A stretch of DNA of 60,083 bases, the filler included, from Hausera hauseri (lineage: Eukaryota): the NCBI GenBank assembly GCA_046269625.1. It is 10 parts of 10 records of this genome, joined end to end, with 100 filler letters (N's around TTAATTAATTAA, not from the genome) between each part and the next. Parts side by side here need not be neighbours in the genome. Positions count along the whole stretch, not along the records: positions 1 to 4,253 come from JBJURY010674773.1; positions 4,354 to 8,947 come from JBJURY010513127.1; positions 9,048 to 13,264 come from JBJURY010694549.1; positions 13,365 to 19,211 come from JBJURY010180306.1; positions 19,312 to 30,138 come from JBJURY010149977.1; positions 30,239 to 34,843 come from JBJURY010508240.1; positions 34,944 to 39,340 come from JBJURY010601888.1; positions 39,441 to 45,721 come from JBJURY010117431.1; 2 more parts are not named here. The stretch is one strand, 5' to 3'. Under the pieces are notes generated by a model. It was not told where the DNA came from and made no database searches. It saw only the letters and a program-made list of their open reading frames with translations. The position numbers and the translations under genes are program-made. The stretch's first letter is position 1; every line of letters begins with the position of its first letter. Of the stretch, positions 1 to 60,083 are shown piece by piece.

Positions 1-835
1 ATAAGGTCGTGTCCCATATTACTGTTGCTTCTTGCCTCATGAATTTCATTCCTTCTGTTATATTACTTGACCAATATATAGTTGGAGTGTTTACTTCCGC
101 AATTACTTTAACGGTTGAATCTGACAGATTTCCAATCATTTCATCACTATAACGATAACCGGTTGTCACACTAAACATTCCTCCTTTTAGGAATGCCAAG
201 TGACAGCTTGATTTTGTATCATTCGTCCAAGTTAATAACCCAGTTCTTACTCGGCATGACTCTGTTGTATATTTACAAAATGGTGCATCGACCATTGTAC
301 CTGCAGTGGTGTCAAAAATGAATTTAGCTGTTTTTAATTCAACAATGTACCTTTGTAATATGTACATTTCCTTTACTTCCGCCATTAGCTGCACAGTTTC
401 CTGCAGCATCAATTGTTCCTTCCTTATAACTTAATACTGTTTGTACTTTTCCTGGTTGAATAGCTATAGTAAATCCATCCAAGTTAATTCTCCCGTATTG
501 TATGGCCTCTAAGCATTGCTGTGGTGTAATTTTTAATTGCATGAATGGCGTGAAAGGTTTGATTTCAGATATGCAACTATGCATCCCACAATATTGCAAT
601 TTTTCACACATTTTTAAAGAACATTCATAACCGGATATGTGTAACTTCTGTTTTTGCTGGTAGACATATATATGTTCTTTTTGAGTAGTTAGACGATGAG
701 GTGAGCATCTGGACATTTATCTAAATTCATCAAGGAATAGTACTTTCCGTGTTTAATGTTATTAATACCCGCTCCTTTCGGTAGGATAGTGGTTAAAAGC
801 AATAAGACAGATAATATTGCATTTATAATGTTTTT
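1..835 (-). pseudogene. env: Chuvirus-like (class III / gB-type) envelope glycoprotein, N-terminal part, frameshifted
   Basis: Signal-like IINAILSVLLLLTTIL, then YYSLMNLDKC, ECSLK...YCGMHS (576-593), ITPQQCLEAIQYG, GTIDAAGNC and CKYTTESC..GLLTW...SC..LKGG. The Cys spacing and YCGMHS motif are typical of chuvirus-type G proteins. Frameshifts near 700 and 350. Confidence 0.75.
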
Positions 836-1580
836 AGTATTATTTGACGCTGGTTTTTCTTCCCTTTCTTCTTGTATTTGTTTTTCCTTTATACTCTCTG
901 TAAGTTGAGTTACAACTTCTGGCAACGTTTCTAGAGTCATTCTTGGTACTGACTGCTGAACTTGTGCTGATACGTTTTTATAAACATCAGAGTCGATCAA
1001 GTCAATTATAATTGGAATGATTTCCTTAATTTCAGATTTACTTTCTACTGTCGTTATAAGAAAAACTAACGTTTTTTCGATACGTCTTTTCGTCAGTGTT
1101 TGTAATGGTTTCTTAACTATTTGTTCACGGCAATGTTTAGGCATTTGATCTCTTTGATATTGATTGCCAGTTATTTTACACATTTTATCCAACTTGGTGT
1201 TCCTTTAATGATAGTTATTACACCGGTAACGATATCGTATAATTCTTTTACTATATCACGAATTATCTTGTAATTCTTATTTGTTTTTATAACTTCAATT
1301 GTAGTCATTTTTTGAACGAAAGCATTTATTATAAAATCCTCATTTGCTTGTCTTTTAAGTTTTTTCTGTTCAGCTTGTAGTAGCTGCTTGGGTATAACCT
1401 GATGGATTTCCTTATCATATTCAGCTATGGGCGTTATTTGCTGTGTCTGGATGTTGTGTTTACGTTTGTTTACGAAAAAATTTTTGTCATTTATTCCAAG
1501 AATTTCTTCGTCTATTTAACTTTTTCTTGTCCATCAGAAACTCGTTTGATTATGTCTTCTTTAAGTAACTGTTTAGTTTA

Positions 1581-1796
1581 TATGACATGAATTTCGTTAT
1601 TTTCTCCTTGTAATGTGCCTACTTCTGTTACGTAAGAAGCGTTATCAAGTATTCGATTTGCAAAGATAATTCGCATATAATTTATGTTTATTTTGGTTTC
1701 TTCCGCTATTGCCTGTTTTGTAGCTAGTACGTTCTCGTGAGTAGACATAATTATTTTCATTTCTTTAGTCTTTAGAGTTATTATTTTTAATGGAAG
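1581..1796 (-). pseudogene. Ubiquitin-like (beta-grasp) domain within the element polyprotein
   Basis: LPLKIITLKTKEMKIIMSTHENVLATKQAIAEETKININYMRIIFANRILDN...IHVI aligns without gaps to ubiquitin 1-50 with identities at T7, L8, K11, K27, I30, I36, R42, I44, F45, A46, L50. IHVI matches LHLV. No C-terminal GG is visible. Confidence 0.75.
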
Positions 1797-3531
1797 TATT
1801 AAAGGGAATTTTGTCGGAATGTAGTTCCGTATTGTTTGAACAACATTTTTGGTAATGCATTATATCTATTATTATCAGCTGCCAATATAATTAATTCTGG
1901 TATTTTATCCTTTAATGCTTGTAAATCAAATTTTAGTTCAGAGATTTGATAGATGCTCATCGAAGACTTCAGGCCAAATTTGAGTTAAAGAAATATCAGA
2001 TTTCAATTTTCCGGGTATATATTGCACTTGATATACTAGATCTTGATGAGGTTGTGTTATAACCTCTTCATACTCTTGTAAAGTTTTTCTTTATCTCCTT
2101 CGGTTAAATTTAATTCATCGGCAGTTTGGGCTTCTTCCGAATCATTTAGTTCTTCTAATGGTATGTCATCAATGTCTTGATTTTGATTACTTGTCGCATG
2201 TTCATACCAATCAGCTACTTTTTGGATTTTCTTTTTATCTAATTCTGTAAAGAATGGTTTAAGAGTTGATATCATTTTAAAATGTTTTCAGCTTTGGGTT
2301 TATCGGCTGGTTTAATTCTTCTGTATTTGAGTTTTAACTTTAACTCTTCAATTTTATTTATGATTTTAAGAGTACCTTCTATTTTATCAATAAAACTTTC
2401 TATGGAATTTATTTTAACCCGATCTCTTTCTGAAAACATTTTTAAATTTATTTCATTTTAAAATTTGTTGATATAATTTTTCCTGCGACAAATTAGGAAG
2501 GTTAAGTTGGCTCAATCTTTCAATTCTAAGTTTTAATTCGTTAACCTTTTTTATAGTTGGTTTAGTATATTTATCGATTCCTCCCCTAAATTCAAAGATA
2601 CGTTTTTCATTATCTTTTCGAAAAGGATATTCTGATGTCAGAGCTATTTCATTTTTTTTATGAATCCACTTCTTTTTTTCCTGTCTTGAAAGCTTCATTT
2701 GAGTTTTTTCTCAAGTTGAGTTAAGGTGGAAATCTTTTCCATGTCGACACCTCTAGCTTTTTGTAGCAATTGTGACAAAGTATCTTTTGTCTGAGTAGAA
2801 TCCTCAGTTAAATCTACTGCTTCTACTGATAACTACTTGTGTGATTTTTGAGAGATTGAGGTATCTCTTTTTCTACCTAAAACCTCATCTATTACTTTGT
2901 CATTTTCAGTACATTGTTTACTGTAATGATTTTTGTGTATTTGTTTTAATGTCTATAAAAGATCACCAAATACTGTAGATTGTTTCAACTTTTTTGGATC
3001 ATTTAGATGCCCGGACAAAGTCACTAACCGCATTTCTAGTAAATCCTTTGCATACTCTGGTATTTCTCCGCTTAGTATATTTTTGACATCTTGCTTTATT
3101 TTCTTGGTAACATATTTCTCTTCGTTATTATCTTCAGATATCATTTCTATTGGTTCAGCATATGGTTTTTTCTCCGACTTTCTAGTCACTTTTGGAACCA
3201 CCTGAGTAAGAAACTCCTCAGTTTCAGGTGCCTTTTGTATCGGTGTTCATTGATGAATCGTTAATGGTTAAGTTTATTGTACCTCAGTTTCTAGTTTATT
3301 TAAAACTTTATCGATTGTATTAGCAATTATCAAAGATTTCTCAGAACAATCGCTTGACAAATCATCTAAATCTGGATTAAATTCTTTTTGCTCTTGTTCA
3401 CTTTCCCCCTCATCTTTCTCTAATTAAGCTAGTGAGTTTACATCTATTTCCTCATCAGAGTTTGGTTGTGTAGGTGCATTTTGTTGCATTTGTGAAGATT
3501 CAACTTCAGGTCCTACAGGCATAGCTTTTAA

Positions 3532-4253
3532 CTAATATTCTTCGGCTGATGTTAAAGTTTTACCTTTAGATAATTTGTCTAAAACCCTTTTTCTCGTTTT
3601 AATAATTATTCTATTGGTGACAAATTCGTCCGTATAATCGTTCTCCTCAATCATAGATGATATAGGTCTTTTATACTTTCCTGCTTGGTAGCGTTTAAGC
3701 ATATCATCAACATCAGTGCTTTCTTTAGCAGCTTGACTAAGGAACTGCTCCTTTATTTGTGGAGGTATTCTATCTAATTTAATTTTTACGTCATCTAATG
3801 TTCCATGTAATAATGATAAATGCAACGCCTTTTCTTGTTTTACTGCTGGTAACTGTTCAACTAGGGTCATGCAACTGACCGAAGTATGACCATTTTGGCC
3901 GCATCTTTTGCATATCACTGGAGATCCATTTTTATTTAAGTCCACTCTGCCTTTCTGTTGGTATTAATTGGAATTATTTTTATTCCATGAATTCTTATTA
4001 TTATTATTGTTGTTACTGCAGGGACTTTTATTGGTATTGTTACCTTTGCTTTGTGAAAAGTGGTATTACTTTGAGACTCTCATGCATCGGATTTCGATTG
4101 TGTTGCTTATTGTCATCTTGTGATTATTGTTGTTGAAAATTTTGTTGATTTCCATTATTATTTTGTGAAAATTTTCTACTATTATTATTTTTAGGGTCAC
4201 CTGTAAATGGACCAACATACGCCTCAAGATTTTGGGCCTCTCTTCCTGCCTCT
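3532..4253 (-). pseudogene. gag: Gag C-terminal region with CX2CX4HX4C zinc knuckle
   Basis: CKRCGQNGHTSVSC is a canonical retroelement nucleocapsid knuckle. It follows an N/Q-rich linker and a capsid-end-like helix (EAGREAQNLE). Confidence 0.7.
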
Positions 4254-4353
4254 NNNNNNNNNNNNNNNNNNNNNNNNNNNNNNNNNNNNNNNNNNNNTTA
4301 ATTAATTAANNNNNNNNNNNNNNNNNNNNNNNNNNNNNNNNNNNNNNNNNNNN
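4254..4353. other. Artificial contig linker (same at 8948-9047, 13265-13364, 19212-19311, 30139-30238, 34844-34943, 39341-39440, 45722-45821, 53938-54037)
   Basis: Identical N44-TTAATTAATTAA-N44 blocks with stops in all six frames. Confidence 0.99.
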
Positions 4354-4612
4354 AATTGGTATCTATACCAAAGAACATTACATGTATTTATCGTGAACAT
4401 GGTTTACATTGTGCTTATAAAAAGTGTTTAACATTATGTCAAAGTTATATTGTTGCGAAATAAATGTGTTATGAAATTAGTTGGCCTTATCCTATATAGT
4501 AGTTACTTAGTTTTACTTGGCCTTATCCTATATCCCACATTACTTGATCAAGAAGACAACAGGTTATTTCTATACAACATTTATTAAACAAAGAACAACA
4601 ATATGTACGTAT

Positions 4613-7600
4613 TTACAATGTCACATGTCCGTGAGATAGTGTATCGATTCCATCACCCAGGATCTGCCTCTTGTCATCCATCCCATCTAGGCTTTTCTTC
4701 TGTAGTGTTACTGTACCAATGTTACGATCAGTAGACTAGACCCTTCGCATCTCTGATATGATATGAGTCTGCCCATGTAGAACTCTAACATAGTCATCAA
4801 AGCCAATCTTCTTGGTTAAGGTAGCCCTTTGAACCCCTTTAGCCCGCTTATTTACATGGCCACATATATCAATAGCATACATTTTGAACCTAAGAGCTAC
4901 AAATCTCGAGACAATTGCCCCATTCACCTCGTCTTTGAATTTCCCTAGGACTTTCTTGTTGGCAATAGAATAGTTGGGATGATCCTTTGGATAGTCCGAG
5001 GTATCCATGTGCTGAGCCAATTGGGCAAGGTCCTTATAAATATCATCTGTATGAATCTGGTAGATGAAACTATCAGTATCCGTATATATCAGCTGTATGG
5101 GCTTGAATGTGGGGACCATTATATCGTAATGGAATCTGTACATTAGGGTCTTTGACAGGTAGAGGATTGCCATACCCACATATATGGGCTTATTGAATAC
5201 CAGTGCTGTTTTCAGCATATGGATGCTGATCAAGTTCTCAAAATATATGATGCTGCGTGGAAGTTGGGCTTGGAAATAAGCTTCTTTGCCCGCTTCCACT
5301 CAGAGACAAATTCGATGTTGATCCTGTTGCGGATATTCTCCATGGTCTTGCCAAAGACCGAGTTGTTGTAAAGCTTGAACTTGTCCTTCTCAAAATCGTT
5401 CTTGGCATTAGTCCGCAGCTTCGTATTGAGATCTATGTAGGGCTGCAGCCACATGGACTGACTGAAATGCAGGGCTCTATAGATCTTGGTAATACGAAGT
5501 CCATGTCTAACTGCCTGCTGGAGATTGATGTAGTGAACTAAATACCTTTCCCTATTACCCAGATGACAGAGCAGCTTTCTATGCTTTCCATGAGGCGGAG
5601 GCCTGCTCTTACGGAGGAAAGACAGCTGTTGATGCCTTGCGTGGATGGAAGCCGGATATTCCATATCCACCTCCAGTATGTATCCTGTATCTCCAGTGGG
5701 ATTCAGGTCCAATATAGGGATGTTTTCAGGATTCTCGACTCATTTGAAGTTATCATATGGCAATGGGACGCTCATTGCATATCGATACAAGTTGTTGGCA
5801 TCCAGGTATGATATATATGAGTATTCCTTGGATGAGTCATACTGGGCCATATACTTGTTGTTGGCCTCGCTATACCGGTGAATGACATGACATTCCGCCT
5901 CTAAGGCTCCTCTCGATCATAAGGATCATGTCGAAATCCTTAATGATCTGAAGCCTTATGCCGGTATATCTCTGCATTGCTGCCCAACTCATCCCTGGAG
6001 CCGTAAAGAAATGAGCCGGATCCAATGCATTGCTCTTCATTGCAACATTCCTGAAACTGTCAAAGACATCTGTCAGCAGCAGCACGTCCGTCCTGAGGTA
6101 AATATCACTATATTCCCCTATTGTTCAGCATTGGAATGCATGCCAGACGTTCTGGGCATGCTGGTAGTCAGCATGACTGATATCACAATCAGAGAGGATA
6201 ATAAAAAGTCCTTCTTGTCCGGCAATGAGGTCTCATCCAGTGTTTCACATGACGTTATGTAGTCATAAGGAAACACGCCTCTCCTCTTGACTAGGTCAAA
6301 TGCAGTGGGAAAGAACCGCTTCGTCTCCTTGAGTTCTTCTGCAGGGAGGTTCTTCACTAAACTGTTCAGTGAAGACGACATGAAACGAAAGCTGTCTATG
6401 AAGAGAAGCCTGATTCTTCCAACATGCTTGGTAAATGTGATGTATTTTTCATCACTACTAGGAATCACATCTATATTACCATCAATGTTGCCTAATTCTC
6501 GGATTATGAAATGGGAATCATAGCCACTGAGATTATGGAACACTACAGGCACACGTGCATATTTTGAAGCGAAGATTGCAGTTGTTTCATGCTGCGCCTC
6601 AATATGTACCTGTAAAATGGCAGTGATCCTTGACTTTCCAATTTTCCTTGCTGAAGGACTTGTCGCACAAATAACATGTTGTTGCCTTGCGCCATTCATC
6701 TTGTTTCCACGACATGTTCATTGTATCAATATGCTGTTGAAACATGTTTTCAAGCTTATGAACCATACCTTCAAGTCGTTTCATGAAATGTACTGCTGCG
6801 CCTGCACCCTTGAATAGAAATGGTTCACTGTCCAGTTCTTTGGTATACATGCAATACGATAAGAGTTCATTATATTGGCATGCCGTTGTGCTGCTATGTT
6901 GAGGACTGGGAGTGCAGCTGTGAATTGGCCAAAGAATAGCTTCAAAGTCGCAATAGACGACAAATGGGACCTTGATCTTCTTCTCGAACTCCTTGAATTC
7001 AATATAGTCCTCCTTGGGAAATTCTAGCCTGATACAATAATTGCTGTTGCAGTACATTTTGTGCTCTGAAAGCTTGTCCACAGCTGAATCACCACTGAAA
7101 TGGGAAAAGCATCGTTTACATATTTCTATTCTTTCCTTATGTTTCGTAATTTGGGATCTCACTAGACACTCAAAGTTCTTGATCCAAACATAATGTTTCT
7201 TTTCTCCATAGTCTAGTAGGAGCAGATCTCTATGATCTTCCAATTCAGTATCATATATCTGCAGAGGATAAAATATGTCCTCATCATCCAATCCAATGAT
7301 GTTGATGGATATATTGTTGATTCGCCCGAATATTTTGATTTCATCTATGGATTGCGGGAACTTAATACATTGGAGATCATAGTTGTACTGCATGTCATTA
7401 TATAGCCAAACTCCATCTGCTGCGTGTTTTTGATCCCGTATGAGTTTACATAATGGCATACATGAAACACTTGTTGTCATTATTATGGACATTGACACAT
7501 GCTTTTTATTAGCAATTCAATCAAAGAGCTTAATATATGAACTACCTTGCATGGGAGAGTACTTGTAAACATACACAAGCAATCTCTTGATGGTTGCCAG

Positions 7601-8532
7601 AGTCCACCCATTCTTCTTACTCTGGCTTTCATCGGCTTCACGGATCAGCTTCGCATGCTCTTTATGCAGCCATTCTACTGTATTGGTGGTATCAAAAATA
7701 GGTCTATTTCTGGTCTTAAAGTCACTTTTGGACTCTTCTCCATCAACATTGATGTATGAAACCTCAAGTTTCATGTTAACTTTAAGTGCCTTGATCTCAG
7801 GTATGTTGCCCTAGAGAATCCCTATTGTTTCTTCCTCTGTGTACTCCAGGAACGCCTTGATGGTTGTTTGACCAGCTGCATCAATGACGTATTTGCAAAC
7901 TTTTCTCTTTAATGCTGCAGCATTAACTGACCTCTGTCTTTGGCTTTTTTATGAAGCCGCTACGCCTGATGCGCCTGATGGACCTGATGCGCGTTTTAGT
8001 CCTGCATCTAGGTGTTCTGCTGCATCTAGCTGTGATACTGCTGCAACTGGCTTATGTTCATTAAACATGATCTTCTTTGAATTTGATGTGAAGACAAATG
8101 ATGTTTGTAATCTTCATAAAACTGTATGTATTCTCCATAACATACAGTCTCACATTCTGGGCAGATATAATAGATGGTCCTATTGAATTTGTGCCCATAA
8201 TAGGTCCTCATGGTACTGTGGCAATTCTGAGGGTTGTGTATTGCACATGTGCAATACACATATGAACTGCACCCTCGATTTTCCTTTGGCATGAAAGTCG
8301 TTATTGGCATATTGGTACTGAATATTTGTTTTTTCGACTTTTTGAAGGAAATAAAGTGCTGTTTATGGACATTGTAAAAGTCTTCATAATTGGATTGGCA
8401 CACTACCTCACATGTATGGCATATATAATACTGAACCCTGTTGTACATATGGCTGAAATACTTCTTCATAATATTGGGACAATTTTCAGGCTCATGGATT
8501 TGAGTCAAGCATTCTCTGTATAGTTTGCACAT
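4613..8532 (-). pseudogene. polB: Polinton/Maverick/adintovirus-type protein-primed DNA polymerase B with endonuclease VII-like insert, fragmented by frameshifts and stops
   Basis: Motifs in order: GW.L..I..L.V...YSP.QGSSYI, ExoI VVYCDFEA, CYLC..VKDHCHFTG (EndoVII-like), ExoII FHNLSGYDSHF, FIDSFRFMSSSL, RGVFPYDY, DVLLLTDVF, motif A YLDANNLY, motif B KLYNNSVFGKTMEN, motif C YTDTDS, KGV and terminal DDKR...TLSHGH. Confidence 0.93.
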
Positions 8533-9047
8533 CTAAAAATCAACCAATTATTTTGAGGAGCACAATTAAAAAACTCACCATTCGTTGAAGTGATTTAGGA
8601 AATAATGAAATATATTGCCATGTCACCATGTACTGCCTCGCTTATTGATTAGTTTTAATGCATCAATTAAATTAAACACAGGACGGCGCCAACATCAAAT
8701 AGGTTTTCCTGTATGTGGAATCGAATGATGTCATTACATTCTTTGAATAATGCATGCTTGACCGATTATTCGAGTTCGAATAGATAAGTATTCGACTAGC
8801 AAGCTCAAATTCGAATATCTAACATCTTATTCCAGTTCAACATACATGACTACCTATCCCACCCCGCTTATAGATTTATCGATTTCCGCTTCACTGCACT
8901 TTAAATGCACATTTTGCTTAATTCGAAATATTGATTTTGTATCTATANNNNNNNNNNNNNNNNNNNNNNNNNNNNNNNNNNNNNNNNNNNNTTAATTAAT
9001 TAANNNNNNNNNNNNNNNNNNNNNNNNNNNNNNNNNNNNNNNNNNNN

Positions 9048-9122
<75 letters not shown>
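9048..9122 (+). repeat. (AAT)n microsatellite
   Basis: Perfect AAT run at the contig start. Confidence 0.98.
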
Positions 9123-9529
9123 CAAATAGGAAGGCACAATATATCCAAATATATTATCATTATAATTTCATTGCAATATCAGTGTGCGCTGTATTCATAT
9201 CCCAAAGTTCTGCTCTGAATGCAATAAATGTTAACTAATGCATTTGAAGAGTTTGAAGTTGTATTTTTCATACTAATGCAATATTTAGCCAGTAGGACGA
9301 AGTCTCTCAGCAGCAGATTCTCACACCAGACATAAATGACCCTGCCAAAAATTTTGGTCAAAAAGTACAGATTAGAAAGTACAGATTAGAAAAGGAAGGA
9401 AAAAAAGTCATATATGCATCACCTGAGATTGTCATAGTAATGTTGATAAATATTATCGCAAGATATTTTATATTGTGCAGCCCTAATAACAAAATAAAAA
9501 TTGATTGATAACCCTAAATATGTGTGAGT

Positions 9530-9676
9530 GAGAGAGTGAATGGTTGTTTGTCTCTATGTGTGTCTCTGTGATGGACATGCGATCTGTCAAGGGTGGACCC
9601 CGCCCCTCGCACCATGACCCCCACGACCCTGAAAAGATTAATCGGGTACAGATTATTGATGAATGGATGGATGGAT
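9530..9676 (+). mobile_element. 3' part of a teleost-type SINE (V-SINE/HE1-like) with (TGGA)n tail
   Basis: tggttgtttgtctctatgtg...ctgtgatggac...ctgtcaagggtggaccccgcc...cccccacgaccctg...tggatggatggat matches my recollection of the common fish SINE 3' region. Confidence 0.7.
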
Positions 9677-12155
9677 CAACGCAACATAATTAAAAGTGTT
9701 TAAAAATTAAAATCTCTGGAAATTCTCTGCAGTCTGGGGCATTCTTAGATGATCAGGGGTTCCACAGATCATTTGCAGCAGGTCTGTTCCTCATGAGGCA
9801 CAAATATTCTCTTCAAGTCTGAAATTGACGTCTTTCAATTTGTCAAATCTATGTCATAAAATTCTTTAGAAACATAAGAAATTTGTGAGACCACCAGAGC
9901 TTTTGTTTGCCTTATAATTTGGTAGCAGGGAGTGAGAAACAGGCGTGTGGTTACCATGGTGGCCATAATGAGCCAGCGGCAGCAGCATTAACTTATTTTT
10001 TTTAAAAAACCTCTTAGTTCTTTTTCAGACTTCTTTTATGGTTTCTTTGTGTGTTTTTCTCCTCATTTTAAATTGTTTTAAAGTTTTGTTGGAGTTTAGC
10101 TGATTTGACACATTTCTAAAATTCTTTAGAAAGATTCCAGTTTGGTATTAATCTGTATCATTACGGCATGGAGACAACAGGATGGATGTGTTCTCCCCCC
10201 GCTCATGTTCTGCATGTGTCAGACGGGGTGCATTCAGAGTGTAGCAGGAATCACTCTAAACACTGCTGACATCCACTTTATTGTGTAATCGCAGTGCACC
10301 TGCATTCACAGCCAAGCTTTAGGTCTTTCACTGGTGCTGCAACACCGCCTGCATACAGTATGTTATTAATGCTGCGCTTGATACTGCAGACACTTTTCTT
10401 TAAAGCCAGATAAATAAAGAATATGTAGACTTGAATTAGGGCTAAACATAAAATCTGGTTATTGCATATAACCTTTGGTTTAAAAAAAAAAGTGTCATTT
10501 TGCGGTTTCTTGCTTCTCTTTCAACCAAAAACAGAACTATAACTTAAATTCATGGTTTCTTCCTGCTCCAGGCAGATAGCAGCACAGTTATTGTGGCATT
10601 TAGTAAATGTACTTTGAAATTGGAATTTAAACAAGATCATTATTAAAGCCATGTAATTAATAGGCCCTATTTAATAGCAATATAAATAATGAAGACATAA
10701 GATCTCAGTCTCGTCTCCTTTGTCTCCTGCTGTGTTGGAGTCAGGTGAGGTGAACAATGGGAGCTGTAAAAATGATTAAACAGCCCAACTCCTTTTGGTG
10801 AGAGTAAAACATTAAAGATCACATGGATTGGCAGCTAACCTTTTGATTCTTCTTCTCAGAATGAGCACACAGTGCAACAAGGTTTTCATTGAAGCAGATA
10901 AGCTACTTTTCTCCAAAACCAAAATAACTCGCAGGATCAGTTCTTCATCTGTAAAAAGCTGGTCAGTTTTACTCATCAGCTTGCCTTTTTTAGCCCGTGT
11001 GTCTGTCTTTGGTGAATTTGTTCTCAGCCTGAATATCTATCAAATCACAGGCCATCCCCCCCCCCCAATTTTTTGACTCCAGGCCTGATATTTAAATAGT
11101 GTGTGTGTTTGTGTGAACATAAACTCTGGTGTGATCCTGATGAGATCCAGATGTCTCTTACTCGTTTTAGATCTCAGTGGAGTAGAGGTCAAACCCAAAG
11201 GAAACAAGTTCATTTTTTATGGGCTGCACCTGGAAGGACATTCAGTGAACATAAACCTAAATAAAGGAATAATATGAAAACTTGTATTTTGGTCTCAGAG
11301 GTGCAGGAAGTGTTGCAAACTGGCTGTGTCTTGTGATGTGATAGTGCTGTAGTGTCCTCACCTGCAGCAGAGATGGATTGTTGCGTTTTGCCGCAGCAGA
11401 GGACATGAGAGCTGCGTGATTGGCCTGAACAGAGGGACTCTAATCAACATCTGAAGCATTAATCGCCCTCTGTCCTGCCTGGGTTATTACTTGTCACCAT
11501 CAGGAGCAAGGCTGAGGAGCACTTTGTCTCAGACAGTAACCGTAACAGTATCAAAATGAAAATTATTACTGATGCGTATTCTATGCAGATTTAACAAATG
11601 CTGTGAAGTCACTTTTACAAATAAAGACTTGGCATTCAAAGGATCATATGTCACCCTCCCGTCTTTTGTGCCAAAGTCTCATACAAATCATTTTAGTTTG
11701 AGAAAGATAGAGTTACAGCTGTTTTAGTCAAACTTTGAAAATAATGTTATGCATGCTCATAATCAGTATAGAGAGATTTTGTGTGATTCTATGGCAGTGC
11801 AGTGCCATTGCAGCGGTATGACTGATATAAAAAATAGATATGAATGTTTGGACACTGCTGGCATAATGGACTGGTTCTTGACAGGGCTCCTATATAAATG
11901 CAAAGTAAGGATTAAAAGTGTAGTTTTTGCTTGAAACTTTTTTTCTCTCTCTCTCAGGGTTTTGTTCATGGTTTTAAACACATTTTGCAACAAGACACAC
12001 TTTTAAAACTTAAATAGTAGATGTTGAATAATTTTACAGTAAAAACAACAGTTACACTTAAAATAATTATACTATAAAGGTGGTTTGTTTTATCTAAAGT
12101 ACATTTTAGTTAATTTTATTTCAACCTGTAATTTATTTCACTTTTATTAGTTCAG

Positions 12156-12871
12156 CTGTGTGGAGAACCAAAACTGACATAATTAGAAATCAAAACAGAA
12201 ATATGTAAATGGGCCAGTAAGTAAATACATACACTTAAAATACACCAACTAAATTAATAAAAGGAAAATTTTACCTCATGTTTCATAATTTAAATGACCT
12301 TCATATTTATTTTTCCAGCTTCGTTTCAACAAATTATATATTTTAGCAAATAATTTAAAAGAAAAGAAAGGAGGGAAAACCCTTACCTGTGCCTTTGTTT
12401 TAAACTAAACTTAACTTTAGGTTAAACTGAGGCAGCACAAGCATACAGTCGATGTGCACATGGATCCTGCTTCCTCCTCTCTGTTGACCAATAGGAGAGG
12501 AGCTGACCCAAGAAGGACCGCCCATCTTTTTGCATAATGAGGCAGAAATGCATAAGGAAATGTAAAAGCAGGAGAAAAAGGTAAAAAAAAGATCAAATGA
12601 AAATAAAAAGACTTGTGGGGAAAACAAACAAACAAACAACATTTAAGAGACAAATGCATCTGAAAGCTAAAACAAAAAAATTTAAAACAGTAAAATGTAA
12701 ATTTGTGCAACTATTCAGGAAAAATAAATATGAAGTCAAATAAATTATAAAAAATAGATAAAGTTCTCCTTTTATAAATTAATAATTGCATTTTAAGTGT
12801 ATTTATTTATTAATCTTTGTATGTATTTCTGCTTTTATTTCTAATTATGTCAGTTTTGGTCTTCCATACAG
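12156..12871. mobile_element. Non-autonomous DNA transposon (MITE) with ~50-bp imperfect TIRs
   Basis: Left ctgtgtggagaaccaaaactgacataattagaaatcaaaacagaaata vs reverse complement of right end ctgtatggaagaccaaaactgacataattagaaataaaagcagaaata. Confidence 0.75.
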
Positions 12872-14289
12872 TTGTTCAAATAAGGTTGAGGTGGAAAACA
12901 AATGACAAATGAGCTGGAAAACAAAATGTCCCTGTCACATTTTGAGCTTAACATTAGTAAAAAATGACTTAGTTGTAGCTTTGTTCTTGACTAAGGTTAA
13001 TTAGTTGTGGTAGCCATCTTAAATCGTGCCGACCCCCAAAGGTATTCAGCTGTAAATGTACAGTAAGTTCACTGGTTATTATCTGAAAGTCTCATTAAAA
13101 GGCATCAGCCAACGTGACAACGGACAAACACAAGCAAAAACAATGCCCACATCTAACATGGGGTTCATCACAGCTGATATTTCTGTCAGGTTTTGACTTC
13201 TGCATAGTATAAATGTGTACTCGTTTTTTAAATGTGTCGCCTCACTGCATTGAGGTTGTAACTTNNNNNNNNNNNNNNNNNNNNNNNNNNNNNNNNNNNN
13301 NNNNNNNNTTAATTAATTAANNNNNNNNNNNNNNNNNNNNNNNNNNNNNNNNNNNNNNNNNNNNCCCAACGTATAAGTAAGCTATTACAGAAACCAAACT
13401 GTAAACATCAAGAACAGTTCCAGTAAATGCAGGTATTTATCTGTCAGAAACTTTCCTCTACAGTAAGTAAACCTATGTGGACCAGACTACAGATAGTTTT
13501 CCTACTAACAGAAGATGATGCTGTGTGTAAATTATAGTGAAGCGTACTAAAGACGTAAACACCCATTTTCTTATGATCTCACTGCTCCTTACTAAGAAAT
13601 CTGAGTGTAGGTATGGTTGGTCAATAAAATGTTTTACCATTATCATTCAGGAAATCCCAGAAAAAATATATCCTTCAGCTCAGAAAAAAAGGAGTCACGG
13701 TTTCTGTTTGCAAATGTTTTTTCACAACTGTTTCTGGGCAATGAGTTACTAAGGGGATGAAAGCAGAGCTTAATTTCTTCCTGGTTTGCAAGAAGTAGAA
13801 ACAAGAATATCCAAATAAAAAGTTTCAGTTAAGTGGAAACTATTACAAGAAAACTCAAAGGACATTTCCTTAAATTTATGGGCTCTGGAGGTTGAAGAAA
13901 TGCTTTGTGATGTAGAAAAATAATGATTAATATAATAGTTCAGATCCTCTAATAAGTTCTGTGGAAACCAAATGAACAGTTACTATGTTACCTGTTGTAG
14001 ATAGTTCTTAAAATGACCTAAGTTTAGAGAAATAAGCGTTTCATTATGACTGGATTGATGAGTTAACAGCTAATCGAAGCAGGACAAGACAAAAATAAGT
14101 TCCTGTTGTTTAAAAATACTTGCCATATTTGATAGTGACTTTAGCAGTTTTTGGCCTATGCAGAGTATCCTCTGGTTCTTTTACAAGCATTAACAGGGCA
14201 AGTTTTAAAATGAAAAATTGTGATCATTCTAGAGAAATGCACTACTATTTAGAAGTCTAGCTGTTAAGGTATTTCCAGGTTAGTAAGTG

Positions 14290-14440
14290 AGTGGCAGGGG
14301 TACACCCTAAAAGATCATATTCCATCTCTGTTACAACAAAGATCGGAAAAATCACAGATTTACACCAGAGGATGAATCGTCAAATAACCTAAAGTTTGTC
14401 TTTTGACTGTGGAAGAAAACTGATGTTCCTGGAGAAAACA
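14290..14440 (-). mobile_element. Degenerate fish SINE fragment, opposite orientation to the 9.5-kb copy
   Basis: ggcaggggtacaccct...aacctaa...ttttgactgtggaagaaaactgatgttcctggagaaaac resembles the antisense of the same SINE family. Confidence 0.5.
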
Positions 14441-15183
14441 TATAAAGATTTAGACCAGATATGGTCTAAATGTGGTAATAACAAAATCAAATTTTATTTT
14501 TGTCAAAATACTAATACTAATACAGTCCAAAATTTCTCATGAGTTATTGATGCATTTTTTCACTCTCTTGTCTTTTTTTTTCTCAACTTGAAGTTTCATT
14601 TCACTGAGGGTCACAGGTAGTAAATGCCTTTGTCTAGAAAACAATTGTGGAAAAAACTGCACAACAAAAGAACAAAACAAAAGAATATTATTGCATTGTT
14701 CTGGTTTAAAAAAATCTCTGCCAAGACAACCACCCACCTACCCACCCACTCAATTATTTCAAGAAGAAAAGCACCGTCAACAGTGTTTCTGACCATGCCA
14801 CAACATGATACATATCAGCTGAAAGTTGAGATGCTGTGCAAAAGAGTGGCGTTTTATGGCACGTCCCCACCTGCCTAATTAAAACAATGAGAAGTAATAT
14901 ATCCGTAGCATGAAGGAAGCCCCTATTACACCCTTCTTTTATGACCTCGGACTTAGACTCGTATTTCCTGCAATTTCTCTGTGTAGAAAGTTCATGATGA
15001 TATCCAAACTACAAACTGTCCTCTGAGGCTCATCAGCTTATGATTCATCCAAGAATCATAAAATACAGGATTTCTGCATGAATGAAACCTGTTCATTTGA
15101 CTGAAATATTTTAAATGTGAAAAATGAATGCAGACAATTAAGTTATTTCTGGCTTTGTAGTGTATTATTGTGGGTTCATTGTT

Positions 15184-16770
15184 ACAGGCCATTCAGTCCG
15201 TTCAGTCCATACAAGCGGTGTGACAGTTTGGTTCACATTGCTGGCAGTAAGTCAGACCCCTTCAGGGTGGGAGTTGGACTCCACCAGGGCTGCCCGTTGT
15301 CACCGATTCTGTTCATAACTAAAATGGACAAATTTCTCAGTGCAGCCAGAGGACCGAAGGAGTCGGGTTCGGTGGCCTCAGGCTTTCATCTCTCCAATTT
15401 GCAGATGATGTGGTCCTGTCGGTGTCATCGTACAGTGATCAGATCTCACTGGAGTGGTTCAAAGCCAAGTGTGAATGAGGACCAACACCTCCAAATCTGA
15501 GTCCATGGTCCTCAAATGGAAAAGGGTGGATTGCTCTTTCCGTGTTGGGGGTGAGGTTCTGTCTCAAATGGAGGAGTTCAAACATCTTGGGGTTTTTGTT
15601 CATGAGCGAGGGAACAATGGAGCTTGAGATTAACAGATCGTTACAACTTCCACAGTATTACAGCTCTGTACCAGTATGTTGTTGTGTAGAGGGAGCCAAG
15701 CTGTAAAGTCAAGCTCTCTGTTTACCACTCTATCTTCGTTCCTACCCTCACCTTTCACCCTCACCGAAATTTTGGGTAGTGACCGACAAATCACAATTAC
15801 AAGCGGTTGAAATGAGTTTTCTCCACAGGGTAGCTGGAATCTCTCTTAAGGCATTTACGTCTATACGCCCGCCCCAGCCCGGCTCGCCCCGAGATGGTTC
15901 TGGTTCAAGACCAGCCCGGCCCTGATTGTTTCGCACTGTGGGGAGAGCAACCTCAAAGCGCAAATTTGGTAGTGACGTTATTTTATTTGCAACTCGACAA
16001 TCAATGCCGCCACCAAGCTCCTGACTGTTTTGATGTTGTTCATGCAAATAATTAAATTACAGAATAGCTACGTAAACATAGAGTTAGATGGCGGATGGTG
16101 ATGCGAAATAGAGCAGAGAGGTACCGAAGGCTGTACCTGGCTGTACAGCAACAACAAACGGCCGCGAGATGACATCGACTGGTAAGCTAATTAGCTAGCA
16201 TTATTAGCTTGTTGTTACATGATACGATAATGAAAACAGTTGCTATTTAGTAGATCTATATGATTTTTTTTAGGTCTGTCCCACCCCGGCTTCAAACAAA
16301 CCAATCAAATGATCAGCAGTACATGACGTAAAACCGGGCCGATCACCCCGGCCCGCTTGGAACCTCACCTGGCCAGGTTCCAGAAGTCGGGCTGGAGCCG
16401 ACCCTAAAAGGGAAATGCCAAACCTACAAACCCGGGTTAGAAGCTGGGCCGGGGTGGGCCGTACAGTGCGTAAACACCTTTAGAGACAGTTATCAGCACA
16501 GACTCAGAATACAGCTTCTCCACAACAAGAGGAACCTGCTGAGGTGGTTCAGGCATCTGGTAAGGATGCCTAGTATGGTGCTACAGACATCTCTGACATG
16601 GAGGAGACCCCAAGGAAAACCCAGGACACACTGAAGAGAATATGTCTCTGGACTAGTCTGGGAACACTTTGGAAGTGCTGGAAGAGGTGGCCGAGGAAAG
16701 AAAGGTCTGAGTCTCGCTGCTCAAGCTGCTGACTCCGAAAGCCACCAGAATAAATGGAAGATGATGGATT
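15184..16770 (+). mobile_element. 5'-truncated RTE-clade LINE (Rex3/Expander-like), interrupted by a MITE
   Basis: RT motifs VGVGLHQGCPLSPILFI..MD, ADDVVL, EEFKHLG. The 3' part resumes at 16480 (LRWFRHLVRMP...RRP.GKPRT) and ends in a gatggat-type tail. Confidence 0.85.
15849..16479. mobile_element. PIF/Harbinger-type MITE with TTA target-site duplication
   Basis: TTA at 15846-15848 and 16480-16482. Imperfect TIRs aggcatttacgtctatacgcccgccccagcccggct vs (rc) aggtgtttacgcactgtacggcccaccccggcccagct. Removing the insert restores continuous LINE sequence. Confidence 0.8.
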
Positions 16771-17269
16771 GTGCTGATTTTATTGTTTCTTTGTTGATTT
16801 TGTATTGATTTATTTAAAACGTTTCAATAAGATTTAAAAAAAATACAATTTGGTCTTTTTATTGTGGTCTGATGAATAGTCCTCGCAATGAAAATATTCA
16901 GTCCTTAACTGTTGAGATCTGCTAAATCAGACTTGATATTTTTTTTAAAAAACTTTGATTAGATGTGTAATCATAAATAATCCTGTTTTTTTCATAATTG
17001 CACTTTATGCAACTATGCACCCACATTTTAAGCCTTCATTCCTCAGCTTTATAGAAGGTTACACAGAAAATTTGATGGTTTTCCGATGTCTGAGTAGATC
17101 TTTTCTGTCATTATATGGCTGAAAAGTGTGTTCCTTCCAAGATGTAATTTCCTCCACCAATGGATGGACAAATTACAAGCCTTATTATTGGTAAAAATGG
17201 AAATCCAGTTGGAATAATGAGCCATCATTCCATTCAAAGGTACAAAAATGTTTTTTTATCACATGCACA

Positions 17270-17518
17270 ACCACCATAAAGCTTTGACCCTGCCCTTGAT
17301 AAAACACAGTGAACCAACACCAGCAGCTGACCTGGTCTGGGGTTTTTGAGTTGTCTTTACTTTTTTGCCAAAATCATCCATATTAAAACAATAAAAGGCT
17401 TGAACTACTTCATTTGGTGTGTAATGAATCTAAAATATATAAATGTCTAATGTTTATCATTACATTACAGAAAATAATGAACTTTATTACAATATGCTAA
17501 TCTTTTGAGAAGGACTAG
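17270..17518. mobile_element. Tc1-like transposon remnant (terminal inverted repeat end, followed by TA)
   Basis: tacattacagaaaataatgaactttattacaatatgctaatcttttgagaaggac..g-TA resembles a fish Tc1 TIR. gaaccaacaccagcagctgac resembles Tc1 internal sequence. Confidence 0.6.
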
Positions 17519-20500
17519 TATATAGGCTGCATTGTTTTGTGTTTAACTGTTTGAATATGCACATGCATTATTATTATTGTTATTTGATGCTTCCCAATAT
17601 AATGGATAAGTTTCTCATAGTAGGCTATTAATGAAATGACAATGAACGCCCTGGTTGTGTGTTGGGAGACAGATTTTTCTGTGTTCCTGAATGCAACATA
17701 ACTCTGGCTCCTTCCATAGCCAAGCCTCTTAGGGACAGGAGCCTGTTTTAAAAGTTGAGTTTCAAAAAAATAAATAAATAAATAAAGCTTTTTCGACAAA
17801 TAGACAAGTCCAGTTGTCGCCTGGGACTTATAGCTGCAGCACATAAAGCTAAGAAATAGCTACTTCATGCCTAACGTAAGGTGCTGACATAGCAATGTCA
17901 TTCATTCTATTAAAATAAAAATAAATTAATTTAAGTCAGACTTGTCCATGTGAACAACAAACAGTCTCTACATGGAAATGATGACAATAATTAGCTATGT
18001 AGTGGCCACGACATAAATATCCCGTGTACACGTGTTATTATCTCGTGGCCACGCGAAAAGTTTTTTAATTCTATGTCAACGGACGAGTGCCGTAGAAAAG
18101 AAGTATAATTACTTACAAGTTTCCTTTATATTTTGCAACTCACAGCAATGTAAACGTGACTTTTAACCTCTGGGAAAATGAACAAAATTTTAGCCAGGGC
18201 GGTATTGTTTAAAAACTAAAAGATGAAAGAAAACAAATCCTCCAGTGATAAATCTGTTAAAATTCATTACTCCAGCAAAAATACAATTCAGTATTAAAAA
18301 AAATAATAGTGTTATTCAGGGCACTAATAATCTTTTTGTTAGGCCGAACGTCCTCTTTTGCCTGTGAACAATCAGCTTTGACTGTCATCATTTATCCTGT
18401 TGGTCCAGCACGTGGAGGCACTGCTTATAAAGCTGGAACTGCTCAGACAGAAGAAGTCTCTCGGAGGAGAGTTAAAAGAACTTGTCCAGGCGACCATTTT
18501 TTTATCTGGACTACTGAGATGCTTCAGGACAAAGATATATGGCATTGCCACAAAACAGCTGCAATAACACCAAAATAAACATATGACTGAAGATTTTGTT
18601 TTTATTTTGTATTTAAATACAATCGTTCTATTTCTGGATTACAAGTCGTTTTGAAGATTTTTCAAGTCTAGTTTCTTTGAAGAAGGTTTTTTTGTTGCGC
18701 ACTTTTGATCTTCTTTGTAGTTGTTTATTGTTTTGGAATCTTTGAAGTTGCTTTAAGCTCTTTGTTGATGATTTAAAGCTCTTTGATATCCTTTACAATT
18801 TTTAATGGTTTTGTTTCTTCACATCTATTTGAACTTTTGCAAAGAACCTTGTGTTGCTCTTATTTTTATGAGAATTGCCGCTAACATCAAGTTAAGTGAA
18901 TAAAAGTAGAACATTTCTGGTGGTTGTATTTTTTTTTCTTAGTCGGTGAGGCTAACGTCACGCATGTTAAGCTCACCGTGCGTGACTCATTGCCATGGCA
19001 ACCAATAAACAGCCCCGGGAGCGCAGAGCAAAGATTAGTTCAAGTGCATTAGAAATTAACACAAAAAAATACCAAACAGAACATTCTGTCCGTTGCAGAT
19101 GAATGTTTCTGAATTTCCATCATTAGGAAGTGATCGCCTGAACACTAGCGGTAACTTAAACACCTGCACTTCTGATTATCTGTCAGAAAATGTGGGTCGC
19201 ATTGGTTTTGTNNNNNNNNNNNNNNNNNNNNNNNNNNNNNNNNNNNNNNNNNNNNTTAATTAATTAANNNNNNNNNNNNNNNNNNNNNNNNNNNNNNNNN
19301 NNNNNNNNNNNTTTTGACATGCATATAATACTATACATTTGGTTTATAGTTACTTTAAAATTGATCTGTTTTGGTTCACAGATGCATACTGAAGCAACAA
19401 GGATTCTGTTTGAAATGACTTAGTTTAATGAGAGAAAGACTGACACTTAGAAGAGTAGGCAGAGGAATGCTTCAGGCCATTAGAGTCAACACAGGTAAAG
19501 GAAGAAGTAAATCTGTGGCCTTTCAACCAGTGTGGAGTCCGACATCAAAACCGCCTTTGAATCTGTGGCAATAAATACTCTCCTGCTTCTCTTTGAATGC
19601 AAATTGGAACTTTAGGTTTGATTCATAGGCAGCCTCAAGTTACTTATTTAAAATGAGCAAATTCAAACAGATTTGCATGTTTTTAGACATCTAAAAGTCA
19701 TTCTGCATCAGTCAGTTGTAACTGATTTCAACTAACGCTCAGAGCTTTGACAAAGAATTTTAGCTTTTAGTTTCAGATGACTGATTTTTCTGGGCTTTAC
19801 TGGATTACCCAATTTTAATAATAAAATCCTTAAGAATTGTTTTATAATAGCTGCTGTAGTTGATTTTTTTCTTTTCACAGGAATTAAACAAGTTGATAGA
19901 TCTGTGTTTATGTTTCAGAAAATCCAATCAAATCCATTGACATTACATGAAAAGGATTTATTTTTCGCATAACAATAATAATTACGTTATCTTACAGTGA
20001 CTAAGATATTAATTAAATATTAATTTCAATTACATGTTTTGAAATCGTAAACATTATCTAAATAATTTAAGTTAAATTAAGATTTCATAAACTGGTATAT
20101 TGTTTTAATTAATCGTGTAATATTAACCCAATGGTGCACTAAGTGAACAAAATTATGAATGTCCCAAATGGTTTTACCCTCCCTTTGGTTGCACTTTTCC
20201 GAAAACCTAACAAGATAGTTTGTAACAATGAAAGCAAATAAAAAAATTTTATTAATTAAAAGTTGAGAAAATGCGTATTTTCTCTTATGAAAGTTAAAAA
20301 TTGACTCGATAATATAAACGCTACAGTCTGTATATGCAAATGAACATAAAAACAGAATGCATGAGAATTATAATTTTTCTAAATTTCACTCATTCCACCA
20401 TCTGATAGGATGGTATTATAGGAACACATCCATGGTGCAAAATATTGAAGAGGAAATAAACTTATAATAAATTTGTTTATTTAAGTAAAAATATCACTAA

Positions 20501-20905
20501 AGGAATATAAATCTTAACCAATACTAAATCCTGTATGTAACAACTAACAATATGCATCCATTGAAACATTTAAAGCATGGCTAGTACAGGAAGACTGCAA
20601 CAGGAAATATGGAATTACGTTTTGTTTGACAATCAAAAATGCTTTTCAATTAAATCATCAACCATATAAGATAAAAAATTTCACGGATTCGTTAAACATA
20701 CTCTTGCTTTATAATTAAATTATTAATATAATTTGATGTATGTAAATTGATACACACACCGAACAGGAAACAAGTCAACATTGTTAGATGTTGTCTAATT
20801 TATCCAATTCTATTATTTGCAATTAAACTGCGATCAAATCCGTCCTTTTTATAATTTGTTTGTTTAAACGTTTCGCCAGTCTTTAAATTTATAAATGTTT
20901 TTTAA

Positions 20906-23900
20906 ATGGCTAAAAATAGACGAAAAAATAAGACGCATTTGAGAAGTAACGACCAATCGAATACACAAATTGACAACGAAAGTGACGTGGAACATAATTT
21001 AGAAGATGAACGAACCGACGAGAAATCCGAGGTTAATCACTATAAACCATTCTTCGTTGCTGTTATTTCGTTTTTCCATCGACTAGAAATTATTTTCCAG
21101 TTCCGTTCTGATGGATCATTTGAATAAAATTCGCAATATAAACGAGGAAATTTTGAAATGGAATTCGACCGACGTTATTGATATTCGGACAAATCGGAAA
21201 TTGCACGGGAAAATTAATTTGGACACAATTCGACAATCGATCAGTCGGAGTCCATTTTGTAAATATTTGAAACCGCAACCCTTGGATTTGAAGCAAACCA
21301 GTGCGGCTGCACTATGTGGAGTTGTTATAAAGTCGAATTCGGGTGATTTGAATGAAAATGATAACAGTACAGTTCACGGGGAAATTGATGGGAAAAGTAA
21401 TAAAGAGAATGTTGTTGTGGAAATTCCTGGTGAGTTTTTTGTGTGAAAATTTCGGTAAAGTTTGAAAAAATATGTAAATATAAATAATTTTAGTAAATTC
21501 TACCGAAACTGGTGTACATTCCCATGAGTCATCAGAAAAAACCGATACGTCTTTATCGCCGTCAAATGTCAGATCATCCGGACGATCAGTGAAGAAGAAT
21601 TATTTGGATATGTTGTCTTGTCCGGAATTGGAATGGCGTCGTTCTCCTGCAGCTAGTGGCGTTGATGGGACGATGAAATCGGAGAGACGAGCGTCATCAA
21701 AAAAAAGTAATGAATCGCCGAGTAGTGTTGAAAAACGACGACGTAATAGTAAAGGGCAATTAAACTCGAGTTTTAATGAGAAAACGGAGGAATTGGAGAA
21801 TTGCCAATTTGAAGTGAAGGAAGAGAGTAAGAATGGTATTATTGGGAAAGTAGACGACGAACGATTGTATGATTCACCAAATGTAAAGGAGGAAGATGCG
21901 CCGATTATTGCATTGTTTGAGAAGAGCAGTCGACGGTCACACAAATCGGGATCATCCGTTTCATCACTGCGGTCAGACGTATCACGGAAATGCTCGATAT
22001 GCAGTGGTAAATTGCTCAATTCGGCGGACTTATCCGGCGTTTGTCATGAATGCAATGCACAGAAATTAGCCGGTGGTAAAGTGGAACAATCAATTCAATC
22101 TGCTGATGATTTAGTATGTGTGTGGACACCTCCGTGTTGGTCTGTGACGAGATCCTCTAACGTAATGTGCAATGCCTGTTCTTTGCAGTCTCTGATGGAA
22201 CGTGGCGTATCGGTGGGTAGTGATTACGACGGACTGACTTTAGCGGAATTGCGGGATGAACAACGAATATCCACAGTGCGGCAGTCGTTAATTGGCGAAC
22301 TGCAGCGGTTGTTGAACACATACAAGGACATTGCCAGTCCAGAGCAGTCGTGTTTGTTACCGGACCGTGCGTCATTGCGCACAGACTGTACGTGGGATGC
22401 ACGGAGATTTCGACGGCGGCCAGAATCACAATCGTGTGATGTATGCCAGCAGAATAAGCAGCCGATTGTTTATTCGGTATTGCCGGATGGGACAGCCACA
22501 ATTTGCCATGATTGTCTGCTGGTAGCACATGATTCATTCCGCAGTATTGCAACATTAGCTGTTCCTTGTGGGAAATTGGATAGTTGCCGTAATTGTCTGC
22601 TATATCGATTTGTATCGATATGTCAACGAGAATCCGTTGAACATCGGTATCGATCAAATAAACAGTAATTATTTACCGTAATCATTTTATTAATTTGCTT
22701 ATTTTCCATCTGCAGTTCATCCGATGGACCGTGCAAACTCTGCCGACGGAAAGCAGTTGTGCCCGTCATCGTACTCGCCAGCGGTGTCTGTTTGTGTGTT
22801 GTCTGTATCTGGACAACAAAACTCGTCATTTTACGTGCCGATGATCGCTGTCCGGGTGGCAATTGCGATATCGACGAATGCCAACGTTGTCTCGCTGATC
22901 TGGCAGCAAAGGTAGCACCAATAGAGGAAATTCTATCATCGGCAATTCGTCCGGTACAAACGGATGTTGCCGTTGATGATAACAACAGTACAGCAACGAC
23001 AAATGAACGTTTGTCATCAGATACGTCATTGGAGACTCAGCGGGCTGAGGAGAATTGCTGGGGAAATGAATTGCTGGATGAAATTGCAGCACACGATAAA
23101 CGGCATGATGCAGCACGACCGGTAACGGTACCGCAGCGATATCGAGAATCATCGAAATTCGTCGATATGATAAAAAGGAAAAATCCGAAAGGGAAACGAA
23201 AGGACGAATTACGGAAGCAGAGACGATTGGAGAATAAAAAGCAAGCTGTAACAGTAGAAAGTCAGCGGGCAATCAAAAGGAAGGAACGAATATCACTGAC
23301 AAACAGCGACGGCATGCCGATAAAGAAACCGAAACGGAATCCATTGAATATCGACGCCAATTGGCATCAGCCGGAAAGCCGCAGTCGGCGAATGGTAAAA
23401 CCGCCGAAATTTTCGGATTTTATCGTATTGGAGAAGGATATAAAACATGCATTGCAAATTGGCGGTCGACGGCGGAATAGCGATAAATGGACTGAGGAAG
23501 AGGCGGATAATAATGATGGTGGTGGGGATAAAGAACAAGAACCGGCGGAGGAGGAGCAGCAGGCGGATGATACGCCACCTCCTAAGGGAATGAATAATTC
23601 CACGGAATCAGCAATGGATTTAGATGATGCTGTTCCACCGGCACCAATGAGTAGTACAGATGATGAAATTGGGGGGACATTTCGGCGGATTAAACGTGCT
23701 CAATCACCTATTGTAACGGCAACAACAACAGTGCCGTCTGAGGTAGAATCAACTGCGGTTGCTGGGGGGGATACTAGACAAGGCGGACCACGGGTAAAAC
23801 AAGTCAGTCGACAAAACGTATCACCATTGGATCTGGCCGGTACCGGCATCGGACAAAATGAGCCTAACAATCGTCGCACAGAATGCGGCTGTAGAGGATG

Positions 23901-26900
23901 TTTACGTAATCGAGTTTGTGGCCGTTGTGAGGCATGCCTGATGAACAGACGAACGCGAACAACGGCAGAAATGTGTATGAAAATGGTGTGTATTCGTAAC
24001 GGAATGTCGGTAGTTCATGATGATGATTTCAATGCGGCTGCGGAAGGGGCGGGGCTAAAGTTAGACGAATTGCGGATACAAAGGAGGGCCGTTGAGGTGT
24101 ATCGTGATAGCGACAGTGATGATAATGATAACAGCATTAACCGTAACGATAGCGATGATGATGAAATGGATCTCGAATCTGACCGCATTTATCCGGTAAA
24201 AGGGGAATCCATTTCCATCGAATTAGCCCATGAAGGCGGCTATCCGATTGTCACATCCCGTCGAGCACAGCCCCATACCGTCGTCTGTTACAGTTGCGGC
24301 AGCGGTGGCGATCAAATGATTAATTGCGTTTGTTGTGCTGAACCGTTTCATTTTTTCTGTATCGAATATCAATTCCGTCCGAAATCCAAGGAAATGTTCG
24401 TCTGTCGAAATTGCACGAAATGTCGAATTTGTGATGAGTACGGTTGTGATTTGCGATGTATAAAATGCCAATTGGGATACCATCCGCGGTGTATTGGACG
24501 ATATCCACCGGCATCTGGTGATGATCGATCGAATTGGGCATGTTATTGCTGCAGTATGTGTTTGCATTGCGGTGCTCGTGCTGATGATTTGATGACTGCT
24601 AACAACAACGGTACTGCTGCTGCACAAATTGATTGGTCTGACGATCCGTGGCAGTGCGGTAAATGCTGCCGGGCACGAAATAGCGGCCATATCTGTCCTG
24701 AATGCGGTCGTGCATATCTGACGAATCTCGATAATATCGAATGTTGCCAATGCGGCAAATTCGTACATCGGCAATGTGCCGGATTGACGGAGGACGAATA
24801 CGCCATATTACAAATCGGTAATCCCCATAGCGATTCGTTTGTCTGTTCGCAATGTGCAGCACCGCAACCGGATAATACTGACGACGACGCACGGCGGAGA
24901 GTCCCGCCGAAACGATTGAGTAAAGAGAGCGCAATGAAAATATTCTGTGGACAGGCAGTGAATCGGAGGATGTCGGAATTCATTGAACGAGCTGATGAAG
25001 TTGAGGATGGGTTGTTGGGCCAATTGGATGCATCTGCGGCAGGTGGAAACGGGCAGTCGATTGTGCGTGTGTTACAGCAGCTTGATGGGGTTATGGACGA
25101 TGATGATGATGAAATTGCGGTGACTGCAGCTGCTCCGTTTCCATCTGGTGTTGATGGGGAATGTCTGAATAGCAGTGATTCTGTTGTAGATGAATACGAC
25201 GACGATGCATTTGCCAGTTCTCCGCACCACGACAGTATCGATATTGACCGACCGCCGATGGGCATATTCACAAAATTATCGGCAGATCAATTCCTGACAT
25301 CAGTAAATCATTTGTGATTTGGTGTTATTTTCTCATTTGCTAACGAATTGACAGACTCATTTATTGACTGATACTTTGGCACGAATTATATTGCGATTAC
25401 GACGACATCCTACTGATGGGCAATTGTCGATGGTCTATGACAGACTGCGTGGATTTATGGCCGAATTAGCCGCTGACCTCTTCCCATGGGTGGATTTCCA
25501 TTTGTGTTACGATACGGCACAGGATATCGTACGACAGTACGCTGGTCGAGCTCGTCTTGTATTGCGTTATATCGATGATGTGACTCGATTGGGGTTGCGT
25601 AAGGAATTGGACGTGTTCTCGACATCGATCTGGGATATGGAGGAGAAATTGCTCAGCAGTTTCCAGCGAGGACGGGATGAGTTCATTCTGTTTCACAGTG
25701 AGCAACATTTGACAGGTCTGATTGTGCAATTGATCGGTCCATTTATTAATTGGCGATTGTGTAGCACTGAAACGTAGCATGGAGAATCAGCAATTCCGTG
25801 ACGGGCATTTTGCTCGGTATCTGGTGGCCGCAGAGAAGCCGGAGGATGTCAAACCGATGTTGGAGAAGGACGTGCGGCAATGCGCATTGTGTCGGCAGTC
25901 AGGGGACGACGGTATTGAGGGCAGGCTGATTTACGGCGGTATGGATGTGTGGATCCATGTGAATTGCGCATTGTGGAGTGATGAGGTCTACGAGAAGGAG
26001 GATGGCGAACTCGTCAATGTCGATGGGGCTATTCGACGGGGATGGCGAACGAGTTGTGATAGTTGCAGCAGTCTCGGTGCCACAGTCCGCTGTAGTGGCT
26101 GTGCAAATTGTTATCATTTCGGTTGCGCATTCCATGCGCTATCCGCTCGGATATTCACCGAATCACTCACATTCTATTGCACTGATGAACACTCACGAAA
26201 TGACTCGACCAGTCGTCCACTCGGTCTGGAGGACATGCTGATTCTACGACGGATTTATCTGCCATTGGGATACGCTGCCGATCCGGATTTGCCAACCGGC
26301 ACGAGGGAACTGACTGCTGAAGATGTCGTCGTCACTATCGGCAATCTACGAATTGATCAATTGGGTACAGTTGACGACCGGTCCGATTGTGCTCGTCTGC
26401 TTCTCTGTCCGCTGGAATTTCGTGCACGACGACTGTTCTGGTCGCATTTGGAGGTGGACACACTCGTTATGTACTATATGTGTATTGAGAAGGATTCTGT
26501 TGTCGGTACAGTTGGACAGAAACGACAGACTGACGAATCCGGTGTTCCAGTGCGCAAATACAAGAAGGAAAATGGTGGTGAAACGACCAAAACGACCAAA
26601 CGACGGGCACCGCCAGCCCAGTTGCCACCAGTGCAGGAGATCGTATATGAAATGGACGAATTTGGCAATCTGCAACCAACGGTCGATAAATCATCAGAAT
26701 TCGCTGCACATGAAGAAGAACCAAAGACGCGACGGTGTCGTACCGGTCTCATTCTCAACAGTAACAGGGTAAATCGGCGCTTTCCAAAAGACAGCGTTTT
26801 ACGAACGGCCAATCCGGACGCTGATATTCCTCGTCGGATCGTACCAGTTGGATGTTTCCATGGACAACGCTGGCTGACCGGACTGAAAGAGAACGCCGAT

Positions 26901-27851
26901 GTTGTCGCAGCAGTACGGCAAACTCAACCACAACAAGCGCAGATCAATCCGTCAAAAATAGTAGAAAGTCCACTTCAACCAGAACTCAAACTTCCCGACG
27001 AAGAACTTCCCATCGTTTCCCAGCCGAACGAAGATTCTATTCCACCGCAAGTGCCTCTCAGTCCAGCATCGATATCCATTCCACCCACCCATCCACCGGT
27101 GATGCAGCAACATACAATCGTACTGAACCAGCCGCAGCCAATCATTATCAACAGCGGCAGCCTCATGCAGTCACCCGTTGCTCGACCTGCACCAACAATT
27201 ATCCGCATTCCATCAATGTCATCCAGTGCCGCTGTATTGCCGAATCAGGTGCGTCCGCGTATTGTCAAAATAATGAAAATCCAATCGATGGCATCTGTCG
27301 TTCAGAAGGATCAACAGTCGCTATCGACCATGAGGATGTCGCCGTCAATACCAATCGTAAAGATTATCAATAACAATCGTCCAGTGGCCGATACGAATGT
27401 ATTGCGGTCGGTACTGACAACAACGGACCCCGGTAGACCAGTTCCATTGCAGTCATTTATCGTGGCCAATAGGTAAATTTCTCTGCTCGTTCTCTTCTGT
27501 ATTGATTTTTGGTGTCATTTTAGCAGATCGTTACCAACTAATACTTTCGGATATCAATTTGACGGAGAGGCCGATGAGTGTGCCAGTGAATGCAAAAAGG
27601 GACCATCATCTGTGGGTAGTGACCAGGACAACGGTACGGTGATCACTAATGGTAAGAGCACGAAGAAAGCCGATCGTCCAGGTGTCAAATTCACCATCAG
27701 AGGTTTCTTCAGCAATCGATCGCATCGGTCAAATTGGAAGTATCTCATTCGTAAAGTTCGCCAACTGCGAGGAACGGTCAAATTTAACTATCCGCTGTGC
27801 AGTGGTGACGGATGGGGTAAATCCGGATTAGATCATCGACACCTTATTTAG
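20906..27851 (+). CDS. trx: Trithorax/KMT2A-B-like chromatin protein, 7 exons, ~2,207 aa, ending at a premature TAG in FYRC (C4 fingers, CXXC, PHD1-3, ePHD, FYRN, Taspase site)
   Basis: In-phase GT-AG introns at 21032-21086, 21430-21493, 22665-22715, 25303-25354, 25716 (or 25698)-25764 and 27473-27523 join all ORFs without a stop. CXXC CGCRGC..CGRCEAC..C..C; three PHD fingers ~24280-24860; ePHD CALC..GRLIY..WIHVNCALWSDEVYE; FYRN IGNLRIDQLG..LCPLEFRARRLFWS; QFDGEAD. Confidence 0.88.
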
Positions 27852-28600
27852 TTGATTGAGCAACTCCCTGGTGCCTTCCTATGCCGTCAGTACGATTTCA
27901 AATTCCACAAGGGACTCGCCACCAAACGTAGAGAAAGACATGCCATGCAAACACTTACGCCCGTTGAATTGGCTCGATTTACCCCATGGACGCTGACAGT
28001 TGAAGCCCATATCGCCCGTGACCCTCTCGATTTCCTTAACTGCAAGGCAAACCGTGTCCCACGTTGCCATGCCCCTATTGATGCCGGCATTGCCATTGAA
28101 ATTATGCCAGAACCAGACAGCGGATACATGCAGCGTTTGGCTGTTCAGGTACGCGCATTGACTAACGGCGCAGCAGCACGGGCACATGCGGTTGCTGTTT
28201 GTGTGTCGAGTATTCACGGACGAGGACTGTTTGCACGACGGCCATTCGCAGCTTACGAGGTTATTATCGAATACGTTGGTGAGATTATTCGATCGATGTT
28301 GTCGGACATGCGTGAGGCATGATACCAGCGGACTGGTGTGGATTGTTACGTTTCGATTGGACCAGGATTTGATAGTCGATGCGACGTATCGTGGAAATGC
28401 AGCTCGATTTATTAATCATTCATGCCAGCCGAATTGTTATGCCAAAGTTGTGAAGTCTGAGGGCGAGAAACATAAAAATCATCGCCCAACGAGCAATATT
28501 CATATTGGAAGAATTGACGAATGACTATTGGTTTCCCATAGAGGATGACAAATTACCGTTCACATATGGCAGTTTCAAATGTCGAAAATACCTCAATTGA
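27852..28600 (+). pseudogene. trx: Decayed FYRC end, Win motif, SET and post-SET region of the trithorax gene
   Basis: LIEQLPGAFLC..YDF.FH, ARF, SSIHGRGLF..IIEYVGEIIR, DATYRGNAARFINHSCQPNCY, EELTNDYWFPIED..LPFTYGSFKCRKYLN*. Lesions: TAG 27849-51, TGA 28320-22, frameshifts ~28349 and ~28473. Confidence 0.9.
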
Positions 28601-29894
28601 TTAATGAAATGAATATCATTCCAATTAATGATCGAATATCCAATTATAAATATCGTAGTGAAAAAATAGAATAATAACAATGATGATGTTGCATACTGCA
28701 AGGGTGATGGATGTTTGCTTCTGTTTCCTGCTCTTGTACAGATATTGACACACTCGTACATAAGTAAATTTTATACGTGTATATATCATGAATAGATTTA
28801 TGAATTCTTATTATTTTCTTTGTCGTTGGATTTATATTTACAACTAAGAATTTTGTCATGTGCAAAAGACTTTTTGTTTTAATAATCGTGATATTTTGCT
28901 GGTTATGTTCTATATAGAATATTGTAAAGTGTCATCTATTGGGTGGATATGGAACCCTTCATAGACGTCTATTTAATTTACAATATTTCAGTAATTCGGT
29001 GGTAGTTCAACAGTCTATTGGAAAAGTAATTGTGTTATTTGTTTCTTTTAACCAATAATCCAAAATTAAATTTATATAAATTTGTAACTAATGTTTGTAC
29101 AGGAAATGACAAACAGTTCATAATGAAATTTTGAATATTTGGTTGACCAACATTTAATAATATATTTATATAGTTTTATAAGCATGTTGACTATTTTAGG
29201 ACAATTCGGTTGAAATCAAAAGTGTCATAGATATAGGTAGTTCAAAATGTCTATGGAGTATGGTACATCACTATTTATTTCGTTCAAATCGAACCTAAAG
29301 GTAAAAATATACAAGAGCCCATAACAGTTTATTGAAACATTTTTCAACAAATGTACCATTAGACAAATAACATTTTGGCATTCGATAGCGCCTGTTTTGT
29401 AGTCTAATTCGATAAAACATACTGCCTCTTGAATTTAACCAATCTATGGTAGCATTTTTTAGACTTTCTGCCGTCTTCAATCTGTAAGAATTGTAGATCT
29501 CCCTTCTATCATTTGACAAATATCAACCAGCTTCACAGCCATCAACCGCACATTAGAAATTGGTGATATTATCGTCATATCTTCCATGGGAATTTCTCGA
29601 TTTTTGAGTTCTTCGATCGACGAGAGCTTCTAAATTCATTTTTGTGGGTTCTGTGGCGGTTCGGTAACAAGATTACTTGCGTCCACATCATCGATCCTAT
29701 ATTAGCATGAAACGATAATCATAAAATTTCTGAATGTCAGATTAATTAGCAATAGTTATATTACCAGGGTTATAAGCCACTTTTTCTATAGTATTACAAC
29801 CATGGTACGAGTACAGATTTTCAAATTAAAAAAATTTTCATTCGCTCATCTTACCGAATATAACTATTCCCAAAACATCAATAAAATAGTATTA

Positions 29895-29990
29895 ATAATG
29901 AAATGATGATGATGATAATAATAATAAGAAGAAGAAAAAGAAGAAGAAGAAAAAGAAGAAGAAAAAAATAGTAATAAGAAAAAAATAATA
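29895..29990 (+). repeat. Compound (TGA)n(AAT)n(AAG)n microsatellite
   Basis: gatgatgatgataataataataagaagaagaaaaagaagaagaag visible directly. Confidence 0.85.
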
Positions 29991-30280
29991 GTAGTGAGAA
30001 AATGTGCTTTTGGTCCCACCCCCGGGGGGTAATCAATACATCGATTTGGCACATGTGCCGATTGATAGTGCACACTGTGCATTTTCGATCCATAAAGTGC
30101 CCAGCAACGGTGACGCTAGGCACCGTTGCTAAGGGCACNNNNNNNNNNNNNNNNNNNNNNNNNNNNNNNNNNNNNNNNNNNNTTAATTAATTAANNNNNN
30201 NNNNNNNNNNNNNNNNNNNNNNNNNNNNNNNNNNNNNNGGAGGTGATTTGTTTGTTTGTTGTTTGATTTGACTGTTGTAG

Positions 30281-30781
30281 ACTGATGGACGAGTTAGGAT
30301 GGACAAATTTGTGGCTGCAATGACTGGACAGAATGATTTTACATGGCGGATTGAAGGAATTGATGACAAATATAAAAATGACAAATATGAATACAGCCCA
30401 TCATTTCATTCAAATGGAAATGATGGATACAAAATGTGTCTTTACTATTGGATGAGTTCATCATACAAATTGTGTCTGACATTCAGACTAATGAAAAGTC
30501 CAAATGACAACCAATTGCAATGGCCAATGCAGGATACAATTCTGATTGAAATTGTTGACGAACAAACTGCATTGCCTGTTTTGTCAGAGAAATTTTGTTT
30601 GGCTGCTGCAGCAAATAGAAATGGACATGACAGAAGAGAAGCATACAACAAACCAATCAATGATAGAAATTATGGAGATGGATTTATTGAATTCATGACG
30701 TATGAAGAATTAAAATCAATAAAAGGTGCCATCCATAACGACACAATGACAGTCAGATGCCGCGTATTGCCGTCTAAATGA
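30281..30781 (+). CDS. Terminal exon of a TRAF-type MATH-domain protein
   Basis: FTWRIEG..YEYSPSFHS..GYKMCL..LCLTFRLMKSPNDNQLQWP..GFIEFMTYEEL..HNDTMTVRCRV is a TRAF MATH signature. A 38-nt GT-AG intron (30243-30280) precedes it in frame. Confidence 0.85.
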   Translation, partial: TDGRVRMDKFVAAMTGQNDFTWRIEGIDDKYKNDKYEYSPSFHSNGNDGYKMCLYYWMSSSYKLCLTFRLMKSPNDNQLQWPMQDTILIEIVDEQTALPVLSEKFCLAAAANRNGHDRREAYNKPINDRNYGDGFIEFMTYEELKSIKGAIHNDTMTVRCRVLPSK

Positions 30782-32134
30782 CGTCACATTTATTTGACAA
30801 ATGACAACAGAATTCATCAATTTATTTATTGTACGCTGTAAATACAAAATTGCTTCCTCTTCCATTGTCATTTATTTTGTAATTGCCGACGAATTAGCGA
30901 TGTTTTTATGTTTTACCTCTCATCATGCCAGAAAGTCTCATCAAGACGACAACAACTCATACACGCACAGCGACCAAAAACCGACGAATCCGCTATCATA
31001 AAAACGAAAACATCGCTATCAATACGGCAACAAAAATTTTGATCAATTGTCCTTCTTGCTGTTGTGCTAAAATAAAAATATTCGTCGACTATTGCAAATC
31101 GGTATTGATATCATAGAAAGGCAAATCTAAAGGTCGAAGAAAAGAAATTAAATTTAAAAATGGGAATATCCATTAAAGAGATTATGATATGAATAATTAT
31201 CATTAATTATCATTGTAGATCCGACATGTCAAACTTTTGCCGTAAACAATACAGACTGAACGGTGCGGGACTTTTATTCGACTTTCAATTCATGTTTACT
31301 ACTTGTGTCTGGCAAATTGCAAATAACTGTTGTGAAGGCGATCCGTTTTTGTTAAAATAAACCAATTGAAATAGTTAGTAGATCGCGTATCTACCATTCC
31401 GACCTCAACGTCATTTGATGATTGTAAAACTGAATTATCCATAAGAAATTTATTATAAAAGTTGATATAACAATTATCTCCTTCACTCATTAAATGAGTC
31501 TTGTTTTCAACCTGTTTTTGAATTTCCTGACTTTATATTGGCTGTTTATTGATTTAACTTTGAATTGAATTTAAACATTGATAGTCGTTTAAATTCCACC
31601 TCACACATTTAATCAACAGAAACTTTTTAATATATACTAAAAATTGATTAACAAATACTTTTTGAATGAACAGTTTTTACTAATAAATTTCTTGGGTTAA
31701 ATTTTATGAAATTTCAAAATATCTCTGCATGTTAGTGAGAAAATTAAAGAAGTGCAAAATGCCGTAACATTTAGAACCCCATATTGCATAATCTTATCTT
31801 TAGTTGCAACTTTTTTTCAGCATAAAATTTATGCATATTTTTTTATCAGATTTAAAAATATATATATTTTACGATAATTACTAATCAATGTAATTACGTG
31901 CATAACATTTTCAGAAATTCGTCAGTAATGGTAGATCGTTTTAAAAACCGTTTTCGACAATTTCACATCAAAATATTTCATACAAAATATCAACCCAGAA
32001 AATGCAGACATTTCGTGAATATTGATAAGACTTTGTTCGTCTAACAAAATATTTTTGTAGCGTCAGAAATTTTCTTTGAATTCAATGCATTTTGCAAAAT
32101 TAAATATTTGTACACCGTTGAAAAAGTAACTTAA

Positions 32135-32345
32135 CCTGTTCTTGGACACTGGGAATATACTTCCCACTCGCTTTCTTGAGCTCCTGGGCTACGGGAATTA
32201 TACTTCCCACAAATAATTAAGTATGTATCGATGGAATAATTCTACAAATCTATTGGCGTGGTTTATGATTTGTTACTAGCGCGTAACTAAGAGTCAAACT
32301 AAGCAGTTTCATTAATTTGGCATAGAAAATGTGTCCATGAAAGGG
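32135..32345. mobile_element. piggyBac-type MITE (211 bp) with TTAA target-site duplication
   Basis: TTAA-cctgttcttggacac ... gtgtccatgaaaggg-TTAA. Two internal GGGAA(T)TATACTTCCCA quasi-palindromes. Confidence 0.8.
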
Positions 32346-33041
32346 TTAACTAACAGAAAAAAGGACTTAACATGCATGTTAGAAGTTTTTCTTGTAAATA
32401 ATATCAGGAAACTTTCTTTAAGTGAATTTTCTAACATTATGCAATTTTAAACGTTATCAATATCCCTCCGACATAAAGAGGAATTTTGAGAGTTTCACAA
32501 TTTTTGTGCTGTTTCTTCCTGTTTACCTTTGTTCATCTAACATTAATAAAGAATTCACATGAAAAACAACAATTTATACACAAATGAAGAAGCATTAGCT
32601 ACGCGATTGATAACAGTACAAATGTGTTGTACTTTGACATGACATGTACGACACAGCAGTAAATTATTGATTCATGATTGAAATTTCAATTTTTTTCATC
32701 ATGTTAGGGGAAAATAAAGACGTACAAAATGGAGTAACATTTAAAATTTGTCATTGACAAATATTTTATCTCTACTTATTAAGCAATATAATATATTGAA
32801 CTTGAATATAACAAAGTATCGAAATTTCAGTGTAATAGAAAGATTAGATGTCCAGTAACGCTGGATAAATTTGTAACTTTATTTTCCTAAAAATTATGTG
32901 AATTATCAATACTTGATTCTCGCATTTCAAGTCTAATAAATGAATAAATTCAATTGGATAATTTAATTAAATTAAATGAATAATTAAGTTACCATTTAAA
33001 TAGTCTTAACAAAAAGTTAAAATTAAATGTATATATATATA

Positions 33042-33245
33042 CAGGGTGTCCGGATAAAAGTGTCGGTTCAAAAAACACTCATGAAGTCCACAGTAATTGA
33101 AATTTATTAATAAAATTTTACATACGCGATTTTCAAATAATACTAACGAAAAAATAGCTCAGTTCGAATGGTTCACCTTTTTCCTTAACAACTTTCTTTA
33201 ATCTTTTAGGAAACGAGTCACAACTGGCACACACAAGAACGTCAA
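33042..33245 (-). mobile_element. Tc1/mariner-superfamily remnant (TIR + transposase C-terminus)
   Basis: TA-CAGGGTGTCC terminus. The - strand reads ASCDSFPKRLKKVVKEKGEPFE, typical of the last helix of these transposases. Confidence 0.65.
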
Positions 33246-34229
33246 GATATTGGCCTGCCTCTTCTCCTGATATAAAAATCCCTTGGACTATTCTATATGG
33301 GCATACACGATGAGTAAACTTGACAATATCAGGTGTATGAATTTGGAGCAGTTCAAGCGTCATTTGGTAAAAACGTTAGCAAGAATATCGGCATCTAACA
33401 AATCAACATTGTCTTAATTTATTTTGTTTATTTCTATATTCGTATACTTACGCTGGTAACAAAGTTTTCAAATTTGATAATTTAAATAAGAACAGTCGCT
33501 TGCTAATTTAATGAAAGTGGTTCTAAAATATTACCCGTTTTTAAGTATTAAAATAGTGGATATCGGTGAACCCGTGTACTTTTCAATACCATTTTTAAAC
33601 TATTCTTTATGACAGGTTGCGTCATGTACTTAAATTGGGAATTGAATTCAACTTACTGAATCACTGAAATCAACAAATTTAATTTTTAATCATGTAATTT
33701 AAAGCCCATTATATGTTTCGTGCTTCAGCGAAATTTATAAATTTCATAATTTTAAAATTTGGCCGTGCTCAAAATTAAAAAAAAAATACATATTTGGTAT
33801 AAATAATAGTGTTAGTGGAACCAAACACAATTTTTGAGATACGATTTCAGGACAAAATTCTTTGGACGTCTATGAAACCTAATTCTTTCGGTAAGTATTA
33901 TTAGACCACTTTTGTTCATTATTTTATTGTTTGAGTTTTTATTTGTTGTAATATATACTATATACTAAGTAATGGAGCAGAAAAAATAAATAATAAGCAA
34001 AATTATTATTTATTTTTAATTTGTTTAAATATTGCATAAAAAATAAATACATTTTAAAAGCTCTTTGGACTTCAATTTGAATTATGTGCGAAAAGAAAGC
34101 AAATGAACTTGGGGATTTCGATCCTCCGACTTTGCCGAACAAAGTCTTTACTTATTTAAATTTTTATTTCTCTTGAAACTATATAACGGCAATAAGAATG
34201 ACAACAAAATCAATAAAAAGTGATCAATT

Positions 34230-34843
34230 CATTTGACAGAGAAATTCCGGAATTGCACCATAGCTTCAGACCAACTTATTGTACCATTAGCTAAACCAAC
34301 GGCCAATGGAGCAAGCGAGACACGAATTTGAGTCATCGAGTCCCGTTCACGAACAGTTATTCTAATTGCACCTTGTTTCTGAGAATAAAAATCAAAAGTA
34401 TTTCCAAAGGAACGCCGATTTCGTCCATTTGAGCATAACTTTTACCACCACTTGCGCCGCTGGTATCGGTGCTGATGTTTTGTTCGAATAGAAGGGACCT
34501 AATTTGCTTGACAATTGGAATAAATTCCGTCTTTTTAGACAAGTGTAAAATTGCAAATTTGATAGGGGCAATCTGCGGCGGCAATGTAAAATACTAAAGT
34601 CACAAAATTAAATAAACAAAGAAAGACAAATTTACTTAGCGATTCTCATCGTGTTCGTAAACTGCAATGTTTCGTTCCAAAACACAATCGACCAATTACA
34701 AAAGAAGGTTCAGTAAAGTTTGGCACAAATTCTTCAACTTAAATAAACATAAAATAAATTAGAGATTCAAACTATAACCAACCATCAACATTAACTGTCT
34801 TACTGATAAGTTAAAACACTGACGAATCGAACTGAAATTCTAT
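34230..34843 (-). pseudogene. GARS: Glycyl-tRNA synthetase C-terminal (anticodon-binding) fragment, intron-containing pseudogene
   Basis: VEEFVPNFTEPSF, YFTLPPQIAPIK, SYAQMDEIGVP, TVRERDSMTQIRV, LANGTISW. ~42-nt introns; TAA just before the donor at 34635; frameshifts. Confidence 0.85.
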
Positions 34844-34943
34844 NNNNNNNNNNNNNNNNNNNNNNNNNNNNNNNNNNNNNNNNNNNNTTAATTAATTAAN
34901 NNNNNNNNNNNNNNNNNNNNNNNNNNNNNNNNNNNNNNNNNNN

Positions 34944-37460
34944 TTTTACTCGATTAATTGTTCGGTGGAGTTAAATTGTTCGGATAGTCGCTACCATAAA
35001 AACACCCCGCAACGGAGCAAAATAAATCCGGCAAACGGAGCCATCGGTGCAAAACCGATTCATTCGGGTATGTCCGGCCTAAATGGGACAGGGGGCCCGA
35101 CGCACGGTGGGCACCACATCACTTCCGCGTGGTAATAAAGTAAACTTTAAAGTATAATGAAAATGAAAGAAAAAACCACAAAAAAGAAATGTGTTTTCGT
35201 TAGTCTTAATGTGAACAATACGTTGAGTGCCTTCTACTGATTTTTTCCTGCAATAAGTACTGAATATCACTCTGCGTGTTTTGTTCGTGTGCGTTGAGTT
35301 CGATTGCAGAGTTATATTTTGAGAGGGAAATTGTTGGATTTACCGGTTGTAGGTGTAGAAAAGTAGTGAAGGTTATGCGAGAGGATTAGTTGAAGACGAA
35401 ACGGAAGAGAAAGGTGAGAAATGCGAAGTAGAAGGTCAGAAGTGAAAGGTAAAACTTAAAAGTAAGAACTAAGGAATGGAAGGTGATGAATGAGAAGTAG
35501 CAGGTGAGAAATGAGTAGTAAAAGTGGAAGATGGATCACGTGGTGATGTGTGGTTCGTTGAATAGGAAGGAGACGAAACAGTAGCAAAAAAGTCAAGAAA
35601 TGTGCCAGTGTAGTAGGGTTGCTTTGTGTTTTATAAGGTGAATCATAGACTAAAAGAACTGGTTTTAAGTTTGTAATTTGTACAGTTTGTTCTTTACTGT
35701 TTTTGAAAATTATGGCTGTGGTAGACGAAAAACAAAAAGTTTGTATGGTCCAACTTACTGTGGCTAAAAACCACAGGGTGAAGGATTGCTAATCCAGACA
35801 AACTTAGCAGTATATAGACAATTCGGTATGTTTTGTTGTTCAGAATTTTACAAAATGCATCTTTGTTTATTGCCACGAAGTGATCCTGCTCAGCTCCCAT
35901 TAACTCATCCATTGGTATGTCATACAAATATGTCAGGTCATAAAGTGCTCGGTGTTCCAACCAATGCTTCAGCTGGTTTACAACCCGTAGTGGTAGAGGG
36001 TGTATTTCGCCACCCTAGAAAGATGAGAGGAAGGGGAGCTATCCAGTTGCTGTGTGATTCAACAAGGATTTTAAGTGAGGTCTTAATTGTGCGGTGAAAT
36101 CTTTCCGGTAAACCGTTCGATTGTGGATGGTATTGAAAAGTGTGTATATGTTTGATCCCCAAGCGACTGACTAAGGATTTAAACAGATTTGACTCGAATT
36201 GTGGACCTTGATCAGGAGAGCCAAATCTACTGATCTATGTTTTTATGAAGACCTCGTCGATAATGTCAGTGTTAGTGGATTGTAATGGAGTGGCCTCTGG
36301 TCAGCGAGAAGAGCGGTACATCATGTGAGTATGAATTGATGGCTGTTGTCTGGAGAAAGAGGGCCGAGGGGATCAATATGGACGGACTCGAAACGCGATG
36401 TGCATGAAAAGTGATATGATTATGGCTTTAAATGCTTTGTGATCTTATATTTTTGGCAAGCCATGCACTCGTTAACCCATGCATACACATCGGAGGAGGC
36501 GAAAAGTAGCCTTAGCACCAGGATGGTGGAGTGAATGTAGTGATGAAGTGAGAATTATTTTAGCATGTCCTGGTTTTAAAGTATCTAAGGTCACGCAGTC
36601 AACAATGTTGTAAGATTTAAAAGTATTAAGAATGTCTGGAGGTGACTGATTTTCCTGGAGTGTTGTTTGTGTGAAAAGTGGTAAAAAATTTTTCGAACTG
36701 ATTGACCGGAACAAAAAATCAGCTACCATATTATCAACCTTATTTATATGTCAAATATCGAAATTAAATGTCCATTAATACTATATTTGCCGTTCTTGTC
36801 ATGTAAATGGATGTTCCATGGACATGATGTTGATTAGAAGTTTATGATCAATTTGAATAACAAAGCTATACACTGTAAGGAGGTGAAGAAAATGCTTCAA
36901 AGCTAGAACTATTCCCAGTAGTTTGCGATCAAAGGTCAAATATCTGGTTTCAAGCGGACTCAGTTTTCGACAGAAAAATTCGTGGGGTTTGGTTTCGCCT
37001 TTATACGTTTGGTGTAATATAGCACCTACGGCAATGGTTGAAACGTCGATGGTTAGGATTATTTCTGCTCCAGGTCTAGGGAATGCTAGTATATCTACAG
37101 TTTTAAGCCATATCGCAATTTTTCAAAGTGATTGACTAATTCTGGTGTCCACTGGATTGGTTGATGTTTCTTGCTGCCACTTAAATTTTCGAAAGGTGAA
37201 TTAAGTTCTGAGCAGTAGGGGAAACATTTGTGTAAAAAGTGTAGGGTACATAGAAAACTTCGCATTTCTTATTTGTTCTGGGTAATTGGATGTTTTTGAG
37301 TGATTCTACTCGATCAGATTGAAGCGAATTACCATTCGGAGAAATGACATGGCCCAGAAAATTGATGAGTTTCTGGAAAAATTGGCATTCTGCGAAATTG
37401 ATCTGTACAGTATGTTGATTAAGATACTGGAAAATGCATCGAAGGTATTCTTCGTGTTTT
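34944..37460 (-). mobile_element. Decayed Ty3/Gypsy LTR retrotransposon (RT end, RNase H, integrase, 3' LTR start at 35118)
   Basis: INFLGHVIS, TIDVS..AVGAILHQ..EFFCRKL..RYLTFDRKL, HHPGAKAT, YHPQSNGLPERFHRTIK, LGWRNTP. The 3' LTR begins TGTGGTGCCCAC on the - strand. Confidence 0.9.
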
Positions 37461-38519
37461 TAGTAGAGGTGTTGTGATGGCAGTTTTTCTTATATCTTCA
37501 GGACTACTGGTATTTGATGGTATGCGGGAATATCGATTTCCTTATTATTCTAGCACGTTCTAGGTCAAAAATTCAACTTTAAGGTTTTAATTAAATGGTA
37601 AAAACATTACACCCTGTGCCACAAAAGGCAAAAATACACTTCAGTTGTGTTTGTACAATTAATTGGTCAATAGATATTTTGACCTTATTTACTCCTTTTG
37701 TGACTTTAGTAAATAGTTATATAAACTGAGAATAGAAATAAAGCAGGTGAGTCCAAAATATCCTGTGATTAGAGCAGTTTGGTGTCACCAACTTCAGATT
37801 CTGGCTGTCAAAGCCGTCCTGTACACAAAAGAGGTTCAAGCTTCCACAGAAGAGCACATTTTACTTCAAATACAGAGCATTCAAGTCCAAAAAAATAAAA
37901 TATCTAAAAAGTAAATGCCGAAGGATGCACCATCACAGTATATTATGACAATTGTCTTCACAATTCTCATCAGCTTTTTTGAAGTCCAACGAAAATTCTC
38001 ATTCCTTTCCGACTACCGTTCATTTCGAGTCGAACTCACCAAACAATCGCAAAGACCGCGAGTTCAAATATCGCAAAGCAGAATTCAAAAATATTTCCAA
38101 CGATACTGCGTTGTCGAAGGTCAAACCCACAAAACATCTGCTTGAGGGTCGTCTCAGTGTCATTGCAAGCAATGCAAAACCAAAAATTCTTGGCAATAAA
38201 ATACCACCAATGTGCTGGCTTTCAAATGACCCCCGATGGTCCCTCCCCAGGCAGAATCGATTTTTCCACAGAGGGGGGTAATGTGGTGCTCATCATAGAC
38301 CACGTAAAAGTAGAAAAAATTTATGTATATGTATATATGTTATTTTTGATCAGCTGTGTATACATTTTTATTTTAAACACTTGTTTCAATATTCAATACA
38401 TGATGTTGTATTTTGAAAATTGCTGAACTATTTTAATTCCAATTATTTCATAACTCTTCAAGGAAATATAAATGACAGATTTTCATAGATACATTATCAA
38501 ATACAAAACGAAATTTAAT

Positions 38520-39180
38520 GGTCGATGGTTGTCGGAGTGATTAAAAATCGGTTTGGTAGTAATTTTGATGAGAATTTACCGAAATCAGGACCGATTGTTG
38601 GAGGTTTGAAAATTCTGCCATTTTTGATATCGTTATCATTACCAAAAAGTACTCTATCGGTTATGGAAATTATGTATGTCTCGATGAAGACTGAATCTAA
38701 TAGAGTTTACGGTATGAAAGGTTCTTAAAAAAAGATGGAAAAGTTTTTCGGGGTTGTTGAAATAGGATCTGGACGATATTACGGTCCTTGAGAAGTTGAA
38801 AACATACAACAAAAGTAACATTGTAGTGGTTAGTACTAATCTCATACGTGACGGGTGTATTATGAAGTGAGACCTTAAATCAGTAACGATTACAGTAACA
38901 TCCATGAGAGTCAAAAATCCTTGTAAAGATGTATATACCATTGACGAATATAATGATATTATAGTATGATTTAAAAACTTGAACAACGAAAACGATCTTG
39001 ACATTGGATTGCTGCATAAAATTGTCCTAGAAAAGCTACCAGAGACATTAATCAGTTAATGGGAAAGACATCGTCGAAATTGTAGAATAGATGAAACTGT
39101 CGGAGAGTTAAAATATTGGTTAGAAGAAGAAGCCGATATTCGTCGTTTTCGGCGGAATCCGCGCGTGGAATCGACGTTTT
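38520..39180 (+). pseudogene. BEL/Pao-type gag relic
   Basis: Broken frames give LLHKIVLEKLPETLIS*WERHR..DETVGELKYWLEEEA, a pattern typical of Pao Gag. Confidence 0.5.
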
Positions 39181-39654
39181 AGAGAAAAAAGAGCAAAGAA
39201 GTAAAAGACCCAATGACTATCAACATACCCAAAGTAATGATTACCGCTAAAATTATGGTTTGGAAGAGAAAATGATAAATTATCATCACAACCATTTTAT
39301 CGAAGTCACGGAGAAGATCCCAATTGCTAAAGGAACGTGTNNNNNNNNNNNNNNNNNNNNNNNNNNNNNNNNNNNNNNNNNNNNTTAATTAATTAANNNN
39401 NNNNNNNNNNNNNNNNNNNNNNNNNNNNNNNNNNNNNNNNTTTTGCACAATAAACTATGTTAATTACAATTAAATAATTAACATATTTACGCGTATCAAA
39501 AATTAACCAGTCGTTAGAAAAGTTATGTCGGTTTTATAACCATAATTTAAAATACGCATAACTTTGCCAAAACAAAACATGTTTACTAGAAACAAAAACC
39601 CTCAGAATATACACATTCTTCCCAACGAGATACATGCTTAGTTATTCAAAATTT

Positions 39655-40569
39655 GTAAAATCAGGAGTCAGGGAGTCAAGGAAGTCTTCGAAGGATTTCT
39701 TAGCAGTAGCTTGATCTTTGAAGGTTTTCTCCTTCAAGAAGCGGTGGAGATGGTAGAAGAGGTTGACAGGTCCGGTGAGTAAAGCGGGTGCGACAGAGTT
39801 TCGTAGCCCAACTACATCAGCTTTAGGAGTATCACTTTTGACACGTGGGGTCTGGCATTGTCATTGAGGAATATAGTACCTTTTTGATTGACCAGTGCTG
39901 GTTGAAGACGTAAGATTTTCTTGTGCATTTTATCGATTAGGCGACATTATATCTCGTTTTCACCTGGATTCAGAAAACTATAATGGACAACTCCAGCGGC
40001 AGACTACCAAACTATCAACATAACCTTCTTGATGTGCTATTATGTTTGGGAAATTGTTTTGGAGGTTCACCTTTATCCAACTACTGACCCGCACGTCGTC
40101 TGTTGTCATGAATAATCCATTTTTCATCGCACGTAACAATGCAATAAAGAAATGGTTCGTTTTTATTGCGCAGAAGAAGCGATGAACACAATTCATAGCG
40201 GTGATTTCTCTATTTTTCGTCCAGTTCATGCGGCACCCACTTCTCTAGCATCTTGGATTTACCCAGTTGGTACATGTGCTCACAAACTGTTGCTGAACTA
40301 ACTCCTATTTGCTCTACAAGCTCCACAACAGTTTGGCGCGGATCAGCTTCGACCAAAACTTTCAATTCGTCGTTGTCAACTGCATAGGGACGACCAAATC
40401 TTACTTCATCCTCGAGGCTTTCATCTGCCCCACGGAATTTTACAAACCAACGTTGCACAGTTCTTTCATTTACATTGTCTTTTCCAAAGGCACAGTTTAC
40501 ATTACGGCTAGCTTCAGCTGCATTATGACCGAGTTTGAACTCGTATAAAAAATTGGGCATTATACACAT
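39655..40569 (-). pseudogene. mariner (DD34D) transposase pseudogene
   Basis: FLYEFKLGHNAAEASRN (HTH), WVPHEL, VTCDEKW, DNARPH and YSPDL motifs with multiple frameshifts. Confidence 0.93.
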
Positions 40570-41077
40570 TACGTGCTCCTTTCAATTTCAACGATATCAT
40601 AATCCTCTTTTTTCTATAATTGTTGAAGCTTTCCTTAGATTTAGGATACTTTTGCAAAGCTTCTCGTAAATGTTCCATAGCCGGTGTCCAAACGAATTCA
40701 TCACGAAACCAAGCCTTACCGTACTTTGCAGGTTTCGACGGCATACGTTGGCACGTTAAAACGTATGTAGATTAATGTATTAAAATATTAGATGGTCATA
40801 AAACCCGTTTGATATAGTAAAATATTTAAAATGTTATTTGAACAATATTCAAATACTCATAATCGACAATTGGCACATAATAACATATTTCTGTGTTCAA
40901 AAATGTCATCATTTATTTGCCATGTACTAGAAATATTTAAAGATTCCATAAATGTTCAGTTCATATTCATTAACCATGATTGTTTATCCTTAATTAACGA
41001 TACCACTAATATGAAATTAAAGAAACCAGTAACTAACATTCTCAACATTCTTCAATGAGGCTGAAAAATATTTGCAT

Positions 41078-44000
41078 CTAAATATTAGAAAAATCAAATA
41101 GGTAGACAAATAACACTGACTTATTCAAGACATCTTGTGCTCGACTTAAACTTTCGTTACTTTCATTAATACAGGACAAGGCATTTGAGCGTACATCACG
41201 GGATACTCCCAATAAATTCATATTTTGCTTATGAATGTTTGTGTAAACATCGTCTGAGTAATCATTTGACACATTAAGCGACGAAACGTCGGATGAATTT
41301 AATGAAATATCACTGGGATGTGCTAACGGAGAACTGTTCCACTGTGACTCGAACAACCCCACCTTACAGCCAATGTTTTCAACCATGGAGCACATGTCAT
41401 TTGCGTTACGGCAATAATCATCAACGTTAGAATCAAAACTACCATAGAAAGGATACGAATCCAATATATTAGAGACTTGGCCTTTCAAAAAGAAAATTTG
41501 CTTTCCAATAGCATCAATCCAGAAAGCAGGGCGATTATGAGCTAGATCACAGTTGGGATCAGATAAGTCATTTAGATCAGGATTAAGAAGCTGATGAATT
41601 TCAGATGAAGATAATTCAGCAGATACAAGACAATCGGAAAATATTCCAGGAACGGAACTTCCAATTGCTTTCATGTTCGATTCAATCGACGTAGACGGAT
41701 TCTCAACATTTGAAATGTAAGCATATACATAAAAATAACGCGACAAAACATGTACTACATTATTGATAAGATCACGGGGTAAAACTATTAAATTATCTGA
41801 TTCACCAGAACAGAATGAACAAAGTTTAGAAAACGATTCTAACAAACGAAATTCATCGGATGATTGCAAATCCGAAGGGAACTCAGAACACCTCAACATT
41901 GTCTGCAAAACGGAATCTACAGAATTAACAAATGAACGCAAATCAGACCCCTTTAAAGATACTACATCAAAATCAGCCGGAGAACCATCAGGTTGCTTAT
42001 AAGACGTAAGAATTGAAGAAGAAATGGCCTTAATAAATAACGGTGATAATGGAGGAAAAAGATTAAAAAGATGCGCAAGATTAGACACAACATCTCTCGA
42101 GAAAACAATAGAGTCTTCTCCATTGCAAATGGAACAGTAAATGGAAGATTGAACAAATTGCAATAACCTCAACTGATTTTCAGTAATGTGCTCCTTTTCG
42201 GATTCAGCAGCAGATGAAAAGTGTTTTAACAACTTATCAACACAGTAATTTAAGTGGGAAAAATACAATCCTCTAATACAAATTTCAGGTTCTTCAGAAA
42301 CCATGAGAATATCGCGCAAAATATCATGAATAGGTTTACAGTTTACACATTCGTTTTCTTCCAGAGAAAACGAAATAGATCCCACTAATTCTTGCGACTT
42401 TGCGACATTATCACGATACTGAAATGTACCGCCAATATCCCGATTCAATACGCACTCTGATTCCTTTAACGTTCCCGTAACATTTAATAGTTCTTCTCCG
42501 CCTTTAGCATCCTTTCCACCATTTTCTTTAGCTTCCTTAACAATCATTGCAGCATTCTCAACTGCTTTTCTTTTAGCATTCACTTCATCTTCAACGATGT
42601 CTTCAACAATGTCTCGGTTGGCTTTCAACATCGGATCAACCTGGTCAAATAATTCCGTTTTCTCTAATAATTCAGCTAATTCTGCTACATCACTTCGACT
42701 GAAAGCAACGCTTCTCTCGCCTGTTTCAGTTGCGCCTTGCAAAATCCCTTGAATGGACTCAAGCATTTGTCGCTGCTTTATGGTTTCTGGATCGTTCTCC
42801 GATTTGTCACTTTTCATCAGTTTCTTTTCTAATTTATCAGCAGTCTTACGCAATTTCGACAAATCCTTTCCTTTCACTGTAATCTTTTCATCATCCTTAC
42901 TTTCAAGAACATCTCGTAATATTTCATGAATTGGCTTCTTTCGTTTTGCTTCCTCTGCTTCTCGATATGCTACAATTTTATTACCAAGACCTTCTACTCC
43001 AGATGCACTTTCAACTGCTTCAAACAACGCATTCAATAGGGGTTCACTTACTTTTGGCTCAAGCGTCATCACATCTTCACTTTCTGATAATCCTTTGCCT
43101 AAAATATTTTCGATTACTTCTAATCTTCCTTCATTCACATCATCTTTCAATATTTCCTTCGCAACTCGAATAGCCTCAAAAATATTTTCCACATCTTTCT
43201 TATCTAGTTCTGCATTTTCATCTTTCTTTTCTTCATCGGTTAAACATTTTACAGCTTCTAGGAGTTTTTCACAATTCCAATCAGCTTTCCCCACGTTCGC
43301 ATCTACCTTTTCCGTTAACGCCTCAAGTTTCTCCAATGATCCAATATCCACTTTCACAGCTACGCCCTTTTCCACCTTCGACTTTAAATCTCCAATTATA
43401 TCCTCAACTGCTTTCAAATCTTTCTGATTCAATATGGACTCTGATTCCTTTAACTTTTCCATAACAAGTACTAGTTCTTCTGCGTCTTTAGCATCCATTT
43501 CACCACTTTCTTTCGCTTCCTTAACAATCATTGCAGCTTTCTCAACGGCTTTTCGTTTAGCATTCACTTCATCTTCAACGATGTCTTCAACAATGTCTCG
43601 GTTGGCTTTCAACATCGGATCAACCTGGTCAANNNNNNNNNNNNNNNNNNNNNNNNNNNNNNNNNNNNNNNNNNNNNNNNNNNNNNNNNNNNNNNNNNNN
43701 NNNNNNNNNNNNNNNNNNNNNNNNNNNNNNNNGAACATCTCGTAATATTTCATGAATTGGCTTCTTTCGTTTTGCTTCCTCTGCTTCTCGATATGCTACA
43801 ATTTTATTAACAATATCTTCTACTCCAGATTCTCTTTGCATCTGAGTCTTTATATCGCCAAGTATATTGCCCACTGTTGTCAAATCTTTGTGATGCAATG
43901 TTGAATCTGATTCGTTTTCTTTTAGTTTTATCTCACTTTTGTCTGTGGGCTTATTGTGTCTTTCTTTGTTATATTCAGTTTTTTTATCATTCGCGTGCAT

Positions 44001-45600
44001 TTTTGTTATTGTTTGTTTTATGTTTGCGCTTTCGTTTTTCGTTTTGCTTGTTCTTTTTTCTGTCACATCATCTTCTTCTTGCGATGTTTCTAATATCTGA
44101 TGTTTTCTTTGTCGTGTGTAATCTTTCATGTTCTTTTGGTTTGTTTCAGACTGTTTCTTACTTTCGATTTCTAAATGTGTTGAAATAGAATTTTTATGTT
44201 TTTCATGCTCAGCTTCATCCCCATCCTCAACATAATTGTCTGAATTCATTTCGCGGGAACTCGAATATTCGGGAACATTGCTAATGATTTCGTAGCAGTC
44301 TGTTATTGAATTATTTCTGTTAGTTTCACTTCGTTCATAATCATTTGTTGTTTCCATCTCGTCTAACATGTCGGTTTTTAATTCTTCTGTGTAATGAGGA
44401 GCACTCATTCTTTTATCTGTAAGATGTCTATCAAATATATCATTATCTGTGTAGCTAATATCTGTGTAGCTAATATCTGTTGTTCCAATAATCGTAAAAT
44501 TATCTGAAGTATTTCTATAATGTACATCGTTAATTTCGAAAGGTTCAATTTGAATGAGATCACTGTACTCTAAATTATCATCATCATCCGTGTCTTCAAT
44601 TTCTTCATCTTCCTCTATAGTTTGAAGAAGTTCATTAATGCATCTTACTTCATTTTCATCACACATAATTTTGTTTGAATTGGTCTTGATTTCATTGAGT
44701 ATATCTATTAGATTCGATATTTTAGTTTTGTCTTTGTGCCCATCTAATCCCTTCTGTATTATGGCGCCCAATGTTCCGACTAATTTCTCATTGTCTTCGA
44801 TAAAGCCGTTATCACTTATCAAATAATGCACGATTTCAACATCTTCGTAGAATGGATCTGGAACTGCTTTACTTTCGTTAATGTGTCGTTTTATTGTCGT
44901 GCTCACCTTCAGAATTTCAAGAGCTCTCAACACGGATTTAGCTTCTTCGGCCTTCAGTTTCAAAACAATTTCATTTTCTGAATATTCTTTTGATTCGATC
45001 GCGTCATTTAAAATTTCGTAAGCAACATTGATCTCGCCGATTTCCGATTCGCTTAATAAATTATGTTCGTCATATTCAGAAAATCTATCTGTAAATACAT
45101 GTATGACCTTTTCAATATCTTGAACCAATTGCTGATTTATCTTAACTACTTTATCGGGATCAGAATCCGAACTGACAGTAATTTCGAGTTTTTTCATTGT
45201 TTTTTTAATAGAATCAATTAAATCGGCTTCTGTTAACGTCTTCCCGCCGATAGCTATGTATACTTCGTCAGACAGCTCAATTTCTTCTTCGTCATCACTA
45301 TCGGATGTTTGTTCTCCAAAATAGAGCATTATTTTTTTCATTAATACATCTTTATCAAAATTTGATATATCAAGCATACTTTCAACACGTTTACCAGGAA
45401 AGTTTACTTCTTTAAACTTTTTCAAGCTTTTCTGTATAAATTCTGGTTTGTCTTTTGAACTCCGGTTGGCGTCAATTAAGAAATCAGCAAGAGATGAAGC
45501 CTTGCGTTTTAAAACGTTCTCAATTTCACATGAGTATCTGTTAAGTCTACCAGCTACAAAGAAAGACTTGTTAAAATGAGATATATCCTTTGTGCAAAAG
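41078..45600 (-). CDS. Very large acidic, helical protein with long internal repeats; spans an assembly gap; function unknown
   Basis: Open frames on both sides of the 43633-43732 gap. Identical blocks IVAYREAEEAKRKKPIHEILRDV and DQVDPMLKANRDIVEDIVEDEVNAKRKAVE recur, the latter with ~984-nt period. Start site uncertain. Confidence 0.75.
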
Positions 45601-45821
45601 TTAAGACAGTAATTAAAACCAAGTGAAAAAAGAACAAATACATAATAAACATTTCATATCTCATAAACATATAATTAAAACATTTGACGATATTGATAAT
45701 CTTTTAAATAAAGCATTAAATNNNNNNNNNNNNNNNNNNNNNNNNNNNNNNNNNNNNNNNNNNNNTTAATTAATTAANNNNNNNNNNNNNNNNNNNNNNN
45801 NNNNNNNNNNNNNNNNNNNNN

Positions 45822-48800
45822 AACGGAATTTTTGGCGCAGAATTGGTTTCAGTATTCCCATCTCCCAGAACAGAGCCCCATGAACAGGGGAATTTTTGAC
45901 TCAGAATTGGTTTCACTCCTCCCGTTCCCTAGAACAAAGACGCATCAAAAAGGAATTTTTGGCGCAAAATTCGTTTCACTGTTCCCAGCACCTAGAGAAA
46001 AAGCCCAAGAACAAAGTCCACCCACTGTATCAATGGAATTTGGGCGCAGATGGATTTGACTATTCCCAGTCCCTAGAAAAAAGACTCAGAAAAATGGAAT
46101 TTTTGGCGCAGAATTAATTTCCCTATTCCCACCACCTAGAATAAAGATTCAACAACAAAGGAATTTTTGGCGCCGAATGGGTTTCAGTATTCCTATGCCT
46201 CAGAAAACAGCCCAAAGAACAACGGAATTTTTGGCGCAGAATTGGTTTCACTATTGCCACCACGTAGAATAAAGCTTCAACAACAAAGGAATTTTTGTCA
46301 CAGAATGGGTTTCACTATTCACACACCCTAGAAGAAAGCCTCAATAAAAGAGACCACCCATATAGAACAAATTAATTTCTGGCGCTGAAAGGATTTCACT
46401 ATTCCCATGCTTAGAATAAAGTCCCAAGAACAAAGCCCACCCACTGGAACAAAGGAGTTTGGGCGCAGAATGGATTTGACTATTACCAGTCCCTACTACA
46501 AAGACCCAGAACAAAGGAATTTTTGGCGCAGAATTGGTTTCAATATTCCCACCACATAGAATAAAGCTTCAGCAACAAAGGAATTTTTGTCGCAGTATGG
46601 GTTTCACTATTCCCACCCCCTAGAACAAAGCCTCAAGTACAAAGGAATTTTCGGCGCAGAAAGGGTTTCAGTATTCCCATCCCCCAGGAGAGAGCGCCAA
46701 GAATAACGGAATTTTTGACGCACAATTGGTTTCCCTATTCCGACCACGTATAATAAAGCTACAACAACAAATGTATTTTTGGCGCAGAATGAATTTCACT
46801 ATTCACAGCCCTTAGAACAAAGCCCCAAAATCAAAGGAAATTTTAGCGCAGAATGAGTTTCACTATTCCCAGTGGGTAGAACAAAGACCCAGAACGAAGG
46901 AAATTTTCGCGCACAATGGGTTTCAGTATTCAGATCCACCAGAACAGAGCCCCAAGAACAACGGAATTTTTGGCGCAGAATGGGATTCCCTATTCACATC
47001 TCCTAGAGGAAGGCCTGAAGAAAAAGGACCACCCACCTAGAACAAATTAATTTCTGGCGCAGAATGAGTTTCACTATTCCCACCCCTTAGAACAAAGCCT
47101 CAATAACAAAGGAATTTTTGGAACAGAATTGGTTTCACTATTCCCAGTCCCTAGAACAAAGACCCAGAACAAAGGAATTTTTGGAGCAGAATGAGTTTCA
47201 CTATTCCCACCCCCTAGAACAAGCCCCGAGAACAAAGGAATTTTCGGCGCAGAATGGGTTTCGGTATTCCCATGCCCCAGAAGAGAGCCCCAAGAACAAC
47301 GGAATTTTTGGCGCAGAATTGGTTTCAGTATTCCCATCTCCCAGAACAGAGCCCCATGAACAGGGGAATTTTTGGCTCAGAATTGGTTTCACTCCTCCCG
47401 TTTCCTAGAACAAAGACGCATCAAAAAGGAACTTTTGGCGCAAAATTTGTTTCACTGTTCCAAGCACCTAGAGAAAAAGCCCAAGAACAAAGCCCACCCA
47501 CTGAAAGAAAGGAATTTGGGCGCAGAATGCATTTGAGTATTCCCAGTCCCTAGAAAAAAGAATCAGAAGAATGGAATTTTTGGCGCAGAATTGGTTTCAC
47601 TATTCCCACCCCAAAGAACAAAGCCCCAAGAACAAAGGAATTTTTGGCGCACAATAAGTTTCAGTATTCAGATCCACCAGAACAGGGCCCCAAGAACAAC
47701 GGAATTTTTAAAGCAGAATGGGATTCCCTATTCACATACCCTAGAACAAAGCCTCAATATAAAAGTCCCCATACCTTAAACAAATTAATTTCTGGCGCAG
47801 AATGAGTTTCACTATTCCCACCCCTTAGAACAAAGTCCGAAGTACAAAGCCCACGAACTGGAACAAAGGAATTTGGGCGCAGAACGGATTTGACTATTCC
47901 CAGTCCCTAGAAAAAAGATTCAGGAGAATGGAATTTTTGGCGCAGAATTTCTTTCACTATTCCCACCACCTAGAATAAAGCTTCAGCAACAAAGAAATAT
48001 TGGCGCAGAATGAGTTTCACTATTACCAGCCCCTAGAACAAAGACCCAGAACAAAGGAATTTTTGGCGCAAAATTGGTTTCACTGTTCCCAGCCCCTAGA
48101 ACAAAACCCCATGAACAAAGCCCACCCACTGGTACATAGTAATTTCGGCGCGGAATGGATTTTAGCATTCCCACTCCCTAAAAAAATTCTCAAAAGAAGG
48201 GAATTTTTGGTGCAGAATTGGTTTCACTATTTCCACCACCTAGAACAAAGCTTCAACAACGAAGGAAATTTTGGCGCAGAATTGGTTTTACTATTCACAT
48301 CCCCTAGAAGAAAGCCTAAAGAAAAAAGACCACCCACATAGAACAAATTAATTTCTGGCCCAGAATGGCTTTCACTATTCCCATAGCCTAGAAAAGAACC
48401 TCAAGAACAAAGGAATTTTCGGCGCAGAATGGGTTTCACTATTCCCACCACGCAGAATAAAGCTTCAACAACAAAGGAATTTTTGGCACAGAATGAGTTT
48501 CACTATTCCCACCACGCAGAATAAAGCTTCAACAACAAAGAAATTTTTGGCGCAGACTGGGTTTCACTATTCCCACCCCCTAGAACAAAGCCTCAAGAAC
48601 AAAGAAATTTTCGGCGCAGAATGGGATTCCCTATGCACATTCCCTAGAAGAATGCCTCAAGAAAAAAGACTACCCACATAGAACAAAGGAATTTTTGGCG
48701 CAGAATGAATTTTTCTATTCCCGCCCCCTAGAAAAAAGCCTCAAGAACAAAGGAAATTTTGGGGCATAATGGATTTCACTATTCCCACTCCCTAGAAAAA

Positions 48801-51683
48801 CCTCAGAAGAAGGGAATTTTTGGCGCAGAATTGGTTTCACTATTTCCACCACATAGAACAAAGCATCAACAACAAAGGAATTTTTGTCGCAGAATGGGTT
48901 TCACTATTCACACCTCGTAGAAGTAAGCCTCAAGAAAATGTCCACCCAACTAGGACAAGGGCCCAAGAGCAAAGCCCACACACTGGTACAAAGGAATTTT
49001 GGAGCAGAATGGATTTCACTATTCCCACTCCCTAGAAAAAAATACTCAGAAAGAAATAATTTTTGGCGCATAATTGGTTTCACTATTCCCATCCCCCAGA
49101 AAAAGCCCCGGAACAGAGGAATTTTTGGCGCCGAATGGCTTTCATTATTCACACCCCCTAGAACAAAGCCCCAAGGATAAAGGCCACCCAACTAGAACAA
49201 AGGAATTTTTGGCGCAGAATTGGTTTCACTATTCCCACCCCTAGAACATTTGTCCAAGAACAAAGCCCACCAACTGGACTAAAAAAATTTTGGAGCAGAA
49301 TGGATTTCACTATTCCCACCCCCTAGAACAAAGGCCCGAGAACAAAGACCACACACTGGAACATAGGAATTTAGAAGCAGAATGGATTTCACTATTCCCA
49401 ATACCTAGAACAAATACCCAGATCAAAGGAATTTTTGGCGCAAAATTGGTTTCACTATGCACACCCTCTAGAACAAAAGCCCAATAACAAGGCCCTCCAA
49501 CTGAAACAAAGGAATTTTGGAGCAAATTTTTTTCACTATTCCCACTCCATAGAATAAAGCCGAAGAACAAAGGAAGGTTTGGCGCAGAATGGGATTCACT
49601 ATTCACGCCCCCTAGAACAAAGCGCCAAGGATAAATTCCACCCAACTAGAACAAAGGAATTTTTGCCGCAGAATGGGATTCATTATTCACACGCCCTAGA
49701 AGAAAGCTTCAAGACAAAAGACCACCCACCTAGAACAATGGAATTTTTGGCGCAGAATGGCTTTCAATATTCCCACCGCCTAAAACAAAGGCCCAAAAAC
49801 AAAGCCCACCCACGGGAACAAAGGAATTTTAGAGCAGAATGGATTTCGTTATTCCCAGTCCCTAGAACAAAGACCCAGATAAGAGCAATTTTTGGCGCAA
49901 AATTGGTTTCACTATTCCCACCACGTAGAACAAAGCCCAAAGAACAAAGGATCTTTTGGCGCAGAATGGGTTTCACTATTCCCATCCCCCAGAAATAAAC
50001 CCCAAGAAGAAAGGAATTTTTGGCCCAGAATGAGTTTCACTCTTCACACCTCCTAGATTAAAGCCCCAAGAGCAAAGAAATTTTTGGCGCAGAATGGGTT
50101 TCAGTATTCCCACTCCCTAGAACAAAGACCAAAAGAAAGGAATTTTTGCCGCAGAATGGGTTTCAGTGTTCCCATCTCCTAGAACGAATACCCAGGGCAA
50201 AGTAATTTTTCGGGCACAGTGGGTTTCACTACTCCCACTCCCCAAAACAAAGACCCAGAACAGAGGAATTTTTGGAGCAGAATGAGTTTCACTATTCCCC
50301 ACCCCGCCCTCCCTAGAAATGCCCCAAGAACAAAGGAATTTTGGCGCAGAATAGATTTCACTATTCCCACCCCCTAGTACAAAGGAATTTTTTGTGCAGA
50401 ATGGGTTTCACTATTCCCACCACTTAGAACATGGATTCAACAACAAAGGAATTTTTGCCGCAGAATGAGTTTCACTATTCCCACCCACTAGAAAAATCCC
50501 CAAGAACAAAGGAATTTATTGCGCAGAATGGGCTTCACTATTCCCATCCCCAAGAACAAAGATACAAGAACAAAGGAATTTTTGGCCCAGAATGGGTTTC
50601 AGTATTCTCACCCCCTAGAAAAAAGCCCCAAGAACAAAGGAATTTTTTGCGCAGAATGGGCTTCACTATTCTCATCCCCCAGAACAAAGCTGCAAGAACG
50701 AAGGAAGTTTTGGCGCAGAATGGGTTTCATTATTCCCTTGCTCTAGAACAAAGCCGCAAGAACAAAGACCATCCCCCTAGAACAAAGCAAATTTTTGGGC
50801 AGAATGGGATTCACTATTCCCTCCCCCTAGAACAAAGACCCAGAACAAAGGAAGTTTTGACGCAGAATGGCTTTCACTATTAGCACCGCACGATCAAACA
50901 CCGAATACAAAGAAATTTTTGGCGCAGAATTGGGTTCACTATTCCACCCCATAGAACAAGGCACCTGAGCAAAGGAATATTTGGCGCCGAGTAAGTTTTA
51001 CTATTCCCACCTCCTAGAACAAATACTCAAAACAAAGAAATTTTTGGAGTAGAATTGGCTTCATTTTTCCCACTCCCTAAAACAAAGTCCCAAGAAAAAG
51101 GTATTTTTGGCGCAGAATGGATTTCAAAATTCCCACGCCCTAGAACAATCATACAGTACAAAGGAATTTTTGGCGCAGAATGGGTTTCAGTATTCCCTTC
51201 CTCTAGAACATAGCCGCAAGAACAAAGACCACACCCCTAGAACAAATAATTTTTTGGGCAGAATGGCTTTCACTATTCCCGCTTCCTAGAACAAAGATCA
51301 AACAAAAAAGGAATTTTTGGCGCAGAATGAGTTTCAGTATTCCCATATCCCAGAAGAAAGCCCTAAGAACAAAGTAATTTTTGGCGCAGAATGGGATTCA
51401 CTATTCCCACTCGCTAGAAAAAAGACAGAGAACAAAGGAATATTTGGCGTAAAATTGGTTTCCTTATCCTCATTCCCTAAAAAAAAGGCCGAAGAACATA
51501 ACCCACCCACTGGAACAAAGGAATTTTGGCGCAGAATGAATTTCACGATTCCCACTCCCTAGAAAAAAGACTCAGAACGAAGGAATTTTTGGCACAGAAT
51601 GGGTTTCACTATTCCCGCCCCCTAGAAAAAAGCCCCAAGAACAAAGGAATTTTTGGCGCAGAATTGGTTTCACTATTCCCACT
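45822..51683. repeat. Complex tandem satellite, ~63-64-bp monomer with ~80-bp variants
   Basis: Consensus approx. AACAAAGGAATTTTTGGCGCAGAATGGGTTTCACTATTCCCACCCCCTAGAACAAAGCCCCAAG repeated for ~5.9 kb from the contig edge. Confidence 0.97.
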
Positions 51684-51693
51684 ATTATTATAT

Positions 51694-52755
51694 ATGGATT
51701 TGAGAAATTACAAATTTGTAATGGCTGATCAAGAAGTCCTGTTATGGACAAAATCAGGCACATTAAATTTTATGCGAAATATCAACAAAGTTGATGAAAA
51801 AGAGATATCAATCTATGCGGGCAAATTCGAGGGCCATGCCTTTGGCTCCTCATCCAAAATCATAAAGAATTCAGGCCAAAAAAGGCTTCGGAAACATAAG
51901 CGATTTAAAATGTCCCAATCGTCTTATTTACAAAAACAGATACATTATTTTCAATCAGAAGAATCCATTCAAAAGAATCATGAATTATTAACCGTTCTAG
52001 ATAACTTACAGATTGCCAAACTGATAGACGAATATGAGCAACTTATTAACGTTAAGTCTGACCATCTAAATGTTGTGGTACCAAGATGGATTAATTGTCA
52101 ACATTCATATTGGCTTGAGTTTGGTGAAAAGGCTTATGTAAAGATTTCCGAACACTTCGAAAAAGCATGGCTAACTCTAGAAAATTTGGTATTAGAGTGC
52201 AATGACATTGAAAACATATTAAGTGATGATGAATTGAATTACACAAATTTTGAAATGGACCAGTTAGAATTTAAAGGGTTAGAAATGGCATCTGTGTCTA
52301 TATTTCAGCATATTTCTGAAACTAAAACACAACTTAATGACGAGAAAATATGTGAAAAAAGTATATCAGATCTCGAAGGTGCTGATCAGTTAAATTTATT
52401 GACCGTTCCAAAACTCATTCGCCGAGATACGTTTGCTTCATTTGGAGATATCAGTTCTTTGGATGGTTGTGATTTAAACGAAATTATAGCTAAATTGAAA
52501 AACACTCAAAGCTCAAATTTAATACAGAAATGGAAATCCACTGATGCTTTTACGTTTGAAGTTAGAGGCAAAAATGTATCGAATACGAACGACTTTGATT
52601 TGTTACCCAGGTCCGAGTTTCATCAAGGATCAGAGAGTTGGCTACAAATCCTAGATAAATTCTCGAAGAAAATTGATGACGGAACTGTGCCACCGTTTGC
52701 AGAGAAAGATAATACGTACGCCGAAAAACATTTAATCATTCCAGGGACGTTGAAG
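51694..52755 (+). CDS. Exon of an unknown protein (~354 codons)
   Basis: Long stop-free frame in AT-rich DNA with protein-like composition, ending at a plausible donor (AAG|GTATTT, 52756). No recognisable domain. Confidence 0.55.
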
Positions 52756-54374
52756 GTATTTGAATGTTGTGCAAATAATATCGTTATTGGTTATTGTTGT
52801 TTTTTTGTTTGATGGACCCTGCCAGGGTTTGTGTTGTGTGTATGTATGGATGTGTGCCTGATAAATTCAGTATGTATGTTTTGAGCCTCAAAATTAATGG
52901 TGGAGAGAATCCCCCGGAGAGGAGCACTCCGTTAAAAATAGCTAGGCATGATGCCAAAACTAATCTAAATCTATTTTTATATCACTATATATTGTCTAAG
53001 GGGGGTTTGGAATTTTCAGAGAGTTATCAATTGGGATTCAGAGGATTTGAAGTGAGGGAGAGGATGGAGGTAGCAGAATTGTGTAATGAAGGATTAGAAA
53101 TATTCCGAGTAACAATAAGGGTATTGTATACAAGTTTGTATTTCGATGTGGTGCAAATGGCGACACGTACTCGTCGATATTGGCGTTCTACAAGATCAAG
53201 TGAGTTATTGTTGACGAGGATATTAATGAAAGAAGGAGAATCTTGGAAGTTAAACAAGAGAATATTGAGGTCTATTAGAAATTCAACAAACGAAACGTCG
53301 AGATGCAATATTGGGGGAAACCGAAGAGATATAGTGGGTAATTTAAGGGGCAGAACATGCGATGAAAAAACGAATTTATCATTTAAATATTATGGAGATC
53401 CAATAAATGGTAGCAGAGCGTGGTTTACACTCCCCCTTGTGATCCGGGAGTGTGAACCACGACTTCTGATTGTCTTGAGAAGTTTCCATGTCCTTCTCCT
53501 TGGCTCCGGTACTTTTCATTTTCGTTATTTTAATGTTGAACAGGCGAAAATCTTCTCGAGAGACACCCAACTCACAGATCAAGTCGAAGAAGGTTATGAA
53601 AGTGCTTCTGTTAGTTGCGGTGAAATTAAAGAAGTGCCGCCTTATAACAGAATGGTTCGGTCTTGGGCAGAGTGCCGATTAAAATTAAAACAAATGGCCA
53701 TATTTTTTAAAAGAACTTGGCTGGATACCAGAGCGACGGAGAACCGAAAATTGAAAAGTTTCAAAGAGTTGGAAAGGCACTGGATAAGGAAAGAAGAAAG
53801 TCACGCTTCTCAGGTAAAAAGAGTTATGGAAACGAGTAGGTGTTAAGATGGAAATACTAAGGAAGTCTCGACAGAATAGGGGAAGGATGTTAGTTTTAAA
53901 GAGGTCTATATAAGAGTTAATGAAGGCGTTTTGATCCNNNNNNNNNNNNNNNNNNNNNNNNNNNNNNNNNNNNNNNNNNNNTTAATTAATTAANNNNNNN
54001 NNNNNNNNNNNNNNNNNNNNNNNNNNNNNNNNNNNNNAACAAAAGTGTTGCATATGGCCATTATTGTATTCAAACTGTAAATATTTGATTGTGTTGTAAC
54101 TGTTATATTAATAAGTATTTTACATTATGTCTTATGTTGTTTTTGTTTGTTAGGCTTTTAGTAGCTATATACCATAATTTAGACAAAAGCAATTTACCAA
54201 AATTTAAACAAAAAATGTTTGGAGCGAAATTCAAAATTTTAAGTCCACAATCAAACCATGCAGTACACTTCATTATCATACGCACAAACATGATTGTGTG
54301 TCTCCTATCTACGTTCTATTAACCGTGCGTATGTGTATCATTTTTTTTATCACATGACACATCCGTGAACCATA

Positions 54375-54980
54375 TTAATTTTTTCCTCCATGGGGGGGGG
54401 TGGGGGATGGTACTGTGCTCATGCGCTCCCTTTCTTCTACTGTTGTCTTAGACGGCATATCTACATCAGCAGCAACCGTGACGTTATGATAATGATTAAC
54501 ATCGACAAAGGCAATAGTATTGGTTAAACAAGACCTTTGATTAAGGCTTCTACTTAAAACAATTAAATTGACTGAGGTCGCTGCAGCTTGTGCATGATTT
54601 AGTATTTGCTTGAGCAATGCTAAGGGATCTCTTTTTGAACCGGAAGTAAAATTGAAAGTGTTTGTTGAGTTAAAATTAACTCAGTTATAAAATTTTGATT
54701 GAAGTTGAGCAAATTTGATAGGATCGTATACGTCTGCTAGAATAAATTTGTTATTTAGTGGGGAAAACTATTTACCACTATACAGATAGACACCTTGAAC
54801 AGCGATAATCTCGTCTCCAGCTAGAAGTCTTCCGTCAAAATGGGCTGCACCGTCAGGAATAATTGATTTGATAAGAACTCTATTTTTTAAAGAAAGTAGC
54901 CCATGACACGTTGAGCAGAAAGTATGAGAGGATTCGTCAATATTCGTTGCATGGTTATTATTAAACTGGTTGTATTCAAC
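54375..54980 (-). pseudogene. PDZ-domain gene fragment with an in-frame stop
   Basis: VLIKSIIPDGAAHFDGRLLAGDEIIAVQG (PDZ core), a ~39-nt GT-AG intron, an in-frame TGA near 54680, then LKQILNHAQAAATSVNLIV. Confidence 0.7.
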
Positions 54981-55259
54981 ACCTCATGATCAACTTGGTT
55001 AAATGAGGTCTTCAATTGAAATCGATTGTGACAATTTGCATGGATATCATTGTGTGACATTTGACTTACACCTCAACGGACACTAATTCCTAACGTAGCA
55101 TTTGGAGCTTTGTTTGATTGTTGCGACTTCGTTGTATAAGAAGCTGAAAACAATTTGTTTTGGTGATGCAGAGGAATTGCTGGAGGTTCGTTTCTGTTTT
55201 CCAAAGACTGAATTTTTTTGTTCTGATTAGTTGAGGCATTTGAGATATAAAGAATAATA

Positions 55260-58200
55260 TGTATCGACTCAGATGTCCATATTTCAGTGATGGCGGAGAA
55301 ATCTGGATGTTTAAGTTTCAACTTTCCGGGGCAAATCGGACCCGAACTAGGTACCCGACGCGGCGGCAACGGAGTCCCGGCCGTGCCCAACCAAATGGTC
55401 CAAAGAGCACCGGCCGCTGTGGGCACCACATCAGCCCCGGTGGCAAAGTAAAAACTATAAAGGGTAAAAGAGACAGAGAAAAAATCGCAAAACGAAAAAG
55501 TATCTGTGTCAGTCGGTCTTAGTGTGACCAAGACGTTGGGTGCCTTCTAGTGATTTTTCCCTGCTATATTTGCTAAATGTGACTCTGCGTGTTTTGTCTT
55601 TGTACGTTGTGTTTGTTTGCAGAGTTTGAAGTGGAGGAAAAATTGTCGGATTTTGTTGCAAGTGTTATGTCGTGCAAAGATGAGTCGGAATAAAGAAAAG
55701 AAGAAGGTGAATGAGGAAGAGAGATTGCTGACGACGAAGGAATGATTAAAGGTGTAGTGGCGGATAAAGGAAGAGAGAAAGTAGTTGGAGTAGAAGTTGG
55801 AATTGGATTGTGTGAGAAAGTGAAAGTGGAAGATGAAACAGAAGTAGTAGAGAGAGGAAGAGAAATAGGGATAGAGGTAAAGAGAGGAGGAAGTTGCAAA
55901 GCCGAAATGAAAGTGGTAAAAGATGGTGTGTGAGGAGAGAGGGGGGAAGAAAGTTCCGAAGATGAGGAAGGTGTCGAAGGCGAATGAGAGAGATAGAGAA
56001 AAAAAACGTCGAAGAGGTACAAGGCGAAATAGAGGAAGAAGATAGAGAAGGCAAAGAAAAGTAGTTGGAGCGTAGTATGCAAGAGGTTGGAATGATGAAA
56101 GGTGTAGATGGAAAGATTGGTGAAGTCTTAGTGGTGTTTGATGGAGGAAGTATTGTAAGAGGAGAGAGCAGGTTGTTACCAGGGGATGGAGGAGGTGTTG
56201 AAAGGCTTGAAGGTGCAAAATAGGATGGGGAGAAAAGGCTTAATTGTGCAAAGAAATTGAAGTGGAATTTTGGAAGAGAACGTAGGGAAAAATGGATTAT
56301 GAAATTGAGCAGAGATGGAAAGTGAATTGTTGGATTGCTGCGCGTCGTGTAAAGATGTTGGTGGAGAAGTAGCTTCGATGGGAGACGTACCGTCGATGAA
56401 AAAAGCCGGCTTAGCGTTGTTAATGTGAACTGTTACTTCTTTGTTGTCTTTGAGAATGATGATGTTGTGAGAGTGTAAGCGAATTACTTTGTAAGGGCCG
56501 AAATACTGGGGTTGAAAACCACACGGCGTCTGATTCTTTAGTTAAACAAACTTGGCAGTATATAAATCGTCGGGCATGTAGGGTTTATTTGCGTGTAACA
56601 ATCTGCAAAATGAGTCTTTGCTGATCTTAACGAAGTGTCTCTGTGCCGCTTGTATAGTTTCGTCTGTAGGAGTGTTGTCCAATCAGTCAGCTCGAATAGT
56701 GATCTGACGGAAGTTCCACATAATGCTTCTGCAGGTGAACATCCTGTATAAGTAGATGGTGTCTTCCGCTAGCCAAGAAGAATACGCGGAAGGAGTGTAG
56801 TCCAACTGTCATTAGACTCAGCGAGGATTTTGAAAGACGTTTTCATTGTTCGGTGGAAACGTTCCAGAAAACCATTCAGTTGGGGATGATATGGTGACGT
56901 ATGAATGTGGTTAATTCCTAATCGATTGACAAGAGCTTTAAACAGGTTAGATTCGAACTGTGAACCTTTGTCCGAAATGATGTGGCAAGGTGATCCAAAC
57001 CTGCTGATCCAAGTGCGGATGAGAACGTCTGCGATTGTTTCTGTGTTCGTGCTCCGAAACGGGACAACCTATGGCCATCGCAAGGAACGGTCCATCATAG
57101 TAAGGATGAACTGATGGCCGTTGTCTAAGGATAATTGGCCTAAATGTCAATGTGAACAAATTTGAAACGAGACGTGTAGGGGAAATGAAATAGTGGTGGC
57201 TTTAGGTGCTTAGTAACTTTGTATTTTTGGCATGCCACACACTGCCTAACCCATGCCTGCACGTCAGAGTGCATCGACGGTCATACTAATTGGCGATGTA
57301 AGAGGCGAAAAGTGGTCTTGGCACCAGGATGATGCAACGAATGTACGCTGTGGAACGCTTTCTTTTGAAACGATTCAGAAAGAATGATTTTTGGATTATT
57401 AGGTTTGGAGGTGTCAAAGGCCACACCGTCGATGGTTTTGCAAGATTTAAAAGATTTAAGGATGACAGAAGGTGGCTGGTTTTGTTGAAGCTTGGTTTGA
57501 GGAAAATTGGTGTAAAATCAATCGAGCTGACCGATCTGGACAAAAAGTCAGCTATTAAATTGTCGACTTCGTTTAAATGTTTAATTTGAAAATTAGATGT
57601 TGACAAATACAATATTTGCCTTTCCTGACGTGGAGAAGGCGATTTCATGGTGAGAATTTGAAGCAAGGGCTTGTGGTCCGTTTGTATGGTAAAAGTTCAT
57701 GCAGTTAGGAGATGTTTGAAGTGTTTTACGGCAAGGACCATTGCAAAGAACTCGCGGTCAAAAGTGGAATACTGTTGTTCTTGTGCTGTGAATTTTCGAG
57801 AGAAGAACTCTAATGGCTCATGAGATCCATTTTTGACTTGATGGAGGACAGCACCTGCAGCTGTTATGGGTGCATCCGTGGTTAAGAAGAGTTCTGCATG
57901 GGAGTTTAAATAGGCCAGGATTTCAACCGTTTTTAAATTTTCTTTGAGACGATAGAAAGCATTGATTAAAGTGACGGTGCATTGAACAGGCTGTTTCTTC
58001 TTGCCAGAGTTTAGTGATGCAAATGGAGCGGTTAGAGTGGAACCGTGCGGAACGTACTTATGAATAAAGTGCAAAGTTCCAAGGAAAGAACGCATCTCTG
58101 TAGATGTTCGTGGTAGTTGTATGTTTTTTAGCTGAGTGATGCGATCCGGCTGAGGTGAATGTCCAGAGGAGCTAATAACATGTCCTAGAAAATTGACCTT

Positions 58201-58577
58201 ATGTTGAAAAAATGTGCATTTGGAGAAGTTAATTTGTAAATTGTTTTGGTGCAAGCGCTGGAAGATTAAACGTAAGTGTGCAGAGTGTTGCTTGGTGGAA
58301 GGTGAGGCAATTAAGATGTCATCAATATAGGGATAGGCGAAGTCAAAGCCTTATAGGACTGTGTCGATATGCCTTTGGAAAGTCTAATAAGCGCTGCGGT
58401 GTCCAAAATGCATGAAGAGATACTCGAAAAGGCCAAAAGGTGTAATGACAGCCGTTTTGGGGATGTCTGCTGGTGACACCGGAATTTGGTGGTATGCTTT
58501 ATGTAGATCAATGCAGGAGAAGACTGTTGCACCATGGAGCGTGTGAAGGATATTGTTGACTAATGGTAGAGGGTAGG
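55260..58577 (-). mobile_element. Decayed Ty3/Gypsy LTR retrotransposon (RT, RNase H, integrase, GPY/F, low-complexity tail, ~171-bp 3' LTR at 55260-55430)
   Basis: YPLP, IDLHKAYHQIP, KTAVITPFGLFEY, YIDDILIAS, LTTDA..AGAVLHQ, YSTFDRE, TDHKPL, YHPQLNGFLERFHRT, FGPYKV. Candidate LTR TGTGGTGCCCAC...GATACA. Confidence 0.92.
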
Positions 58578-59449
58578 TGTAAGGTTGCACCTTACAAAAA
58601 ATAAAATAAATAAAATCAGTAAAATTAATTAAATAACCACAAAAATTCAAGACAGAAACAAATAGCAAAATCAAAAAATAAACAAATCACGAATTCGCCC
58701 AAAAATATAAATAACAAAAGTCTGGATTTAAACCAATTTTTGTTTAAATCCACAGATTAGCAGAAGAGTTGAACAGTTCAAAAAGGGGAAATCCACAACT
58801 CTACCAAATCCGCATCGTTGACATCGTCGCCGTCAGTCGCAGACGCCACCGCAACATCATCGTCATTTCCGAGAACAAATTGAATGGACGATCTACCGAC
58901 ATTGCTCAATCTATTCGATGATCGAGGGATATTGATCATTGACGATGGAAATTACTAAAATTATAACGAGCCCATCATTCATCAATCCGTGATGGACCTT
59001 GTCCACCCGCTCGACTACATCACGTAGTCTCCTTACAACTGACGAAAGCTCATCAGAATTCCCATCTTCTCTATCAGGAATCAAATACCAATTCGATAGA
59101 ATGGATGCAGATATAACGCAGATAATCTACTGATTACTTTCTTTAATATTCTGATCATATTTATTTAGCCTTTCTGCAGATGGCCAGACGCGACGTACAG
59201 ACGAAACAACCTCAACCAAATACCACATGGCGTCGAGGACGTCTCCGCCAACTACTTACACGGTGTCGAGTCCAACTCCACCTACACACGACGTCGAGAT
59301 TACTCCGTCAACCCATGTTTATTAAAAACAAACCTTCTTACCTGAAGTTGTTGTTTTCCCGCGTTTTCACTAGTTGTTTTATCGACTGCATTAGAGTACT
59401 TGTATTGTGCGGCCTATACAAGGCTTTTGCCCAATAAAAAACTTCTAAA
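58578..59449 (+). mobile_element. Candidate 5' LTR (~870 bp) of a younger LTR element inserted into the RT of the older Gypsy
   Basis: The older RT breaks exactly where TGTAAGG starts (58578). AATAAA at ~59433; the segment ends immediately before a tRNA primer-binding site. The expected terminal CA is not intact. Confidence 0.6.
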
Positions 59450-59450
59450 A

Positions 59451-59461
59451 TGGTGGCAGCG
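59451..59461 (+). promoter_or_regulatory. Primer-binding site complementary to the tRNA-Leu 3' end
   Basis: TGGTGGCAGCG is the reverse complement of ...CGCTGCCACCA-3', a common Gypsy PBS. It lies between the candidate LTR and the gag ORF. Confidence 0.75.
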
Positions 59462-59620
59462 AATACCGCACTCACGTCCCTTTCGGACAGAACCGTGGAA
59501 ATTAATCCGGTAAAAACCATTAATAGTGCCGTCGAAAACAATCCGACCACAAATACCCAATTCACTATATGTGATAACACGGGACCCGTTAACCACACGG
59601 TTATCAATCCGAAAATCACA

Positions 59621-60083
59621 ATGAGTGATTCTGAACAAGTTCTAAGATATACTAGCACTCACACACACGATGATAACGTCAACTTGGTGCACAAATCCGA
59701 TAAAGCAACTACCCCGCCAGAAATCCATTTTCTTGTGCGCGGCCTACACAACACGAAAGCTCATCGCTTCCCCTCGACTCTAACTATGTCAGGAATGCTG
59801 GAAGTTTTAGACCTACAGTATCCTGAACATACATTTTCCTATAATGGAAAATTATTACGCAAGAATAATTGCGTAATCAACACAATTCTGGTAGATAATA
59901 CCATCATACTAGCGACTCCCAAACTAAAAGGAGGCGTCGACAACCTTACGCCTGACAAAAAAGCAGAAACTGCTTCAGCAACACAGGCTAAACCACCCAA
60001 ATTACAATGTCCAACCTTTTTCATAGGTTCGGACGGAACGCCATTGAAGTGGTTCCATGTGTTTGAAACATGGGCTACTCAAT
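59621..60083 (+). CDS. gag: Gag ORF (5' part, runs off window) with N-terminal ubiquitin-like domain ending in LKGG
   Basis: Absent from the ORF track because it has no stop in the window. Translation: MSDSEQ...PPEIHFLVRGLHNTKAHRFPSTLTMSGMLEVLDLQYPEHTFSYNGKLLRKNNCVINTILVDNTIILATPKLKGG-VDNL...KPPKLQCPTFFIGSDGTPLKWFHVFETWATQ. The last part fits the P.F.G....W...FE start of Gypsy capsid domains. Confidence 0.75.
   Translation, partial: MSDSEQVLRYTSTHTHDDNVNLVHKSDKATTPPEIHFLVRGLHNTKAHRFPSTLTMSGMLEVLDLQYPEHTFSYNGKLLRKNNCVINTILVDNTIILATPKLKGGVDNLTPDKKAETASATQAKPPKLQCPTFFIGSDGTPLKWFHVFETWATQ

Follow-up and report, generated by a model that had tools for sequence, protein, structure and literature searches.

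The first 4253 nucleotides of the window are best read as the decayed front half of a giant Ty3/gypsy element of the Burro/GYPSM1 kind, in which pol follows env. The likeness to Burro is one of published description, and the probability of the whole reading is put at roughly 0.85. The window, which is the complete stretch of 60,083 nucleotides of Hausera hauseri DNA that was analysed (filler included), joins short contigs by N spacers, with TTAATTAATTAA in 9/10. All of the element relics in 1–4253 lie on the minus strand, where a CCHC knuckle is followed by a K/E-rich spacer with a ubiquitin-like segment, a hydrophobic stretch and a fusion glycoprotein (Table 1). This arrangement had been proposed in the original prediction, and it was confirmed by the knuckle motif, PF00240 and PF24664. 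The gag-env-pol reading draws on 15 relatives with a protease after the glycoprotein (G), on six of seven window pieces that map in order onto a profile of ten relatives, and on the published anatomy of such elements.

The contig ends at position 4253, where an artificial spacer (N-TTAATTAATTAA-N) follows, and position 1 is the edge of the window. Pfam places relics of a DNA polymerase B at 5.2–6.7 kb, on another contig; as the spacer at 4253 is artificial, these relics are not neighbours of 1–4253. Stops were counted in each minus frame over 14 bins of 300 nt, and one frame contained 0–4 of them, whereas the other two contained 4–16. Since every bin has one minus frame that is nearly free of stops, we infer that the track was formerly a single reading frame that has undergone neutral decay. 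The open frame switches at least 8 times along 1–4253, and the frame changes near 701–716 and 361–381 split the glycoprotein. The present copy is dead and partial, and no product can be made from it.

Table 1. Features of the element relic at positions 1–4253, in minus-strand reading order.
Feature	Positions	Strand	Evidence
N/Q-rich low-complexity Gag stretch ahead of the knuckle	3964–4253	−	translations
CCHC zinc knuckle, Gag nucleocapsid	3871–3912	−	CX2CX4HX4C motif, Pfam, relatives' profile, tblastn
K/E-rich spacer, broken coding relic without an assigned domain	1985–3870	−	K+E 0.21–0.31 in five ORF pieces
Segment ahead of the ubiquitin-like domain in intact relatives	1808–1948	−	phmmer, relatives' profile
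Ubiquitin-like domain without C-terminal Gly-Gly	1587–1796	−	PF00240, DSK2 UBL, relatives' profile
Coding relic that separates the ubiquitin-like domain from env; BCL2 site in Burro	830–1515	−	BCL2 not detected
Hydrophobic internal signal (putative) or membrane stretch ahead of the glycoprotein	785–829	−	hydropathy, alignment to relatives
Class III (chuvirus/gB-type) fusion glycoprotein, first ~260 codons	1–784	−	PF24664, relatives' profile, P0004 fold

The intact relatives of this element show what its other half may look like. A HMMER search with the glycoprotein piece against 1.84 billion protein representatives gave 17 matches, the best of which, P0001 (E 2e-9, 33%), is a polyprotein of 2855 residues with the order G-PR-RT-RH-IN. 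G also stands ahead of the protease in P0008, P0018 and P0015, and P0015 has a knuckle ahead of G. Proteins P0021–P0031 came from two further searches that took polyproteins as seeds and accepted long proteins only; both therefore favour the gag-env-pol order. With this bias in the sample, the protease follows G in 15 of the 17 stored proteins longer than 800 aa, and pol precedes G in none; the other two are P0009, which is G only, and P0019, which is pol only. Eleven of the 15 protease-bearing relatives continue to RT-RH-IN after G, and four stop ahead of RT as single proteins. A profile was built from ten of the proteins, and six of the seven window pieces map onto it in order; the seventh, ORF 1174–1515, gave no match to this profile (E 0.62). 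The polyproteins P0021–P0031, P0001, P0015 and P0018 share with the window the order of parts, the spacer module of a segment plus a ubiquitin-like domain, and the glycoprotein subtype. They differ in that their glycoproteins are only 20–34% identical to that of the window and in that their spacers are shorter, with the knuckle 326–916 residues ahead of G in ten relatives versus ~1040 codons in the window.

The glycoprotein lies in three pieces (784–701, 704–378 and 379–26) and is cut off at position 1. ORF 342–716 matches PF24664 with an E-value of 1.2e-9, and its continuation in ORF 2–430 was missed by Pfam and found by the relatives' profile. These two pieces fall on profile columns 968–1078 and 1085–1207, with probabilities of 97.7 and 96.6, respectively. 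The end of ORF 692–1204 maps just ahead of them, on columns 936–968 (E 2e-4), and holds the first mature residues of the glycoprotein, so the glycoprotein lies within a longer frame; the suggestion that it belonged to a polyprotein was thereby borne out. The 15 residues at 829–785 are the most hydrophobic run of that length in this ORF (mean hydropathy 2.49), and they align with the equivalent stretch of P0015, P0021, P0023–P0025 and P0027–P0029. A solo endogenous chuvirus glycoprotein was considered and rejected, because the signal stretch sits within, and not at the start of, a longer coding track that can be followed back to the Gag knuckle.

The assignment to class III is made through a relative. 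Protein P0004 matches both window glycoprotein pieces (E 1e-18), and its predicted fold, from a 20-row alignment, has a pLDDT of 74. The best match of this model in the PDB is herpesvirus gB (E 2e-10), and the best in BFVD are chuvirus-like glycoproteins (E 3e-31). By way of the modelled fold of P0004, the window glycoprotein is a class III fusogen, as had been predicted.

Its exact place within the group is less simple. The identity to the nearest relatives is 29–34%. Compared with the stored proteins, the second glycoprotein piece finds P0004 and 15 that are linked to pol, and it matches none of the remaining 15. Two trees were made, from which P0019, P0020 and rows covering <60% of a piece were left out. 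In the tree of the second piece, the window sequence is one of the pol-linked clade, and a support of 98 separates this clade from the remaining glycoproteins. In that of the first piece, its neighbours are two short fragments, P0002 and P0013 (support 97); it falls outside the pol-linked clade there and is placed between that clade and the chuvirus-like set with a weak support of 66. As the two trees disagree and the identities are 29–34%, the window glycoprotein, judged by its sequence, either belongs to the pol-linked clade as a divergent member or stands beside it as a close sister. A deep-branching sister lineage of the Burro type (~30% glycoprotein identity), which would live outside flatworms or would be a pol-less gag-UBL-env element that uses helper enzymes, is a minor possibility. 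A word-based search with the glycoprotein piece confirmed 0 of 15 candidates, and viral contigs scanned with the window piece gave 10 stretches, and with P0015 gave 13, none of which was confirmed.

At the other end of the track, the Gag part is represented by the knuckle and the low-complexity stretch ahead of it. The CX2CX4HX4C motif, read at 3912–3871, is the only one of its kind in the six frames of 1–4253, and 10 of 2000 base shuffles yielded one such knuckle. It matches Pfam zf-CCHC with an E-value of 0.0085, under the family cut-off, maps to columns 341–364 of the relatives' profile (E 4.8e-4) and finds P0024 by tblastn (E 5e-4). Similar N/R-rich stretches, judged by eye, stand ahead of the knuckles of the relatives. 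No capsid match was obtained for 3964–4253, and the contig end at 4253 cuts off the capsid part. An ankyrin-like look after the knuckle was a by-eye impression that the searches did not support.

Between the knuckle and env, 835–3870 (~3 kb) consists of nine ORF pieces with a mean K+E content of 23%. Its first part, up to 1985, has one minus frame that is almost free of stops in each bin. Two adjoining pieces then resemble the spacer of the relatives. The segment at 1948–1808, which looks helical, matches residues 620–665 of P0028 in phmmer (E 0.0036, independent of the profile) and columns 542–588 of the profile (E 0.0045, probability 7.7). For the ubiquitin-like domain, ORF 1581–1859 matches PF00240 with an E-value of 5e-6 and 26.6 bits (cut-off 25.4), and the segment matches the DSK2 UBL with an E-value of 0.069. 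It maps, as 1796–1587, to columns 595–664 (E 0.0069), and in P0027 the same columns bear Pfam matches to ubiquitin (E 4.4e-5) and Rad60-SLD, which are under the cut-off and were found in this one of the ten proteins. Both module pieces are individually weak on the profile (probability 5–8); they adjoin in the window as well as in the profile. A single-sequence fold of the ubiquitin-like ORF gave one long helix with a pTM of 0.34 and was uninformative. A ubiquitin-looking segment of P0021, taken alone, had no Pfam match, found only the UHRF1 UBL with an E-value of 1.4, and did not match the ubiquitin-like segment of the window in a pairwise comparison.

The decayed remainder of the spacer, 830–1515, gave no Bcl-2 match in Pfam, PDB or atlas searches, nor on the relatives' profile. 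Even among the ten intact relatives, Pfam detects Bcl-2 in just one, P0025, where it lies between Gag and G (E 0.0015, under the cut-off). A BH1-like look near 1200 was another impression gained by eye that the searches did not bear out, and atlas searches with ORFs 692–1204 and 1174–1515 returned nothing usable. MATH had no Pfam match in 835–3870, while the domain is found in an ORF of a different contig with an E-value of 9e-17.

The original prediction had stated that no pol lies between gag and env, and the searches agree with this. The window was translated in six frames, with X in place of each stop, and cut into 804 tiles, which were searched with profiles taken from natural relatives; in 835–3870 the best E-values for PR, RT, RNase H and integrase were 31, 14, 14 and 15, the PR profile being without a positive control in the window. 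Those for RT, RNase H and integrase do detect decayed pol elsewhere in the window, at 35.9–37.5 kb and 56.7–58.6 kb, with E-values of 1e-29 to 1e-12. A search with regular expressions gave no noteworthy pol motif. Nor did Pfam report pol when each of the six frames was scanned whole, which is a weak negative, as the same scan lost the glycoprotein.

In the relatives, the first protease begins ~670–810 residues and RT ~1050–2260 residues after the start of G. With this spacing, the protease would lie ~1.2–1.7 kb and RT ~2.4–6 kb beyond position 1, and pol as a whole is probably to be sought there. The original prediction had placed pol downstream or in trans; the 15 relatives speak for the first of these, and nothing favours the second. 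A non-autonomous derivative, with gag, an accessory region and env between LTRs, that was copied with the pol of a helper is unlikely. It would fit the lack of pol within 4253 nt, a spacer that exceeds those of all ten knuckle-bearing relatives, and the four protease-bearing relatives that stop before RT. However, all 15 polyprotein relatives run on into a protease, and the cluster of contig-mates of P0008 holds P0019, a separate RT-RH-IN protein. The missing pol is itself undiagnostic, because the window ends inside the glycoprotein.

The Burro-type reading is further helped by copies of the same track. One run, X1, contains 1–4253 (share 0.43), and the assembly may have been made from it. 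A total of 895 of its contigs fall on the stretch, with 76 at ≥99% identity, 126 at 95–99%, 317 at 90–95% and 376 at <90%, and together they cover 30 of 30 bins. The differing places among them are transitions in 505 of 728 cases. These graded contigs indicate that diverged members of one family occur along the full length, although the number of contigs is not a copy number. No single contig spans the stretch. That the knuckle and the glycoprotein came from separate nested insertions, or that chance stacked the relic of a gag, a ubiquitin-like fragment from the host and a chuvirus glycoprotein that had been endogenised, is very improbable. In its favour, each spacer match is weak when taken alone, the first glycoprotein piece cannot be placed firmly within the pol-linked clade, and the run X1 contigs have loose ends at 977, 1162, 1517 and 2438. 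Nevertheless, the relics form one continuous coding track on a single strand, their order and adjacency are those of intact single-ORF relatives, related copies extend over all the bins, and one contig joins 763–872 to 977–1305.

Elements with this anatomy have been described. The planarian Burro/GYPSM1 elements are giant gypsy-like LTR retrotransposons (Jurka 2007 and Grohme et al. 2018, cited in PMC6431247) whose single frame encodes Gag, then a ubiquitin-like domain and BCL2, and after these env and pol (Arkhipova and Yushenova 2019, PMC6431247). They are very large, with long LTRs, and their Gag has two or three CCHC knuckles besides a capsid motif (PMC6431247). Set against that account, the stretch at 1–4253 resembles them in the Gag knuckle, the long spacer, the ubiquitin/SUMO-like domain and the mononegavirus-like fusion glycoprotein, which in Burro stands ahead of pol in the one frame; decaying fragments with stops and frameshifts are described there too (PMC6431247). 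Two Burro-type traits are thus present here: the ubiquitin-like domain between Gag and env, and the fusion glycoprotein after gag with no pol before it, in a frame that was probably shared with gag. As far as published description allows comparison, one knuckle is seen here, in a Gag cut short by the contig end, against two or three in Burro (PMC6431247), and BCL2 and MATH were not detected. The membrane anchor of the glycoprotein, pol and the LTRs would lie outside the sequence. MATH/TRAF, present in the Burro-1 spacer, is absent from ORF1 of a Dugesia element and is not universal in the group (PMC6431247).

A second description, by Chary and Hayashi (eLife, PMC13524379), concerns GAG-ENV-POL "ancient errantiviruses" with an HSV/gB-type ENV in Nematoda, Bryozoa and Platyhelminthes; it cites Sacco et al. 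2022 for such elements. The order and the class III gB-type env are the same as here, whereas those elements are intact and the present copy is decayed (PMC13524379). By eye, the Schmidtea mediterranea env rows (Platyhelminthes C1a) resemble the glycoproteins of the window and P0001, whereas the Bryozoa rows look unlike that of the window (PMC13524379). The word "ubiquitin" is absent from the main text of PMC13524379. The gag-env-pol order, including the ubiquitin-like domain, is therefore already in print (PMC6431247, PMC13524379), and the copy at 1–4253 is a divergent new example of it; that it represents an unusual or undescribed lineage is not supported.

Chuvirus-type glycoproteins are also known from BEL/Pao elements, such as Anakin in mosquitoes (Dezordi et al. 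2020, PMC7642597), and endogenous glycoproteins of arthropods are the subject of PMC10084718. Anakin, with which the element had been compared, is an LTR element with a glycoprotein of this type, but it has a BEL/Pao backbone, and the account in PMC7642597 does not note a ubiquitin module. The better comparison is Ty3/gypsy, since the Pol domains of the nearest relatives are gypsy-type. An independent acquisition of a related glycoprotein by an Anakin-type BEL/Pao or other LTR lineage has very little probability: the RT of the element lies outside the sequence and the glycoprotein is divergent, but those relatives are gypsy-type, P0025 has a Ty3 capsid match (E 3.5e-4), and the ubiquitin module is common to them and the window. 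Troyka was rejected because no Troyka has env and the knuckle spacing is different (PMC12440569). Kuafuorterviruses were dropped as well; the first part of PMC11673190 holds nothing that bears on env.

If the element worked as its relatives suggest, one LTR-to-LTR transcript would be translated into a single polyprotein consisting of Gag, the spacer with the ubiquitin-like domain, a class III Env, PR, RT, RNase H and integrase. Gag and the spacer would be synthesized in the cytosol, and the putative internal signal stretch would then thread the fusogen into the ER. The membrane anchor of Env would bring the chain back to the cytosol, where PR, RT, RNase H and integrase would be made, so that Env would end up outside and Gag and Pol inside. 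The parts would be separated by host signal peptidase and the protease of the element itself. This processing scheme draws on general knowledge of polyproteins beside the relatives. Because it lacks a C-terminal Gly-Gly, the ubiquitin-like domain would be more likely to bind proteins of the host ubiquitin pathway than to be conjugated, and it may serve as a binding module for the host ubiquitin machinery.

The copy at 1–4253 adds a divergent member to the gag-env-pol elements of the Burro type, which alone is of little significance. Its comparison with the relatives suggests, at the level of sequence, that the ubiquitin-like module between Gag and Env is a shared trait of the family and not a quirk of Burro-1. 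The intact relatives provide material for questions on the topology of the polyprotein and on what the ubiquitin-like domain binds.

The window is built from short contigs set end to end, with N spacers of 100 nt between them, one at 4254-4353 and nine others; TTAATTAATTAA is found in nine out of ten of these. The GC content of the contigs is spread from 27 to 50%, a range wide enough that closeness across spacers carries no meaning, and, given this spread, the window may hold DNA of more than one organism. The features outside the decayed Burro-like fragment are collected in the table below.

Further features of the window
Feature	Window position	Strand	Basis
Gypsy-type RT-RNase H-integrase relic, decayed	35.9-37.5 kb	minus	Likeness to relatives' Pol
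Gypsy-type RT-RNase H-integrase relic, decayed	56.7-58.6 kb	minus	Likeness to relatives' Pol
Tandem array, unit 63-64 nt, ~82 copies	45822-51700		Repeated unit
Protein-primed DNA polymerase B relics, frameshifted	within 4354-8947	minus	PF03175, E 6e-7, two ORFs
Stand-alone MATH-domain ORF	30281-30781	plus	Domain match, E 9e-17
Long ORFs with PHD, zf-HC5HC2H and FYRN domains and a SET-like start	21484-28322	plus	Domain matches

The two gypsy-type pol relics resemble each other and are approximately 33% identical to the Pol of the relatives; they lie on separate contigs, neither of which is that of the main element, and nothing observed ties them to it. The DNA polymerase B relics are of the kind carried by Polinton/Maverick-type elements. 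The PHD/FYRN ORFs, with a GC content of approximately 47%, likely represent an intron-poor gene of the trithorax/MLL type. The MATH ORF sits at the very start of a contig other than that of the main element, and MATH is a possible accessory ORF in Burro-type elements (PMC6431247).

Among the related polyproteins recovered by protein searches, protease-like domains number seven in P0018, four in P0021, and three in P0001, and ankyrin and C2H2 domains are also present in this set of three, in which a second membrane protein was seen by eye after the integrase. In P0031, an Ig domain lies downstream of the integrase. On inspection by eye, the module of segment and ubiquitin-like domain appears to occur twice in the Gag-Env spacer of P0025, P0026, and P0027. 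The second copy in P0025 appears to be followed by a Gly-Gly pair, roughly at the position of ubiquitin's own. This pair could be a cut site for host deubiquitinases.

Follow-up and report, generated by a model that had tools for sequence, protein, structure and literature searches.

Probable independent acquisition of ubiquitin-like domains by two unrelated LTR-retroelement families in an assembly of Hausera hauseri

Two unrelated, multi-copy LTR-retroelement families found in a genome assembly of Hausera hauseri (GCA_046269625.1) have probably acquired ubiquitin-like domains (UBLs) independently of each other, and in one of them the domain, a probable ubiquitin fold, ends in a Gly-Gly (GG) site that would serve a host deubiquitinase. 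The window, i.e. the whole stretch of 60,083 nucleotides that was analysed, consists of ten contigs without linkage, as the first-pass annotation had said and as was confirmed here. The two families are represented on contig 1, which carries UBL-B, and on contig 10, which carries UBL-A (Table 1).

Table 1. Retroelement features of contigs 1 and 10, in window coordinates
Feature	Position	Strand	Remarks
gB/chuvirus-type (class III) env ectodomain start	1..716	-	Pfam PF24664; frame broken near 342-430; leaves contig
Hydrophobic helix, probably signal or anchor of env	764..820	-	mean Kyte-Doolittle 1.87, 19 residues
~250 codons separating UBL-B from hydrophobic helix	821..1580	-	BCL2-like domain at this place in Burro
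UBL-B, ubiquitin-family domain without C-terminal GG	1581..1808	-	Pfam PF00240
Charged K/E-rich coding-like region, ~670 codons (~2 kb)	1860..3870	-	interrupted by stops and frame changes
CCHC zinc knuckle (CX2CX4HX4C)	3871..3912	-	follows N/Q-rich stretch; sole Gag marker of contig 1
Other decayed gypsy pol (RT-RNase H-integrase)	56400..58577	-	RT interrupted at 58577 by UBL-A element
Probable 5' LTR, ~870 nt	58578..59449	+	starts TGTAAGG; AATAAA near end; putative
T/N-rich Gag leader, ~86 residues	59450..59707	+	length varies between window copy and P0001
Primer-binding site, probably tRNA-Leu type	59451..59461	+	Gag ATG at 59450 overlaps
UBL-A, probable divergent ubiquitin-fold domain	59708..59935	+	ends ATPKLKGG; KLKGG at 59921-59935
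18-residue linker and capsid start	59936..60083	+	ends at contig end; DUF7041 weak in P0001

Probably two families instead of one

The elements of contigs 1 and 10 are very likely two separate families, because their Gag fingers differ in type: P0001, the relative of the contig 10 Gag, has two CHCC fingers and no CCHC, whereas the contig 1 stretch 3963-3535 has one CCHC and no CHCC. Moreover, no similarity common to both contigs was found at the DNA or protein level, and UBL-A and UBL-B appear unrelated to each other when their profiles are compared (hhalign probability 0.1%). Two options had been put forward in the first-pass annotation, a single enveloped family with two UBLs, of which the two pieces would be complementary parts, and the repeated capture of such domains. 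The first is not supported, given the different fingers, the unrelated UBLs and the lack of shared similarity, while the unrelated domains and finger types support the second. That one large enveloped family bears both UBLs is thus highly improbable: run X1 has both contigs and the pieces do not overlap, as such a family would allow, but P0001 stops just past its second CHCC finger, whereas contig 1 extends ~1,050 codons beyond its knuckle, and P0001 contradicts this reading unless, past a capsid start in which the two are 97% identical, the window copy departs from it. Furthermore, the depth in run X1 is very unlike between the two contigs (summed values of 29-390 over contig 1 and of 3,606-52,486 over 58482-60083, crude figures that give no copy number). 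The idea of one lineage with two UBLs can be abandoned in favour of two families.

Neither UBL is a one-off insertion, since run X1 contigs cover the loci of contigs 1 and 10 at the level of the UBL flanks and UBL-A is kept in P0001. The earlier concern that the contigs might come from different organisms is weakened by the presence of both families in run X1, but keeps some weight, as that run may itself be mixed or be the source sample. No RNA data set was listed among the carriers of these sequences.

The contig 10 element

The contig 10 element lies within the reverse transcriptase of another gypsy element, of which the RVT_1 match starts at profile position 59. The stretch ahead of Gag is probably the 5' LTR; it gave no Pfam match in six frames, the canonical CA end was not seen in the window copy, and no second LTR copy was found within the window. 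The primer-binding-site-like sequence TGGTGGCAGCG at 59451 gave one match, and none in 100 shuffles; its 12-mer is filed as Leu in three of four rows and as Thr in the fourth (PMC13524379, supplement 1). Gag had been taken to start at the ATG at 59621, which is absent from P0001; the ATG at 59450 is kept and is the most likely start. The peptide upstream of the contig 10 Gag is also common to P0001. Of the layout first described for this contig (LTR, PBS, UBL-GG, capsid start), the PBS, the KLKGG motif and the capsid start stand, and the remainder does so partly, the support for UBL-A being indirect and the LTR putative.

P0001, the only relative of the UBL-A Gag recovered by homologue searches, is a complete Gag: its capsid matches DUF7041 weakly, and it ends in two CX2HX9CX3C (CHCC) fingers. 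Its identity to the window copy, as a comparison of two sequences, is 45/76 (59%) in UBL-A, hardly above that of the leader (49/90) and far below that of the capsid start (30/31 residues). Another match, P0002, was discarded, as it proved to be AHNAK and aligned by way of 21 repeat stretches. No usable locus came from scanning metagenome, viral and prokaryote contigs (L122, of 25 residues, was dismissed), and none of ten window peptides was present in the protein collection. A PDB match to the E1 BilD (E 0.016-0.17) maps to the linker and the beginning of the capsid, outside UBL-A, and was taken as chance. One run X1 contig omits 59710-59926, nearly all of UBL-A, with 21 letters only on one side, and was not counted.

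The CHCC finger (CX2HX9CX3C) is, in the portions consulted of the paper on this clade, the Gag signature of CsRn1 (PMC2582038). P0001 resembles the CsRn1 clade of Ty3/gypsy elements (CsRn1, PwRn1, AgCR) in this finger and in its weak DUF7041 capsid match (PMC2582038, same portions). It differs from the clade as described there in that the finger is duplicated, a feature of the relative, as the window copy ends earlier; further, the PBS of contig 10 is Leu-like, whereas that of CsRn1 corresponds to tRNA-Trp, and a leader and UBL-GG precede the capsid in the contig 10 Gag. Ubiquitin is not mentioned in that paper (PMC2582038).

Evidence for a ubiquitin fold in UBL-A

UBL-A is likely to be a true ubiquitin fold, although direct sequence comparison gave no significant similarity: the score of its alignment to ubiquitin was equalled by 894 of 2000 shuffles, and with a profile built from 96 viral ubiquitins the figure was 396 of 1000. 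The window copy had no match in Pfam, NCBIfam or PHROGs, and no ubiquitin-family match was found in PDB even with a two-sequence profile. The domain of P0001 did approach two ubiquitin-like families, namely ThiS (E 0.01, 16.8 bits against a cut-off of 22.5) and Sde2_N_Ubi (E 0.067, 14.1 bits against 26.4). By language-model features in the Atlas, figures that are uncalibrated for protein parts, UBL-A came close to the PF00240 cluster (0.90, rank 4) and to three more ubiquitin/SUMO-like clusters (0.87-0.89); the top three clusters are unnamed, and the PF00240 cluster has 148 of 256 features in common with it, fewer than the 170 that same-family matches typically show. A query with the 154-residue window sequence gave no usable Atlas match. 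The pattern of buried and exposed positions was reached by 3/300 and 0/300 shuffles and by 3/361 and 0/361 windows of real ORFs, in a test that was devised after the sequence had been seen and that used the general core positions of the fold. A single-sequence AlphaFold model was uninformative (pLDDT 38).

These data also bear on the view that only UBL-B is real, the two families being distinct and UBL-A being a small matrix-like or orphan domain in which KLKGG arose by chance. The lack of a significant ubiquitin match, the unnamed best Atlas clusters and the moderate conservation speak for such a domain, but the ThiS and Sde2 matches, the Atlas ubiquitin clusters and the pattern test, each weak, agree with one another, and the unique motif stands at the right distance, which makes this view unlikely. 

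Proposed cleavage after KLKGG

Given the ubiquitin fold, cleavage of UBL-A at its GG is favoured by a narrow margin, on the analysis of its C-terminal edge. The motif [KR]L[KR]GG occurs once in the 120,162 six-frame codons of the window, and the C-terminal basic-L-basic-GG is kept in both of the two UBL-A copies. Furthermore, the final eight UBL-A residues are identical in the window copy and P0001, and identity breaks straight after the GG. In the proposed mechanism, the contig 10 Gag would be translated as leader-UBL-GG-capsid-NC, a host ubiquitin-specific protease would cut after the GG, as with SDE2, and the protein so released would begin with the capsid, with no need for a protease of the element itself.

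Alternatively, UBL-A may be a genuine ubiquitin fold that is never cut off and works as a module for solubility, localisation or proteasome binding, in which case the GG would be a relic of the captured gene. UBL-B and Burro show that uncut use is possible; moreover, in the alignment of UBL-A to ubiquitin, polar residues occupy the beta-2 positions and 4-5 residues are missing from the alpha1-beta3 loop, which may impede protease recognition. Against this, the last eight residues have not changed, although the domain as a whole has drifted and the residues that follow are free, and a relic is disfavoured because it would not be expected to keep such an edge. An attached module is rather unlikely, and cleavage at the GG is the reading followed here.

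In cytopathic BVDV with ubiquitin insertions, host hydrolases cut at the insertion. Such ubiquitin or ubiquitin-like insertions lie in the polyprotein, according to the sections consulted (PMC13517609), and the likeness to UBL-A is that a captured ubiquitin unit sits at a protein junction of a virus polyprotein; the BVDV insertions described in those sections were copied recently and almost exactly from the host into an RNA virus (PMC13517609), whereas UBL-A is an old domain that has diverged and become fixed in its family. In SDE2, the GG, L70 and R73 are required for cleavage and conservation is centred on the motif, as far as the excerpted source goes (PMC13572447). Like the SDE2-type N-terminal fusions covered by that excerpt, UBL-A would be a diverged ubiquitin fold that precedes a functional protein and keeps xxKGG at its C-terminus; however, SDE2 is a cellular gene with demonstrated cleavage (PMC13572447), while UBL-A, for which cleavage is a prediction, is part of the Gag of a retroelement and has a leader on its N-terminal side.

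Literature searches found no description of an LTR-element Gag with a UBL-GG ahead of the capsid. If UBL-A is cut at its GG, a retrotransposon would leave one step of Gag processing to the ubiquitin system of its host, by a device like that of pestiviruses and SDE2. More broadly, and quite tentatively, a very abundant CHCC-type gypsy family may have fixed a captured ubiquitin fold before its capsid, with host deubiquitinases, not its own protease, maturing Gag; the released leader-UBL-GG might be a decoy or modifier and, together with the Burro-like UBL family of the same sample, the ubiquitin system would have been recruited twice by the retroelements of this host.

The Gag-UBL-Env region of contig 1

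The contig 1 element belongs to a multi-copy family, of which it is a decayed member. Its CCHC knuckle is followed by the charged region, then by UBL-B, the hydrophobic helix and the gB-type env, with pol absent between them, and no LTR, capsid or pol is in view in this 4,253-nt contig. The env start matches Pfam Monjiviricetes_fusion (PF24664) at 37.2 bits against a cut-off of 27; the knuckle scores 16.6 bits with Pfam zf-CCHC, below the cut-off of 20.8, with an exact motif. The stops at 3532-3534, 1578-1580 and 1171-1173 are decay of this copy, since at each of them all run X1 depth reads another letter; the Gag-env frame is thus broken by three copy-specific stops and by further breaks. The reading of contig 1 as a Gag with a UBL and an env holds, as CCHC, UBL-B and env were all found, but the Gag end placed at 3532 does not, the stop being private to this copy. 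Among the 40 variable places listed for contig 1 (of 728), 10 are third-position changes, which is no excess, and they are mostly the copy's own. 

UBL-B is recognised by Pfam ubiquitin (PF00240; 27.4 bits against a cut-off of 25.4, E 2.9e-6) and also matches rad23 (E 5e-4), and its score against viral ubiquitin was reached by none of 2000 shuffles. It has no C-terminal GG and is predicted to be an integral, Rad23/Dsk2-like domain. Its single-sequence AlphaFold model, one long helix (pTM 0.34), was uninformative, and a homologue search among longer proteins gave no relative for UBL-B or for the env piece 430-2, a negative of little weight. The element would make Gag, UBL and Env as a single long polyprotein and have its pol further downstream, like Burro and the GAG-ENV-POL errantiviruses, and UBL-B would stay uncut and serve as an interaction domain, for instance with the proteasome or ubiquitin receptors. 

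Relation to known enveloped elements

A UBL between Gag and an in-frame env has already been published for Burro/GYPSM1, and the contig 1 layout is therefore known in kind. According to the parts consulted of its description, these giant gypsy elements of planarians have 2-3 knuckles and carry, between gag and pol, a domain of the Ubi2/SUMO-like kind together with an env that is in frame and gives mononegavirus fusion matches (PMC6431247). Contig 1 resembles it, as there described, in its Gag CCHC, long accessory region and ubiquitin/SUMO-like domain followed by a fusion-type env, and in that Burro places env before pol and contig 1 likewise has no pol between Gag and env (PMC6431247). It differs in that ~1,050 codons separate knuckle and env on a fragment of 4.25 kb, in a UBL that scores with PF00240 and not PF11976, and in the absence of MATH, BIR, ankyrin and BCL2 matches by Pfam and PDB, some of which were revealed by HHpred in Burro (PMC6431247, same parts). 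These four domains were sought on contig 1 in three frames read with X; a BH1-like 'GxPSWxKxV' near 1200, seen by eye only, received no backing from the Pfam and PDB searches.

The GAG-ENV-POL order with a gB-type env is known from flatworms, bryozoans and nematodes (PMC13524379). As in the 'ancient errantiviruses' of that order (Platyhelminthes C1a, with HSV/gB-type env), the contig 1 env comes directly after the Gag region, and its cysteine spacing and motifs resemble six Smed C1a rows, as judged by eye (PMC13524379). Neither the text of that paper nor its 7 supplements mention ubiquitin.

Instead of a gypsy Gag-Env-Pol element, contig 1 could also represent a BEL/Pao (Anakin-like) element, or one without pol, that bears a chuvirus-type glycoprotein. 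Pol, LTR and capsid are all out of view, the motif CGMHS is present in one mosquito BEL row, and Pao elements bear such env genes, often defective, according to the excerpted source (PMC7642597). This origin is nevertheless quite improbable, as the env, by eye, parallels the Smed C1a rows throughout, the GM[RK]F motif is found, as GMRF, only in four Smed rows of the table, and the UBL position agrees with that of Burro in the parts consulted (PMC6431247). As a gypsy Gag-Env-Pol element, contig 1 has a seemingly more compact Burro-type layout, which suggests that the UBL-before-env module is not confined to giant elements.

Organisation of the enveloped element on contig 1

Contig 1, a Gag-to-env fragment, carries a domain (UBL-B) that can be solidly assigned to the ubiquitin family by sequence comparison: it scores 27.4 bits against Pfam ubiquitin (cut-off 25.4), with a weak rad23 family match, nine of its 12 PDB matches, all weak, are ubiquitin, Rad23 or Dsk2/ubiquilin chains, and its score against viral ubiquitin was reached by none of 2000 shuffles. 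The domain ends without GG and is therefore regarded as integral; because of this absence, and by analogy with Rad23/Dsk2-type domains, it more likely binds ubiquitin-system partners while still within the polyprotein.

Table. Features of the window, in window positions
Feature	Position	Strand	Contig	Details
N/Q-rich stretch	before CCHC knuckle	-	1	
CX2CX4HX4C knuckle	3912-3871	-	1	n=1
Charged sequence	between knuckle and UBL-B	-	1	~670 codons
UBL-B	1808-1581	-	1	
Spacer	after UBL-B, before hydrophobic helix	-	1	~250 codons
Hydrophobic helix	820-764	-	1	
Env	716 to contig end	-	1	Monjiviricetes_fusion, Pfam 37.2 bits
UBL-A	59708-59935	+	10	ends KLKGG
Polinton/Maverick-like remnant	4736-8532	-		decayed protein-primed DNA polymerase B pieces (PF03175), endonuclease-VII-like tail
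KMT2/Trithorax-like host gene	21484-28524	+		long ORFs with PHD, extended PHD, FYRN (Pfam)
MATH/TRAF domain ORF	30281-30781	+		single-exon, Pfam E 8.6e-17
Decayed gypsy pol	34944-37500; 55250-58577	-		two related copies, DNA identity 64-74%
Mariner/SETMAR-like transposase N-terminus	40210-40581	-		spotted by eye
Acidic coiled-coil long ORFs	41078-45653	-		across scaffold gap; internal repeats ~826 and 984 nt apart
Repeat array	45822-51700	 		~6 kb; 63-64 nt units, at least 82 copies, higher-order structure

Between knuckle and env, none of the frames shows a pol domain. According to Arkhipova and Yushenova, the polyprotein of the giant planarian gypsy elements Burro/GYPSM1 starts from a Gag bearing CCHC knuckles and continues through accessory domains, one Ubi2/SUMO-like and one BCL2-like domain to an env that is in frame, precedes pol and has mononegavirus fusion matches (PMC6431247). 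Chary and Hayashi describe gB-type env in GAG-ENV-POL elements of flatworms, bryozoans and nematodes (PMC13524379); by eye, the contig 1 env resembles their six Schmidtea C1a rows in its motifs and in the spacing of its cysteines, and among the rows compared (few from other groups) GMRF is confined to four of these six. The contig 1 layout is thus already known, and contig 1 is a further member of that type; it is named Burro-like in layout, not Burro, because BCL2, MATH, BIR and ankyrin matches are absent (Pfam and PDB, three frames read with X). The host may plausibly be a flatworm.

The contig 1 copy is decayed. In the public sequencing run X1, 895 contigs match it (693 less than 95% alike), covering 30 of 30 bins, the UBL included. 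Three stops fall where the entire X1 depth carries another letter and are therefore private to this copy; copy-specific stops include the one behind UBL-B and the "Gag end" of the first-pass annotation. These private stops fit a family that would encode one long polyprotein.

A probable nested element on contig 10

The minus-strand gypsy pol of contig 10 is interrupted within RT at 58577 (Pfam match beginning at profile position 59), and the adjoining sequence begins TGTAAGG. About 870 nt without Pfam matches are followed by AATAAA, an ATG at 59450 and a PBS-like 11-mer at 59451. The most likely reading of contig 10 from 58578 is that a nested element begins here with its 5' end, including a putative LTR present once in the window. 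The identical PBS 12-mer is assigned to tRNA-Leu in three of four rows of an eLife table, in the part available (PMC13524379). Because the Gag ATG, which is conserved, shares bases with the beginning of the PBS (59450-59461), no leader separates PBS and Gag.

A homologue search of 1.84 billion representatives returned two matches to the contig 10 Gag, the protein P0001 (E 2e-48) and AHNAK, discarded as spurious. P0001 spans a complete Gag, in the order leader, UBL-A, KLKGG, linker, capsid (22.9 bits against DUF7041, under the cut-off of 28) and two CX2HX9CX3C fingers. Its reading frame is open further upstream, through the LTR. This finger is the signature of CsRn1 elements (PMC2582038), which use tRNA-Trp, whereas the PBS here is Leu-like.

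The fold of UBL-A and its possible cleavage

The window copy of UBL-A yields no family match, no significant alignment with ubiquitin and no relevant PDB match, and its predicted structure model is uninformative; the P0001 copy matches ThiS (E 0.01) and the Sde2 ubiquitin domain (E 0.067). In the Atlas feature comparison, three unnamed clusters of 74-79 residues rank first; behind them come a cluster that is 100% PF00240, at 0.90, and three further ubiquitin/SUMO-like clusters. The GG-anchored buried-versus-exposed pattern, a post hoc test with UBL-B and one viral ubiquitin as positive controls, was matched by 3/300 and 0/300 shuffles and by 3/361 and 0/361 real-ORF windows; the positions used are those we take to be the ubiquitin core. 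Moreover, [KR]L[KR]GG, a conservative image of the RLRGG seen in the ubiquitin loci examined, occurs once in 120,162 codons (six-frame, window). A ubiquitin fold is thus considered probable.

Between the window and P0001 copies, the domain is 59% identical, its final eight residues are the same, and identity falls directly behind GG, as expected of a protease site recognised from the upstream side. A host deubiquitinase may cut after GG, which would take off leader and UBL-A and leave a capsid-first Gag. Host hydrolases cut at the ubiquitin insertions of BVDV. Such insertions (PMC13517609) offer a viral model for UBL-A, and SDE2, whose divergent UBL is cut at GG with GG, L70 and R73 required (PMC13572447), a cellular one, both as far as the available texts go. 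A UBL that ends in GG and precedes the capsid of a retrotransposon, known from these two sequences, was not found in the literature searched by title and abstract start, with subscription papers and Repbase Reports outside the search. One X1 contig omits 59710-59926, almost exactly UBL-A (short side 21 letters, depth 12.7), which hints weakly at a variant lacking it.

One family or two

The first-pass annotation had proposed a ubiquitin-using retroelement lineage, either a single family with both UBLs or repeated independent UBL capture. Its observations are confirmed in part: they hold for UBL-B and env on contig 1 and for the PBS and the GG-capsid order on contig 10. The contig 10 Gag differs from the CCHC Gag of contig 1, since P0001, with 30 of 31 residues identical at the capsid start, has two CHCC-type fingers and no CCHC. 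Furthermore, the UBLs are unrelated (profile comparison, shuffles), no sequence common to both contigs was found, and summed X1 depth, a crude measure, lies one to three orders of magnitude apart. A single lineage is rejected on all these grounds; repeated independent capture is supported. Since X1 covers both contigs, they share a sample; this run is possibly the source sample itself and may hold more than one species.

Other contents of the window

The ten contigs, which spacers join, have a GC content of 31-42%, with host genes and decayed transposons of invertebrate-animal type (Pfam). The coiled-coil ORFs match no Pfam family above cut-off. The gypsy pol copies may be CsRn1/Kabuki-like, judging by their RT motifs. 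Finally, the MATH/TRAF ORF may represent either a TRAF-like gene of the host or an accessory ORF of the Burro type.
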